Assembly: GCA_963849325.1 (NCBI GenBank)
Contig: CAWKHF010000009.1
Span: 128,001-192,000, forward strand
Direction of reading: 5' to 3'
Length of the DNA: 64,000 bases
Origin: an uncultured Planctomycetota bacterium
GTDB taxonomy: Bacteria; Planctomycetota; Planctomycetia; Gemmatales; Gemmataceae
A model generated the notes under the pieces. That model saw nothing but the letters and a program-made list of their open reading frames with translations, was not told where the DNA came from and did not search any database. This document shows positions 1-64,000 of this stretch, in pieces. The position numbers and the translations under genes are program-made. Positions within the stretch are counted from its first letter, which is position 1. The number at the start of each line of letters is the position of its first letter.

Positions 1-1726
1 CCGGCCGGCCCTGCGCGATGATGCGTCCGCCCTCCAGGACGATGAGCCAGTCGGCCTTGCGGACGGAGGCGGTCTTGTGCGAGACGACGAGGCGAGTTCG
101 TCCCGGCAGCAGGTCGTCGAGGGCGGCGCGGACGCGGGCCTCGGTCTCGGCATCGAGGGCGCTGGTGCAGTCGTCCAGCAACAAGACGGACGGTTTGGCG
201 AGCAGCGCCCGAGCCAGGGCCAGCCGCTGCCGTTGGCCGCCGGACAGGCTGTAGCCGCGCTCTCCGACCGGCGCTTCCAGTCCGCGCGGCAGTGATTGGA
301 CCAACTCTTCCAGCTCCATCGCTTCCAGGACGCGGCGAATGTCGGCGGCGGACGCCGAGGGGGCGGCGTACAGCAAGTTCGAGCGCAGCGTACCCTCGAA
401 CAGCACGGCCTGCTGCGGCACCAGGACCACCGCTTGTCGCAGATCGCTCTGTCGCAGGCGCCGCACGTCGCGGCCATCGAGCACGATTCGGCCGGCGTCC
501 ACGTCGTACAGCCGCGGCGCCAGCAGCAGCAGCGTGCTCTTGCCGGAACCGCTGGGACCGAGGACGCCGACGGTCATGCCCGGCTCGACGATCAGGTTGA
601 TCCTCTGCAGCACGGGCGGCCCGGCCGGCAGATAGCGAAAGGTGACGTTGTCGAAGACGAGCCGGCCGCGCGGGGCGTGGACCGGTTGGGCGTCGGGCGA
701 GTCCACCAGCGCCTCCGGCGCTTCGAGCACCTCTATCATGCGATCGAGAGCGACGCGCGTGGCGGCGGCCCCGCCCTGGAACTGGACCAGGCGAACAATC
801 GGGTTGTAGAGCTGAGCGCTCAGGGCACAGAAGGCCAGCAAGTCGCCGACCGAAAGGCGGCCGGCGCGGAGGAGGAGGACGCCAGCCAGCAGGATCGCCA
901 CCGTGCCGCCGCCACTGAGCAGCGCCGCCAGCGCCGACTGCCAGGCGCCGGCCCACAGGCCGGCCCGGCTCAGTTCGCGGTGAGTATCGATGCGCTCGTC
1001 CAGAGAGCGCACCTCCGCCTCCTCCCGAGCGAACGAGCGCACCACGCGCACGGCCGAGATGCGTTCGCTGAGCAGAGCATAGACGGCCCCAATCTGGTGG
1101 CGCAGGCGTTCGGACAAGACGCGGAAGCGGGCGGCGAACAGTTGGTGGTTGACGGCGTACAGTGGCACGACCACGAAGCAAACCAGGGCCAGCTGCCAGC
1201 GCAGCCACAGCAACGCCCCCGCAATGCCGGCGGCGAGCACGAGATCCGAGGCCAATTGCAGCGATCCGCTGCCGAGGAAGATCATCAGCGAGCCGACGTC
1301 GCTGGTGATCCGCGCCATCAGCTGGCCGGTCTGCTCGCGGTCGAAGTAGGCCAACGGCAAACGCTGAAACTTGCGATGCAGGGCGTCGGTCAGCTCGCGC
1401 ACCACCTCCAGGCTGACGCGGTTCATGACGGCGTGGCCGCGCCAGACCAGGGCCATCCGCGCCAGGTGGCAACCGAGGGCGGCGCCCAGCGCCAGCAGGA
1501 CCACCCTCGTCGCGGACGAGGGGTCGGCCGTCCCGCCGTGCTCCATGAGGTAGTCGAGCGTCCAGCCTTGCAGCAGCGATACCGGCAGCAGAAGCAGCGA
1601 GCCGAGGAACATTCCGGCCAGGGCGAACAGGATGGCGCGGCGGTGGGGGCGCAAGAACTCCGCGTCCAGGCGCCGTAGCCGGGCGACGAGGCTCGACGGA
1701 GGGATCGACAGCGATTCCCTCGACAT
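1..1726 (-). CDS. ABC exporter half-transporter (TMD+NBD), runs off the window start; degenerate Walker B
   Basis: Not in the ORF track; read manually on the minus strand from ATG 1726 (MSRESLSIPP..., GGGGAG RBS). Walker A GPSGSGKST, signature LSGGQRQR, Walker B VLLLDDCTS, VSHK switch, hydrophobic N-terminal half. Confidence 0.9.
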   Translation of the reverse strand, partial: MSRESLSIPPSSLVARLRRLDAEFLRPHRRAILFALAGMFLGSLLLLPVSLLQGWTLDYLMEHGGTADPSSATRVVLLALGAALGCHLARMALVWRGHAVMNRVSLEVVRELTDALHRKFQRLPLAYFDREQTGQLMARITSDVGSLMIFLGSGSLQLASDLVLAAGIAGALLWLRWQLALVCFVVVPLYAVNHQLFAARFRVLSERLRHQIGAVYALLSERISAVRVVRSFAREEAEVRSLDERIDTHRELSRAGLWAGAWQSALAALLSGGGTVAILLAGVLLLRAGRLSVGDLLAFCALSAQLYNPIVRLVQFQGGAAATRVALDRMIEVLEAPEALVDSPDAQPVHAPRGRLVFDNVTFRYLPAGPPVLQRINLIVEPGMTVGVLGPSGSGKSTLLLLAPRLYDVDAGRIVLDGRDVRRLRQSDLRQAVVLVPQQAVLFEGTLRSNLLYAAPSASAADIRRVLEAMELEELVQSLPRGLEAPVGERGYSLSGGQRQRLALARALLAKPSVLLLDDCTSALDAETEARVRAALDDLLPGRTRLVVSHKTASVRKADWLIVLEGGRIIAQGRP

Positions 1727-1740
1727 GAATACGTCTCCCC

Positions 1741-3558
1741 TCAGGCGGAAGCCCTCGTGTACGCCGGCAGGGCGATGGTCGGACGGAAGTGAGGCCGGCG
1801 CGACGGGGCCGACGGCGACAGATCGCGGGCCAGGTCGATGCCGCCGAACTGCCGGACGTACAGCCGGTAATACAGGCCATCCCGCTCCGCCAGCAGCTCA
1901 TCGTGTGTCCCGCACTGGACGACCAGGCCGCCCTCCAGGACGACGAGAAGGTCGGCATCGCGGACAGTGCCCAGGCGATGGGCGACGACGAAGGCGGTGC
2001 GACCGCGGAACAGCTCGACCAGGGCGCTCTGCACTCGGGCCTCGCTCTCAGGGTCCAGCGAACTGGTCGCCTCGTCGAGCACAACCAGGGCCGGGTCTTT
2101 GCAGAAGACGCGGGCGATGGCCACGCGCTGTCGCTCGCCCTGGCTGAGCTTGTAGCCGCCCTCGCCAACGATGGTGGCGTAACCGTCCGGCAGTCGGCCG
2201 ACGAACTCGTGGACGCGAGCGGCGGCGGCCGCCGCCTCGACGCGAGCGGCGTCCGCCTCGGGACAGCCATAGCGAATGTTGTCGGCCAGGCTGGCCTGGA
2301 AGAGGACCGGCTCCTGCGGCACGATGCCGATCTGGCGGCGCAGGTCGGCCAGGGCCAGCCGGCGCAACGGAAGGCCGTCGAGCCGAATTTCGCCCCACGT
2401 CGGATCGTAGAAGCGTTGCAGCAGGTGCAGCAGCGTGCTTTTGCCGCAGCCGGTCGGCCCGACCAGGGCCACCTTCATCCCCGGCTCGACCCGCAGACGC
2501 ACATCCCAGACGACTGGCTGACCGGGGTAATAACCGAAGCCGACCTGATCGAACTCGACGCGGCCGTAGGCCCGTCCCAGGGGAACGGGATCGACCGGTT
2601 CGACCACGTCGGCTTGCTGGTCGAGGATCTCGCGCAGGCGGTCGATGCTGGCGGCGGCCTGCTGGAAGACGGCGGCGAGGTCGGCCAGCCGGCTGAATGG
2701 GCCGAATAGCAGCGCCGCCATCGCCGTCGCCGACAGCACCGTCCCCGGCGTCAGACGTCCGCGAAGGATTTCCAGGGCGCCGGCGGCGAAGACCAGCGAG
2801 GTGCCGATGCCGGCGGCCGTCGTGCTCAGGTTGGAGAACGCCGCGCCCAGCAGGCCGACGCGCAGACGCGGCCGATGCGCCTGGCCGATCTGGGCGGCGA
2901 AGCCGGCCATCTCGTCGCGTTCACGGGCATAGGCTCGGACGACGAGAACGCCGTCGATCTTCTCCTTGAGGCGGGTGAAGATGCCGTCGAGCTGGCCGCG
3001 AACCGCCGTGCTGCCCTCGCGGATCGGCCGCGTGTAGGCGCGGAAGATCCAGACGTAACACGGCAAGACGCCCATCACCACCAGGAACAGCCGAGGGCTT
3101 TGCGCCAACAGCCACGAACCGACGACCACGGCGGCGCCCAGGTCGGTCAGCACGCTTAGCGTTTGCGTAGTGATGAGCGCTTGCACGGCTGACACGTCGT
3201 CCATGAGCCGGGAGATGATGGCGCCGGTCGGAGTGCGGTCGTAGTAGGCCAGGCTCATCCGCTGGAGCCGTGCGTACAGCCGGTGGCGCAGATCGCGGAC
3301 GACGGCCAGGCCGATCTCGCCGGTGACGCCGGTGGCGAGCAGGTTCACGCCCGCCTGCGCCGCGAAGACCGCCAGCAGGGCCGTGGCATAACCGGCGACG
3401 GTCCACGCTCCCGCCGGCACGGCTTCGTCAACCAGCGCTCGAACGAGGGGTGGGACCGGGAAGTTGAGCAAGCAGGCTGAGAACGTGAGCAGGAGGGCCG
3501 CCGCGGCGCGCCTCCGGTGGGGACGCAACAGACCCCCAATGCAATGAATCGTGTTCAC
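1741..3558 (-). CDS. ABC exporter half-transporter (TMD+NBD, MsbA/TM288-like)
   Basis: 605 aa; GPTGCGKST, LSQGERQR, LVVLDEATS, VVAHRL; multiple N-terminal TM segments. Confidence 0.93.
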   Translation of the reverse strand: MNTIHCIGGLLRPHRRRAAAALLLTFSACLLNFPVPPLVRALVDEAVPAGAWTVAGYATALLAVFAAQAGVNLLATGVTGEIGLAVVRDLRHRLYARLQRMSLAYYDRTPTGAIISRLMDDVSAVQALITTQTLSVLTDLGAAVVVGSWLLAQSPRLFLVVMGVLPCYVWIFRAYTRPIREGSTAVRGQLDGIFTRLKEKIDGVLVVRAYARERDEMAGFAAQIGQAHRPRLRVGLLGAAFSNLSTTAAGIGTSLVFAAGALEILRGRLTPGTVLSATAMAALLFGPFSRLADLAAVFQQAAASIDRLREILDQQADVVEPVDPVPLGRAYGRVEFDQVGFGYYPGQPVVWDVRLRVEPGMKVALVGPTGCGKSTLLHLLQRFYDPTWGEIRLDGLPLRRLALADLRRQIGIVPQEPVLFQASLADNIRYGCPEADAARVEAAAAAARVHEFVGRLPDGYATIVGEGGYKLSQGERQRVAIARVFCKDPALVVLDEATSSLDPESEARVQSALVELFRGRTAFVVAHRLGTVRDADLLVVLEGGLVVQCGTHDELLAERDGLYYRLYVRQFGGIDLARDLSPSAPSRRPHFRPTIALPAYTRASA

Positions 3559-3707
3559 GGAATGTTGCTTACGATCACCTTTGACCGGTGTTGACGGCGC
3601 AGCGACACGCCGCCTCGATACCGCTGTTACTCTATCAGCTTCTCGGGGGGAGAAGGCAAGACCGATTTACGACCGTGGATATGATCGGAGATAGTGCAAG
3701 CGATCTT

Positions 3708-3762
3708 TCCGAGCCTGAAGCGTAAGCGAAGAGTATCTCTTCGCTTACGCTTCAGGCTCGGA
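3708..3762. repeat. Palindromic repeat family B (CCGAGCCTGAAGCGTAAGCGAAG...CTTCGCTTACGCTTCAGGCTCGG)
   Basis: Near-perfect hairpin; related copies at 14255, 16461 and a half copy at 20575. Confidence 0.9.
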
Positions 3763-3789
3763 GAGGAGCTCGCTTGGCCGTTCATCCGA

Positions 3790-3804
3790 TGGTATGAAAC
3801 TTGC
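3790..3804 (+). promoter_or_regulatory. sigma54 -24/-12 promoter
   Basis: TGGTAT-gaaac-TTGC, ~80 bp upstream of the SRPBCC gene, same orientation. Confidence 0.75.
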
Positions 3805-3886
3805 CATAAAGACTCCTCTCATGGCCGGCCTCAGCCGTCTGGCGCGAGTGTACCGGCCCCCCATTGCCGTTTGCAAGGAGTTTCCG

Positions 3887-4657
3887 ATGGCAACCACTGC
3901 AACCGCTCCCGCTCGCATGCGCCGTCCACCGTTCGGACAGACCCCCCGGCCGGCGCCCACGGTCAACGTCGGCGATACCGAGCGCCTGCTGTCCTTCGTC
4001 GGCGGCACCGCCCTGGGCCTGTTCGGCCTATCGCGCGGCTCGCTGGGAGGTCTCGCCCTCGCCGCCGCCGGCGGCTCTCTCGTCTATCGCGGGGCGACCG
4101 GCCATTGCTCCCTCTATCAGGCACTCGACATTAGTACCGCCCCGCAACTGGCCCCGTCCACCAGCATCCGCGCCGGGCACGGCGTCAAGATCGAGGAGAG
4201 CGTCATCGTCAACCGCGATCCCGCGACGCTGTACCGCTTTTGGCACAACCTGGAGAACGTCGGCCGCTTCATGTCCCACCTGGAGCGCGTCGAGGAGCGC
4301 GACGGGGGCCACTCGCACTGGGTCGCGCGGGGACCGATGGGGATGAAGTTCCACTGGGAGGCCGAGATCATCAACGAGAAGGAAAACGAGCTGATCGCCT
4401 GGCGCTCGGTGGAAGGCAGTGAGATCGACACCGCCGGCTCCGTGCATTTCCGCGAGCTGCCGCACGACCGAGGTACGGAGGTGCGCGTGGTGCTAAAGTA
4501 CGACGCCCATTCGGCCCAGCTGGGTGCGCCGCTGGCTCGGCTGATGGGCGCGTCGCCGCGCCAGCAGATCCATGAAGACCTGCGGCGGTTCAAGCAAGTC
4601 ATGGAGACCGGCGAGGTCGCCACCACCGAGGGGCAGCCGCGAGGCCAGTGCCACTAA
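3887..4657 (+). CDS. DUF2892/YgaP-like membrane domain + SRPBCC (polyketide cyclase/dehydrase) protein
   Basis: AAGGAG RBS before ATG 3887; NVGDTERLLS...RGATGHCSLY motif; LYRFWHNLEN...FMSHL...SHW...IAWRS SRPBCC pattern. Confidence 0.88.
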   Translation: MATTATAPARMRRPPFGQTPRPAPTVNVGDTERLLSFVGGTALGLFGLSRGSLGGLALAAAGGSLVYRGATGHCSLYQALDISTAPQLAPSTSIRAGHGVKIEESVIVNRDPATLYRFWHNLENVGRFMSHLERVEERDGGHSHWVARGPMGMKFHWEAEIINEKENELIAWRSVEGSEIDTAGSVHFRELPHDRGTEVRVVLKYDAHSAQLGAPLARLMGASPRQQIHEDLRRFKQVMETGEVATTEGQPRGQCH

Positions 4658-4672
4658 CAGGAGGACTGGATC

Positions 4673-5843
4673 ATGAAAGCAGTTTGCTGGTGCGGCACCG
4701 GCTCGATGCACGTCGAGCAGGTCGCCGAGCCGCGCATCCTCAACCCGCGCGACGCCATCGTGCGCATCACGCTGACGGCCATCTGTGGCTCCGACCTGCA
4801 CCTGTACGACGGCTTCATTCCAACGATGGAGAAAGGCGACATCGTCGGTCATGAGTTCATGGGCGAGGTGGTCGAAGTTGGCCATGAGGTCGCCAACCTC
4901 CATCCCGGAGATCGCGTGGTAGTGCCGTTCACGATTTCCTGCGGCCGCTGTTTCTTCTGTCAACGGCAGTTGTATTCGGTCTGCGACAACTCCAATCCCA
5001 ACGCCTGGATTGCCGAGACCCTGTACGGTTACTCCGGCGCCGGCCTGTTCGGTTATTCGCACATGATGGGCGGTTACGCCGGCGGCCAGGCCGAGTTCGC
5101 TCGCGTCCCCTTCGCCGACGTCGGCCCAATCAAGGTGCCGGAAAACCTCAGCGACGAGCAAGTGTTGTTCCTGTCCGACATCTTCCCGACCGCCTACCAG
5201 GCGGCGGAAAATTGTGGCATCCAGGCCGGCGATACCGTCGCCGTCTGGGGTTGCGGGCCGGTCGGCCTGCTCACCATCAAATGCGCTTACCTGCTCGGTG
5301 CCGAGCGCGTCCTCGCCATCGACCGTTTCCCGGAACGGCTGCGCATGGCCCACGACAAGGCCGGCGCCGAAATCCTCAACTACGAACAGACGGACGTGCT
5401 TGAGGCGCTGAAGGAAAGGACCGGCGGTCGCGGACCCGACGCCTGCGTCGATGCCGTCGGTCTGGAAGCGCATGGGACTGGCCTGCTAGGCAAATACGAC
5501 CGCGTTAAGACGCTGCTGATGCTGGAGACCGACCGCGCCTATGTGCTGCGGCAGGCCATCCAGGCTTGCCGCAAGGGCGGCACCGTGTCAATCCCGGGCG
5601 TCTACGGCGGCCTGATCGATAAGCTGCCGTTCGGCTCGGCCTTCGGCAAAGGGCTCGACGATGCGCATGGGACAGACGCACGTTCCGCGTTACATGCCTC
5701 AGCTGCTCGACCTCATCGCCAAGGGCGACTTCGACCCCTCCTTCGTCATCACCCATCGCGGGCGGTTGGAGGACGCGCCACGCCTCTACGAGACGTTCAA
5801 GCACAAGCAGGACGAATGCATCAAGTGTGTGCTTCGGCCGTAA
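4673..5843 (+). CDS. Zn-dependent alcohol/formaldehyde dehydrogenase (YbdR/FDH-like); one frameshift near 5657
   Basis: [30 protein letters not shown]-terminus (MRMGQTHV...CIKCVLRP) continues in another frame after one extra G. Confidence 0.92.
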
Positions 5844-5854
5844 ATCGCACTTCC

Positions 5855-5889
5855 AAACAGCTCCGGGCGCTCGCCCGGAGCTGTTTTTT
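5855..5889 (+). terminator. Rho-independent terminator
   Basis: AAACAGCTCCGGGCG-ct-CGCCCGGAGCTGTTT stem followed by a T run, directly after the dehydrogenase stop. Confidence 0.8.
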
Positions 5890-6031
5890 CTCAGCCTCAT
5901 CAACCTCGTTCCACTCATCTTATCCTTCCTGTTCTCAACCATGCGCAGGGCAGGTGTCATTCCCTCGACGTTTTCGACCTGAGGGCCGCACTGTCAACGC
6001 CATGACAGTAGTTGAAGCACTCCATGCCGAG

Positions 6032-6046
6032 CGGCACATATTTTGC
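6032..6046 (+). promoter_or_regulatory. sigma54 -24/-12 promoter
   Basis: CGGCAC-atatt-TTGC upstream of the TIGR03000 gene. Confidence 0.78.
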
Positions 6047-6119
6047 CCAAATTCTGTAAACGCCCCGAACGGAAGTTGACGTGGTGTTTCCTTGGTACTT
6101 CGCTCAGAGGAGGTAGGCA

Positions 6120-6911
6120 ATGTACAGTATGGTGTTGATGGCAGCCCTGACGACGGGGACCGACATGCCCGACATGGGTCGGAAGGGCAAAAATGGCGGC
6201 TGCTGCGGTTGTTACGGCGGTATGTATTACGGCGGCTGCTACGGCTACGGTGGCTGGGGTGGAGGCTACGGTGGCTGCTACGGTGGTTGGGGCGGAGGTT
6301 ATGGGGGCTGTCATGGTGGTTATGTTGGCTGGGGGGGGTGCATGGGCCGCGGCTACGCCTGGGGCGGCGGCTATGGCGGTTACAGTGGCTACGCCTGGGG
6401 CGGCCTCGCGCCGACGAGCGGATATGCCGTCGCCCCCCTGAATATCGGTCCCACCTTCAACGCCCCGATGTACGCCGGCAACATCCCTTCCGGCCGGCTG
6501 GGAATGAATCAGTCGTTCTACTTCAATCCCGGCACAGCCAATCGAGGATCGGAGGCGACCATCATAGTGCATCTGCCCGCCGACGCCACCCTGAGCATCG
6601 ACGGACAGGCCACGCAGTCGATGGCGGGCACACGCGTGTTTACGTCGCCGCCGCTGGAGGCGGGCAAGACCTACACCTATACGCTCCAGGGTGAAGTACA
6701 CCGCGATGGCCGCTGGGTCAAAACGGAGAAGACCGTCGAGGTCCGCGCTGGACGCACTTCCGAGGTCACGCTGAATTTCGCGGGGACCAATCGGGACAAC
6801 GAACAAGTTGCCCCCGCCGCTCCGGCGCGTGGCTTCGGTGCTCCGGGTACGGCACCATTGACGAACCCTCGCGCTCCACCTGCGCTGCCACAACCGCCGA
6901 CTAACCGCTGA
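6120..6911 (+). CDS. TIGR03000-domain protein (Planctomycetes) with Gly/Tyr/Cys-rich N-terminal region
   Basis: GAGGAGG RBS; MYSMVLMAAL leader; GGCYGG-type repeats; ATIIVHLPADA.L.IDG...R.F.SPPLEAGKTYTY domain. Confidence 0.85.
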   Translation: MYSMVLMAALTTGTDMPDMGRKGKNGGCCGCYGGMYYGGCYGYGGWGGGYGGCYGGWGGGYGGCHGGYVGWGGCMGRGYAWGGGYGGYSGYAWGGLAPTSGYAVAPLNIGPTFNAPMYAGNIPSGRLGMNQSFYFNPGTANRGSEATIIVHLPADATLSIDGQATQSMAGTRVFTSPPLEAGKTYTYTLQGEVHRDGRWVKTEKTVEVRAGRTSEVTLNFAGTNRDNEQVAPAAPARGFGAPGTAPLTNPRAPPALPQPPTNR

Positions 6912-6915
6912 GGTC

Positions 6916-6964
6916 TCAAGCCGCTTGCGGCTTAGCGATGCCCGCTAAGCTGCGAGCGGCTTGA
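6916..6964. repeat. Palindromic repeat family C (GCCGCTTGCGGCTTAGCG...CGCTAAGC..GCGGC) between convergent genes
   Basis: Hairpin; same sequence at 9702-9735 and partially at 10845-10861. Confidence 0.8.
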
Positions 6965-6974
6965 CGTTGGCTCT

Positions 6975-7949
6975 TCACCAGAACAAAACGCGGAACTTCA
7001 CGGCTCCGTACAACCGCCAGTAGACCGAGAGAAACGGGATGAGCACGGAAGTGAAAAGCATTTCCAGAACGTGAGCCGGCGCGTGCGAGGTGCCGCGTAA
7101 ACGCCGGGCGAGGAAGTGCGCAGGAGGACCGTCCACGCCACGAAGGCAGCGAGGCAAGCCATCATCACTCCGCAAGCCGCCGCGACGAGGGCGGCGAAGA
7201 CGGCCAGGATCATGCCATAGTAATCCAGCGGGGGCCAACGCCGGATGTGCTTGCGGTAGAGGGCCGAATGCTTCTTGGACAGCAGAGCGTCAAACAGACT
7301 CTTGCGCTGCATCCGCAAGCTGACGCCCCACGGCGCCGGACGGACAGGGTGTACGACCACGGCGGTAGGCACTTTCCTCAACTTGGCCCCATGCTTCAGC
7401 AATCGAAAATGCAGGTCGCTGTCCTCACGCCAGGCGGACGTGAAGCGCTCGTCGAAGCCGCCCAGCGTTTCGAGAACATCGCGGCGACAGAAACAGTTGG
7501 CGGTGACGAACTCGGCCCCTTCCAGTCCGGCCTCATTGCGTTCGTAGTCCGTCGGCGTCGGCGGCAGGGGCACGACCACTTGCCCGGTAACGGCAGCCAA
7601 CTCGGCATCACGCTCCAGCGCGCCGGCCCCGGCCTCCAGCCAACCGGCGTGGGGGACTGTGTCATCGTCGGTGAAGGCAATCAGAGGAGCATGGGCGGCG
7701 CGCCAGCCCACGTTCCGCGCCGCCGCCGGGCCGTGCGTCTTCGTGACGGGCAGATAACGAACCGCACCCATCCCTTCCGCCGCGAAGTCTTCCACCTGCC
7801 GGCGCGTCGCTTCACTCGCGGCATCGTCGGCGATGAGTACCTCATACTCGTCCGGCGCCATCTCCTGGGCGGCGAGGGCGGCGAGGCAGCGGCCCGAGCA
7901 GGTGCGGACGGCGGAACGTGGGCACGACGACGGAAACGCGCAGCCTCAT
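6975..7949 (-). CDS. Glycosyltransferase family 2 with C-terminal TM segments; frameshifts near 7895 and 7110
   Basis: VSVVVPTFRRP, VLIADD, GPAAARNVGW, IAFTDDD, GGFDERF..AWREDSDL. Confidence 0.88.
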
Positions 7950-9677
7950 GCCGACGGCTTCTCCAGCAAGTACGAGCCGATCACCAGGGCGTCCAAGGGC
8001 GACGTCCAGAAGCACTCCACCGCGTCGCGCGGCGTACATACGATCGGCTCGCCGCGCGTGTTGAACGACGTGTTGACCAGCACCGGCACGCCGGTTCGCG
8101 CCTGGAACGCCTTGAGCAAATCGTAATAGCGCGAGCACTGTTCGCGGTTGATCGTCTGGATGCGCGCCGTTCCGTCCACGTGCCGCACGGCCGGGATGCG
8201 CTTGGCCTTGTCCGGCCTGACTTGATGCACGAACAGCATGAACGGCGAACTTTCTGCGCCGACGAACCAGTTGCCGGCCTCCTCTTCCAGCACGACAGGA
8301 GCGACCGGCCGAAAGTCCTCGCGGTCCTTGATCTCGTTGAGCCGGGCCTGCATGTTCTCGTGGATCGGCGAGGCCAGGATCGACCGCGCCCCCAGCGCCC
8401 TCGGCCCGAACTCCATGCGGCCCTGGAACCAACCGATGATCTTGTCCTTGGCCAGGATGTCGGCGGTCTCCTCCGCGACGTGGTGGAGATGGCGGAAGGG
8501 GACCTTGGTCCAGCGCAGGAACTCCTCGATCTCGGCGTCATTGTAGGCCGGCCCCAGGTAGGCATGGTGCATGACGTGGGAGCGCTCTCGAGACGCCGCG
8601 TTCGAGGCCGTCGATCCACAGGGCGGCGCCCAGGGCGGTGCCGGCGTCGCCGGCGGCCGGCTGCACCCAGATGCGACGAAAGGGACCGTGATCGCGCAGC
8701 CGGGCGTTCATGACGCAGTTGAGCGCCACGCCGCCGGCCAGGCATAGATCCTCCTCCTTGGACGCCTCGCGCAGCCAGCGGGCCAACTCCAGCACCGTCT
8801 CTTCCAGGACCACCTGAAGCGACGAGGCGATGTCGTAATGTTTCGGCTCGATCTCGCCGCCGCGCAGCCGGGCCGGCCCGAATCGTTCCTCCAGCCGCAG
8901 CGCGCCGATGGTAAATTGCCCCTTCTCGCCGAGCTGCACGATCTCGCGGAAGTCGCGCAGGTAGTTCGGCTTGCCGAACGAGGCCAGGGCCATCACCTTG
9001 TACTCGTCCGAGGAGTGCAAAAAGCCGAGATGGCCGGTGACGGCCTCGTACAGAAGACCGAGCGAGTGCGGCATGTGGACCTGGCCGAGCCACTCCAGGC
9101 TGGTGCCGCGGCCGACGGCGTAGCCGGTGGTCGCCTTCTCGCCTCGGCCGTCCAGCGTGAGGACCGCCGCGTGCGGGAACGGCGAGACGTGAAAGGCACT
9201 GGCCGCGTGCGCCAGATGATGCGGCACGAAATGCCAGCGGAACGGCAGCTGATCCACGCACACGCCGCGGAGCCGCCCTTGCAGATGGTGCGGCACGCCG
9301 TCGCACAGGTGGCCTGGAGCATGGGAGATCGAGGCCAAAAACAGCGGGTCCCACACCGAATCAAAACCCTTCGGCGCCTCCTTGGGGCCGGGCTTCAAGG
9401 GGACCGGCACCGCCTCGCCGCAGTCGCGCGGCAGCAGCAGCTGCGGGTCGAACGAGTAGGCAACGTGGTCCACCTCCGCCAGCGCCAGCCCGGCCTGGCG
9501 CAAACAGAAATCGATAGCGTGGTAGGGCAATTCCCAGGTTGAGAACGGCACGGGGCGCTTGCCGTGCTTGATGTGCGTGAAGCGCTCCTCCTCGGCCGCG
9601 GCCACCACGCGGCCATCGCTGACCAGGCAGGCGGCCGGATCGTGGAAGGCGGCGTTGATCCCCAGTGTGTGCATCAC
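7946..9677 (-). CDS. O-carbamoyltransferase (NodU/CmcH/TobZ family); frameshift near 8580-8600
   Basis: LGINAAFHDPAA, AAAEEERF, HHLAHAASAF, LDGRGE, EYKVMAL, CLAGGVALNC, QPAAGDAG; C-terminal GRMEFGPRALGARS, FRPVAP, VNTSFN. Confidence 0.93.
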
Positions 9678-10813
9678 AGTCCTCCATCTTGAAACCGTGG
9701 TGCCGCTTGCGGCTTAGCGCTAAGCCGCAAGCGGCGCCGCGGGGTGGCTAATAGTTCCAGGGCGGCCCGCGCCACTGACTCCGGCGGCACGCGAGACAGA
9801 CAGTCATGATGGTCCTGCGGACAGATGCTTTTGAAGCAGTTTTTGCATGGCACGTCGTGGTAGAGCACTCGCTGCGGCACGTTCCAGGGCGTGTGCTGCG
9901 GATTGGTCTGTGCATACAGATCTACAACCGGCGTGCCGACGGCGGCCGCGATGTGCGCCGGCCCGGTGTTGTTGGTCACGAGCACCGGCGCCAGCGCGAC
10001 CAGGGCGGCCAACTCGGCTAGATTGAGTTGGCCGGCCAGCGAATGCGACGGGGCACGCATCGCCGCGCGGATGTCCTCGATCAGCTCGCGTTCCGCTTCG
10101 GAACCCGAGAAGACGAGGGGAAGATCGTACACTCGCGCCAGCAAACCAGCGGCTTCGGCGTAGCGTTCGGGCGGGTAGCGGCGCGAGGGAGCCGAGGCTC
10201 CGGGATGGATGAGCACCCAGGGTCGATGCGGCGTCAGACCGAGATCGCCCAGCATACTGCGGACGCGGTGGGTGGCCTGCGACGGGACGCGCAGCGACAG
10301 TCGTTCGTCCGTCGTTCGGCAGCCGACCGCCGCGACGAGATCGAGCTGCCGGCGCACCTCGTGGCGGATGAACGGCTCCGGCTCCGACTCCGGTACCCAA
10401 TTGGTCAGCAGTTGGTAAGGGTTCTCGCGGCAATGAGCCAGGCGGCGCGGGATGTCGGCCAGCAGACACAGCAGCGCCGCCGGCAAGGGGTTCTGGCTGA
10501 AGACCGTGAAGAGGACGGCGGCGTCGAAACGGCGCTGGCGCAGCCGTTCGATCATGGCAAACTCGGGCCGGCTGTCGGCGCGCGGCGCCGTCGCCTTCAT
10601 CCACGGTGCGTCGTAAACGATGGAGTCATCGATCTCCGGCAGCAGCGGCGCCAGCGCCGCGGCGGCGGGGGAAGTCAGCAACGTGAGACGCCGGCCCGGA
10701 CACGATTGCTTGAGGGCGCGAAAGGCGGGCGTGGTCATGAGCACATCGCCCAGCGCATCCAGCCGCACGCACAGCACGTTGTCGGCCTGCTGCCAGTCCG
10801 GGAGAGCGTTCAT
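9674..10813 (-). CDS. Glycosyltransferase family 9 (heptosyltransferase II-like)
   Basis: Starts MNALPDWQQADNVLCVRLDALGDVLMTTPA; HPGAS, VTNNTGPAHIAAA, C-terminal Cys cluster (CKNCFKSICPQDHHDC). Confidence 0.9.
   Translation of the reverse strand: MNALPDWQQADNVLCVRLDALGDVLMTTPAFRALKQSCPGRRLTLLTSPAAAALAPLLPEIDDSIVYDAPWMKATAPRADSRPEFAMIERLRQRRFDAAVLFTVFSQNPLPAALLCLLADIPRRLAHCRENPYQLLTNWVPESEPEPFIRHEVRRQLDLVAAVGCRTTDERLSLRVPSQATHRVRSMLGDLGLTPHRPWVLIHPGASAPSRRYPPERYAEAAGLLARVYDLPLVFSGSEAERELIEDIRAAMRAPSHSLAGQLNLAELAALVALAPVLVTNNTGPAHIAAAVGTPVVDLYAQTNPQHTPWNVPQRVLYHDVPCKNCFKSICPQDHHDCLSRVPPESVARAALELLATPRRRLRLSAKPQAAPRFQDGGL
9702..9735. repeat. Family C palindrome inside the 3' end of the GT9 gene
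   Basis: Perfect 34-bp palindrome GCCGCTTGCGGCTTAGCGCTAAGCCGCAAGCGGC, translated as RRLRLSAKPQAA. Confidence 0.85.
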
Positions 10814-12324
10814 GAGGTTATGTGTCCGTTCAGCAGAGGGAATACGGCTTGCGGCTTGGCGTCGAGGCCGCTGCGGATGCGGTCGATCATGCTCGTCGTC
10901 GAACGATCCTCGACCAGCGGCAAGATGCGGACGACGCCGCCCAACTCCTCCACCAGCGCGGCTTCCGGGAGACGATCGCGCGTGTAATCGCCGCCCTTGA
11001 CGAAGATGTCGGGCCGGACGAGACGAACCAGTTCGTGCGGCGTGTCCTCGTCGAAGGGCAGCAGATGGTCCACGCAGCGAAGGGCGGCCAGCACGGTCAG
11101 ACGGTCCTCCAGCGTGTTGATGGGCCGCGTCGGACCCTTGAGACGGCGGATGGAGGCGTCGGAGTTGACGCCGACGACGAGGACGTCGCCCAGCTCGCGG
11201 GCACGACGGAGGTAGCTGACGTGGCCGCGGTGGAGGATGTCGAAGCAGCCGTTGGTGAAAACGATGCGCCGCCCGCGGCGCCGGTGCTCGGCCAGTTCGG
11301 CGGCGAGGCGAGCGCGGCAGCCGTTGACCGTGCCGTCGGCGGTCAGGGCGTTGTGCAATTCCACAGTCGAACAGATGGACGTGCCCTCCTTGGCGACGAC
11401 CACGGCCGCCGCCGCCGAAGCGATTTCCGCCGCCGCCGGGAAATCGGCCCCCACGGCCAGGCCCAAAGTGAAGGCGGCCAGAAACGTATCGCCGGCCCCC
11501 GATGGACAACCGGGTGCCGAAGGCCGAGCGCCGGTGCGGTACGGCACTCGGCCGCGCTCGAAGACGACGGCGCCGTCCCGGTCCAGGGTGACGGCCGCGA
11601 TGCGAGCGCCGGTGGCCTTCAGCAGACGTTTTTCGTATCGCACGATCCGTTCGGCGCGAGCGGTGGGTACATCGTCGTCGGGCAGTCCCAGAAGCTGCAC
11701 GGCCTCGGCGTAATTCGGCTTCGCTGCCGTCAGGCCCACTTGTTGGTACGCGCGCAGTTGCTTCGAGTCGGCGACGAGCAGGCGCGGCACCCGCGCTTGC
11801 AGTTCGGTCAGTGTCGCGATCACCGTCGGCGTCAGCACGCCGTAGCCGTAGTCCGAAATGACCACGGCATCGCAACGCGAAAAGAGGGATGCCAACCGCT
11901 CGACCAACTGTCCTTCGCTCGGGGCATCGATGGGGCCGGTGTCGCCCTGGTCGAAGCGAACCAGGATCTGTCCGCCCGCGCAGACGCGCTGCTTGGACAG
12001 GGTCCGTCGGCCCGGCTGAACGAGCAAGTGGTCCGTGGACAGGCCATGCTCCTCCAGGCAACGGCGCAGAAGAAACGCCTCGACACCATCGCCCAGGACG
12101 GAGAGGAACGAAACGGTCGCACCGAGAGCGTGGAGGTTGACGGCGGTGTTGGCCGCGCCGCCGGCGGCGTCGCGGCGAGCGGCGACGGACACGACCGGCA
12201 CCGGAGCTTCCGGGCACAGCCGACTGCTGCCGCCCTCCAGGTAGCTGTCGAGCATGGCCTCGCCGAGGACCAGGACGCGCAGGCCGCGGAAGGCGTCGAG
12301 GTGTTTCACCAGCGCAGAAGTCAT
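10810..12324 (-). CDS. hldE: Bifunctional heptose-7-phosphate kinase / heptose-1-phosphate adenylyltransferase
   Basis: PfkB domain (RLCPEAPVPV, GGAANTA, ISDYGYG, GAGDTF) plus cytidylyltransferase-like domain (FTNGCFDILHRGHVSYL, GVNSDAS.RRLKG, VKGGDY). Confidence 0.92.
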   Translation of the reverse strand: MTSALVKHLDAFRGLRVLVLGEAMLDSYLEGGSSRLCPEAPVPVVSVAARRDAAGGAANTAVNLHALGATVSFLSVLGDGVEAFLLRRCLEEHGLSTDHLLVQPGRRTLSKQRVCAGGQILVRFDQGDTGPIDAPSEGQLVERLASLFSRCDAVVISDYGYGVLTPTVIATLTELQARVPRLLVADSKQLRAYQQVGLTAAKPNYAEAVQLLGLPDDDVPTARAERIVRYEKRLLKATGARIAAVTLDRDGAVVFERGRVPYRTGARPSAPGCPSGAGDTFLAAFTLGLAVGADFPAAAEIASAAAAVVVAKEGTSICSTVELHNALTADGTVNGCRARLAAELAEHRRRGRRIVFTNGCFDILHRGHVSYLRRARELGDVLVVGVNSDASIRRLKGPTRPINTLEDRLTVLAALRCVDHLLPFDEDTPHELVRLVRPDIFVKGGDYTRDRLPEAALVEELGGVVRILPLVEDRSTTSMIDRIRSGLDAKPQAVFPLLNGHITS

Positions 12325-14219
12325 GACCGCCCTCCAATGGTGACGGGCGCGGCCGACAGGATGAGCCGGGCTGCTTCGGCCAGGTCGGCGGCGACGTGGT
12401 GCGGCCGACGCCCGCGGCCGCGCCGCCATTCCGTCTCATTGCCGTTGTCGATCAATACCGTCCGGCAGCCGGCGCGGCGGCCGGCCTCGATGTCGTCGAG
12501 GATGTCGCCCACCATCCACGATTCGGCGAGATCGACGCCGAGTTCCGCGGCGGCCCGCCGCAACATGCCCGGCGCGGGCTTGCGACAGCGGCAGGCGACG
12601 GCGTAGGACGTGATCCTCCCTTGCGGATGGTGCGGACAGTAGTGGAAACCGGCCAGCGGGACGCCGAACACGGCCAGCAGACGCCGCAACGAACCCTCAA
12701 CCTCCCGCAGCGCCGCTCTCGGGAAACAGGCCGCGAGCCACCCCCGATTGGTTGGAGACCACGATGAGCCGCATAGCTGTTCTCATGCAGCGCCGTCAGC
12801 CCCTCCACGGCCCCCGGAGCGAATCGAATCCTTTGCGGATCGACATTATAGGGAACGTCTTCGATGAGCGTGCCATCCTTATCGAGAAAGACAGCCCTCT
12901 TCGGAAACTCTCCGGAAATAACTTCTCGTTTCGCCGTGACGCGCAGCGGAGCGTGTCGCGCGCTCCGCTGCGCATCGCGGCGAAACGTGGAGTTGCGGAT
13001 CACGGAGGCGTACAGCGCTTCGATGGCGGTGCTGACGCGCTGCCAGGTGTACAGGTTGCGCGCGCGGCGGATGGCTTGCCGACTGAACTCGCGGAGCAGG
13101 GCCGGCTGCCGCATCAGGTGGGACAGACGTTCCGCCAGCGCATCGGGGGACTTCGGTGGGACCAGGTAGCCGGTGATGCCGTCGCGCACCGTCGTCTGAA
13201 TGCCGCCGACGGCCGAGCCGATCACCGGCGTGCCGCACGCCATCGCCTCGACGGGCGTGATGCCGAACGGCTCGTACCAGGGCGTGGTGACAAACACGTC
13301 GGCGGCGGCGTAGTAGGTCCGCAACTCGGATCGGCCGCGGCTGCCGGTGAAGGTCACGACGTCGTCGATGCCCTCGGCCTGCGGCGATGGCGCGGAGTCG
13401 GCCGATCTCCGGCGTCAGGGCGGGGTCCGGCTCGCGCGATTCGCCGCCGACGATGAGCAGGCGGGCGCCTGTCCATGATCGCGGCGCAGCCGGGCCACGG
13501 CGCGAATCACGTCATCCACGCCCTTGCGCGGCACCATGCGGCCTAGTTGCAAGACGATCCATTCGTTCGGCGACAGCCCCAGCGCGACGCGAGCTTGCTG
13601 CTTGTCCATCGACCCGAACTCCTCCGGGTCGAAGCCGCACGGGATGACGCGGATGCGTCCGGGATCGGCCGCGTACAGTCGCAACAGGTCGTCGCGGTCC
13701 TGCGGACACTCGGCGATGAGGCGATCCGCCTCGGCCACGGCGCGCTCTTCAATCGCCAGCCGCTCCTCGGGGAAGGCGTCGGCGCCGCCCTGGTGCAGGC
13801 GGCGCACCCGGCCAAGGGCGTGGAAGGTGACCACCAGCGGCAGGCCGAGTGCTTTCTTCAACTCCGCGCCTACCAGCGCCGACAGAAAGAAATGCGCGTG
13901 GACCAGGTCGTAACCGACTCGGTGGGCATGGCGCAGGGCGTGAATCGTAAATTCCCCCATGAGAGGTAGCAATTGCTCCTTGGGACGGCGCTCGGGAGGC
14001 CCAGCCGGAACGTGGAGAATGCGCACGCCGTCGAGCCACTCCACCACGGGCGGCCATTCGGGGCTGTCGCGGCGGGTGAGGACGTTCGATGCGATGGCCG
14101 CGCCGCGCCAGGTGGCGAGCCACCTGGCCGACGTAGACGTTCTGGCCGCCGCCGTCGGCGCCGCCCAGCCCCGCCAGCGGCGAGGCGTGCTCGCTAATCA
14201 TCGCAATCCGCATGCGCAT
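12321..14219 (-). CDS. GT4 glycosyltransferase apparently fused to HAD-IIIA heptose-1,7-bisphosphate phosphatase (GmhB-like); several frameshifts
   Basis: ISEHASPLA..GG.D.GGQNVYV, GRMVPRKG, PWYEPFG..PVEAMACG; then AVFLDKDGTL, YCPHHP..C.CRKP.PGML, SWMVGDIL.DIEAG. GT4 and HAD parts share one open frame through a palindrome. Confidence 0.8.
12928..12986. repeat. Palindromic repeat family A copy, in frame inside the CDS
   Basis: GTTTCGCCGTGACGCGCAGCGGAGCG...CGCTCCGCTGCGCATCGCGGCGAAAC; translates as FRRDAQRSARHAPLRVTAKR. Confidence 0.88.
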
Positions 14220-14254
14220 GGGATGCCTCCAACGAGTAACCCCGACCAGACTCC

Positions 14255-14308
14255 TCCGAGCCGGAAGCGTGGGCGAAGGAATGGCTTCGCTTACGCTTCA
14301 GGCTCGGA
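14255..14308. repeat. Palindromic repeat family B
   Basis: TCCGAGCCGGAAGCGTGGGCGAAG...CTTCGCTTACGCTTCAGGCTCGGA; contains the TGA of the upstream GT gene. Confidence 0.85.
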
Positions 14309-15272
14309 TAGCTATGTGGGCAAACGTCTCTTCCCAATCCCGAGTGAACCGCTCGATGCCGAAGCGTTCCAGGGCGCGGCGGCGAGCGTTTTCGCCCAGC
14401 CGTCGCGCCAGGGCCGGCTCCTCCAGCAGTCGCCGCATCGGCTCGATCAGCCGCCGTACGTCCGTATCGACGTAGCCGTGTACGCCGTTCTCGATGACCG
14501 TCACTAGCTCCGTCGTCGCCAGGCCGACGATAGGCAGGCCGATGGTCATGGCTTCCAGGACGGCCAAGCCGAGGCTGGTGTAACGAACCGGGTGGAAGAA
14601 GAAGCGGTAGCGGGCCGCGAAGGCCGGCAGCTCCGGCGGCGACACCTCGCCGAGACCTCCCAGCGATTTGGCGTCCATCCCCACCAGGTCGAGCGGGACG
14701 TCCCGCCGCGCCTGCTCGAAGACGTCCAACCCCAACCGCCGGCCGCGCTGCCGCAGGTGATTGATGACAACCAGGCCGCGCGCGGCCTCGCCGCTGTAGC
14801 GGACCCCCCTTGGGATCAGGACGCCGTGGTCGATCACCCGCGTCGGCGTTCGGCCGTTGTCCCACATCAGGGCGTTAAATGCCGTCACGTGGACCAGCAG
14901 TCCCTCGGGTTCGTCGAACCAGTGGCGCGTGTCGGTTGGGTGTCCCTGCGGCGGATCGTGCTCCAGGTAAATCCGCGGCCGGCGGCGCTGGGCATCGGAG
15001 AGAATCTCGTATTGATCGACCTCGTAGTTCTTCCGCGTCTGGAACAGGATGCAGTCGAAATCCAGCTCGCGCACCGCGTCGGCGGGTACGTCGTGGACGT
15101 TCACGCCGAAGGGGAATGTTTGGCCGCGCCCACCGTAGCCCTCGCCGCCGTCGCGACGCACCGGCAGGTAGAACTCGACCCGCGCTTGCGACAGGTAGAG
15201 CAAGTAATTGCCGTGAATGTGCCAGGTGAAGACGCGAAGCGGCGGCATGGTTTCCTTGCCTCGAAGGGTCAT
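14298..15272 (-). CDS. GT4-type glycosyltransferase
   Basis: LRVFTWHIHGNYL, LEHDPP, LVHVT.FN.LMWD, RYTSLGLAVLEAM..G.P; TGATG coupling with the upstream gene. Confidence 0.85.
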   Translation of the reverse strand: MTLRGKETMPPLRVFTWHIHGNYLLYLSQARVEFYLPVRRDGGEGYGGRGQTFPFGVNVHDVPADAVRELDFDCILFQTRKNYEVDQYEILSDAQRRRPRIYLEHDPPQGHPTDTRHWFDEPEGLLVHVTAFNALMWDNGRTPTRVIDHGVLIPRGVRYSGEAARGLVVINHLRQRGRRLGLDVFEQARRDVPLDLVGMDAKSLGGLGEVSPPELPAFAARYRFFFHPVRYTSLGLAVLEAMTIGLPIVGLATTELVTVIENGVHGYVDTDVRRLIEPMRRLLEEPALARRLGENARRRALERFGIERFTRDWEETFAHIAIRA

Positions 15273-16323
15273 CAACTGACCGCCGGTGCGGGCACACAAT
15301 GCCCGGTGCGATCCTTGGCTTCGTCCAGCAGTGCCTCGGCCCGAGCCAGAACATCCGGGAGGGAAATGCGGTCTGTGTCGGAGAACACAGGATGCAGGCG
15401 ACGGTCGGCCGGACCCCAGCGTTCCGGGTTGTCGCCGGTCGAAAGCACGATGCTGGGGATACCCAGCGCGTCGGCGAGGTGGGACACTCCCGTGTCATTG
15501 CACACGAGCAGGCGCGCGCGGCTGAGCAGGGCGGCTAGGGCGCCGAGATCTGTCTTGCCGGCCAGGTCAAGGGCCGGCGACCGCAACGCCGATGTGACCG
15601 TCGCCGTCAACCCCGCCTCCGCGGCCGTGCCGGTCAGGACCAGGCGTAGTCCGCGTCGGGCCAGCACCGCGCCGATGTTGGCGAACCATTCCAGCGGCCA
15701 GCGCCGCTGAGGCACGCTGGCCCCGGGATGCAGGCACACGTATTCGCCCCGTCGCAGGTTCGCCATCCCCTTCACACGGGCGAGGGCGTCAAAGTCCTCG
15801 TCCCGAAGCGGAAAATCCAGATGGTCGCCCTGCGAAGGTAGGCCGAGGAACTCCACCAGCCGCAGCAGCCGGCTCCCTTCGCGCCCTCGCGTCGGCCAGG
15901 GGCGGAACTGCTCCGGGTCCGGGCAGTAATCGCCGGGCAGGTAGAACCCGGCCGTCCGCTGCGCGCCCAAAAGCACGAGGAGCGAGTTCACGAACGGGCC
16001 GCTGCCGTGCAACTGGATGGCGAGATCAAAGCGCTCGGCTTGCATTTCGCTCAGAAACCCAGGCAGCCGCGCGACATCCGGTTCGCGCTCCGGCAGTCCG
16101 GGATAACCCGGAAATTCGCGGAAGCCGTCGAGGTAATGATCGTAACGTTCGACGAAGGATCGGGCCCACGGTAGCCCAAGGAGGACGATTTCGGCCTCCG
16201 GCCAGGCCGCGCGAAAGCGCGGAACGCCGGTACGGCGCACAGCAGGTCGCCCAACTGGAGGGCGCGCAGCACCACCACACGACGAGGGGCCGCCCTACCA
16301 GTGTCGCCGAATCCATCCGTCAT
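15272..16323 (-). CDS. Glycosyltransferase family 9; frameshift near 16215
   Basis: VVVLRALQLGDLLCAVPA, LHGSG, CLHPGAS...RRWP, LLVCNDTGVSHLA. Confidence 0.88.
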
Positions 16324-16398
16324 AAAGATCCTTCTCTAACCGTTGGCGCGTCCGACAACCGCGCACGGACGCGGCAGAGCGAATAGACATTTGCCGTG

Positions 16399-16413
16399 CG
16401 GAATGGTGTTTGC
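16399..16413 (+). promoter_or_regulatory. Possible sigma54 promoter for ppa, overlapping the opposite-strand one
   Basis: CGGAAT-ggtgt-TTGC (GG-N10-GC); shares the GC at 16412-13. Confidence 0.5.
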
Positions 16414-16426
16414 AAAGGAAGTGCCA
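16412..16426 (-). promoter_or_regulatory. sigma54 -24/-12 promoter of the glycosylation operon
   Basis: Minus strand TGGCAC-ttcct-TTGCA, a consensus match ~90 bp upstream of the 16323 start. Confidence 0.85.
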
Positions 16427-16428
16427 TA

Positions 16429-16449
16429 CTTCTGTCAAATTGACAGAAG
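16429..16449. promoter_or_regulatory. Candidate operator (10-bp perfect inverted repeat)
   Basis: CTTCTGTCAA-A-TTGACAGAAG, next to the -24 box. Confidence 0.5.
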
Positions 16450-16460
16450 ACAGGGAGTTA

Positions 16461-16515
16461 TCCGAGTCGAAAGCGTAAGCGAAAGGTGTCTCTTCGCTTA
16501 CGCTTCCGGCTTGGA
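16461..16515. repeat. Palindromic repeat family B
   Basis: TCCGAGTCGAAAGCGTAAGCGAA...TTCGCTTACGCTTCCGGCTTGGA. Confidence 0.85.
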
Positions 16516-16533
16516 GGGGTTCGGGAGGAAGGC

Positions 16534-17079
16534 ATGGCGGCGCCGCAATCCCTCATCCAATTGGACGCGAAAGCAGCGGACGGCGAGTTGATTCACGTCG
16601 TCATCGAAACGCCCAAGGGGAGCCGGAACAAGTTCAAGTATGAGGAAGACTTGGGTTGCTTTCGGCTCAACAAAGTACTGCCTCTCGGCGCCCATTTCCC
16701 CTTCGACTTTGGGTTCATCCCGTCCACGCGCGCCGAGGACGGCGATCCCCTGGACGTGTTGGTGCTTATGGACGAACCGGCTGTCCCCGGCTGCATCGTG
16801 CCGGCTCGCCTCCTCGGCGTCATCGAGGCCAAGCAGACCGCCAAGGGCGAGACGGCCCGCAACGACCGTCTGATCGCCGTCCTCGAAACGCCTTTCAATC
16901 CGCCGGAGGTTCATTCTCTGGAAGAGATTAGCGATAACCGTTTGGCGGAACTGGAGCACTTTTTCGTTTCGTACAACCAAATGGAAGGCCGCGAGTTTGA
17001 GCCGATTGGGCGTCATGGACCCGAGCGGGCGATGGAACTTCTCCAGGAAGGAATGCAGCGTTTCCGCAAAGGGAAGTGA
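16534..17079 (+). CDS. ppa: Inorganic pyrophosphatase (family I)
   Basis: GGAGG RBS; VIETPKGSRNKFKY, FGFIPST..EDGDPLDVLVL, RNDRLIAV. Confidence 0.92.
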   Translation: MAAPQSLIQLDAKAADGELIHVVIETPKGSRNKFKYEEDLGCFRLNKVLPLGAHFPFDFGFIPSTRAEDGDPLDVLVLMDEPAVPGCIVPARLLGVIEAKQTAKGETARNDRLIAVLETPFNPPEVHSLEEISDNRLAELEHFFVSYNQMEGREFEPIGRHGPERAMELLQEGMQRFRKGK

Positions 17080-17088
17080 GCACCATTC

Positions 17089-17153
17089 GTTTAGCCGCGA
17101 CGCGCAGTGGAGCGCGGGACAAACTCGCGCTCCGCTGCGCGTCGCGGCGAAAC
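17089..17153. repeat. Palindromic repeat family A
   Basis: GTTTAGCCGCGACGCGCAGTGGAGCGCG...CGCGCTCCGCTGCGCGTCGCGGCGAAAC between convergent genes. Confidence 0.9.
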
Positions 17154-17213
17154 TCGTGGGCACCCTGATACTCAAAGGCGGGAAGTCTCTCGCCCTGATG
17201 GTCGAAGCAGAGA

Positions 17214-18785
17214 TCATTCCGGCTTGCTCGGCAGCGGCTCCAACCCCTTGTTCGCGGGTCCGACCACAACGCCGCCGGTGCAGCGGAAGCGCGAGCCGTG
17301 GCAGGGACAATCCCAGGTCTTCTCCGACGCATTCCAGGACACCATACAGCCCAGGTGGGGACACACGGCGGAAAAGGCGTGGACGACCCCGGAATCGTCG
17401 CGGTAGACAGCGGCCTTGCTCGCGCCGTGACGGATCACCGCGCCCGAGCCGGCGGCGATGTCCGCGACCGAACCGACGTCGCCGCCGGTGAGCCAGTCGG
17501 CGTATTGCCGGGCGACGTTGAGGTTTTCGCTCAGAAATTCCTTGGCGGCCCCCAGCGTTTTACGGGACGGATCGTAGAGCGCAGCCCAGGGATTGTCGCG
17601 CCCCAGAATGAGGTCGGTCAACAACAGGCCGGCGATGGTGCCGTGCGTCATTCCCATGCCGGAGTCGCCGGTGGCGATGTACACGTTGTCGGCATCCCCC
17701 GGATTGCGGCCGATGAAGGCGACGCCGTCGATTGGTTCCATGACCTGCCCCGACCAGCGAAACGACACCGGCCCCATGCGCGGAAAGCGCTCGCGCACCC
17801 ACGCTTCCAGGCGGTGATAGCGCTCTTCCTGATCGCTGGCCTGGCCCGTCTTGTGGTCCTCGCCGCCGACGATCAGCAACTCCTCTTTGTCCGGGTCCAG
17901 CGCCGTGCCTCCTTCGGCCGCGGCGGACGTTTCCAGTTTCTGCAGGCGAACGTAGTGATAAGGGTCGAGCGTGTCCCAGTACAGCGCTTTCGTCACCCAG
18001 CCGCGCGGGACGGCAGCGGCGATGACGTAGCTCAGATAGGGCGCCTGCTTGGTGTGGATGGCGAGCCGATCGTTGACAGGCGTGTTGGTGGCGACCACCA
18101 CGGCGGAGCAGGCGACCTCCGCTCCGTCCGCCGTCCTCACCCGCGCCGAAGGGCCGCCGTCCATCTGCTGCGCATGGGTGCCGATGAAGATGCGTCCTCC
18201 CTTGCGCGTGAAGGCCAACGCCAATCCACTCAGGTAGCGAAGGGGGTGAAACTGCCCCTGTCCCGGAAAGCGTAGACAGGGCCGTTCCGGCCACGGTGAC
18301 GGCAGCTTGTCGAGCAACTCCACGGAAGTCAGACCGGCGCGGCGGGCGGCGTCTCGTTCCTGCTCCAAAATGTCCGCCGATTCGCCGGGCGGAACGAACA
18401 GGTAGCCGTCCAGCCGTTCGTAATCGCAGTCGATTTGTTCCTGTCGGGCGATCTCACCGATCTTCTCGATGGCGGCGGTATGGCTGTGGGCGGCCAGGCG
18501 AGCACCCTCGGACCCGTGCAGGCGCTCGATCTCGACATAGCGGTCGTCCAGCGCGTTGGACAGATGCGCCGTCGTTTTGCGAGTCTGCCCGTCGGCGATG
18601 GGTCCGTCGTCGAGGACGACGACGGACTTGCCGGCGGAGGCCAACAAGTAGGCCGTGCTCAGCCCGGCGATGCCGGCGCCGACCACGCAGACGTCAGCCT
18701 TGGTGTTGTGGAAAAGCGGCGCTTGGCGCAAATGGGAGGACGTTGCCGACCAGTAGGAGAGGTGCTGCCGGGTCTCCGTCTGCAT
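17214..18785 (-). CDS. FAD-dependent oxidoreductase with C-terminal Rieske 2Fe-2S domain (YhfW-like)
   Basis: Start [39 protein letters not shown], Rieske CPHLGC...[10 protein letters not shown]. Confidence 0.92.
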
Positions 18786-18865
18786 GGCGCGGCTCCTTGG
18801 CGAGAACGAACGGGAGGGGCCAGCAAATAAAGGTGCCGTGCCCCTCCCCAATGAGAGAGGGCGGA

Positions 18866-19372
18866 TCAAACCCCTTGCGGTTGATGCTGGGCGGCCAGGT
18901 TGACCATGCCTTCGGCAATCTGCGTCAATTTGTGGTCGGCCTCCTTCTCCTCGTGCAGCGTCTGCTCGATGAGGTCGGCAATCTCGTGGTGATTCAGCTG
19001 CCGCGCCCAGGTGCGCAGGCAACCGTAGACGGCCATTTCGTAGTGCTCCACGCGCTGGGCGGCGGCGATCAGGCCCGCGTCCAGGACCATCGGCTCGCCA
19101 TCGGCATCAAGGATGTCCTCGCCCTCCTCAATGATCCCTTGCATGCCGTCGCACGATTTGCCGCGCGCCTTCTTGCCCAACAGGTCGAAGACGCGCTCCA
19201 AACGTTCGATGTGTCCGCGCGTCTGGTCCAGGTGCTCCTCGAAGGCGGCACGAAGTTCGTCCGCCGAGGCCGCCTTGGCCATTTTCGACAGCGCCTTGAT
19301 GAGCTGCTTCTCCGCGTCATACGTGTCGCGCACTTGCTCGAAGAACAGATCCTCCAGCGAATGCAGTTTCAT
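18866..19372 (-). CDS. DUF892 ferritin-like stress protein (YciE/YciF family)
   Basis: [43 protein letters not shown]. Confidence 0.92.
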
Positions 19373-19506
19373 GAATCACCTCTCCCGTGGCAACAGCATC
19401 GTGGTCCGACCCGGACCTGTGCCGGGTTTCTCTTCTCCTACGTGCAAACGTCAGACCGAAACGACCACTCCCTTCGGTCCCGAGTCCTGGCTCAGGGTAC
19501 GGGGAC

Positions 19507-19521
19507 GGGTATGGCGATTGC
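19507..19521 (+). promoter_or_regulatory. Probable sigma54 promoter
   Basis: GGGTAT-ggcga-TTGC before the 19570 ORF; weaker divergent site CGGTCT-gacgt-TTGC at 19444-19458 (-) before DUF892. Confidence 0.55.
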
Positions 19522-19569
19522 ACGGAAGGGAGAAGTGGATTTCCGAACATCTCTTACAGGAGAGGACCA

Positions 19570-19791
19570 ATGGGCCAGCAGAAGAAAGCCCGAGACGGGC
19601 CGGCGACGGGAGGGTCGTCCAAACCCCTGGATCCCGAAGCGGCGCAGCCGCCGGCTTCTCCGGGAACGGACCCAACTAATCCGCACAACCAGGAACCGAC
19701 GGGAGAGTGGGTCGCCGCCGAACGCGCCTCCGACCGCCGTAACAGCGAGCCGGGATTGACCGAGCACGACCGCCAACAGCGCAAATACTGA
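19570..19791 (+). CDS. Small hydrophilic hypothetical protein (73 aa)
   Basis: [14 protein letters not shown], upstream sigma54-like box, downstream hairpin; no recognisable domain. Confidence 0.6.
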   Translation: MGQQKKARDGPATGGSSKPLDPEAAQPPASPGTDPTNPHNQEPTGEWVAAERASDRRNSEPGLTEHDRQQRKY

Positions 19792-19798
19792 GGATCGA

Positions 19799-19886
19799 CC
19801 AAGCCGCGACTATCCGAGCCGCGACCGTCAGGGAGCGGGGCTTTCTCCGCTCCCTGACGGTCGCGGCTCGGACAGTCGCGGCTCGG
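19799..19886. repeat. Palindromic repeat family D (CCGAGCCGCGACCGTCAGGGAGCGG...CCGCTCCCTGACGGTCGCGGCTCGG) with duplicated outer arms
   Basis: Core hairpin 19813-19872 flanked by extra AGCCGCGAC / GTCGCGGCT copies. Confidence 0.85.
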
Positions 19887-19898
19887 AAGGGTCTGTTT

Positions 19899-19913
19899 CG
19901 GCATATGAATTGC
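19899..19913 (+). promoter_or_regulatory. sigma54 -24/-12 promoter
   Basis: CGGCAT-atgaa-TTGCT upstream of the response regulator. Confidence 0.75.
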
Positions 19914-20086
19914 TGAAGTTGAGCGGGTAAGTTATGCCGAAAAGGAAGACCCTAGCACGGAGGTTTGGCGACGAATCTGCAATGAAGCATCCCGGGAGAG
20001 TGGAGCCTCCCCAGTCGGATGGATCCTCCAGGAGTGGAGGTTTCGCTCGACTGACTCCTGATGATTGCCCGGAATGAGGTTCCTCC

Positions 20087-20467
20087 ATGAGCGTCTATCA
20101 AGCGGGCAGGAGCATTTTGCTTGTCGAAGATGACGAAATCGTTCGTCGTGCCATGCAGATGGTCCTGGAGTGGGAAGGTTATCCGGTCGATTGCGTGACC
20201 AACGGACAGGAAGCGCTCGATTTCCTCCGGGCCGGCCATCGCCCCTCGCTCATCCTGCTCGATGTGATGATGCCCGTGCTCGACGGCGAGCAATTTCGCC
20301 GGCAGCAGAAGCGCGACCCGGACCTCGCTTCCATTCCCGTCATCGTCGTTTCCGCCACCAGCCAGGCCGCGACCGTGGATGCGGTCTGCCACGTCCGCAA
20401 GCCATTCGAGGTCGAGGAGTTGTTGACCGCCATCCGCGAACATGGTCTTTCGCAGTCGGGAGCGTAA
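20087..20467 (+). CDS. Single-domain response regulator (REC only)
   Basis: ILLVEDD, LILLDVMMPVLDG, PVIVVSA, KPF; no output domain. Confidence 0.93.
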   Translation: MSVYQAGRSILLVEDDEIVRRAMQMVLEWEGYPVDCVTNGQEALDFLRAGHRPSLILLDVMMPVLDGEQFRRQQKRDPDLASIPVIVVSATSQAATVDAVCHVRKPFEVEELLTAIREHGLSQSGA

Positions 20468-20480
20468 GAGGCACGAACCG

Positions 20481-20543
20481 AATGTGGCGGCACGTTTGTA
20501 ACGTGCCGTACAATCCAACACGTTGAAAACGTGTTGCCACATT
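20481..20543. repeat. Palindromic element family E (AATGTGGCGGCACGTTT...AAACGTGTTGCCACATT)
   Basis: Long hairpin made of two internal CACGTT-N3-AACGTG palindromes, between convergent genes. Confidence 0.7.
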
Positions 20544-20581
20544 TTGGTAGAGCCTCTAAACGAAGAAAGACATTCCTTCGC

Positions 20582-22425
20582 TTACGCTCCCGGCTCCGAC
20601 TTCGCTCGCATGGACAAATCCTCGCTCAGGGAGGAGACGGCCTCTTCCGATGGCTGGGTCTGCCTCAGCCGCCATCTGCCGTCGCCGTACAATTCGAGCC
20701 ATTGGTCATGATAGGGCTGCAATCCCGTGGGGTCTCCGACGCTGACGTAGGTGATCGAGGAACGGACGAGCGCCTCATAGAGGTGCTGCAAGCGTGAAGA
20801 CCCCAAGGCCCAGGGTACGCCGTCCAGGAAGACGAAGCGCGGTTTGGCGAGCAGAAGCCGCGCCAGCGCCAGGGCGTGCTGGTCTCCCGCCGAGAGGTCG
20901 TTGCGCCAGTCCCATTCGCCGTCCAGTCCGCCCTCGTCCCGCGCCAGGTAATCCAGACCCACATCGCGCAGGGTGTCGCGCAATGTTTCGTCATCCGCTT
21001 CCTCGTCGTCAAGCCCGTAACGGAGCAGGTCGCGCAATCGTCCGGTGGCGGTGTACAGCCGCTGCGGCAGGAACACGACGTCGCCCGAAGGTGGGCAGAA
21101 GACCTTACCCTCGCCCTCGCCCCAGAGTCCGACCGTGGCGAGGCACAGCGCCGTCTTGCCGCAGCCAGATGGCCCGCTGACAAGCAGCCTGCGGCCTTCC
21201 GCAACTTCGAGGGTGAGGTCGCGGACGAGGACCCGCTTGTCCGCAGGCGTCCACAGCGTCAAACCTTCGTAAGCGATGCGGTGCTTGTCCTCGGCCGTCT
21301 CGATGCCGGGCGCGGCTTCTCGGGCTGTGCCGGTTCCTCGGCAGAGGGAGCCGCTGGCTCCGGTTCCCCACGGCCGGACGGCGGCGCCGACTCGGTCGCC
21401 TCCCACATGGAGCCGAGGCGGTTGACCACGGCGGCGAAGGTGGACATCTCCTGGAATTTCGTGACGATGAGCGAGAAAGCGCCGACCACCTGGCCGAACG
21501 CGACGGCGGCCTGCGGGATCGTTCCGAACTCGACGACGCCGCGGAAGTACAAGGGCGCCACCACCACGGCGGGGAGGATCTGAATCAGGTAGTTGTACTC
21601 CTTGGTGAAGAAGCCGACGTTGCGGGTGACGGCGATGATAGCGCGGAAATTCGCCACCAGCGCGTTCAGCCGATCGAGGAGGCGCGACTTCTCGTCACGG
21701 GGACCATCGCGGTCGGCGTCCGTCTGCCGGCGCTCGCGGACGCGGCCCAGAGCGAAGCGGAAGTCGGCCTCTTTCTGCAACTGGCGGTTGTTGAGCGGCA
21801 CCAGGCGGCGCCCCAGGAGAATCGTGCCCAGCGAGCCGGCGGCGGAGTAAAGCACGGCCGTCAGAACCAGCCAGGGCGTGATCGACCACAGCACGCCCAG
21901 GAACGCCAGCAAGGTCAGAATGCCGTTGAGGATCAGGACGATGAACGACAGGCTCGACGTGGTGAACGTCTTGACGTCCTCCTGGATGCGCTGGTCCGGG
22001 TTGTCGATGGACTGGTTGACGGTTCGCCGATGGTAGGCGCGGTGGGCCAGGTAACGGTCGAGCAGACGGCGCGTCAGCCACTCACGCCAGAATAGCCCCA
22101 GCCGTTGCTCGGTGAAATAGGAGAAGACCTCGCCGATCGTGGCGAGGGCAAATACGCCCGCCAGCACGCCGCCGAAAAGGTAAAAGCGAGCGCCATGCCG
22201 CTGCTCCAGCGCCGTCATGAAGTCGCGCATGACGTAGCTGTTGAAGAAGTTCAGGCCGGTGACCACCAGCAGCAGGACGACGAGGATAATGAGGGCGGCG
22301 ACCGCTTTCTTGCGGGCCTCGGACACAAAAAAGGGCCAGGCGATGGTGGCGAATCGCCGCCATAACGGATGTTTGAAGAGGCGCATGGGTCCTTGCCTAC
22401 CGCGGTCCTCCAAGGGCGTGGCCAC
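20582..22425 (-). CDS. ABCD/YddA-type fused ABC transporter (SbmA/BacA-like TMD + degenerate NBD); frameshift near 21300
   Basis: WREWLT, IDNPDQRIQEDV, EADFRFAL.RVRE; NBD GPSGCGKT, FLPQRLY, LSAGDQ, FLDGVP. Start could be ATG 22386. Confidence 0.82.
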
Positions 22426-22458
22426 AGCTTCACCGGGCGAGGGTCAGCGACCCGGACG

Positions 22459-22947
22459 TCACAGTCCGAGTGGAGGGACGGAGGCCTCTAGCCCGGCCGA
22501 GGGTTCCTGACGGCGGATGGGGATGCGCCGGCCCTTGGCCTCTTCCGGCAGCGGTAGATGCAGTTCGAGGATGCCATTGCGGTACGAAGCCTGCACCCGA
22601 TCCGGGTTGATGCCGTGCGGGACGCGAAGCGTCTCCTCATAATGGCTGTAGCGGTTGCCTTCCTCTCCTGTCCACCGGCGATCGGCCCGGATGGTCAGCA
22701 CCTCATCGTGAAGGGTCACGTCGAAGTCGTTGACCTCCCAGCCCGGCAGGGCCGCCTTGACCACCATCTCGGTATCGCGCGTATCCACGTCGAGCATACC
22801 GGACGGCATCGGACCCTGTGCGGATCGACCGCCGACCAAACGGTCGAACAGAGCACGGGCCTCGCGCCGCAGTTCGTCCAGGGGGTGAAACCCGCGCGCG
22901 GACAAATCGTAGCCGCGCGGATGCTTCCAGGGGATGAGGTTCATCAT
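22459..22947 (-). CDS. Hsp20/alpha-crystallin small heat-shock protein
   Basis: [25 protein letters not shown]...KGRRIPI. Confidence 0.88.
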
Positions 22948-23043
22948 GGCGATCGCTCCGTTCTTGGGATTCGTCCACGCCGCTCCGAGGTCCGAAAAGG
23001 CAAAAATCGAGCCGACATCATCGGCCGGATGCAGAATCTAAAC

Positions 23044-23058
23044 GCAAACCCGATGCCA
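23044..23058 (-). promoter_or_regulatory. sigma54 -24/-12 promoter (hsp20-ABC unit)
   Basis: Minus strand TGGCAT-cgggt-TTGC; weaker divergent CGGCGC-gccgt-ATGC at 23071-23085 before fumC. Confidence 0.8.
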
Positions 23059-23120
23059 CAGCGAGGATAACGGCGCGCCGTATGCTCCCGAAACGGAACA
23101 GCGAACGGAGGACACTTCCC

Positions 23121-24593
23121 ATGACTCAGTCCCACGTCAAAACCTTCGAGAAGGAGCACACCCCACCAATCCTTGACCTCCCTGTCGGGACGGGACAGAC
23201 GGGCACGCGCATCGAGTCGGACTCGATGGGCGAGATCGCCGTACCGGCGGAACACTACTGGGGCGCCCAGACGCAGCGATCGCTGATCCACTTTTCCATC
23301 GGCGCCGATCGCATGCCGCTGCCGGTGTATCACGCCTACGGCTTCGTCAAGAAGGCGGCGGCGCAGACCAACGCCGACCTCGGCCGACTGCCGCGCTGGA
23401 AGGCCGACCTCATCGCGCGCGTCGCCGACGAAGTGATCGCCGGCCGGCTCGACGACGAATTTCCGCTATACGTTTGGCAGACCGGCTCCGGTACGCAGAC
23501 GAACATGAACGTCAACGAGGTCGTCGCCAACCGTGCGATCCAGCTCACCGGCGGCACGCTCGGCAGCAAACGGCCCATCCATCCCAACGACGACGTCAAC
23601 AAGAGCCAATCGTCCAACGACACCTTTCCGACGGCCATGCACGTTGCCGCCGCGCGGGAGATTCACCAGCGCTTGCTGCCTTCGGTCACGGCGCTGCGGG
23701 ACGCGATCGCGGCCAAATCGCGGCAGTTCGCCGACGTGGTCAAGATCGGCCGGACGCACCTGCAAGATGCGGTGCCGCTGACCGTCGGCCAGGAGTGGTC
23801 CGGCTACGTCGCCCAGCTCGACGACGCGCTGGCGCGAGTCCGGGACGTCTTGCCCGGACTCTATCGACTGGCGATGGGAGGCACGGCCGTCGGCACCGGG
23901 TTGAATGCTCCGGAAGGCTTCGCCGAGGCGGCGGCCGCTCGAATCGCCGAGTATACCGGCCTGCCGTTCGTGACGGCGCCGAACAAGTTCGCGGCCCTGG
24001 CCGCCACCGACGCCATCGTGGCCGTTCACGGCACCCTGCGCGGACTGGCGGCGGCGCTGATGAAATTCGCCAACGACGTCCGCTGGCTCGCCTCCGGTCC
24101 ACGCTGCGGACTGCACGAACTGGTCCTACCGGAGAACGAGCCGGGTTCGTCGATCATGCCCGGCAAGGTCAACCCCACGCAGGCCGAGGCGATGCTGATG
24201 ATCTGCATTCAGGTGATGGGACTGGACGCCGCCGTCGGCTTCGCCGGCGCGATGGGAAACTTTGAACTGCACACCTTCCGTCCTCTCCTGATTCACAACA
24301 CGCTGCACAGCATCCGCCTGCTCGCCGATGTGTGCGAAACATTCCGCCGGCATTGCGCGGAGGGAATCCAGCTCGACCAGGAGCGTATCCACGAGATGGT
24401 GGGCCGCTCCCTCATGCTTGTCACCGCACTGAGTCCGATCCTCGGCTACGATGGCGCCGCGGCCATCGCCCACCAGGCGCACGTGGAAAACAAGACACTG
24501 CGTGAGGTAGCGGTCGTCGGCGGTCATATCTCGGCCGAGGAGTTCGACCGCCTCGTCGATCCGTCCCGGATGACCAGCCCCCCGGCGCCATAA
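23121..24593 (+). CDS. fumC: Class II fumarate hydratase
   Basis: [70 protein letters not shown]. Confidence 0.96.
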
Positions 24594-24674
24594 CCGTAAG
24601 TTTGTTTAGCCGCGACGCGCAGCGGAGCGCGGCTGCCGCGCTCCGCTGCGCGTCGCGGCTAAACAAACTTACGG
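24594..24674. repeat. Palindromic repeat family A, perfect 39-bp stem
   Basis: CCGTAAGTTTGTTTAGCCGCGACGCGCAGCGGAGCGCGG-ctg-exact reverse complement; spans from the fumC stop into the SDR stop. Confidence 0.95.
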
Positions 24675-25700
24675 GCGTGAGGGCAATCCCATCTCGTTGT
24701 TCTCGCGGGCGGCTCGCTCGGTTCGGGCGGTGAGCCACGAAGGCGCGGCCGGCGATTCGCTCTCCCAGCCATAGGCGGGTGCGCTGCCGATGCCGCCCGG
24801 TCCCGGCAGCAATCGATTCACCCAGCCGCACAGGTCGGAGACCAGACCCGGAGCGATGCCGTGCAGAAGCACCCCCAGCTTCGCCGGCAACGACAGGACG
24901 ACCTCCGCCTTGCCATGCCGGCAGGCATCGAGGATGTCCCGGGCGGCGCGCTCGGCGCTGATGGAGAAGATCGGCAACGAATCGGAGAGAGTGAACCAGG
25001 CGTACTCCGCCCGATGTTGTCCCTTGAACGTGGCGTTGCGCGGACTGCCGGTGCGCATCAAGCCGGGGCAGACGGTGGTGACGACGATGCCGTCCTTGGC
25101 CAACTCCGCTCGCAAGCCCTCCGACAGTCCCACCAACGCGAATTTGCTGCCACTGTAGGGCAGCAGGTGAGGCACGCTGATCTTGCCGCCGATGGAAGTG
25201 ATGTTGACGATGCGGCCAGCGCGGCGCTGGCGCATCTCCGGCAGCACTTCGAGGATCGTATGCACCGCCGCGAAATAGTTAATCGCCATGGCATCATAGA
25301 AGTCTTCTCGCGTCATCGTCTCGACGGGTCCGACGCCGATGATGCCGGCATTGTTGATGAGCACGTCGATGGCGCCGAAATGCCGGCGCACCTCGTCCAC
25401 GAACGCGCCGACCTGATCGCGGTAACGCAGGTCGCAGGTCTGGGCCACCACCTGAGCACCGCGGTCGGTGAGATCCTCGCGGGCGCGGCGAACCTCCTCG
25501 GGGTCGCGGGCACACACCGCCAGTTTGGCTCCCTCGTGCGCCAACTGGCGGGCCAGGACCAAGCCCAGACCCCGCGTACCGCCGGTGAGCAACACCGTCT
25601 TGTCGCAAAAACAGTAGGCCGTACGCGCCTGGTACACACGGTAGGCGAGCCACGAGGCCAGGCCCGCCCCGGCCAACAGCATCGCTTTCTGTTTATTCAT
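24669..25700 (-). CDS. SDR family oxidoreductase with N-terminal anchor
   Basis: TGGTRGLG, LINNAG, ITSIGG, Y.GSK (YSGSKF), PGLMRTGS. Confidence 0.9.
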   Translation of the reverse strand: MNKQKAMLLAGAGLASWLAYRVYQARTAYCFCDKTVLLTGGTRGLGLVLARQLAHEGAKLAVCARDPEEVRRAREDLTDRGAQVVAQTCDLRYRDQVGAFVDEVRRHFGAIDVLINNAGIIGVGPVETMTREDFYDAMAINYFAAVHTILEVLPEMRQRRAGRIVNITSIGGKISVPHLLPYSGSKFALVGLSEGLRAELAKDGIVVTTVCPGLMRTGSPRNATFKGQHRAEYAWFTLSDSLPIFSISAERAARDILDACRHGKAEVVLSLPAKLGVLLHGIAPGLVSDLCGWVNRLLPGPGGIGSAPAYGWESESPAAPSWLTARTERAARENNEMGLPSRP

Positions 25701-25724
25701 GACACAACCTCTCCGTCAAAGACG

Positions 25725-26867
25725 TCACGAACCTCCCGAAGGCGATTCGGCGTGAACCAGATCGGGCTTCTTGATCGGCGGGCGCTGAATCTCCTGGTCC
25801 GGCGCCGGTCGCCGCTCGCGCTCGAACGGCCCCAGTCGCACCGGCTGGCCCGACTGGGCCGACTGGTACAGGGCACGGATGACGCGGACATCGGCCAAAC
25901 CCTCCTGGCCCGACGGCTCCGGAGCTTCGCCCTTCAAAACGCAGTTGGAGAAGTAGAGTAGCTGCGGCCCGAACTGATCGCGCTTCGAGAAGGCCGTCTC
26001 CTTCGTCTTGCCATCCATCGTCAAATAATGCTTGAGTTCGCCGACGAAATCGTAAGCCGGGTCGAGCCGCAGGTCGCCCTTGCTGCCGACCACGCGATAA
26101 GCGGATACCGATGCGGTGCTGAAACTACACGTGAACGCCGCCACCCGATCGCCGGGGAAACGCAGGATAGCGCTGGCCATCTCCTCGACCTCCCGGAACC
26201 GTTCCTCGCCGTTATTGGCGCAGACGGCGAAGACTTCGCTCGGCTCGGCCCGGAAGAGGTAGCGAGCGGCGTTGATGCAGTAAATGCCGATGTCGTAGAG
26301 AGTGCCGCCTCCGGTCTCCTTCCGCAGCCGGATGTCGCCCGGCTTCACCTCTTGCGTGAACGTGGAATTGAAAAGGCGAACGTCTCCCAGCTGGCCCGAC
26401 TGCACGAATTCAATGGCCTTCAAGTTCGCCTCCTCGAAATGGAGACGGTAGGCAACCATCAACTTCACCTCGTTGTCCTTGGCCTCGGCGATCATGACCT
26501 CGCAGTCTTCCTCGGTCAGGGCCATCGGCTTTTCGCAGAGGATGTGAACACCGGCTCGCGCCGCTCGCACCGTGTAGTCGCGGTGCATGCTGTTAGGCAA
26601 ACCGATGTAGACGGCGTCCACCTCGCCGTTGTTCAGGCAGTCCTCGTACTGCTCATACGAATAGAGGCGTTTCACACCGTACTGCCGGCCGAGTTCCTTG
26701 AGCTTGTCGGCATCGCTGGAGACGAGAGCGGTCAGTTCCGAGTTTTCTTTCGCATTGGCGAAAGCCGGGAGAAGGGCCACCTGCGAGATGTAACCGAGGC
26801 CGACCACGGCGTAACGGACCTTGCCGTTGGCTCCCTGGCGCGTGCGTTGCCTGTTCGCGTTTTTCAT
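25725..26867 (-). CDS. Gfo/Idh/MocA (glucose-fructose oxidoreductase-like) protein
   Basis: YAVVGLGYI, DAVYIGLPN.MH, HILCEKPMA, GGG.LYDIGIY. Confidence 0.92.
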   Translation of the reverse strand: MKNANRQRTRQGANGKVRYAVVGLGYISQVALLPAFANAKENSELTALVSSDADKLKELGRQYGVKRLYSYEQYEDCLNNGEVDAVYIGLPNSMHRDYTVRAARAGVHILCEKPMALTEEDCEVMIAEAKDNEVKLMVAYRLHFEEANLKAIEFVQSGQLGDVRLFNSTFTQEVKPGDIRLRKETGGGTLYDIGIYCINAARYLFRAEPSEVFAVCANNGEERFREVEEMASAILRFPGDRVAAFTCSFSTASVSAYRVVGSKGDLRLDPAYDFVGELKHYLTMDGKTKETAFSKRDQFGPQLLYFSNCVLKGEAPEPSGQEGLADVRVIRALYQSAQSGQPVRLGPFERERRPAPDQEIQRPPIKKPDLVHAESPSGGS

Positions 26868-26942
26868 GGGAGATTTCTCGTGAGGGTTGCGACAAAGCCG
26901 ATCGCGGTTGCGACCCGCGACGGCATGTTCTCCTTATTCCGT

Positions 26943-26957
26943 GCAATGCCGATGCCA
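26943..26957 (-). promoter_or_regulatory. sigma54 -24/-12 promoter
   Basis: Minus strand TGGCAT-cggca-TTGCA upstream of the Gfo gene. Confidence 0.82.
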
Positions 26958-27170
26958 CGAGCTCTCTTCGTGCCCGATGAAAATGCTGGGCTTTTTTCGG
27001 ACTGCAAGGCGGGAAGGAAACGCGAACTTTGAGGAAGAGTGGTACGCAATGGAGCGCAGCGGGGTGCGCTGGCGTCTTGAAGCTCTATGTCGCCGAGGCA
27101 TCCCGTTTCCCATCGTCCACGCGGGGTCGCAGGCTTGCGAACCGCCGCGAAACACTTGAGGACGGCACTA

Positions 27171-27185
27171 TGGCATCTCAATTGC
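27171..27185 (+). promoter_or_regulatory. sigma54 -24/-12 promoter
   Basis: TGGCAT-ctcaa-TTGCT upstream of the SDR gene. Confidence 0.82.
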
Positions 27186-27244
27186 TGAGTTACTGGTAAG
27201 GCTGACCCTCAACGCCCACGGAACCGCAAGCGATAGGATTGTCC

Positions 27245-28330
27245 ATGAAGAAACCGGAAATCGTCGTCATCACCGGGGCATCGGCCGGTGTGGGCCGCGC
27301 CGCCGTGCAGGCCTTCGCTCGGCGAGGGGCACACATCGGATTGCTGGCTCGCGGTAAGGACGGCCTGGAAGGAGCGCGGCGCGACGCGGAACGGTTGGGC
27401 GGCAAGGGGCTGGTTTTGCCGACCGATGTGTCCGACGCCGAACAAGTCGAGCGCGCGGCCAGCGCCGTCGAAGACAAGCTCGGACCCATTGATATTTGGG
27501 TCAACAACGCCATGGTGTCCGTCTTCTCTCCCGTCAAGGAGATGACGCCCGCGGACTACCGGCGCGTGACGGAAGTAACCTATCTCGGCTTCATCCACGG
27601 CACCCTGTCGGCGCTGCGGCGTATGTTGCCACGCGATCGCGGCATCATCGTGCAAGTCGGTTCGGCGCTGGCCTATCGCGGCATTCCCTTGCAGTCGGCC
27701 TACTGCGGCGCCAAGCACGCCATCCAGGGCTTCACCGAGTCGCTGCGTTGCGAACTGCTCTACGATAAGAGCAACGTCAAGGTAACGATGTTGCAGATGC
27801 CGGGCATGAACACGCCGCAATTCGATTGGGTCAAGAACCGTCTGCCGAAGAAGCCGCAGCCAGTGCCGCCGGTTTATCAACCCGACGTAGCCGCCGAGGC
27901 CATCTACCACGCGGCCCATCATTACCGCCGCGAGTGGTACGTCGGCGGCTCCACCGCCACTGTCGTCGTCGGCAACAAGATGGCCCCCGCACTGGGTGAC
28001 TGGTATCTGGGTAAAACCGGCATCGACTCGCAGCAGACCGACGAGCCAGCGGACCCTAATGCCCCGAACAACCTCTACGACCCGTTGCCGGGCGATCACG
28101 GCGCGCATGGCCGATTCGATCGCATCGCCCACGACTTCAGCTTCCAGTTGTGGGCGGACCAGCATCGCGGCTTGCTGGCCGTGGGCGGACTTCTCGGTCT
28201 GGTGGGCGGACTGCTTCTCTGGAAACGCGGCAGTCGAGCCTCTCGCGGCGACGGTATGGTTCCTGGAGGCGCTCAGACATCCGGTCACATGGAACGCCAC
28301 GAGCGTATTCCGATGGCGACGAAACCGTAG
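27245..28330 (+). CDS. SDR family oxidoreductase
   Basis: ITGASAGVGRA, WVNNA, QVGSALAYR, YCGAK, NTPQF.W. Confidence 0.92.
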   Translation: MKKPEIVVITGASAGVGRAAVQAFARRGAHIGLLARGKDGLEGARRDAERLGGKGLVLPTDVSDAEQVERAASAVEDKLGPIDIWVNNAMVSVFSPVKEMTPADYRRVTEVTYLGFIHGTLSALRRMLPRDRGIIVQVGSALAYRGIPLQSAYCGAKHAIQGFTESLRCELLYDKSNVKVTMLQMPGMNTPQFDWVKNRLPKKPQPVPPVYQPDVAAEAIYHAAHHYRREWYVGGSTATVVVGNKMAPALGDWYLGKTGIDSQQTDEPADPNAPNNLYDPLPGDHGAHGRFDRIAHDFSFQLWADQHRGLLAVGGLLGLVGGLLLWKRGSRASRGDGMVPGGAQTSGHMERHERIPMATKP

Positions 28331-28347
28331 CGGCTCGGAGGGAACTC

Positions 28348-28785
28348 ATGAAAACGCAGCTGCTTCACGAACAGGGGGGCGAGAAGACCTTCGTACTGAT
28401 CTTCGCCGCCGGCGATGAGGCAATCGCAGGGTTGACGACGTTCGCCAAGGAGAAAGGGCTGTCCGCCAGCCACTTCACGGCCATCGGCGGTTTTCAGGAA
28501 GCGACGCTGGGTTATTTCAACCTCGACAAGAAGGACTACGACAAGATTCCCGTGCGCGAGCAGGTCGAAGTACTGTCGCTGATCGGCGATGTCACGCAAA
28601 CCGAGAAGGGGGAGCCGAAGATCCATGCCCATGTGGTCCTCGGTCGTTCCGACGGCTCGACGCGCGGCGGCCATCTGGTCGAGGCGCGCGTGCGGCCGAC
28701 GCTGGAAGTGATGCTCGTCGAGTCGCCGCGCCACCTGCGACGGAAGCACGATCCGCAGAGTGGACTGGCCCTCATCCAACTGTAA
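28348..28785 (+). CDS. PPC/DUF296 domain protein
   Basis: GGAGG RBS; FTAIGG, EVLSLIGDV, HAHVVLG..DG..RGGHL, VRPTLEV. Confidence 0.9.
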   Translation: MKTQLLHEQGGEKTFVLIFAAGDEAIAGLTTFAKEKGLSASHFTAIGGFQEATLGYFNLDKKDYDKIPVREQVEVLSLIGDVTQTEKGEPKIHAHVVLGRSDGSTRGGHLVEARVRPTLEVMLVESPRHLRRKHDPQSGLALIQL

Positions 28786-28808
28786 GGGCGCGTCCACCAA
28801 TAACTTCA

Positions 28809-28870
28809 TTTAGCCGCGACGCGCAGCGGAGCGCGTCGGCCCCGCGCTCTGCTGCGCGTCCCGGCTAAAC
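28809..28870. repeat. Palindromic repeat family A
   Basis: TTTAGCCGCGACGCGCAGCGGAGCGCG...CGCGCTCTGCTGCGCGTCCCGGCTAAAC. Confidence 0.9.
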
Positions 28871-28952
28871 TTGGAACTTGTTGTTGGACGGCTCCTAAAA
28901 GTCCATTCCACCATCCGCTTGCGGCTGAGTGTTCGTTGCTGTCCTTCTGGGG

Positions 28953-30159
28953 ATGGATAACATGCCGGTTGATCCCGAGCGGAGAGCATGGATTCAGGAG
29001 CAGCTGACCAGGGCGGACATGGATGCCTTCGTCTGCGCCCTACCGGCGCATGTCCTGCTGCTGAGCGGTTACTGGCCGGTTGTTGGCACGAGCCTCGCCA
29101 TCGTGGTGCGCGGCGGGCCAACGGCGTTGCTGGTGCCGGAGGACGAGCAGGAGTTGGCCCAGCATGGCGGGGCCGATCAGGTCCATACGTACAAGCCGGC
29201 CCCGCTGGATTCGTTGGCGACGCTGATCGAGGCGCAGTCGCCGCCGCTGGCGAAGCTGGCCCACAAGCTTGGACTGCGACGCAAGCGGATCGGCTACGAG
29301 CACGGCGGCTGGTACGAGGCGTCTTCCTACGCGGCGATGCACCTGTATCGTTCGAGCATAGCTGAGATGCTCGAACGGACGTTCGACCATCCCCATCTAA
29401 TCGACGCCGACGATCGTCTGGTTCATCTTCGTACACTCAAGACGCCGCAGGAGTTGGAGCGCCTTCGCCTGGCCTGCCGAATCGCGGCCGAGGCGTTCGA
29501 GGAAGGGCATCGACAAATGCGGATCGGGATGAAGGAGACGGAGGCAGCCGAGCTGTTTCGCGCTCCGCTGGCCGTACACGGTGTCGGGCGTGACGGCGTG
29601 GAGCGGGCTGGCGGCTTTACGTTCTGCATGTCGGGACCGAATTCGGCGAACGCTTCTGGCGCCTTCGCTCGCTCTCGCGCTCGTCGTCTGGCCGAGAACG
29701 ATCTGGTGCTCGTCCACTGTAATTCCTATGCGGACGGTTACTGGACCGACATCACGCGCACCTACTGCCTGGGCGAGCCGGACGAGAAGCAGCGTACCTT
29801 GTACGACGCCATCGCCGCCGCTCATCGCGCGGCCCGGCAAGTGATCCGCCCCGGCGCCCGTGCCGCCGACGTAGACCGAGCAGCGCGCGACGTTCCTCAA
29901 GCAACGTGGTCTCGGCGAAGCGTTCAAGCACTCCACCGGCCACGGCATTGGCTTCGCCGCCATCAATCATCTGGCTCGGCCGCGCTTGCACCCCCAATCG
30001 CCTGACGTCCTCGAAACCGGCATGGTCTTCAATGTCGAGCCAGCCGTTTACCTCGAAGGTTATGGCGGCATCCGCCACTGTAATATGATCGCCCTGACGG
30101 CCAACGGAGTAGAAGAACTCACGCCGTTTCAGGACATCGACGCACGACTAGCCTACTAG
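28953..30159 (+). CDS. M24 family (Xaa-Pro peptidase/creatinase-like) protein; frameshift near 29895
   Basis: R..KT..E, GYWTDITRT, H.TGHGIG, L..GMVFNVEPAVY..G.GGIRH. Confidence 0.85.
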
Positions 30160-30208
30160 CCCGGAGCGCCAGCGACGGGCAGGTAAACCGTCGCTGGCGC
30201 TCCGGGCT
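30158..30208. repeat. Palindromic element family F (AGCCCGGAGCGCCAGCGACGG...CCGTCGCTGGCGCTCCGGGCT)
   Basis: Perfect 21-bp stem overlapping the TAG of the peptidase gene. Confidence 0.85.
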
Positions 30209-30217
30209 TGTGGTATC

Positions 30218-31765
30218 TCAAAGCTCTCGCATGAACGCGACCAGGTCCGCTTTCTCTTCCTTGGTCAGCTTCAGCTCCAGAACGAGATTGAAGAACTCAA
30301 CCGTGTCTTCCAGGGTCAGACAGCGACCATCGTGCAGATAAGGCGGGCTGTCTTTGATACCGCGCAAGGTAAAGGTTTTGATCGGTCCCCCCGGTGCATC
30401 CGCAACGAACCGCTCGACATGAAGGTCGTGCATCTGATTGTCCAGATAGAACGGCGCGGGATGGCAGACGGAACACTGCGCCTTGCCGAAAAAGAGCTTT
30501 TCGCCCCGCAGCTCGCTCTCCGTCGCCTTGTTGCGGTTGAGGCGGCCGAGGATGGTCAGCTTGGGAGCCGGCGGCCAGTCGAACATCATCTGCACGCGCT
30601 CCATGCGCACGGCCTGTTCCGGCAAAAGAAGGAAAGCTCCCTTCTTCTCGGCGTGCATCTGATCACCGTTGAAGTAGGCGGCTCGCGGCTGCTCGAATTC
30701 GCTGAAATCCTTGACGGAGCGAATGCTCCGCTTGGACCCGTGGATCTGCTGATTGTACAGGCCGCGCAGGCTCGGCGTGTCCAGACGCAGACGGCGCTGC
30801 TGCGGCCGATTGTCCGGGTTCAGCTCGATCTGTCCCGCTGTGTGGCCGTTGACGTGACAATCGAGGCAGGTCACGCCCTGCGTTGGCTCCTTACTCTTGC
30901 GATCATCGGTGGCGTTGAACTCCTCCTGCGGCATCGGCGTCAACAGCAGCCGTAAACCGTCCAGCTCAATCGGCGTCAGGATGCCTTTGAACAGTCGATC
31001 AAAATTGTTGATGGAGACGACCTCGCCGCGCGACACGTCGCCCAGTTCCGGCCGGTTTTGCAAAAACATCGCCGGCGGAAATTCCGGCAGAAATTCTTCG
31101 GGCAGATCGAAATCCACGTCGAACCGCTCCAGCCGTGGAAACATGGCGATCTGCATTTTCGGAAACACCATGCCGCCGGGCGTGTGCTTGGGATGGGGTA
31201 GAGACGGGTACGGGAAGATGCCGGCTTTGCGGATCTCGGCGGGACTCATGTCCGCCAGCTTGGTCCAGGTCACGTCCTCGGGAAGTCGAGCGGTCGGTCC
31301 GACGGCCAGCGGCTTACCGCGCGACATCCGCGCCGAGGCGTCGAGCTTCGGTTTCAGGTTGTAACGCTTCTCCAGCAGCTTCCGTTGAGCCGTCATCACC
31401 TTCGACTTTTGGCCAACGTCCTCCTTGTAGATCTCCTCGAACGTCTGCATCGGCTTCTTGGCGCCGAGGGGGTCGCGGGAAAAATCGAAGCCGAGGAACT
31501 TCCCCTCTTCGGGCTGGTCCTTCAACACGGTGGAGGAAGGCTGCGCATTGGCCGGGTCAAAGACATCGGAGCTATCGTGCTTCGACTTCTCCTGCTCTGG
31601 ACGCTCCGCTCTCACGTCGCGCGGCCGCTGAGCCTCGGCGATGGCATCGCGTGGGGGGCGAGTGGGTGATTTTTTCTGGGCCTCCTGGGAATAAACGATT
31701 AGCCCCGTGAGGCCCAGGACAGCGACGAGCGCGGTGAGCGCCCAGCGTTTTTCGATCCTTTTCAT
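30218..31765 (-). CDS. Exported diheme c-type cytochrome (cytochrome c peroxidase/MauG-like superfamily)
   Basis: N-terminal signal/TM; CLDCH and CSVCH; DTPSLRG, G..LF.GKA.C..CH, KTFTLRG...SPPYLHDG. Confidence 0.85.
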   Translation of the reverse strand: MKRIEKRWALTALVAVLGLTGLIVYSQEAQKKSPTRPPRDAIAEAQRPRDVRAERPEQEKSKHDSSDVFDPANAQPSSTVLKDQPEEGKFLGFDFSRDPLGAKKPMQTFEEIYKEDVGQKSKVMTAQRKLLEKRYNLKPKLDASARMSRGKPLAVGPTARLPEDVTWTKLADMSPAEIRKAGIFPYPSLPHPKHTPGGMVFPKMQIAMFPRLERFDVDFDLPEEFLPEFPPAMFLQNRPELGDVSRGEVVSINNFDRLFKGILTPIELDGLRLLLTPMPQEEFNATDDRKSKEPTQGVTCLDCHVNGHTAGQIELNPDNRPQQRRLRLDTPSLRGLYNQQIHGSKRSIRSVKDFSEFEQPRAAYFNGDQMHAEKKGAFLLLPEQAVRMERVQMMFDWPPAPKLTILGRLNRNKATESELRGEKLFFGKAQCSVCHPAPFYLDNQMHDLHVERFVADAPGGPIKTFTLRGIKDSPPYLHDGRCLTLEDTVEFFNLVLELKLTKEEKADLVAFMREL

Positions 31766-31827
31766 GACAGGTTCTCGTTCGGCTCCGATGAGGGAAGGAG
31801 ATCGTTTGGGTTCCTCTCAGCTTTTTT

Positions 31828-32250
31828 TCAGCGCGCGGTGGGATCTTGGCCGATAGTGCTGTCGCCGTGATGTCTGCCTCCGGGAGCGATGCCGTGGCGC
31901 TGATGCCCGCCGGAAGCGCGGCCCTGAGCGATGGCGCCGCCCGCGGCGCCGCCGGCGTGTCCGGCGTAAGGGGGACCACCCTCCTCGCTGTCCTCGCCGC
32001 GCGCGTCACTGCCCATCGCGCGATCGAGGTTGGCACCCGCCGGGTCTCCATCGTCGATATTGGTGCCGGCTAGGCCGCCAACCTCGGTGCCGCCGCCGGG
32101 AGTGCCCACGGCTTCTTCTCCTGAGGGCGTCCGATCCGGTGTCTCGCCGGGTCGCAGGTCGTGGTCGGAGGCGGCCTTGGTTGCGCCCGGAGGTACGGGG
32201 TCGGTCTTTTCCTTGTCCTTGCGACGCGGACTTTTTCGTGTACTCGCCAT
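31828..32250 (-). CDS. Gly/Asp/Ala-rich hydrophilic hypothetical protein
   Basis: AGGAGG RBS before MASTRKSP; GTPGGG, YAGHAGGA.GG motifs; own sigma54 box. Confidence 0.7.
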   Translation of the reverse strand: MASTRKSPRRKDKEKTDPVPPGATKAASDHDLRPGETPDRTPSGEEAVGTPGGGTEVGGLAGTNIDDGDPAGANLDRAMGSDARGEDSEEGGPPYAGHAGGAAGGAIAQGRASGGHQRHGIAPGGRHHGDSTIGQDPTAR

Positions 32251-32324
32251 GTTGTCCTCCTGGAAGAATCGCATTCTCGTTGGCACGTCGGGGTAGCGCT
32301 CTCTCGCGTGCAGAGATTTCGGAG

Positions 32325-32339
32325 GCAAATGTTGTACCA
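32325..32339 (-). promoter_or_regulatory. sigma54 -24/-12 promoter
   Basis: Minus strand TGGTAC-aacat-TTGC. Confidence 0.78.
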
Positions 32340-32358
32340 CCCCTCGGAGACCAAAAGG

Positions 32359-32373
32359 AGGCGCGTGATTTGC
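32359..32373 (+). promoter_or_regulatory. Probable sigma54 promoter, divergent partner
   Basis: AGGCGC-gtgat-TTGCA upstream of the HAD gene. Confidence 0.6.
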
Positions 32374-32430
32374 AAATAAAAGCAAGCGGTGCCGCTGGAC
32401 GGCGCGGGAGACAAGCAAGCTGGAGGTCTC

Positions 32431-33149
32431 ATGCCATCATCGAATGCAAAGGAAAACGCCGCACGAGAATCCGAGGAGGGCGGCGGACTGGCTTTCCTAC
32501 TCGATCTCGATGGAACATTGGTGGACAGCGTTTACCTGCACGTCTTGGCATGGCAGGAGGCTTTCCGAAAGGGAGACCTGGAGCTACCTGCCTGGCGCAT
32601 CCATCGGCGGATCGGCATGAGCGGCGCTCTGCTGGTCCGGGCGATCCTGCGTGAAAGCGGACGGGACGTGAATGAGGAGGAGGTCAAGCGCTTCGAGGAA
32701 CGGCACGGAGAAGCGTATGGCCGCCGGATGGCGGAGGTAAAGCTGTTGCCGGGCGCGCGCGAGTTGCTCGCCGAATTATCGCGGCTGAAGCTGCGCTGGG
32801 CCATCGTCACCAGCAGTCGGCCGGAAAAGGCGAAGCACGCCCTGGAGATGCTGGGCGTCGGTCCCGACGATCCCGTCGTGACGCGCGGCGATGTGCAGTG
32901 CGCCAAACCCGAACCGGACGCCTTCCTCGCCGGCGCCCACCGTCTCGGCGTGAACATCCGCGATTGCGCCTGCATCGGCGATAGCGTGTGGGATCTGCTG
33001 TCCGCCCAGCGGGCGCGGCGCTGGGCGTAGGCATGTTGACCGGCGGTTATGGCCGCGAGGAACTGGAACGTGCCGGCGCCTACCGCGTCTATGAAGGTCC
33101 CGGTGACCTGCTGCAACACCTGGACGAACTGGGCGTGCGGCGCGAGTAA
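32431..33149 (+). CDS. HAD-superfamily hydrolase; frameshift near 33020
   Basis: LDLDGTLVDS, IVTSS, KPEPD, IGDSVWDL; C-terminus GMLTGGY..EEL..AGA in a shifted frame. Confidence 0.9.
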
Positions 33150-33221
33150 CGCAGAAGGGCGGCATCCTCTTTGCTCATCCTTGTGGGTAATGACCAACAA
33201 TCCTTCTTCCGCGAGGCAGTC

Positions 33222-33563
33222 ATGGGCGACACGAGTGTGACGAAGATTCAATCGAAGCATTCCCCACGAGGACAGATGGGGCAGAAGCATCTCGCCATCG
33301 GCATTCACCTCGGCATGCGTCTGTGGGAGAGAGAGCAGCCCGGCGACGGCAAGGCGCCAACCTCCCGCGATTACGAGACGGTCGGCTATGTCATTGAGGG
33401 ACGTGCCGAACTGCACATCGAGGGGCAAATGGTCCTGCTGGAGCCGGGCGACAGCTGGGTGGTGCCCCGGGGGGCCAAACATACGTACAAGGTCCTCGAA
33501 CCCTTCACGGCCGTGGAGGCGACCTGTCCGCCCGCCGTCATCCACGGACGCGATCAGACGTGA
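33222..33563 (+). CDS. Cupin domain protein
   Basis: MRLWE.E.PG, YETVGYVIEGRAEL, PGDSWVVP.G..H. Confidence 0.88.
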   Translation: MGDTSVTKIQSKHSPRGQMGQKHLAIGIHLGMRLWEREQPGDGKAPTSRDYETVGYVIEGRAELHIEGQMVLLEPGDSWVVPRGAKHTYKVLEPFTAVEATCPPAVIHGRDQT

Positions 33564-33585
33564 AGGCGCGACCGGGAAAGGCCGC

Positions 33586-34507
33586 TCATACGGCCACAAT
33601 CTTCTTGTGGCAGCGCCAGGCCATCCAGTACGGCGTGAGACGATCCACGAAGACGCGCGGCTTGTCCTGGTAGAGTTGTTCGCCTAACAAGTGAGCTTTC
33701 CGTTGTAGCTCCTGCCGTCGCCGCTCGGCATGGTCCAGGAGCGGCCCTACGACGGCATCGCCGCCGAACCGTTCTCGGTCCTCCTCGACCCTTTGACGCA
33801 GCATCGCCAGGTCGTGATCGTCGCCCAGGTAATCGCTGAGGTCGTGAAGCTGGTCGGCCAGGGGTTGTAGCATCGTGGGACAAATCGGTTGCAGGATCTG
33901 GAATTGATGCCAGAGATATTTCGTTTGCTTCCGCCACTCGTGCAGTTTTTCCACGGAGGCCTGCGCCGTCGCCTCGGCGAACGCCTCGCGGCCGCGCTTG
34001 TACATTCCTTGTAACCCGGCGCAGCGGTGCCCAATCGTCCTCCATTGTCCAGTCGTTCAAACGGTCGCGCGCTACCGCGATGCGGACCCCTACTTCGGCA
34101 AAGGCGTCGCGCTCGTCGAACATTTGCCGATGTACTTCGGCATCATGGTCGAGCAAACCCTGCCGGGCTTTGTGGAACTTGTGCGGAGACGCCTCCTCCG
34201 CGAAGGAGCCGAGGAGTTCGTCGAAGACCTGGACCTGTACCGAGGCGTCGCGCACGATGGTCAAGGGCTTGCCGGCGGCACGGAAACAGGCGTTTTCCCG
34301 CTGGTAGACGCGAGAACCAAGGTCGGGGCGGACAAGGCGCAAAACGGCCCGAATTTTCTTGAATCGCTTCCGCGCATCGTGGACCGTCTCATCCTGGTCG
34401 CCCTCGACCAGGCCGGACAATCGTTCCAGCGCCTGGTCGATCTCGTTCCGCACAATCCGCTTGATGCCGCGCGGTACGGACTCGCCCTTTTGGAGTTGAA
34501 AAGACAA
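33586..34507 (-). CDS. CHAD domain (polyphosphate-binding) protein; frameshift near 34010
   Basis: TTG start with GGAGG RBS; VHDARKRFKKIRA.LRL, RDA.V, LHEWRK..KYL, LG.DHDL. Confidence 0.88.
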
Positions 34508-34623
34508 GCATCCCTCCGGGACAGTTGCAAGCGGGGCAGGGTGAGGGTCGCTCCTCGCTCTAATAATCATTTAACGATGCAAAAAGTGCTCTTCTCGGTC
34601 CCGTCAGCATTATTATGTAGAAT

Positions 34624-34638
34624 GCAAAAGAAGTGCCG
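34624..34638 (-). promoter_or_regulatory. sigma54 -24/-12 promoter (CHAD)
   Basis: Minus strand CGGCAC-ttctt-TTGCA. Confidence 0.82.
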
Positions 34639-34688
34639 CCCCCGTATCGCCACGGGGAAAGATTTCTGGACCGTCCCCCGAAGGACGG

Positions 34689-34703
34689 CGGCATTTCTTT
34701 TGC
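34689..34703 (+). promoter_or_regulatory. sigma54 -24/-12 promoter (CBS)
   Basis: CGGCAT-ttctt-TTGCA, nearly identical to the divergent site. Confidence 0.82.
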
Positions 34704-34762
34704 ACCCACTCCTTTGAAGAAAGAACCCCGGCTACAACCTGAAAGAGTGAGAGGAGACGATC

Positions 34763-35185
34763 ATGCAAGTTCGAGACGTTATGTCACGCGACGTTCAGGT
34801 GACGCAACCGCATGCGACCCTGCGCGAGGCCGCCGACATGATGAAGCGCCTGGACGTCGGCCCCCTGCCGGTCTGCGACGGGGACCGACTCGTGGGCATC
34901 ATCACCGACCGGGACATCACGGTGCGAGCCGTGGCCGAGGGGCAGGACTGCTTCGAGGGCCGAGTCCGCAACGTCATGAGCACCGACCTGGCCTACTGCT
35001 ACGAGGACGACGACATCACCGTGGCAACCCGTCTGATGAGGGAAAAGCAGGTGCGCCGTTTACCGGTACTCAACCGCGACAAGCGACTGGCCGGCATCCT
35101 CACGCTCGGCGACGTGGCCCTGAATACCGGCGACACGCACACGTCGGGTAAAACCCTGCAAGCGGTTTCCGAGCCGACGCCGTAA
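34763..35185 (+). CDS. CBS-pair domain protein
   Basis: V.DVMS, GPLPVCDG.RLVGIITDRDI, VRRLPVL...L.GILTLGD. Confidence 0.93.
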   Translation: MQVRDVMSRDVQVTQPHATLREAADMMKRLDVGPLPVCDGDRLVGIITDRDITVRAVAEGQDCFEGRVRNVMSTDLAYCYEDDDITVATRLMREKQVRRLPVLNRDKRLAGILTLGDVALNTGDTHTSGKTLQAVSEPTP

Positions 35186-35197
35186 CGAAAAATCTTC

Positions 35198-35262
35198 GTT
35201 TAGCCGCGACGCGCAGCGGAGCGCGGGACGCTCCCGCGCTCCGCTGCGCGTCGCGGCTAAAC
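35198..35262. repeat. Palindromic repeat family A
   Basis: GTTTAGCCGCGACGCGCAGCGGAGCGCGGGA-cgc-TCCCGCGCTCCGCTGCGCGTCGCGGCTAAAC. Confidence 0.93.
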
Positions 35263-35284
35263 GAGCCGTCTCGGGAGAATCGTA

Positions 35285-35563
35285 ATGAACCATCCACCGA
35301 CCGTTCCCCGCCGGCGCGAGACCTTTTTGGCACTGGTCCTCGCCGTCGCGCTGGCCAGTATGGTAACTCTCTTCTTCCTGTTGGTCAGCGGGCAATACTT
35401 TTTCGCGGTGCTGGCCGTGCTGGGTGGTCTCCTTCTTCTTGGCTGCCTTCAGTACCTCCTCTGGGGCCGGCCAATGGGTCGTAAGGAGACGCATCCAATG
35501 CCGCGTAATCCTCGGGCCGAGGCGCCCGCACCCACTTTGCCCAGATCGCCGGACCTTCCTTGA
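35285..35563 (+). CDS. Small two-TM membrane protein
   Basis: GGAGA RBS; two hydrophobic segments followed by YLLWGR. Confidence 0.6.
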   Translation: MNHPPTVPRRRETFLALVLAVALASMVTLFFLLVSGQYFFAVLAVLGGLLLLGCLQYLLWGRPMGRKETHPMPRNPRAEAPAPTLPRSPDLP

Positions 35564-35585
35564 ACTTCCACGGAGAGGCATCCGT

Positions 35586-36923
35586 ATGAACCGGACGAGA
35601 CGATTTTCGTCCCCTTCTGTTGAGAAGGCACTGATCGTTCACGTGCGGGAACGGACCCTGCCGCTGCGGACGGCGGACGACCTCGACCCTCTGCTGGAGC
35701 GCATCGGCGACGCCCACTATGTTTTGCTCGGCGAGGCTTCGCACGGCACGGCGGAATACTACACCTGGCGGACGCGCCTTTCGCAGCGACTGATCCGTGA
35801 GAAGGGGTTCTCTTTCCTCGCCGTCGAGGGCGACTGGCCCGATTGCTACCAGGTCAACCGCTACGTCAAGCGCCTACCCGATTCGGGCGCGAATGCCCGC
35901 GACGTACTGCACGCCTTCGAGCGCTGGCCGACCTGGATGTGGGCCAACGAGGAAATCGTCGCCTTGGTCGAGTGGCTCCGGCGACACAACGACCTGCTGC
36001 CCCCGGACAGGAAGGTCGGCTTCTACGGACTGGACGTGTACAGCCTGTGGGAGTCGCTGTATGCCATCCTCTCTTATCTCCAGCGGGTAGACCCGTCCAC
36101 GCTGCCGGCCGCCTGGAAGGCGTTTCGTTGCTTCGAGCCGTATGGCGAGGACGTGCAGCGTTATGCGCGGGCCACCGTACTGGTGCCTACGTCCTGCGCC
36201 GAGGAAGTCGTCGGCCTGTTGGGCCAGTTGCGCCGCAAGGCGCGGGAGTACCGCCAGGACGGCCGGGAGAGCTACTTCCAGGCGGAGCAGAACGCTCTGG
36301 TCGTCCAGAACGCCGAGTCGTACTACCGGGCGATGGTGCGTGGCGGGCCGGAGTCGTGGAACATCCGCGATCGCCACATGACCGAGACCCTGGAGCGGCT
36401 CATGCGCCATCATGGGCCGGATGCCAAGGCGATCGTCTGGGAGCACAACACGCACATCGGCGATGCCCGCTTCACCGACATGGCCGAGGACGACATGGTG
36501 AACGTCGGCCAGCTCATCCGCGAAGGGCACGGGGAGGAGGGCGTGGTACTCGTCGGTTTCGGCAGCCATCACGGCAGCGTCATCGCCGGCGACGAATGGG
36601 ACGCGCCGATGGAGCGAATGACGGTCCCGCCGGCGCGAGCGGGCAGCTGGGAGTCCGTCCTGCACGCGGCCGGGGCGGACGACAAATTACTCCTCTTCTC
36701 CTCCGCGGACTCGTCGGGTCCGATGTCCGAGCGGCGCGGCCATCGCGCCATCGGGGTCGTATATCATCCCAAGTATGAACATCTCGGCAATTATGTGCCG
36801 ACGGTACTGCCGCGCCGTTACGATGCCCTCCTTTACCTCGACGAAACGGAGGCCCTGCATCCGCTGCATTTGGTCCCCCGTGTCGAAGGAGAGCTGCCGG
36901 AAACGTATCCGTCCGGCGTGTGA
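35586..36923 (+). CDS. Erythromycin esterase family protein
   Basis: LLGEASHGT.EYY, AVEGDWPD, WPTWMWAN, FYGLDVYS, WN.RD.HM, WEHNTHIGD, RAIGVVY. Confidence 0.9.
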   Translation: MNRTRRFSSPSVEKALIVHVRERTLPLRTADDLDPLLERIGDAHYVLLGEASHGTAEYYTWRTRLSQRLIREKGFSFLAVEGDWPDCYQVNRYVKRLPDSGANARDVLHAFERWPTWMWANEEIVALVEWLRRHNDLLPPDRKVGFYGLDVYSLWESLYAILSYLQRVDPSTLPAAWKAFRCFEPYGEDVQRYARATVLVPTSCAEEVVGLLGQLRRKAREYRQDGRESYFQAEQNALVVQNAESYYRAMVRGGPESWNIRDRHMTETLERLMRHHGPDAKAIVWEHNTHIGDARFTDMAEDDMVNVGQLIREGHGEEGVVLVGFGSHHGSVIAGDEWDAPMERMTVPPARAGSWESVLHAAGADDKLLLFSSADSSGPMSERRGHRAIGVVYHPKYEHLGNYVPTVLPRRYDALLYLDETEALHPLHLVPRVEGELPETYPSGV

Positions 36924-36941
36924 GCCGAGCAAGGGCGAGAC

Positions 36942-36980
36942 GATACCGGCACCCGGCGCATGGCGCCGGGTGCCGGCATC
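36942..36980. terminator. GC-rich hairpin after the esterase gene, overlapping the next promoter
   Basis: GATACCGGCACCCGGCGC-atg-GCGCCGGGTGCCGGCATC followed by TTGTTT. Confidence 0.55.
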
Positions 36981-36988
36981 TTGTTTGC
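36974..36988 (+). promoter_or_regulatory. sigma54 -24/-12 promoter (cyclic glucan synthase)
   Basis: CGGCAT-cttgt-TTGCT ~70 bp before ATG 37061. Confidence 0.8.
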
Positions 36989-37060
36989 TATGTGGACGCG
37001 AGCTGCCGAGTTGGAGCTGCGCACGGAGGTCAACCGCGGCGCATGGAGAGTGATGCATTT

Positions 37061-40000
37061 ATGAGCACCTTTACACTTGAGCAGGCGGCCCCGTCTTCTT
37101 CGCCCTCTTCCCCCCAGCCCATCCCTTCCGCCTGGCATCCCGACAGTCGCGATTCCATCCGCGGCGAATCGTGCGGCTTTGAAGCCCTCGACCTGCAAGC
37201 TCGCCTCCTAGCGGGAGCGTGCCGGACGGCCCCGCGCACGCCGACGGAAGGCCCGCTCTTGCAACAGCTGGCCCGCAACGGCCGGCTCCTCGTCGAAGCG
37301 TATCGGCGCATCGCCGAAGCGGCGGGGCGGAATGCGACCCTGACGCCCGACGCCGAATGGCTGCTGGATAATTTTTACATCGTCGAGGAAGTGCTGCGCG
37401 AAGTGCGCCACGACCTGCCGCGCGGCTATTACAAGAAGCTGCCCAAGCTGACGGGCAGTTCGCTGGCCGGCTACCCGCGCGTCTACGCCCTGGCCCTGGC
37501 CCTCATCGCCCACACCGACAGCAACCTCGACGAGGCCCACATCACCTACTTCGTGCAGGCTTTCCAGACGGTCGCTCCCCTGACCATCGGCGAGCTGTGG
37601 GCGGTGCCGACGATGCTGCGGCTGGGGCTGATCGAGAACCTGTGCCGGCTGTCCGAACACATGCGGCGCGTCTGGGACGAACGGCGACGCGCCGAGTCCT
37701 GGGTCGAGCCGCTGTTGCGACCCGGGCAGGTGGAGGGGGAATGCGGTCCCTCCACCCTCCACCCTCCACCCTCCACCCTCCTTCGGCGACGCCTTCGTGG
37801 TCCGCGCTCTGCAGGTGCTGCGCCAGGAAGGCCGGCCGGCCGCCCTCGAACAGGTCGAGGCCCACCTGTCGCGCGCGGGCTGAACGTCAACGACATTGTC
37901 CGCCGCGAGAACCAGCGGCAGGCCATCAACCAGGTCTCGGTCGGCAACTGCATGACCAGCCTGCGTCTGCTGTCCGCGCTGGACTGGAACGTCTTCTTCG
38001 AGCGCACCAACCTCGTCGAGCCGATACTGCGTCAGGATCCGGCCGGCGCCTACGCCCGCCAGGACTTCGCCACGCGCGACCGTTACCGGCAGGTCATCGA
38101 GAGGCTGGCTCGCGGCTCGGACTTGGAGGAAGTCGAGATCGCTCGGCGGCTCGTGCAACGTGCCCAAACGGGTGGAGGGTGGAGGGTGGAGGGTGGAGGG
38201 ACCCATTCACCCTCCACCCTCCACCCTCCACCCTCCACCCTCCAGCCGCGCCATCACGTCGGCTATTACCTCATCGGGCCGGGCAAAGTGGAGTTTCAGG
38301 CTGAGTTGCGTTATCGGCCGGGCGTCGGCGAACGCCTGCTCAACGCCGTCCTCCATCATCCGGGCACCGTTTACTTCGGTTCGATCGCCAGCCTCCTGGT
38401 CCTCTTCCTGGCCCTGCTGCTCGGCGTGGGAATGATGACGGCCGAGACCGTCCATGCGTGGGTGTGGTTGCTCGTTGGTCTGGCGGCACTCTTGCCGATG
38501 AGTGAACTGGCGGTGGGGCTGACGAATTATCTGCTGACCCTAGTGCTGCCGCCGCGGACGCTGCCCAAGCTGGAGTTCAAGGAAGGCATTCCCGAGGAGT
38601 GCGCCACCTTCATCGTCATGCCCAGTATGCTCGTCCGCCCCGAGAGCGCGGCATCGTTGATGGAGAAATTGGAGATCCACTATCTCGCCAATCCCGACCC
38701 GCAGCTGCGTTTCGCCCTGCTGACGGACTTCGCCGACGCGCCGACCGAACATCGGCCGGAAGACGAGGGCCATGTCCGCGACGCCCTCGAGCGTATCGCC
38801 GACCTCAACCGCCGTTACGCCCCCGACGGCCCGCCGCGCTTTTTCCTGTTCCACCGCCGACGCCAGTGGAACCCGTCGGAGGGATGCTGGATGGGCTGGG
38901 AACGCAAGCGCGGGAAGCTGGATGAGTTCAACCGGCTGCTCCGCGGCGTCCGCGACACCAGTTACACGGTACAGAGCAGTGAGCTGGATTCGCTGCCGTA
39001 CATCCGTTACGTCCTCACGCTGGATCTCGATACGCAGCTGCCGCACGAAAGCGCCCGGCGACTGGTGGGCACGCTCGCCCATCCGCTCAACCAGGCTCGC
39101 TTCGATCCCGCCCGAGGGCGCGTCGTCGAAGGTTATGCGATCTTGCAGCCGCGCATCAGCTTCCACATGCCGGCAGCGAACCGCTCGCGCTTCACGCGCC
39201 TGTGGGCTGGCTCGGCGGGCGTCGATCCGTACTCGGCGGCGGTGTCGGACATTTATCAGGATCTGTTCGGCGCCGGCAGCTTCACGGGCAAAGGCATCTA
39301 CGACGTGGATGCCTTCGAGGCGGCCACCGGCGATACCTTCCCCGACAACCACATCCTCAGTCACGATCTCATCGAGGGCAACTACGCGCGCTGCGGCCTG
39401 GTCACGGACATCGAGTTGTTTGACGATTTCCCCGTGCGTTACCACGTCTATGCTCGGCGCGAACATCGCTGGGTCCGCGGCGACTGGCAGCTGTTGCCCT
39501 GGCTGGGGCGTAAGGTGCCGGCGCAGGCGAGCGGGGGGCGTCAGCCCCCTGTTGCTCCCAACAGGGGGCTGACGCCCCCGCTCGCCGGCCCAACCCGCTG
39601 CCGCTGTTGGAGCGCTGGAAAGTCTTCGACAACCTGCGGCGCAGCCTGGTGCCGCCGGCGCTGGTGGTCTGGCTGGTGCTGGGCTGGACCGTGCTGCCCT
39701 TGTCGCCGGGGTTGTCCTCCAGTCTGGCCTTGCTGGTGCTGGCCCTGCCGCTGTTGCAACAGGTCTCCGGGGCGCTGATCCACTCCGCGAAGGACCGATC
39801 GCTGGCCGGCTTGCGCGATCTGGTCCGCAATGGCTGGATCACCGCCGCCCAGGTGCTGATGAATGCCGTCGTCCTGTTGCACCAGGCTTACCTGAGTGTG
39901 GACGCCATCGTGCGCACGCTGACGCGGCTGTGGGCGACGCGGCGACGGTTGCTGGAATGGGAGACGGCGGCGTCGGCGGATCGCCGTCTGGGGGCGAGCC

Positions 40001-43000
40001 TGATCGTGTTCGGGAGAAACATGTGGCCGGCGCCGGCGCTGGCGCCTGGGGCTTGGCTCGCTGGTGCTGGCGGTTCGGCCGGACGCCCGGATCGCGGCCG
40101 GAGGATTTCTCCTCGCCTGGCTGCTGTCGCCGCTGGTCGCCTGGTGGGCCAGCCAGGAGCGGCAGGTGCGCGAAAAGCCGCTCACGACTGCCGAGCGGCG
40201 TCGAGCTGGGGCTGATCGCCCGCAAGACGTGGGGCTTCTTTGAGTCGTTCGTCGGTCGCCGAGGACCACTGGCTGCCGCCGGACAACTTTCAGGAGGAAC
40301 CGCGCCATCAGGTGGCCCACCGCACCTCGCCGACCAACCAGGGCTTACTGCTGGTGGCCACGTTGGCCGCCGAGGATTTCGGCTATCTCAGCCTCGGTTC
40401 CCTGGTGGAGCGACTGGAGAAGACGTTCGACACGCTGGACCGGCTCGAACGCCATCGCGGCCACTTCTACAACTGGTACGACACGCGCACCCTGCAGCCG
40501 TTGCAGCCGACCTATATCTCGACGGTGGACAGCGGCAACCTGGTGGGCTGCCTGCTGACGCTCAAGCAAGGTTTGCGGGAGAAGACGCGCGAGCCGTTGC
40601 TCGGCGCCGCGGTGCTGAGCGGCCTGGGCGACACGCTGCAGGTGGTGCGCGAGGCGTGGTACAACCTGGGAGCGTTGGCCGGGACAGAGGTGGGTCGTAT
40701 CCGCGCGGAAATGGGGTCCGGCCTGAAAGCCCTGGAGGCGGGCCTTCACGACGCGCCGGCGGACCTGCCCGACTGGGCGAAATGGCTGCGCGACCGCAAG
40801 GCCCGGGCCGCGGCCCTGTCGGCCGGCGTACACGTGCTGGTCGAGTCGGGCCATCCCTTCGCCGTCGAACTGGACCTGTGGATGCGACGGTTGACGGCCC
40901 TGTTCGATCAGCGCGAGCGCGAGTTGGCCGAACTGGCCCCCTGGGTGGGTCTGCTGGCCGACCCGCAAGCGGAACGGATCGAAGCGACGCTGACGCAGGC
41001 CGGCGTGGAGTCGGCGCAGCGCTGGCCGGCGGCTGCGACAGAAACTCGCGGGCATCTTCACCCTGTCAGAGTTCGAGGCCAACCAAAAGGATCTGCTGGC
41101 GGACCTGGATGCGCTGGCGGAGAAGGCGGGGAAAGACGAGGCCGCGGCCGACTGGTTGCGACAGGTACGCGAGGCGGTGTCGCACTCCTCGGCGGAGCCT
41201 CTGCTGGAGCGCTGCCGCCGGCTGATGGCGCGAGCGGAGGAGATGGCGGCCGCCATGGACTTTCGCTTCCTCTACAAGACCGGATCGGCACCTGTTTGCT
41301 ATCGGCTACAACGTGGCGCAGGGCGCGGCTGGATTCGGCGTGCTACGACCTGCTGGCCTCGGAGGCTCGCCTGGCCAGCTTTCTGGCCATCGCGCGCGGC
41401 GACGTGCCGCGCCGTCACTGGTTCCACCTGGGCCGGGCCGTGGTCCGGGCCGGCGGCCGACTGTGCCTGGTGTCGTGGGGCGGCACCATGTTCGAGTACC
41501 TGATGCCGCAATTGTTTCTCCGCCGATACCCTGGCACTCTGCTCGATGAGAGCTGCGAGGCGTCGGTGGACGAGCAGATCGCTTACGGCCATCAGCGCCG
41601 CGTGCCGTGGGGCATCTCCGAGTCGGCCTTCAGCAGCCAGTACGTCAGCTTCGATTACCAGTATCAGACCTTCGGCGTGCCGACCCTGGGACTCAAGCGC
41701 GGGCTGGTCTGGATCTGGTGGTCGCGCCTTACGCGACGGCGCTGGCCGCGATCGTGCGCCCGCACGAGGCGCTGCGGAACTTCCGTGTCCTGGCGGCCGA
41801 GGGGGCGACCGGGAAGTACGGCTTTTACGAAGCCATCGATTACACGCGCGAGCCGGCTGCCGGAGAATCATCGCTCCCTGGTGGTGCGCTGCTTCATGGC
41901 CCATCACCAGGGCATGAGCCTGGTGGCGCTGGCCAACTGTCTGCTGGGCGGGGCATGGTGCGCCGCTTCCACGCCGAGCCGATGGTGCGCGCGACGGAGC
42001 TACTGTTGCAGGAACGCGTGCCCAGCGTCGCCGCGCCCGGTGGACACGCCGGACGAGGAGGTGGTGCCGCGGCCGGTCGGCCAGGGCGGGCAAGATCTGC
42101 TTAGCCGGCAATTGACCACGCCCAACACGCCGGGGCCGCGCACGCATCTGCTGTCCAACGGGCAATTATCTGGTCATGCTCACCAACGCCGGCTCCGGTT
42201 TCAGCCGCTGCGGCGACCTGGACGTGACGCGCTGGCGCGAGGACTGCACGCGCGACGATTACGGCCAGTTCTGCTACGTCCGCGACCTGCGCAGCGGCTT
42301 GTTGTGGTCGGCGGGACATCAGCCGGTATGCCGGCCGACCAAGCACTATGAGGTGGTCTACTCGGCGGACAAGGCGGAGTTCCGCCGTACCGATGGGGCC
42401 ATCGCCACCCATCTGGAGATCACGGTCGCTCCCGAGCACTGCGCCGAGGTGCGCCGCCTGACGCTGACCAATCACGACCGGCGGGCGCACGACCTGGAAC
42501 TGACCAGCTATGCCGAGGTCGTGCTGGCGCCGCACGGGGCGGACCTGGCTCACCCGGCGTTCGGCAAGTTGTTTTTGGAAACCGAATGGGTGGACTCGCA
42601 CCACGCCTTGTTGTGCCGGCGCCGACCGCGACAGGCGGGGCAGGAACCGATCTGGGCGGTCCACGTCGTCACGCTGGAAGGGCAGACGGACTCGACGGTG
42701 GAATACGAGACGGATCGGGCGCGCTTCCTGGGGCGCGGGCGGACGCCGGCGGCCCCGGCTGCGGTCGAGCCGGGCGTGTCGCTGTCGAAGACGACCGGCC
42801 CGGTGCTCGATCCGATTTTCAGCATTCGGCGGCGTTTCCGCCTGGAGGCGGGCGAGGCGCTGTCGCGTGCTGCTGTGCACGGGCGTGGCCAAGGGCCGCG
42901 AGGAAGCGCTGTCGCTGGCCGACCATTACCGCGATGGTCAGGCCGTCTCGCGCGTCTTCGATCTGGCCTGGGCGCACAGCCAGGTCGAACTGCGACACCT

Positions 43001-46000
43001 GCAAATCAGCACGACCGACGTACATCTGTTTCAGCGGCTGGCGACGCACTTGCTGTACGCCGGCCCGGCGCTGCGCCGCCCCGGAAGTGCTGGCCGCCAA
43101 TCGTCAGGGCCAGCCCGGACTATGGCGTTACGGCATCTCCGGCGAGAAGCCGATCCTCCTCGTCCGCGTCGGCGCCGGCGAGGATCTGCCGCTGGTCCGC
43201 CACCTGTTGCTGGCCCATTCGTACTGGCACTTGAAGGGCTTGGCGGTGGACCTCGTCATCCTGAGCGAGCAGCCGGCCAGCTACGTCGAGGAGTTGTTCC
43301 AGCAGATCCAGGAGGCGGTGCGGTCCAGCCACTCGCACGGTCTGGTGGACAAGCCGGGCGGCGTGTTCGTGCGCAAGGCGGCACAGATGCCGGAGGAGGA
43401 CCAGGTACTCTTGCAGGCGGCGGCGCGCGTGGTGCTGACGGGCCGGCGCGGGTCGCTGGCGGTGCAGCTGGGCGAACTGGGCGACCGGGCCGCGCCGGCG
43501 GCGCCGCTGCCGGAGCGCTTCGCGCCGGCGCGAGGGCCACGCAAGAGCGGCGGGACCGACGACCGAACGTGTCGCTGCCGTCGGACCTGCTGTTCGCCAA
43601 TGGACTGGGCGGCTTCACGCGCGGATGGTCGAGAATACTGCATCCTGCCCTACCGCAAGCCCGAGGGGCGAGAGGCGAGAAGCGAGGGACGAGGGAGAAG
43701 TCTCGGGCTTCGCCACGGCACGAGTATCGCTGTCCGCAGCACGATCCTCGCTGTTTTCCGCCGGCGCCGTGGATCAACGTCGTGGCCAACCCGCTGTGCG
43801 GCTTTCTGGTCTCCGAGAGCGGCCTGGGCTACACCTGGGCCGGCAACAGCCAGCAGTATCGGCTGACGCCGTGGAGCAACGATCCAGTCAGCGATCCGCC
43901 GGCCGAGGTGGTGTATCTGCGCGACGAGGAGACCGGCGAGGTCTGGACGCCGACGCCGCGACCGCTGGGTCGGGGCGCGGCCGACCCTGGTGCGCCACGG
44001 CCAGGGCTACACGCGCTTCGAGCAGCGCAGTCACGGCCTGAACCAGGAGCTGCGCGTCTTCGTCGTCGCCCGACGAGCCGGTCAAGATGATCGCCGCTGC
44101 GCGTGCTGGAACTCCGGCAGCCAGCCGCGCCGCCTGTCGGCGACGTTCTACGCCGAATGGGTCCTCGGCAGCGTGCGCGACCAGGCGGCGATGAACGTGC
44201 GCACGGAGATCGATGAGCGAGAGCGGGGCGCTCCTGGCGCGGAACCCGTTCGCGGCGGACTTCGCCGACCAGGTGGCCTTCGCCGACGTGAACCTGCGGC
44301 CGCGCACCCTGACCGGCGACCGCACCGAGTTTTTGGGTCGCAACAGTTCGGTGGACGCGCCGGCGGCGCTGGGGCGGGTGGAGTCTATCCGGCCGGGTCG
44401 GGCCGGGGCTGGATCCCGTGCGCCGCCTTGCAAGCGGCGTTCGAGTTGCCGGCCGGCGAAGAGTGCGAGGTCGTCTTCTTCCTTGGCTCCGCCCGCGATG
44501 TCGGCATCGTCCGCGCCCTGCTGCGGCGCTGCAAGGGACCGGGCCGCGTCCGCGCTGCCTGGGACGACGTGCAGCAGCGCTGGGACCGCGTGCTGACGGC
44601 GGTGCAGGTGCGCACGCCGGACCCGGCGATGGACGTGCTGCTCAACCGATGGCTGCTCTACCAGGTGCTCGAGCTGCCGCGTCTGGGGCCGATCCGCCTT
44701 CTACCAGTCCGGCGGCGCCTACGGCTTCCGCGACCAGTTACAGGACGTGATGGCCCTCGTTTACGGCGCCCCGGAGGAGACGCGGGCGCAGATCCTGCGG
44801 GCGGCGGCTCGCCAGTTCGTCGAAGGCGACGTGCAGCACTGGTGGCACCCGCCCGCCGGCAAGGGCGTCCGCACGCGCATCTCCGACGATTACCTGTTTC
44901 TGCCCTTCGTCGTCTGCCATTACGTCGCCGTCACCGGCGACACGGCGATCCTGGACGAGAAGGTGCCGTTTCTGTCGGCGCCGATACTGAAGCCGGGGCA
45001 GGAGGAGGATTACGGCCAACCGAGGCTGGCCGACGAGTCCGGCACCATTTACGAGCATTGCGTGCGCGCGCTTGAAAAACGGGCTGCATTTCGGAGTCGC
45101 ACGGACTGCCGCTGATGGGCACCGGCGACTGGAACGACGGCATGAACAAGGTCGGCGCCGAGGGCAAGGGCGAGAGCGTCTGGAACGGCTGGTTCCTGCT
45201 GACATGCCTGCGTCACTTCGCCGAGCTGGCCGAGGCCCACGGTGACACGGACGTGGGCCGACGATTGCCGCGAGCAGGCGGAGAACCTGCGCAGCGCCAT
45301 CGAGGAACACGCCTGGGACGGCGCCTGGTATCGGCGGGCTTATTTCGACGATGGCACGCCGCTGGGCTCGGCCCAGAACGACGAGTGCCGCATCGACTCC
45401 ATCGCCCAGTCGTGGGCGGTGCTGTCCGGTGCCGGCGATCCGGAGCGGGCACAACAGGCGATGGCGGCCGTGGATGAGCAGCTGGTGCGGCGCTGGACGG
45501 CCTGATTCGCCTGTTCACGCCGCCCTTCGACAAGGGCGAGCTGCACCCCGGTTACATCAAGGGCTACGTTCCTGGCATCCGCGAGAACGGCGGCCAGTAC
45601 ACGCACGCCGCCACCTGGGTCGTGCAGGCGGCGGCCCTGCTGGGCCAGGGCGATCGCGCCAAGGAGTATTTCGATCTGCTCAGTCCGGTGCGGCACACGC
45701 ACGACGCCGGAGCAGGTGGCGCGCTATCACGTCGAGCCTTATGTGGTGGTCGCCGACATTTACGGCGAGCCGCCGCACACCGGACGCGGCGGCTGGACCT
45801 GGTACACCGGCTCCGCCGCCTGGCTGTACCGCGTCGTGCGTCGAGTCCATCCTCGGCTTCCAGCCGCGCGGCGACCGTCTCCGCATCGACCCGTGCATCC
45901 CGAAGGAGTGGAAGTCGTTCACCCTCACCTATCGGCACCGCTCGGCGACGTATCGCATCCATGTCGAAAACCTGCACGGCGTCGAGTACGGCGTCGCGGA

Positions 46001-46091
46001 AGTCATCGTCGATGGACAGAAGCACGAGGACAAGGATGTCGAGTTGGCCGACGACGGACGGACGCACGAGGTCCGCATCGTGCTGGGTTGA
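37061..46091 (+). CDS. Cyclic beta-1,2-glucan synthase (Cgs/NdvB/ChvB type, GT84 + GH94 phosphorylase domains); many frameshifts
   Basis: [148 protein letters not shown] found in order across frames. Confidence 0.92.
37729..37781. repeat. (CCCTCCA)n heptamer tract inside cgs
   Basis: GGTGGAGGG...CCCTCCACCCTCCACCCTCCACCCTCCACCCTCC; translates as [11 protein letters not shown]. Confidence 0.85.
38170..38244. repeat. Inverted heptamer arrays (GGGTGGA)n/(CCCTCCA)n in frame inside cgs
   Basis: Translates as [23 protein letters not shown] just before the conserved HVGYYL. Confidence 0.9.
39526..39586. repeat. Palindromic element family G inside cgs
   Basis: GGCGAGCGGGGGGCGTCAGCCCCCTGTTG-ctcc-CAACAGGGGGCTGACGCCCCCGCTCGCC. 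Confidence 0.9.
43662..43696. repeat. (CGAGRRR)5 heptamer tract inside cgs
   Basis: CGAGGGG CGAGAGG CGAGAAG CGAGGGA CGAGGGA between the REY and PAPWINV motifs. Confidence 0.75.
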
Positions 46092-46097
46092 TCTTCA

Positions 46098-46235
46098 TTT
46101 CAGGTCGGCGTGCTGCGTTCGAGCGTCCCCCTTGCTCGACGCGAGGAGTGGATCGCCCGGCACGCGCCGCAGCTCGACGTGGTGGTCAGTCATCCCCGGC
46201 TGGTGGAAACGGGCCTGGACCTGTTCGACAAGGAG
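46098..46235 (+). pseudogene. Fragment resembling the C-terminal domain of ICE-type SF2 helicases
   Basis: VLRSSVPLARREEWI...DVVVSHPRLVETGLDLF, recalled as similar to the NPELVKTGLDL motif; no start codon or RBS. Confidence 0.45.
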
Positions 46236-46687
46236 ACTCGGGGATGGAATCCCGCCGATGAGGTACCGATGGTAGGAACGTTCGCTCCGGTCTACCAGCA
46301 CGTGCTGGGCCCACTGCCCGCCCCTACTGTTCCCGGCGTCCTGGGATTTCCTCCAGGCTCCCGAGAATTGTCGGCGTACTGTTGGCCCCGCCGCACATCA
46401 AGGAGGTGGCCCTGCTTCAGACGCTCGGCTTGCCGACGACCTTGAGCCTTGGCCTGCAGAAGTGGTCGTTGCCCCGACTGAGAAGGCTCAACCGCCGCTT
46501 CGCCGGCGCGGATTTTATGGCCGAGCCAGAGGAACCGGAGACTGCAGAGGACAAGCGCGTGCATCCGATCGGTCTCGTGCTTGCCCAGACGCAGACAGCG
46601 CTGCCCACTCCCGCGGCAAAACGCCACGGTCCGCAGCCGCCCCAGCGGCTCCGACGGCGCGTTGCTCCCGAAGGACTTCACCTCGGC

Positions 46688-46725
46688 GTTTCACGGCGAC
46701 GCTCCGCTGCGCATCGCGGTGGAAC
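46688..46725. repeat. Degenerate, internally deleted family A palindrome
   Basis: GTTTCACGGCGACGCTCCGCTGCGCATCGCGGTGGAAC. Confidence 0.6.
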
Positions 46726-46748
46726 GAATGTAATTGTCGGACAAACCT

Positions 46749-47336
46749 TTAGGCGCCGGCGGCGTGGGCCGGCCGGGCGCCCAGAGGCTGGAGCATCCAG
46801 CCCTCGACCTCGATGGAGGCCCCACGCTGGATGAAGTCCACCTCAATCACAAATCGCATGCGTCTGTCGCGGCGGACAATTTTTCCCTGGAGTCCGGCGA
46901 GCGGTCCCGCCGTCAGCACCGCGGACATGCCGGGCTGGAGGCGGTCCTCCGGGGCCACGGGGGCACCGCACTCCATCAGCTGGTAGATCCGCGCCAGGTC
47001 CACCTCCAGCTGCTCGGCCGCAGGGACCGGGAGCACACGGACGACTTGATTCGTCTTCAGGGCCGCCAAACGAGCGTCCTCGTCTCCCCGCAGGAAAACG
47101 TAGCCAGGGAAGAGAGGGACGTGAGAAACCAGCGGCCGACCACGGCTCTGCCATTGTTTTCGGTAGAGGGGGAGGAAGAAGTCTTGTCGGAGCGTCAGGA
47201 GCTTGCGAGCCAGGGACTTTTCTGCTCGGGGTCGGCTATGGAGGACCCACCAAGTTCCTGCTACCCTCGGACCTGGACCGGGCGGGGTCAAGAGGTCAGC
47301 CGGGTAGACGAACGGCTCCAGGGGCAGTAGAGGCAT
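46749..47336 (-). CDS. NusG/RfaH/UpxY-family transcription antiterminator
   Basis: WWVLHSRPRAEK.LA, FLPLY, PLFPGYVFL, KOW-like GPLAGL.G. Confidence 0.9.
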   Translation of the reverse strand: MPLLPLEPFVYPADLLTPPGPGPRVAGTWWVLHSRPRAEKSLARKLLTLRQDFFLPLYRKQWQSRGRPLVSHVPLFPGYVFLRGDEDARLAALKTNQVVRVLPVPAAEQLEVDLARIYQLMECGAPVAPEDRLQPGMSAVLTAGPLAGLQGKIVRRDRRMRFVIEVDFIQRGASIEVEGWMLQPLGARPAHAAGA

Positions 47337-48024
47337 CAGTCGGGGATCTCGGTTTCATCGACCCCCAAGTCCGTCCTGGCTACGGGAATCGCCTTCTTCC
47401 CCAGCATCCTGAAGGGGAACGCCAACGACAAAAAAAGCACGGATTCGCCGTCAGACACGGCGAGTCACTTCATCCCGAACGGTCAACGAGTCAATAAGGA
47501 AGCCGGCCATGGCGGAGGGACTTACTCCAGCATCGGGCCTTTGCCAAAGTTTCCTTCCCTCCGTCCATCAGAGTGGCGGAGAACCTAACGGTAAACTCGG
47601 TAAGACAGGAACACCTTACAAAGTCGGGACGGAGGTTGTCAAGGACATTAACGGAAAATTAGTCACATTTGGACATACGTAAGGACGTTCGGGAACGGGA
47701 ACGCCTAAGTCGAGATGAACAAACGGATTGCGAATCTCCCCGCCAGGAAGAAATATCCGGGAAGAAACCCGCCGCGGGGCACGGAGTGATCGGGACGATC
47801 GCAAGTCTTCGCAATGATTCTACTTTCGCCGTCCGGTCGGACCCCCGGGCCGCAGAGCGGGTCACTATCCGGATGGGTCCGGACCTCGAACGGACGCGGA
47901 TTCTTAATCCGATTAACAGAACAACGTAAAGCATCCGTATCGTCTCGTCCGAGTCGCCCCGGGCAGTCCGCGCGAACCCTTCATCGCAAGACATTCCCCC
48001 GCGGGACCGACGACCTCGGCCGCG

Positions 48025-48191
48025 TGCTGAGGAAGACGGCGCCGGGCTGGATGCCGCCGTGGGGACTGGAGTGGCTCTACCGGCTGAGCCAGGAGCCGGG
48101 ACGGCTCTGGCGCCGCTACCGGGTCACCAATACGATCTTCCTAGTGAAAATCGGCCTGGCGCTATCAAGAAGAATCCTCAACCACGGATAA
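48025..48191 (+). pseudogene. 3' remnant of a WecB/TagA/CpsF glycosyltransferase gene
   Basis: AP.WM...GLEWLYRL.QEP.RLWRRY..TN..F, the family C-terminal signature; the rest of the gene is absent. Confidence 0.8.
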
Positions 48192-48271
48192 CACGGATAA
48201 GAAAAGCAGAGAGGCAGCGCGACACCCACCGTCCCTATTTTCCCTCCCGTGCTATCCGTGTTCTCCGTGGT
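48181..48271. repeat. Palindromic element family H (ACCACGGATAACACGGATA...TATCCGTGTTCTCCGTGGT)
   Basis: Inverted arms built from CACGGA(T) units; supplies the TAA of the WecB remnant. Confidence 0.7.
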
Positions 48272-48456
48272 CCTCCGGGTGCGGTCCTTTCTTACCGGGA
48301 GCGACTCTGTTCTCATCAGATTCTCACGATGGGTAGCCTACATTCTCCGCCGGGTCGCTCCTCCGCGCGGATCGCGTGTCCGATCGCGCGGGGGAAGTAT
48401 TTCCGCACCCTGTCCTCTCCCGAGTTTCGTCAGCATTTTCCGTGCGGGGTGACGTT

Positions 48457-48932
48457 ATGCCAACGATCAAGGAACTTCACGTCAACGGCGCGCGGCGGAC
48501 CCTCGACGCCGACGCGGAGCGCAGTCTGCTCAGCGTCTTGCGCGACGACCTGGATCTGACGGGGTGCAAGTACGGCTGCGGCGAAGGCCGCTGTGGTGCC
48601 TGCACGGTACTCCTCGACGGTCGCCCGATTCGGTCCTGCACCACGCTCGTGCGTGCCGCCGCGGGCAAGAAGGTCCAGACCATCGAAGGACTGGCACAGG
48701 ATGGCAAGCTTCACCCGGTACAGGAAGCGTTCCTGGAGATGGGCGCCTTGCAGTGCGGCTACTGCACGCCGGGCATGATCGTGTCGGCCGTGGGACTCCT
48801 GAGCCGCGAGCCACAGCCGGGCCGCGAGGAGATCGTCCGTTTCATGGGCGGCAACATCTGCCGGTGCGGCACCTATGCGCGGATCGTGTCGGCCATCGAG
48901 AAGGCGGCACGGGTGATGAAGGAGGGCGGTCA

Positions 48933-48936
<4 letters not shown>
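48457..48936 (+). CDS. (2Fe-2S)-binding small subunit of a molybdo-oxidoreductase (IorA/CoxS type)
   Basis: G.KYGCGEG.CGACTV, SC, TIEGL, QCGYCTPG, NICRCG.Y. Confidence 0.95.
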
Positions 48937-51107
<2,171 letters not shown>

Positions 51108-51145
51108 CTTCCGACTCCGATTCCTTGCTCTTGGACCTGCATTCG

Positions 51146-51540
51146 CCCGGATTATTCAAACCCCTCACCGCAGGACAGCCGCCCAAGGGCATCCTGCCCG
51201 TTGGTCATGGAACTCCGGCCAGGACCGGCCCCGAGGACACACCGCTCCCTTGGATCGGGTCAGCCCGATGCGCTGGTCGAACTGGCGAATGCGGAGCAAT
51301 CCGGCGTCGCCGGACAGTTGGCCCTCGGACGGCTCAATGACGAGTGGCGTGCCAGGAAAAACGAGGATTTGTCGCCACGCGGATGGTAAACTCATCGGCA
51401 GTCTCCGTGGGAGAGAATCGAACCGGACGCTCAACCGGTTGGACGCGGAAGCGAGCGCTACCATTCCCCAACCGGCCGGAGGGTGGCCGTCGCAGTTGTC
51501 TGCACCGCACTCGCGCTTTCGAGAGAGCGCCGATGAACGA
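51146..51540 (-). mobile_element. Internally deleted IS1380-family element (transposase N-terminus joined to the IS end)
   Basis: ATG 51395 gives MSLPSAW...VIEPSEGQLSGDAGLLRIRQFDQRIGLT (IS1380-type S.DAGLL motif); terminal CCCGGATTATTCA at 51146-51158. Confidence 0.72.
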
Positions 51541-52111
51541 AGTCACCCAGATCCTGTCCAACCTTACACGGGGCGACACCCACGCCGCCGGGCAGTTGCT
51601 GCCGTTGGTTTACGACGAGCTTCGCCGTCTCGCCGCCGCCCGTCTGGCCGCCGAACCGGCCGGCCACACCCTCCAGCCGACCGCCCTAGTCCACGAAGCA
51701 TACCTCCGGCTGGTCGGCACAGCCGACGGCGACCAGTGGGACCATCGCGGCCACTTCTTCGCCGCCGCGGCCGAGGCCATGCGGCGCATCCTCGTCGAAG
51801 CCGCGCGCCGCAAGAAGACCACCAAGCACGGCGGCGGACTGCACCGACACGACGCCAACGACCTGCCCCTCGCCGCGCCGCCCGTCGAGGACGACCTCGT
51901 CGCGCTCGACGAGGCGCTCACCCGCTTCGCTCAGATCGAGCCACAGAAGGCCGAACTCGTGAAGCTCCGCTATTTCGTGGGGCTAACCATCGAGGAGACC
52001 GCGGCAGCCCTCGGCATCTCCCCGGCGACGGCGAAGCGGCACTGGGCGTACAGCAAGGCGTGGCTGTTTCAGGCACTGGGGGGCGAGGAAAAAAAGTTCG
52101 AGAATCCGTGA
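51533..52111 (+). CDS. ECF sigma factor, TIGR02999/ECF43 type
   Basis: LLPLVYDELRRLAA, HTLQPTALVHEAYLRL, FF.AAA.AMRRILV..AR, LDEAL, LVKLRYF.GL, W...KAWL. Confidence 0.93.
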   Translation: MNEVTQILSNLTRGDTHAAGQLLPLVYDELRRLAAARLAAEPAGHTLQPTALVHEAYLRLVGTADGDQWDHRGHFFAAAAEAMRRILVEAARRKKTTKHGGGLHRHDANDLPLAAPPVEDDLVALDEALTRFAQIEPQKAELVKLRYFVGLTIEETAAALGISPATAKRHWAYSKAWLFQALGGEEKKFENP

Positions 52112-52168
52112 GCTGATTGCGACCCCGTTCTCGCATTACTGGCACCTCAACCGTCACGGGGGCACGCC

Positions 52169-55109
52169 ATGACCGACGAAACGATCTTCGCGACCGCCCT
52201 GGAAAAGGCGGACTCGGCCGAACGGGCCGCGTTCCTGGCCGAAGCCTGCGGCGACGACTCGGCACGCCGCCAGCGCCTGGAAGGGCTGTTGCTGGCGCAC
52301 GCCCGCGCGGCCCGTTTCCTCGAACGTCCGCCGGCCGCCGCGCCCGACTCGAACCAAGGTGCCACCCAGGCCTTGACCGGAACCCCGGAGCCTGGCGTGG
52401 CGGCCGCACAAACCACCGGCGGCGAAAACGGCGCTTCTGATGACGAGCCGCTGACGTTCCTGGCCCCTCCCACCCGCCCCGACGCGCTGGGCCGCATCGG
52501 GCACTACGAGGTACTCCAGGTGCTCGGCAAGGGCGGCTTCGGCATCGTCTTCCGGGCGTTCGACGAGATGCTGCAGCGCGTGGTGGCCTTGAAGGTCATG
52601 GCCCCGCAGCTCGCCGCCACGTCGCCGGCGCGCAAACGCTTTCTGCGCGAGGCCCGATCGTCCGCGCAGGTCCGCCACGAGAACGTGGTGCAGGTGTACG
52701 AGGTCGCCGAGCAACCGCTTGCCCTATCTGGTGATGGAGTTCGTCCCCGGCGAGACGCTCCAGCAACGGCTCGACCGGGTCGGTCCGCTCGAGGTGCCGG
52801 ACGTGTTGCGGATCGGTCGGCAAATCGCCGAGGGGCTGGCCGCCGCCCATGCGATGGACCTGATCCATCGCGACATCAAGCCGGGCAACGTGCTCCTCGA
52901 AGGCGGTCACCAGAAGGTGAAGATCACCGACTTCGGTCTGGCCCGTGCGGCCGACGATGCCAGCATCTCGCAGAGCGGCATCATCGCCGGCACGCCGATG
53001 TACATGGCCCCCGAGCAAGCCGAAGGCCAAACGCTCGACCAGCGGGCCGACCTGTTCAGCCTCGGCAGCGTGCTCTATCAGATGGTATCCGGCCGGCCGC
53101 CGTTCCGGGCGACGACCGCAGTCGCGGTGCTCAAGCGTGTCGCCGAAGACAAGCCGCGGGCCATCCGCGAGATCATCCCCGAAACGCCCCAGTGGCTGTG
53201 CGACATCATCGCCAAGCTGCACGCCAAGGACCCGGACGACCGCTACCAGTCGGCCCGCGAAGTGGCCGACGTGCTCGCCGACTGCGAGGCCCAGCTCAAG
53301 GCCAACTCCAGGCTGAAGGATTACAGCCGCATTCCCCGCAGTAAGCCGCAGCGATCCGGGCGTCGGAAGTGGGTTGTTGTGGCGGCGGCCGTCTTGCTTG
53401 CCGCGGCGGCGGCCGTGCTGCTTGCCCTGTTGCTTCCCGTGATCGTGTTGGTCCTGGCCGCAATGGCGTACCCCATTGAGAAGAAGCATGACTCCCGTGT
53501 GGGACAATCAAAAAATGAGCGGGTCGAGCTTGTGGCCAACACCGCGTTCGACGCGCAGGAAGCCCAGGAAGCATCAGCGAAGCAATGGGGCATCCCGGTC
53601 GAGACGACCAACAGCATCGGCATGAAGTTGCGACTCATCCCGGCCGGCAAGTTCATGATGGGATCGCCAAAGGAGGAAATCGACTTCTGGCTCAAGCTCA
53701 AGCAGGATGGCTGGTACAAGGAACTCCTGCTCAGCGAAGGTCCGCAGCATGAAGTCGGGATCACGCAGCCGTTTTGCATGGGGCAAACCGACGTCACGGT
53801 GGGGCAGTTTCGGCAGTTCGTGAAGGCAACGGGATACAAGACGCAGGCCGAGCGGGAAGGCAGCGCTGTCCGCGGTTTCCCGAATGGGGGATTCAAAGAG
53901 GTCGCGAATACGGACTGGCTCAATCCGGGTTTCGCCCAAACCGACGATCATCCGGTGGTGTGCGTCAGTTGGAATGACGCCGTGGAGTTTTGCCAATGGT
54001 TGAGCAAGCAGGAGGGAAAAACCTACCGCTTGCCCACGGAAGCCGAGTGGGAATATAGTTGCCGGGCCGGATCAAGGGGCCGATGGTCTTTCGGCGACGA
54101 CGAGGGCGAGTTGGGGGATTACGCAAGGGTCGGCGGCAACTCGCAGCATCATTCCTGGCCGGTGGCCGGATTGAAGGCGAATGCGTGGGGTTTGTACGAC
54201 ATGCACGGGAATGTGGAGCAGTGGTGTCAGGACCTGTTCGATCCGAATTACTACAAGACCAGTCCACCGAAAGACCCGCCTGGACCAGCTGCCGGCGATG
54301 AGCGCGTGGCACGGGGCGGATTTTGGCTGTGGGACGACGCGTGGTGGAGCCGCTCCGCAATGCGCCATAAACACAATCCCGCGGGCCGCGCCAACTTTAT
54401 CGGCTTTCGTGTCGCGCTGGTCGTGTCGTCGCCCAAAACGAAGACGCCGCCGCTTGCCGTCGGCCCATTTACCGACGCCGACGTGCAGCGCATCGCCGCC
54501 CTGCCGGCCGAGCAGCAGGTCGAGGAAGTGCGGAAGGAGCTGAAACGCCGCAACCCCGGCTTCGACGGCAAGATGAATACCAAGATCGAGGGCGGCGTAG
54601 TCACCGAATTCAGGATCGTGACCGACAAGGTGACGGACATCGCCCCGATCCGAGTCTTCGGCGCCCTGCGGGTACTCAACTGCCACGGCACGTGGACCGG
54701 CAAGTCCAACGGGCAATTAGCGGACCTAACGGCTCTGAAGGGGTTGAACCTGGGTGGCCTGAGTCTCGAATGCACGCAGGTGAGCGACACGAGCCTGGCC
54801 CACCTGAAGGACTGCAAGAGCCTGACGCGCCTCGCCCTGAACGGAACGAAGGTGAGCGACGCGGGCCTGGCCTACTTCAAGGGCATGCCGCTGAAGCTGC
54901 TGTGGATTCAAGGCACCGGTATCACCGACCTGACTCCCCTGCAAGGCATGCCGCTGGAAGACATCCGCCTGACCCCAAAGAACATCACCAAGGGCCTGGA
55001 TATGCTCCGCGACATGAAGAGCCTCAAAACCATCGGCACAAATTGGGACCATACCTGGCCGGCGGCGGAGTTCTGGGAGCGCTACGACAAGGGGGAGTTC
55101 AAGGAGTAG
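52169..55109 (+). CDS. Membrane Ser/Thr protein kinase with FGE-sulfatase (SUMF1) and LRR-like domains; frameshift near 52720
   Basis: LGKGGFG.V, VALK, IHRDIKPGN, DFGLAR, GTP.YMAPE; TM segment; F.MGS, PVV.VSWNDA, RLPTEAEWEY.CRAG, N.WGLYDMHGNV; L..L.L..T.VSD repeats. Confidence 0.92.
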
Positions 55110-55303
55110 CGCGGCGGTTGCCGGCGGTTGTCCTTGCTGACCCCACGGAAAAAGGTTGGCCCCGGCCCTGCCTGGACGGACTGCGCCTGCGGGCAAGACA
55201 TCGCCGAGCAGCCGGTTTTCGCGGGTCCGTCACGATCCATCGACACAAGTTGGGACGATCCATTGCCTTGTGCGCTTCAGCGAGCCGCCGGCGATGGCGG
55301 CAA

Positions 55304-55316
55304 TGAATAATTCGGG
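55304..55316. mobile_element. IS1380-type terminal inverted repeat
   Basis: TGAATAATTCGGG; reverse complement CCCGAATTATTCA matches 51146-51158 at 12/13 positions. Confidence 0.6.
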
Positions 55317-55505
55317 TCAGGCGACCTGCTCCAGCCGCAGTTCGGCCAGTTCCTGCCGGAGTTGTTCGGCGAGCATTTCGGATGCCTCGGCCAGGGCCTC
55401 CAGGGCCACCTCGGGATCGGGACCACCCTTCAAGGGCAGGATGGACTCCCGCAGGAATCGGAGGAAATGGTCCCGCAGTTCCTGTTCGACGTGAGATAGT
55501 GCCAT
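55317..55505 (-). CDS. Small helical hypothetical protein
   Basis: AAGGAG RBS, 62 aa, downstream of nth. Confidence 0.6.
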   Translation of the reverse strand: MALSHVEQELRDHFLRFLRESILPLKGGPDPEVALEALAEASEMLAEQLRQELAELRLEQVA

Positions 55506-55636
55506 CGTCTGACTCCTTCTGTCCTGTCCGCTGAGGATGTGTTCGAGCCGCAGGCCCTTCCTCCCTTATACCGCTTCCGCCAGAGTTGGGAAAGGGTGCG
55601 GCCACCTCTCCCTCCCTGGTTCGGAAAGAAGTTCGT

Positions 55637-56355
55637 TCAGCGATACGAAGTGACGCCGACTTGCCGGCACATCTCCAGCAACGGGCAGGTCGAACACTTC
55701 GGCGCGTGCCCGTGCAGACGTTCTTGCCGAAGGGCACCAGCAGCGCATTGATCTCGATCCAGTAGGACTGCGGCAACTTCTTCTGCAGCGCCGCCATCGT
55801 CTTCTCGGGCGTCTTCGCCTCCACGTAGCCCCAGCGGTTGGTGACGCGATGGACGTGAATGTCCACGCCGATGAACGGCAGACCGCAAGCAATGCCCAGG
55901 GTCAGGTTGGCGCACTTGGACCCGACGCCCTTGAACGAAAGCAGCACATCGAGGTCTCCGGGCAGCGTGCTGCCGTGGTCCGCCACGGCGCGGCGGGCGA
56001 TGGCGCGGATGGTCGCCGCCTTCGGTTCGTGAAAGGTGCAGGCGCCGATCAGGCGATCGATTTCCGTCTCGGACAGGACGGCGACCTCGGCGGGGGTGCG
56101 GGCCCGGGCGAACAGCCGGCGGGCAACCGGCAGCGTGGTCTCATCCCGAGTCCGAATCGACAACAGACAGGCGATGAGGATTTCAAAGACCGAGGTATGT
56201 CCCTCGGCGTACAACTCGAACAGGGCCGCCTTGGGATAAAGGGCCGTCGCTTCGCGGAGGAGACGAATCGCTTCCTCGATGTCGAAGGGCCGCTTGCCGG
56301 CAGGCGGCGCCGTTTTCCTCCTGCCTTTCGGGCCGGGTTTCTTCGCGGCGCTCAT
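55637..56355 (-). CDS. nth: Endonuclease III (HhH-GPD, 4Fe-4S); frameshift near 55710
   Basis: FE.LIA.LLS.RT.D, L...GVG.K.AN, VD.HVHR..NR.G, FGK..C....PKC..CPL...C. Confidence 0.9.
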
Positions 56356-56478
56356 GGCTGCTTCGCTCGTATGGGGTCACTCGGGCGCAGGAATTTATAT
56401 GGTCTCGCGGCCCCGCGTGGTATACTAATCTGGGAGTGGCGCGTTCCGTCGGTTCTGCTTTTCCGGTGGCGAGAACCC

Positions 56479-57065
56479 ATGCCTGCGCAGCTCGTGTCCC
56501 TGGATAACGGTCCCAGCATTCTGCTGGATAAACCGATCTTGCTGCTTGGCCGGCATCCCGAGTGCGACATCCAGATCGACTCGCGCAAGATTTCGCGCCG
56601 CCATTGCTGCATCGCCCAAGTCAGCGATTACCTCGTGGTCCGCGACCTGGACAGCACCAACGGCATCCGCATCAACGGCGTGCGTCTGACCGAGGGTCGC
56701 CTGACCGGCGGCGATGAACTGACCATCGGCAATAGTCGCTTCAAGGTGACCTGGGACAACGTTTCGGCCCAAGTCCACTCGCCGCGGCCGGAGAAAAAGC
56801 CGACTGTCGCGGCGCCGACCGCGGCGGTCGCCGTCGAGGACGACATCCTCGAATCCTGCGATGATCCGGTCCCCCTGGCCGAACCCGGCGCGGACGGCCC
56901 GTCCTCGGCCCATCGGGGGGCGCCGGCGCTGCTGCGCCGCCTCCGCTGCCGGCGGCCGGCTCGGACGGATCGGTCATCCTGCCCGACGAACTGGAGTTGA
57001 TGCCCAACAGCAACGTCTATCCCAAACTGTCGCCGCACGAGTCCGGGTCTCATCCTCCCGTCTGA
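56479..57065 (+). CDS. FHA domain protein (C-terminal tail probably frameshifted near 56930; ORF track stops at 57000)
   Basis: LLGRHPECDI, ISRRHC, RDL.STNG..ING; TATACT -10-like box upstream. Confidence 0.85.
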
Positions 57066-57075
57066 ACCTCTTCCC

Positions 57076-58056
57076 TCACGCGCACTCGACACTCAGATAC
57101 TGGACGCTGAACCAGTCGCGTTCGTCGAGCCACACCTGACGCACCCGCAGTCCGGCACTGCGGGCCAGGCGCTCGATGTCCGTCAGACTGTACTTGTAGG
57201 AATACTCGGTGCAGATGCTCTCCCCGTCGTCCAGGGCAAAGTCCTCGCCGCCGACGCGGACGGTTTGCGCCGCCCGACTCAGCAAGTGCATCTCGATGCG
57301 GCCGGGTCCGGGGTTGTAGAAGGCGTAATGATGGTAGCGCGCCGGCACGAAGTCGGCGTCCAGTTCCCGATTGATGCGGGCGAGCAGGTTGAGGTTGAAA
57401 GCGGCCGTGACGCCGAGACGGTCGTTGTAGGCGGCGTGGAGGATGTGAGGATCTTTCTTGAGATCGACGCCCAGCAGCAGACCGCCGCCGGGGCCGCACA
57501 ACGAAGCCATGTGGGCGAGCAAGTCGCGCGCTGCGGGCGGCTCGAAGTTGCCGATCGTCGAGCCGGAAAAGAAAACCACCCTCCGCGCCGCGGTCCGGCC
57601 TGGGGCCGGCAGGGCGAACGGGCGCGTGAAATCCGCCTCGATCGGCCGCACGACCAGGTTCGGATACAGCCGGGCCACGTTGCGGGCCGTCTGCCGCAGT
57701 TGTTCGCCGTTGATGTCCACCGGCAGGTAGGCGGCCGGCTCCCGCAAGTGCTCCAGGAGCCGGCACGTCTTGCGGCTGCTGCCGCTACCGTACTCGATGA
57801 GGGCGACGCCGCCGCCCAGGCACTCCGCCATGTCCGCCGCATGGCGCTGGAGGATCGCCAATTCACAGCGCGTCGGGTAATACTCGTCCAGCTCGCAGAT
57901 GCGGTCGAACAGCTCGCCGCCGGCCTGGTCGTAGAGGTACTTGCACGGCAGCCGTTTGGGCGTGCGGCCCAGGCCCTGGAGCACGTCGCGCCGGAAGGCG
58001 TCGGTCAACCGCGCAGGCGAGGACGCCGGCGAAGCGGAGAGGAGTTGATGGGTCAT
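57076..58056 (-). CDS. egtD: L-histidine N-alpha-methyltransferase
   Basis: PK.LP.KY.YD..G..LFD.I..L.EYYPTR.E, E.GSGSS.KT, GSTIGN, L.AAY.D..GVTAAFNLNLL, I.TE.S.KY. Confidence 0.94.
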   Translation of the reverse strand: MTHQLLSASPASSPARLTDAFRRDVLQGLGRTPKRLPCKYLYDQAGGELFDRICELDEYYPTRCELAILQRHAADMAECLGGGVALIEYGSGSSRKTCRLLEHLREPAAYLPVDINGEQLRQTARNVARLYPNLVVRPIEADFTRPFALPAPGRTAARRVVFFSGSTIGNFEPPAARDLLAHMASLCGPGGGLLLGVDLKKDPHILHAAYNDRLGVTAAFNLNLLARINRELDADFVPARYHHYAFYNPGPGRIEMHLLSRAAQTVRVGGEDFALDDGESICTEYSYKYSLTDIERLARSAGLRVRQVWLDERDWFSVQYLSVECA

Positions 58057-59348
58057 GAGTCTTTCGCCAAGCGGATGCCGGTGAATTGCCAGCGGGCGTG
58101 CGGCGGGAAGAAGTTGCGATAACTGCGACGGAAGTGCGACTTCGGCGTCGCACACGAGCCGCCCCGCAGGACCATCTGATTGCACAGGAACTTGCCGTTG
58201 TACTCGCCCAGGGCGCCCTCCGGAAGCCGGTATCCGGGATAGGCGACGTAGGGGCTGGCGGTCCACTGCCACACCTCGCCGAACATCTGGGCCGGCCGAT
58301 CGTTTGGGGCGGCTGCGGGCAGAGGCCGGGGATGCAGCTGTTCCGAGTCGAGGAACGACCCGTGCAGCGGACACATTTCGGCGGCGGTCTCCCATTCCGC
58401 TTCCGTGGCCAGGCGCGCCCGGCCCAGCGCAGCGTAAGCGTCGGCCTCATAATAGCTCACGTGGCAAACGGGATCATCGTCACGCACGGGCCACAGGCCG
58501 GCGAGCGTCATGCGGAACCAGGAATCGTCCTGTCGCTCCCAGTACAGGGGCGCCTGCCAATCCTCGGCGCACCGCGCCGCCCAGCCGTCGGACAACCACA
58601 GCTCCGGCCGCCGATAGCCGCCATCTTCCAGGAAAGCGCGATACTCTCCGCTGGTCGTCAGGCGCGAACCCAGCGCAAACGGCGCCACGAATACCCGGTG
58701 CCGAGGGCTTTCGTTGTCGTAGGCGAAGCCGTCCCCCTTATGTCCGATCCAGCGCACCCCCCCAGGATAGCGATGCCAGTTCAACGGCGCGGGTGAAGCC
58801 GGCGGTTCGGCCGGCCGTTCACGGAAGACCGGCCGCAGGGGATTGCCGGCAAAGGCGTGCTGGAGATCGGTCAGCAGCAATTCCTGATGTTGCTGCTCGT
58901 GGTGCAGGCCAAGCACAATCCGTTCACGAACCTCCGGCGCCATCTCCTGCTCGCCGGCGCCCATCATTCGGAGCATCGTGGCATCGACATGCTTGCGATA
59001 GCGGAAGACCTCGGCAACCGTTGGCCGCGAGAGCAACCCTCGCTGCCCGCGCGGCCAGAAGGCGCCGATGCGGTGGTAATACGAGTTGAACAAGTAGCCG
59101 AATTGTGCATGGAAAGGGCGATAAGCAGGGTCGTTCTGGGCGAGCACAAAGGTCTCGAAGAACCAGCTCGTGTGCGCCAGGTGCCACTTGGTCGGGCTGG
59201 CATCGGGCATCGATTGCACGCCGAAATCTTCGATCGCCAGAGGGGCGCACAGCTGCTCCGTGCGGGAGCGGACTTCCCCATAAAAGGAAAGCAACGTGAC
59301 ATCGCCATCGGTCGTCGTCGTAGCCTCGTCCTCCCGATTCAACCTCAT
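58053..59348 (-). CDS. egtB: Ergothioneine biosynthesis sulfoxide synthase
   Basis: QSMPDASPTKWHLAHTSWFFE, YLFNSYY, HEQQHQELLLTD, GEYNGKF, VLRGGSC.TP..H.R.SYRNF. Confidence 0.94.
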   Translation of the reverse strand: MRLNREDEATTTTDGDVTLLSFYGEVRSRTEQLCAPLAIEDFGVQSMPDASPTKWHLAHTSWFFETFVLAQNDPAYRPFHAQFGYLFNSYYHRIGAFWPRGQRGLLSRPTVAEVFRYRKHVDATMLRMMGAGEQEMAPEVRERIVLGLHHEQQHQELLLTDLQHAFAGNPLRPVFRERPAEPPASPAPLNWHRYPGGVRWIGHKGDGFAYDNESPRHRVFVAPFALGSRLTTSGEYRAFLEDGGYRRPELWLSDGWAARCAEDWQAPLYWERQDDSWFRMTLAGLWPVRDDDPVCHVSYYEADAYAALGRARLATEAEWETAAEMCPLHGSFLDSEQLHPRPLPAAAPNDRPAQMFGEVWQWTASPYVAYPGYRLPEGALGEYNGKFLCNQMVLRGGSCATPKSHFRRSYRNFFPPHARWQFTGIRLAKDS

Positions 59349-59470
59349 GCGGAACTCTCCCTCGCGCAGCGGCTCGCTCGCAGATGGCTTCCGTCTCCTC
59401 GTGATAGGAGCTTGTCACCGCCGAATCAATAGGCTGGACCTCAGCCAATTCATCACCCCGAGAGAGGAAT

Positions 59471-59485
59471 GCAAGTCTCGGACCA
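59471..59485 (-). promoter_or_regulatory. Possible sigma54 promoter for egtBD
   Basis: Minus strand TGGTCC-gagac-TTGCA, ~120 bp upstream of egtB. Confidence 0.5.
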
Positions 59486-59497
59486 TTGCCGCGCAAG

Positions 59498-61201
59498 TTA
59501 TTCGGTTTCGCCGCGTCCCGCGCTCCCAGACGCGGCCAAACTCCGCACACGATAGAGCCGGTAACTCGCATCTTCATACACCAGCTCCAGCGCCTCGGAG
59601 CGAACGTCGCGGTCGGTGGGGGCGATCACGTGGGTGATGCCGCGGCGCACCAGTTCGGAGATGATTTCCTCTCGGTCCCAGTTGCGTTGCTCGTACAGGT
59701 CGTGGCCCCACCGGACGCGCTCGTGCCATGCCAACACTTCAACGTCCTTGTAGGGAATCGACTTGAAATCGATGAAGATCGGCGCGCCGGTAGAGAGGCG
59801 AAAGCGTTGCAGATCGATCGAAATGACCCGGCCCTGCTGATTGCGTCGGGGCGGCGGCGTGAAATTGAGGGAGGCGGCGCCCTTGGGACCGGAAGTCTGT
59901 TTCGGCACTTCCACGGGCAACAGGTAGACCTCTCCCCGCGACTTGTGGTCGCGGACGTACTCCAGGAGCGGGCCGTCCTCCGCGTTGGTCTGGTATCCCA
60001 GCTCGAAAGCGTTGATCGTCGCTCCTGCGGCCACGAGGACGGCCAGGACGGCGACAGACACGGCCTGGAGTACACGCTCCCCGCCGAGGGTGCGCGGACG
60101 AAACCAGACGGCGAGCCGATTCACCAGCCGGGCCAGAACGATGGTCGTGGCCAGGGGGACCAGGACGGCCGAGGTGCGCCAGGGGAAGAGCAGGGCCAGC
60201 GTGTCATTGCCGGTCGCCAGCTGCACCAGGGTTAGCACGAACGAGAGGACAAATGGGAGGAACAAGATCGGAAATAAGCGCTCGCCCCGTACCAGGAACA
60301 GGGCGACAGCAACCCAAACGATTTGGGCCAGGGCGATCCCGTCAAACCAGCGTTGAGGTTCCGCATGATGGGGGATGCGAAAATGGGCTAGCAAATGTTG
60401 GGCGTCCACGAACGCCTGCGGAGAAGAAGGGGCGAACGTAACGAGATTGTAGACCAGCACCGGCGCGACGACGGCGAAGGCCCAGCCGCCCACGACGAAA
60501 GACTCTCGGACCCGCTTCTCCCGACACAGTAAATAGAGATAAGACAAGGTGAAAAAAGCGGCCGAGAGGAGGTACGTCGAGTGCATCACCGCGGCGAGCG
60601 ACGACCACGTGACGGCCCGGAGCGGCCGGTCCTGCAAGAACGAGTGGATGGAGAGGACGAGCAGGGCGCCGAAGACCGACGGCTGCAATCCGGCCCCGAG
60701 CAGATACTGGTTGGCGACGCCGGCCTGGAAGTACCAGGGATAATCCACGCCGAACAGCCGCGCCGAGAGCCAGCGCGGCAAGGCGGCGTGCAGGGCGACG
60801 AACAGCGTGAGGAAACCGAGACGCGCCCGGTTGTCCGGCCGGCGCTCGGCGAGGAGAGTGGCGATGCCCACCAGGCCATGAAAGTAGGCCCCCAGGAGGA
60901 GGACGTAGTAGACGTAGAAAAGCGATTCGTGCAGGTGTCGATAGGTGAAGGCGACCAGCGCACTGAAAAGCGGCGTGGGATCAGCGGTGTGGGCCAGCCA
61001 ATCGTCGCCGAGAAAGCCGTCGCCGCCGCGGGCCAGGCCATGCAGGAAATACTGGTTCTGGTTCGAGTAGTACAGGGGAGGTTGCGTGTAGGCGACGCCG
61101 AACACCAGCGCCCAGAACAGGAAGGAGAACGCATTCTTGATGCCGCGAGGCAGGCGTTGCCTCGCGGAATCCGGCGATTTGACGGCGTTGTCTCCCGACA
61201 T
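59498..61201 (-). CDS. Polytopic membrane protein of unknown function (possibly DUF6798-like)
   Basis: 567 aa, about 12 hydrophobic segments, SNQNQYFLHG, RIPHH, C-terminal soluble domain. Confidence 0.7.
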   Translation of the reverse strand: MSGDNAVKSPDSARQRLPRGIKNAFSFLFWALVFGVAYTQPPLYYSNQNQYFLHGLARGGDGFLGDDWLAHTADPTPLFSALVAFTYRHLHESLFYVYYVLLLGAYFHGLVGIATLLAERRPDNRARLGFLTLFVALHAALPRWLSARLFGVDYPWYFQAGVANQYLLGAGLQPSVFGALLVLSIHSFLQDRPLRAVTWSSLAAVMHSTYLLSAAFFTLSYLYLLCREKRVRESFVVGGWAFAVVAPVLVYNLVTFAPSSPQAFVDAQHLLAHFRIPHHAEPQRWFDGIALAQIVWVAVALFLVRGERLFPILFLPFVLSFVLTLVQLATGNDTLALLFPWRTSAVLVPLATTIVLARLVNRLAVWFRPRTLGGERVLQAVSVAVLAVLVAAGATINAFELGYQTNAEDGPLLEYVRDHKSRGEVYLLPVEVPKQTSGPKGAASLNFTPPPRRNQQGRVISIDLQRFRLSTGAPIFIDFKSIPYKDVEVLAWHERVRWGHDLYEQRNWDREEIISELVRRGITHVIAPTDRDVRSEALELVYEDASYRLYRVRSLAASGSAGRGETE

Positions 61202-61252
61202 GGAAGCCCTCGAATGTCCTGTTCCGTGCGTCGGCGATGACGAACAAACGTC

Positions 61253-62059
61253 TCAGACGATGCCTCCGCCGCGAAGCTGTTTGTGGAAGAAATAGATCGA
61301 CAGCCCCAGGCCGATGGCGATGATGACCCAGCGCATCACCGAAGGACGGACGCGCCGGGCGACGCGGGCGCCGAGGTAGCCGCCGAGGATCGCGGCGGCG
61401 GCCATGACCAGGGCGTAGAGCCAGAAGACCCTACCTTCCAGCACGAAAATCACCACGGAGACGCCGTTAATGCAGAAGGCGAGAAACGTTTTGACGGCGT
61501 TCATCTGATGGACGTCGGGCAGGCCCATCAGGGCGAGGGCGCTGAGCATCAGGATGCCGATGCCGGCGCCGAAGTAGCCGCCGTAAACGGCTACCAGGAA
61601 CTGAAACAGCACCACCGCCGCGACCGTCCGGCCCGAGGCAGGCGCCGCGTGCGACTGCCGGGTGAGCCGCGACACCGTCGGCTGGATGAGAAACAGCACG
61701 ACCGCAAGGAGGAGGAGCCAGGGGACGAGGGCCATGAAAATCGTCGAGTCGAGTCGCGTCGCCAGCAGGGAGCCGGCGACGCCGCCGAGCAGGCTGGGTC
61801 CGATGAGGAGGACGGTCCAGCGCCGGGCCGCGTGCATCTCGCGGCGGTAGCCCCACGCTCCCGCCAGCGAGCCAGGAGCCAGGGCGACGGTGCTGGTGGC
61901 GTTGGCGGTCACACCGGCCTCGACGCCCAGCAGCGGCGTCAGCGCCGTCAGCAGGGCCGGGAAGGTCAGGAGCGTCCCGCCGCCCGCCACGGAGTTCATC
62001 ATCCCCGCGGCCAGGGCCGACAGACCAAGCCATAACAGCAGACTCGGCGGCTCAGACAT
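61253..62059 (-). CDS. TSUP/TauE-SafE family transporter
   Basis: AG.MNSVAGGGTL.TFP, AN.T, YGGYFGAG.GI, GGY.GA. Confidence 0.9.
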   Translation of the reverse strand: MSEPPSLLLWLGLSALAAGMMNSVAGGGTLLTFPALLTALTPLLGVEAGVTANATSTVALAPGSLAGAWGYRREMHAARRWTVLLIGPSLLGGVAGSLLATRLDSTIFMALVPWLLLLAVVLFLIQPTVSRLTRQSHAAPASGRTVAAVVLFQFLVAVYGGYFGAGIGILMLSALALMGLPDVHQMNAVKTFLAFCINGVSVVIFVLEGRVFWLYALVMAAAAILGGYLGARVARRVRPSVMRWVIIAIGLGLSIYFFHKQLRGGGIV

Positions 62060-62281
62060 GGTCCTTCCATTGCGGGATGGGCGATCGGAGCCTTCACGAT
62101 CGTATGCACCTTATCCGATGCGCCGTTGGGACGGCAACAGCCGTTGAGACGATGGGAGTGGAGTTCTCCACGAAAGAGGAGCGCGGGGTTAAGGGTTACG
62201 CGGACGGTTCCTACTCGACCGGACACAGGTAGCCCAAGTCCGTAGCTTACCGGGTGGTCCCGTTTTCGGACCCCCTAGAAT

Positions 62282-64000
62282 TCAATCGCTCGTCAAATCT
62301 CGGGCCATGCGGACGAACGCCGCCACACGCAGAAGATGATGCCCCGCACGGCGTCCTTCCCAACGCAGGGTGTGACTCTTCTGTTCCAGAGCCTCGGCCA
62401 ACGGCGCGATGCGCTCCGCCAGCCGCGCCAGTCCGACGGCCTCGCCCTGACGCTGTAAGTCCCGCCAGCGACGGGCGACGAGCGGATCGCTCCGCTGCAA
62501 ACCCAGCACGAACAGCTCACCCAGCCCCGCTTGCAGGCTCAGCAAGTAGTCGCCAAGCGGGTCCGCCCCTTGTGGCATTGCCGACAATTCGATGTCAGCT
62601 CCCACTGTCTCCCGGTGCCGCTCGATCCAGGGTTGCAAGGTGCTCCGCTTCGTGCCGTCCTGCCAAACCAGGCATACCGGATGGATCATCAGCCCGACGG
62701 CGCCGCGCTGCACGGAGCCGGAGACGAAGCGCAACTCCTTCGGTTTTTCGCCCAAGCACGCCAGCAGCGCCTCGGCGCCCGCCTGGCCGCGCGACGTGTA
62801 CGGATGGACGAGCCGCATGCGCTGGCCGCGTCGGTCGAGAAGGACGGCCTGCACGCTCTGCGTGGCGGCGTGGAACTGCACGCTGTCGGCGGCGGTCACG
62901 GCGCAGACGTGGAAGTCCTCGGCCACGCGCCGCGGCCGTAGCGACGCCGGCGGCAGCGCGCTCAGCCGTGCCTCCAGTTCGGCGAACTCCTCGACCAGGA
63001 CGGGAGGACGCAGACTTTCCCACGCGAATGCCTGCGGCTGCACGCTGGCGTCGGAGCGGCCGGGAATCAGGTGGAAACTCGCCGTCCGTTTGCCGCCGCG
63101 AATGAGCAGTTGTCCCGCCCCCAGCGTGGCGAACGAACTGCCCTTGGCCGCCGATGCCTGGGCCAGTTCACCGAAGGCGCGCGGCGGCTTGGCCGGGTCG
63201 GGATCGTCCGCGAACTCCTTGCACACCGCCACGAGGCTGCCCGAATCGCTGTCCTGCAAGTAGGCCGTCAGCTCGACGCTGCGTTTCTTCAGCCGGACCC
63301 CGCAGCCCAGGCCGATGAAACGCGCACTGCCGAGGTTCAACGGCCGGTCGGCGCTGGTGCCGCGAAGGAGCAACTGCGGCAGCGCCCCCGTGTCGTGGCG
63401 GATGGCGTCGAGGCGAATCAGCCATTCGCCGATTAAGTCCGCCACGCGCTCCGGGGCGAACAGGGCGTCGTGCTCGGCATAGCGCTTGTGCTGCTCACCC
63501 AACTCCGCGAGGATCGTCGCGGGCCAGATCAGATCGTTCTGCCGGCAAGCCTCTTCGAGGCGCGTCAGCCGGCTGCCCCAGGCCGACGCCGCCCCCGAGA
63601 TGCCATGTTCGCAGAAGTCGAGGACGGCGTTTTCGAGTTCGTCGAGCAGATCGGTCGGCGCCGCGGGCGTTTTCTCGCCGGTGGCGAGAATTCCGGCGCT
63701 TTGGTTCGGTCCCAGGCGGCGAAACGCCCACACGGCCAGCGGGACGTGGCTGCAAGGGGTCGGCTCCGCGCAATCGCAGTGGGTGTAGCGCACGTCGCCC
63801 GGCACGAGGAAGCGCACGAGACAGGCTTGCAGGTGAAAGCGTGCGCTGGGCTTGCTGCTGCGGACCAACTCGACGAGGACTCCCTGCTCAAACTGCGCGG
63901 AACCTTCGTGAACGCGGCCGGTCGGTAGTGCCGGGCCAGTTCTTCATCCGAGATGGTGCCCGGATCCCACGCTTCCGCCGGCGCGGACCGCCCTGTCCGT
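62282..64000 (-). CDS. SWIM zinc-finger-containing protein, 5' end outside the window; probable frameshift near 63890
   Basis: HCDCAEPTPCSH (CxC-xn-CxH) motif; long ORF 62282-63868. Confidence 0.7.

Follow-up and report, generated by a model that had tools for sequence, protein, structure and literature searches.

General stress regulons run by SigB and RpoS carry protective cargo similar to that of the gene cluster described here, and such cargo is typical of SigB-, RpoS-, and EcfG-type regulons. In those three systems, a sigma70-family factor is released from an anti-sigma factor or stabilized, whereas the cluster has sigma54-type promoters, which need an AAA+ activator. Classical sigma54 systems of the NtrC type include NtrC, ZraR, AtoC, and the Myxococcus activator cascades. 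The sigma54 holoenzyme stays closed on its promoter and is opened by an enhancer-binding ATPase in its phosphorylated form; its output is set by activators. The system described here shares with these the -24/-12 promoter and a REC-AAA-HTH activator with a GAFTGA/GSFTGA loop, but the candidate activator has an HTH signature of its own and would serve many unlinked promoters.

In the portion of PMC8103513 available to us, the EcfG/NepR/PhyR system resembles the cluster in cargo (DUF892, ferritin-like, CBS, SDRs, trehalose enzymes, and DUF1328) and in having kinases and single-domain receivers near the regulator. Among planctomycetes, Wecker et al. (2009) described a common stress response of Rhodopirellula baltica in which a general stress cluster (RB4432-4438), Mn catalase, Dps, and thioredoxin are co-induced by heat, cold, and salt, and one sentence citing Studholme and Dixon (2004) proposes that these genes could be under rpoN (PMC2754498). 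As far as the available text goes, this is a single proposed promoter, without a regulon map, activator, or enhancer, and in another planctomycete order. Carrera-Reyna et al. (2025) predicted the sigma54 regulon of Planctomycetia, with promoters enriched at chaperones, Clp/Lon proteases, UspA, MscS, CsrA, and CBS-domain genes (PMC12316311). In the parts of that paper at hand, the term "general stress" is absent from the text, six COG ids are absent from the supplements, and no activator or enhancer is named for these genes. The earlier note on this DNA knew of no description of such a system in Planctomycetes; the idea is partly in print in these two papers, while an activator and enhancers are absent from the accounts available.

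We think it reasonably probable that the boxes described below are working sigma54 promoters, that a large regulon of this Gemmataceae genome has a general-stress arm which is densest at the cluster, and that this regulon is split among activators.

Sigma54-type boxes in the window

The window is the whole stretch of 64,000 nt, which we searched with the strict pattern YGGYAY-N5-TTGC, numbering minus-strand boxes by their low coordinate (Table 1). All 11 strict boxes claimed by the earlier note were found where it placed them, each intergenic and correctly oriented, and the distance from box to gene, which it had put at roughly 35 to 175 bp, measured about 47 to 173 bp. The 6032+ box gives the impression of lying in coding sequence only through the frameshift in the Zn-dehydrogenase gene. 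In total, there were 13 strict matches in the window, compared with 0.92 ± 0.87 expected from 100 dinucleotide shuffles, none of which reached 13. The two additional matches are 33160+, an overlooked intergenic box 47 bp ahead of the cupin gene, and 54568-, which falls within a kinase gene. Twelve strict boxes are intergenic with the exact GG-N10-GC spacing of the sigma54 consensus. The five weak GG-N10-GC boxes were present as previously described, as was the 18823- box with its N11 spacing, one base too long. The weak box at 16399+ overlaps the 16412- box and is of doubtful status. Pfam confirmed the gene labels (DUF892, Zn-ADH, two SDRs, CBS, cupin, Hsp20, Gfo, and GH94/glucoamylase pieces), which include protective cargo typical of general stress regulons.

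Table 1. Boxes, candidate enhancers, and genes of the cluster (positions 3790..36988 of the window)
Feature	Position	Strand	Remarks
Sigma54 -24/-12 box	3790..3804	+	Ahead of SRPBCC/YgaP-like gene and Zn-dehydrogenase
YgaP-TM/SRPBCC gene	3887-4657	+	Pfam
Zn-dependent dehydrogenase	4673 to about 5843	+	Pfam; frameshifted, real stop near 5843
Sigma54 box	6032..6046	+	Ahead of TIGR03000-domain gene 6120-6911; same box in L025 and L026
Glycosyltransferase/carbamoyltransferase/PfkB-CTP-transferase/HAD run	6998..16323	-	Labeled polysaccharide or heptose genes; several frameshifts; collinear in G007
Weak GG-N10-GC box	16399..16413	+	Ahead of pyrophosphatase 16534-17079
Sigma54 box	16412..16426	-	Ahead of glycosyltransferase run; kept in G007
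Palindrome CTGTCAA-A-TTGACAG, perfect	16432..16446		Abuts -24 element; candidate heat-shock enhancer
FAD oxidoreductase-Rieske gene	17214..18785	-	N11-spaced box at 18823-18838; strict box at L214 homologue
DUF892 (YciF-like) gene	18866..19372	-	Pfam
Weak box	19444..19458	-	Ahead of DUF892 gene; kept in G007
Weak box	19507..19521	+	Ahead of small hydrophilic ORF 19570-19791; kept in G007
Sigma54 box	19899..19913	+	Ahead of single-domain receiver gene 20087-20467; strict box at G007 orthologue, position shifted
Hsp20 gene (22459-22947) and ABC/SbmA-like transporter (frameshifted)	20582..22947	-	Pfam
Sigma54 box	23044..23058	-	Ahead of Hsp20-ABC unit; G007 lacks hsp20 here, strict box precedes its ABC gene
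Weak box	23071..23085	+	Ahead of fumarase C 23121-24593; no counterpart in G007
Gfo/Idh/MocA oxidoreductase and SDR	24669..26867	-	Pfam
Sigma54 box	26943..26957	-	Ahead of Gfo-SDR unit; strict box before SDR in G007
Best local match to candidate general-stress enhancer, 10.0 bits	27094..27113		Between divergent boxes 26943- and 27171+; nonsignificant alone
Sigma54 box	27171..27185	+	Ahead of SDR, PCC-domain, and M24 peptidase genes 27245-30159; near-identical in G007
515-aa secreted protein, two CxxCH motifs	30218-31765	-	No Pfam/NCBIfam family
140-aa hydrophilic protein	31828-32250	-	No Pfam/NCBIfam family
Sigma54 box	32325..32339	-	Ahead of 31828-32250; kept in G007
Weak box	32359..32373	+	Ahead of HAD hydrolase 32431-33149 (frameshifted); kept in G007
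Strict sigma54 box	33160..33174	+	Ahead of cupin gene 33222-33563; kept in G007
Sigma54 box	34624..34638	-	Ahead of CHAD-domain gene about 33586-34510 (frameshifted)
Sigma54 box	34689..34703	+	Ahead of CBS-pair gene 34763-35185; in G007, CBS gene directly follows cupin gene without a box
Sigma54 box	36974..36988	+	Ahead of NdvB/ChvB-like glucan synthase about 37061-46091 (in pieces); none found upstream of G007 orthologue

Conservation and genome-wide distribution

The boxes recur ahead of orthologues in planctomycetes and not in other phyla. Upstream of SRPBCC homologues, a box was found at 7 of 8 planctomycete loci, compared with 6 loose matches at 72 non-planctomycete loci. DUF892 genes were preceded by a box in 19 of 30 cases, against 0 to 3 at wrong spacings; conservation upstream of orthologues is spacing specific. 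In the relative G007, conservation was absent for 23071+, 34689+, and 36974+, and sigma54 boxes were the main conserved blocks of aligned intergenic DNA. Other relatives carry DUF892 clusters of differing make-up; of 17 further regions, 5 had 4 to 7 strict boxes per 20 kb.

Scanning the whole genome revealed an enrichment that was likewise intergenic and spacing specific. There were 136 intergenic matches at a spacer of 5 compared with 17 to 40 at ten other spacers, an excess of about 100 sigma54 promoters, and 114 of 138 matches were oriented toward a same-strand gene (87 of 156 for controls). About a quarter of these intergenic strict matches (17 to 40 of 136) would be expected by chance, and one could suppose that the boxes in the window are themselves chance matches or functionless relics, given that 54568- lies inside a gene and that G007 yielded no counterpart of 23071+ or 36974+. 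We find this hardly credible. It is largely refuted by the spacing-specific conservation upstream of orthologues, at SRPBCC homologues, at DUF892 genes, and in the G007 alignment, and it is at odds with the 13 matches in the window, the spacer-5 excess, and the same-strand bias. A single copy of rpoN is present, itself behind a sigma54 box. The sigma54 identity of the boxes is supported. Transcription from them is predicted with high confidence.

The cluster is not a self-contained island, and the labels "desiccation" and "dormancy" used in the earlier note are conjectural. It is the densest patch of a genome-wide sigma54 regulon, with 12 boxes per 33 kb compared with at most 5 elsewhere in the genome. 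Boxes also precede dnaK, groEL, clpB, trehalose/glycogen, nitrogen, respiratory, polysaccharide, and polyketide genes; the regulon reaches heat-shock, nitrogen, and respiratory genes beyond the stress cluster. (The rpmJ-rpsM box, a mere 16 bp away from the start, was not relied on.) Nor does the cluster look like a mobile genomic island in terms of tRNA, integrase, composition, or kin: no tRNA was found, there was no integrase among the 68 ORFs scanned, GC content was 0.63 to 0.65 over 16 to 36 kb and 0.64 to 0.69 elsewhere in the window, and the region is collinear in G007. Phylum-wide pattern counts relative to a reversed control varied widely and were mixed with coding matches, so no claim about the phylum rests on them.

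Sigma factors

The rpoN gene was found in 148 of 151 phylum genomes, and Plim_0695 is listed among the essential genes of P. limnophila in the part of PMC10632474 available to us. In a model search of our genome, no SigB/F/G exceeded the cut-off; HrcA was not found in the genome, nor was CIRCE. The genome is 85% complete, so some regulators may be missing. An RpoS-like group-2 sigma factor (C12:183470-184351) scored best with the RpoS model, at 269 bits, below the cut-off of 379. With these scores, which cover SigB/F/G and RpoS models, and with promoters of the sigma54 type, we see no such sigma factor in control.

It is very unlikely that the RpoS-like group-2 factor or ECF sigma factors mainly run the stress response, leaving the sigma54 boxes as a secondary input or as sites where closed complexes repress during growth. 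Such control would fit R. baltica, in which, according to the available data, each of the three stresses induced ECF genes, and rpoN showed no induction and went down under salt (PMC2754498). It would also fit the neighboring back-to-back boxes in the window, which are 13 to 50 bp apart and leave enhancers no intergenic room. However, the main conserved blocks between these genes are sigma54 boxes, and unchanged rpoN mRNA is what one would predict, because sigma54 output is set by activators. About a dozen units for stress protection lie next to one another behind conserved sigma54 promoters, in the densest part of the genome-wide network, which suggests that the broad stress response of this planctomycete depends on an ATP-driven activator and not on the customary stress sigma factors. 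Judging from sequence, induction of the cluster by stress is quite likely.

Activators and candidate enhancers

As the earlier note had stated, the window contains no NtrC-type activator; this contig carries a single one, about 178 kb beyond the window. The genome encodes about 17 activators, including ones with an intact GAFTGA-type loop. An HTH was present in 16 of 17 checked, and we rejected the idea of an HTH-less activator acting from solution; the pattern found none in the remaining activator (C10:552625), whose gene is frameshifted. A sensor-less activator weighed as master (C2:143270) sits among unrelated genes.

Our candidate for the stress arm is a REC-AAA-HTH protein on another contig (G000 C12:226094-227491). 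It has a receiver with the phospho-acceptor Asp, an AAA domain with a GAFTGA-type loop, and a Fis-type HTH (HTH_8, 36 bits), features that place it in the NtrC family of enhancer-binding proteins. It did not reach the cut-off for any of the 25 NCBIfam models listed, the best being AtoC (487 bits compared with 714), and a phylum search with it returned generic NtrC matches at 40 to 50% identity. Orthologues occur in 39 of 61 family genomes and form one clade (SH-aLRT 100, quick tree). In relatives, DUF892, DUF1328, holin_3_6, or ferritin lay within 1.5 kb in 7 of 29 loci, compared with 0 of 14 for a control activator. Co-occurrence with DUF892 was significant (28/11/4/18, P = 6.5e-5; control activator, P = 0.48), with the caveat that the genomes share ancestry, so that they do not count as independent, and that genome size is a possible confounder. 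In four genomes DUF892 was present but no orthologue was detected, and three of these four have a box; no orthologue was found in Lacipirellula or in G243, although boxes are present in both. The candidate activator, from a clade that is present in stress clusters and co-occurs with DUF892, is new here. Strong autoregulation was rejected: of 28 orthologues, only 5 have a box 30 to 60 bp ahead of the start.

Two candidate enhancers emerged. The palindrome CTGTCAA-N-TTGACAG, the sole lead from word and dyad enrichment, lies upstream of dnaK and recurs at 16432..16446; it was found at 8 of 138 boxes, five of the eight being training sites. De novo motif search (EM) on 119 promoters yielded no shared motif. 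The second is a 20-bp palindrome upstream of the candidate activator, resembling GTGAGCAA-N4-TTGCTCAC. Of 79 held-out promoters of relatives, 13 reached a score of at least 10 bits with it, compared with 2.0 ± 1.6 for shuffled matrices, none of 200 being as high. Among 45 stress promoters picked by hand from this genome, enrichment was weak (3 of 45; 18 of 200 shuffles). It was missing at the 12 window boxes, where none reached 10 bits and 2 reached 8 bits (39 of 200 shuffles did as well), so one master regulator cannot be claimed. The master regulator had been expected elsewhere; activators do lie elsewhere, but two enhancer searches found no single enhancer shared by the window promoters. 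The proposal that the stress response runs through sigma54 and an enhancer-binding protein is supported as to promoters, rpoN, activators, and conservation; a single master with a shared enhancer is, for these promoters, a conjecture.

Sigma54 might instead be a second near-housekeeping sigma factor, with accessory genes tending to gain boxes on arrival and answering to several activators, such that the cluster is real but not one response. The lack of a shared enhancer fits this, as do the heat-shock-type palindrome at one window promoter, the number of activators, the nitrogen, respiratory, polysaccharide, and polyketide genes behind boxes, and an rpoN that is near-universal in the phylum and reported as essential in P. 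limnophila (PMC10632474). We regard it as unlikely, since box density is locally extreme and follows stress-type clusters of varied composition in relatives, and a dedicated activator clade is tied to the same cargo.

Under the favored reading of a regulon split among activators, the sigma54 holoenzyme would remain closed at each cluster promoter until a phosphorylated activator ATPase opened it. A heat-shock arm would use the CTGTCAA-N-TTGACAG enhancer, and a general-stress arm would most likely be activated by the REC-AAA-HTH protein, which would be fed by neighboring kinases and receiver proteins and would bind the 20-bp palindrome. We give slightly less than an even chance to the prediction that this protein drives most of the promoters in the window.

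Implications

A broader reading, which we hold still more tentatively and only as a whole, is that in Gemmataceae and Isosphaerales sigma54 replaced SigB/RpoS/EcfG as the general-stress sigma factor. A lineage-specific activator would receive a kinase/pseudo-kinase/receiver relay and pass it to scattered promoters numbering in the tens, many of which have degenerate local enhancers or none at all. A second activator, for heat shock, would stand in for RpoH/HrcA. If so, bacteria would have a fourth way to control general stress, by an ATP-gated switch that does not leak and onto which horizontally acquired stress genes were rewired by gaining -24/-12 boxes. The promoter map, the named candidate activator, and the two candidate enhancers make the question testable. 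If the favored reading is true, the paradigms of SigB, RpoS, and EcfG would be joined by a sigma54-based design, which would help to account for the essentiality of rpoN in P. limnophila.

Results

All 11 strict boxes (matches to the sigma54 -24/-12 promoter, YGGYAY-N5-TTGC) that the earlier note had reported in the window were found at their positions. In total, the window contains 13 strict matches, where 0.92 ± 0.87 would be expected; none of 100 shuffles reached that count. One of the two additional matches (33160+) is a genuine intergenic box upstream of a cupin gene, and the other (54568-) lies within a kinase gene. Frameshifts are numerous in the assembly. The box at 6032+ is intergenic because the true end of the Zn-dehydrogenase gene is at about 5843. 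Gene labels were borne out by Pfam across 68 ORFs. Short intergenic palindromic repeats fall into two families, numbering ~390 and ~480 copies genome-wide (see table).

The source genome (8.16 Mb, 85% complete) encodes one rpoN, which has a sigma54 box upstream, and about 17 activators (sigma54 enhancer-binding ATPases; counted from 23 domain matches that include split and non-activator ones). All lie outside the window, where the earlier note had also seen none. Using a simple gene caller written for this analysis, we counted 198 strict matches, of which 136 are intergenic (138 by a slightly different rule). Ten other spacer lengths yielded 17 to 40 intergenic matches each, so that about 100 strict matches are in excess. 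Boxes were aimed at a same-strand gene in 114 of 138 cases, compared with 87 of 156 wrong-spacing controls.

The boxes are conserved upstream of orthologues. Across the family, 19 of 30 DUF892 genes have a looser box within 250 bp, against 0 to 3 for six wrong spacings; the proportion was 12/21 in an earlier, overlapping set and 3/5 in genomes reached via named planctomycete loci. The SRPBCC gene, whose nearest homologues are in Gemmataceae, has a looser box at 7 of 8 planctomycete homologues, compared with 6/72 loose and 0/72 strict matches at non-planctomycete loci. Some of the genes counted may be operon-internal. Gene order in the block is kept in G007, a relative of the same genus whose proteins are about 80% identical. 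G007 retains 16412-, 19444-, 19507+, 27171+, 32325-, 32359+, and 33160+ and has strict boxes upstream of units matching 19899+, 23044-, and 26943-; 23071+, 34689+, and 36974+ have no counterpart there.

The cluster (3790-36988) contains 12 strict matches per 33.2 kb, and elsewhere in the genome, in a comparison excluding C9 95-170 kb, there are at most 5. It contains no tRNA and, among the ORFs scanned, no integrase, and its GC is only slightly lower. We scanned 105 of the 126 first ORFs behind other intergenic boxes, dropping 21 with poor coding scores, and 58 matched a family. These include chaperone types (HSP70, Cpn60, Clp_N, HSP20) and, by our own reading, about 20 general-stress types: a second DUF892, Zn-ADH, CBS, Hva1_TUDOR, DUF2795, DUF4142, ferritin, trehalose phosphatase, alpha-amylase, GlgE, dienelactone hydrolase, S30AE, and a DksA finger. 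Boxes likewise precede nitrogen genes (two ammonium transporters, a NirB-like reductase, ANTAR, NnrS) as well as genes of respiratory, polysaccharide, and regulator type. Since boxes precede heat-shock, stress, nitrogen, and respiratory genes as well as rpoN, the proposed island stands as a real dense cluster but is better described as the part of a broad regulon where boxes are densest.

Features of the window and the source genome (unprefixed positions, window; C, contigs of the source genome; L, fetched loci)
Feature	Location	Observation
TIGR03000-type genes, glycine/aromatic-rich	6120-6911 (TIGR03000 protein); C10:411494	sigma54 box before each; window box conserved in L025 and L026
Intergenic palindromic repeats, first group	3728-3753, 14288, 16495	
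Intergenic palindromic repeats, second group	17148, 24609-24659, 28813, 35203-35257	
Secreted 515-aa protein, two CxxCH	30218-31765	G007 copy conserved (70%); no Pfam or NCBIfam match
NdvB/ChvB-like glucan synthase	37061-46091	in many pieces, likewise in G007; probably assembly frameshifts
Ergothioneine genes, EgtB/EgtD-like (FGE-sulfatase/DinB, histidine methyltransferase)	57076-59348	no strict box
TGTCA-N3-TGACA	16432-16446; dnaK; receiver-groES unit	
Candidate heat-shock enhancer, CTGTCAA-N-TTGACAG	16432-16446; C2:94743; C12:1196276; C12:57768; C8:207715	
Related site	C9:102495	above second glycosyltransferase/ABC cluster
Candidate general-stress activator	C12:226094-227491 (L235)	REC-AAA(GSFTGA)-HTH, phospho-acceptor intact
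Kinase-like gene directly behind activator	C12:224625-225737 (L176:12004-13116)	His-box, degenerate ATPase end; no Pfam/NCBIfam match
Strict box facing activator gene's 3' end	C12:225890, + strand (L176 ~13269)	no convincing ORF downstream; possible small or antisense RNA
Divergent activator	C6:467266-468966	adjoins sigma54-like ORF
Activator without N-terminal sensor domain	C2 ~142700-143830, minus strand (L115)	frameshifted; start ~17 residues ahead of AAA domain; lies behind sigma-like gene; regulation in trans would be required
Strict box at rpmJ-rpsM	C2:133786 (L115:301-315)	16 bp upstream; ordinary leader would not fit

A search of 151 phylum genomes detected rpoN, the gene for the sigma factor itself, in 148. 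For Plim_0695 (COG1508) of P. limnophila, the insertion index is 0.0034, and the gene is among the Fig. S3 data, described in that text as essential genes (PMC10632474). In the 85% complete source genome, we found no SigB, SigF, or SigG above the cut-off and neither HrcA nor CIRCE; an RpoS-like sigma factor is present with a score below the cut-off.

Two candidate enhancers emerged. All three genomic copies of TGTCA-N3-TGACA adjoin a sigma54 box, and degenerate copies are found upstream of the groEL, hsp20, and clpB boxes at distances of 83 to 143 bp. With the palindrome matrix, 8 of 138 boxes (five being training sites) scored 14 bits or more, versus 3 of 2,870 background regions. By gene names read by eye, exact copies in relatives precede dnaK (G015, G031, G034), hsp20 (G013), clpB (G034), and csrA (G017), and 6 of the 12 loci have no link to such genes. 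The extended form is a candidate heat-shock enhancer. The copy in the window touches the -24 element of 16412-, which heads a glycosyltransferase operon, and is too near it for a normal enhancer.

The second candidate came from expectation maximization on DNA upstream of 27 activator orthologues: a 20-bp palindrome, gtG.GcAa....tTgC.Cac, with a log-likelihood of ~90 versus 32 to 44 when shuffled. Among held-out box promoters from relatives, it was present at 13 of 79 (expected 2.0 ± 1.6; 0/200 shuffles). It showed no enrichment at the window's 12 boxes and no clear enrichment at 45 hand-picked stress promoters of the source genome; the sole window site to stand out is a 10-bit match between 26943- and 27171+. 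Among the 11 window boxes scored for the heat-shock palindrome, it is missing from 10. A number of boxes in the window stand back to back, 13 to 50 bp apart, or 10 to 50 bp past a stop codon, and their enhancers must therefore be degenerate, inside genes, or dispensable.

The candidate general-stress activator lies near glgX/treY-like genes and a DUF1328-like ORF (both called by eye, the latter without a Pfam match at 1e-5) and near a treZ-like gene that has its own box; genes for a receiver, a kinase, and a degenerate kinase-like protein are also beside it. Genes similar to this last one, which encodes a possible phosphotransferase, adjoin several activator orthologues. We found orthologues in 39 of the 61 genomes of the family, and 29 form one clade (SH-aLRT 100) in a quick tree that placed 12 other activators of the source genome and 29 phylum hits outside it. 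Tautonia and two further planctomycete records also carry their common HTH signature, which was absent from the best matches from Lacipirellula and genome G243.

Among 57 of 90 listed neighboring ORFs scanned, DUF892, DUF1328, holin_3_6, or ferritin lay within 1.5 kb of the activator in 7 of 29 relatives; other relatives have Usp, AI-2E, fumarase, or M24 peptidase. A control activator had no DUF892, DUF1328, holin_3_6, or ferritin at 14 loci (31 neighbors scanned, stricter cut-off). Its neighbors (Usp twice, CBS, ADH, protoglobin, ANTAR) suggest a distinct hypoxia arm. The candidate activator and DUF892 tend to occur together (both, 28; activator alone, 11; DUF892 alone, 4; neither, 18; P = 6.5e-5), and in 31 shared genomes the association was P = 0.02 for the candidate versus 0.48 for the control, all P values ignoring kinship and genome size. 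Counting against the activator, three genomes have DUF892 with a box despite no detected orthologue.

Discussion

The observation in the earlier note is confirmed, and its interpretation is partly supported. Comparison with stress cargo drew on the known cargo of SigB and RpoS. Sigma54 requires an ATPase activator. The analysis shows the boxes and how they are conserved, how broad the regulon is, and the activator's clade and associations. As a proposed mechanism, stress signals would act through kinases and receivers that phosphorylate the activator, which may then jointly open sigma54 promoters that are already bound.

In Planctomycetia, sigma54 is reported to be enriched at chaperone, UspA, MscS, and CBS genes (PMC12316311). 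The supplements of that paper gave no matches to six COG identifiers; its figures and web database may list more. The EcfG response is defined elsewhere (PMC8103513), and YciF/DUF892 has been linked to protection from oxidative stress (bioRxiv 2023.01.20.524870). We found no paper on a planctomycete general stress regulon run by sigma54, its activator, or these enhancers. Promoter class and cargo are both known; their combination has partial precedent and was found worked out in no paper.

We consider it fairly probable that the boxes are working sigma54 promoters and that the cluster is the densest part of the regulon's general-stress arm, with C12:226094-227491 as its likeliest activator. 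A broader and distinctly more tentative idea, which we would not yet favor, is that sigma54 may replace SigB, RpoS, and EcfG across Gemmataceae/Isosphaerales, with one lineage-specific activator and a second for heat shock.
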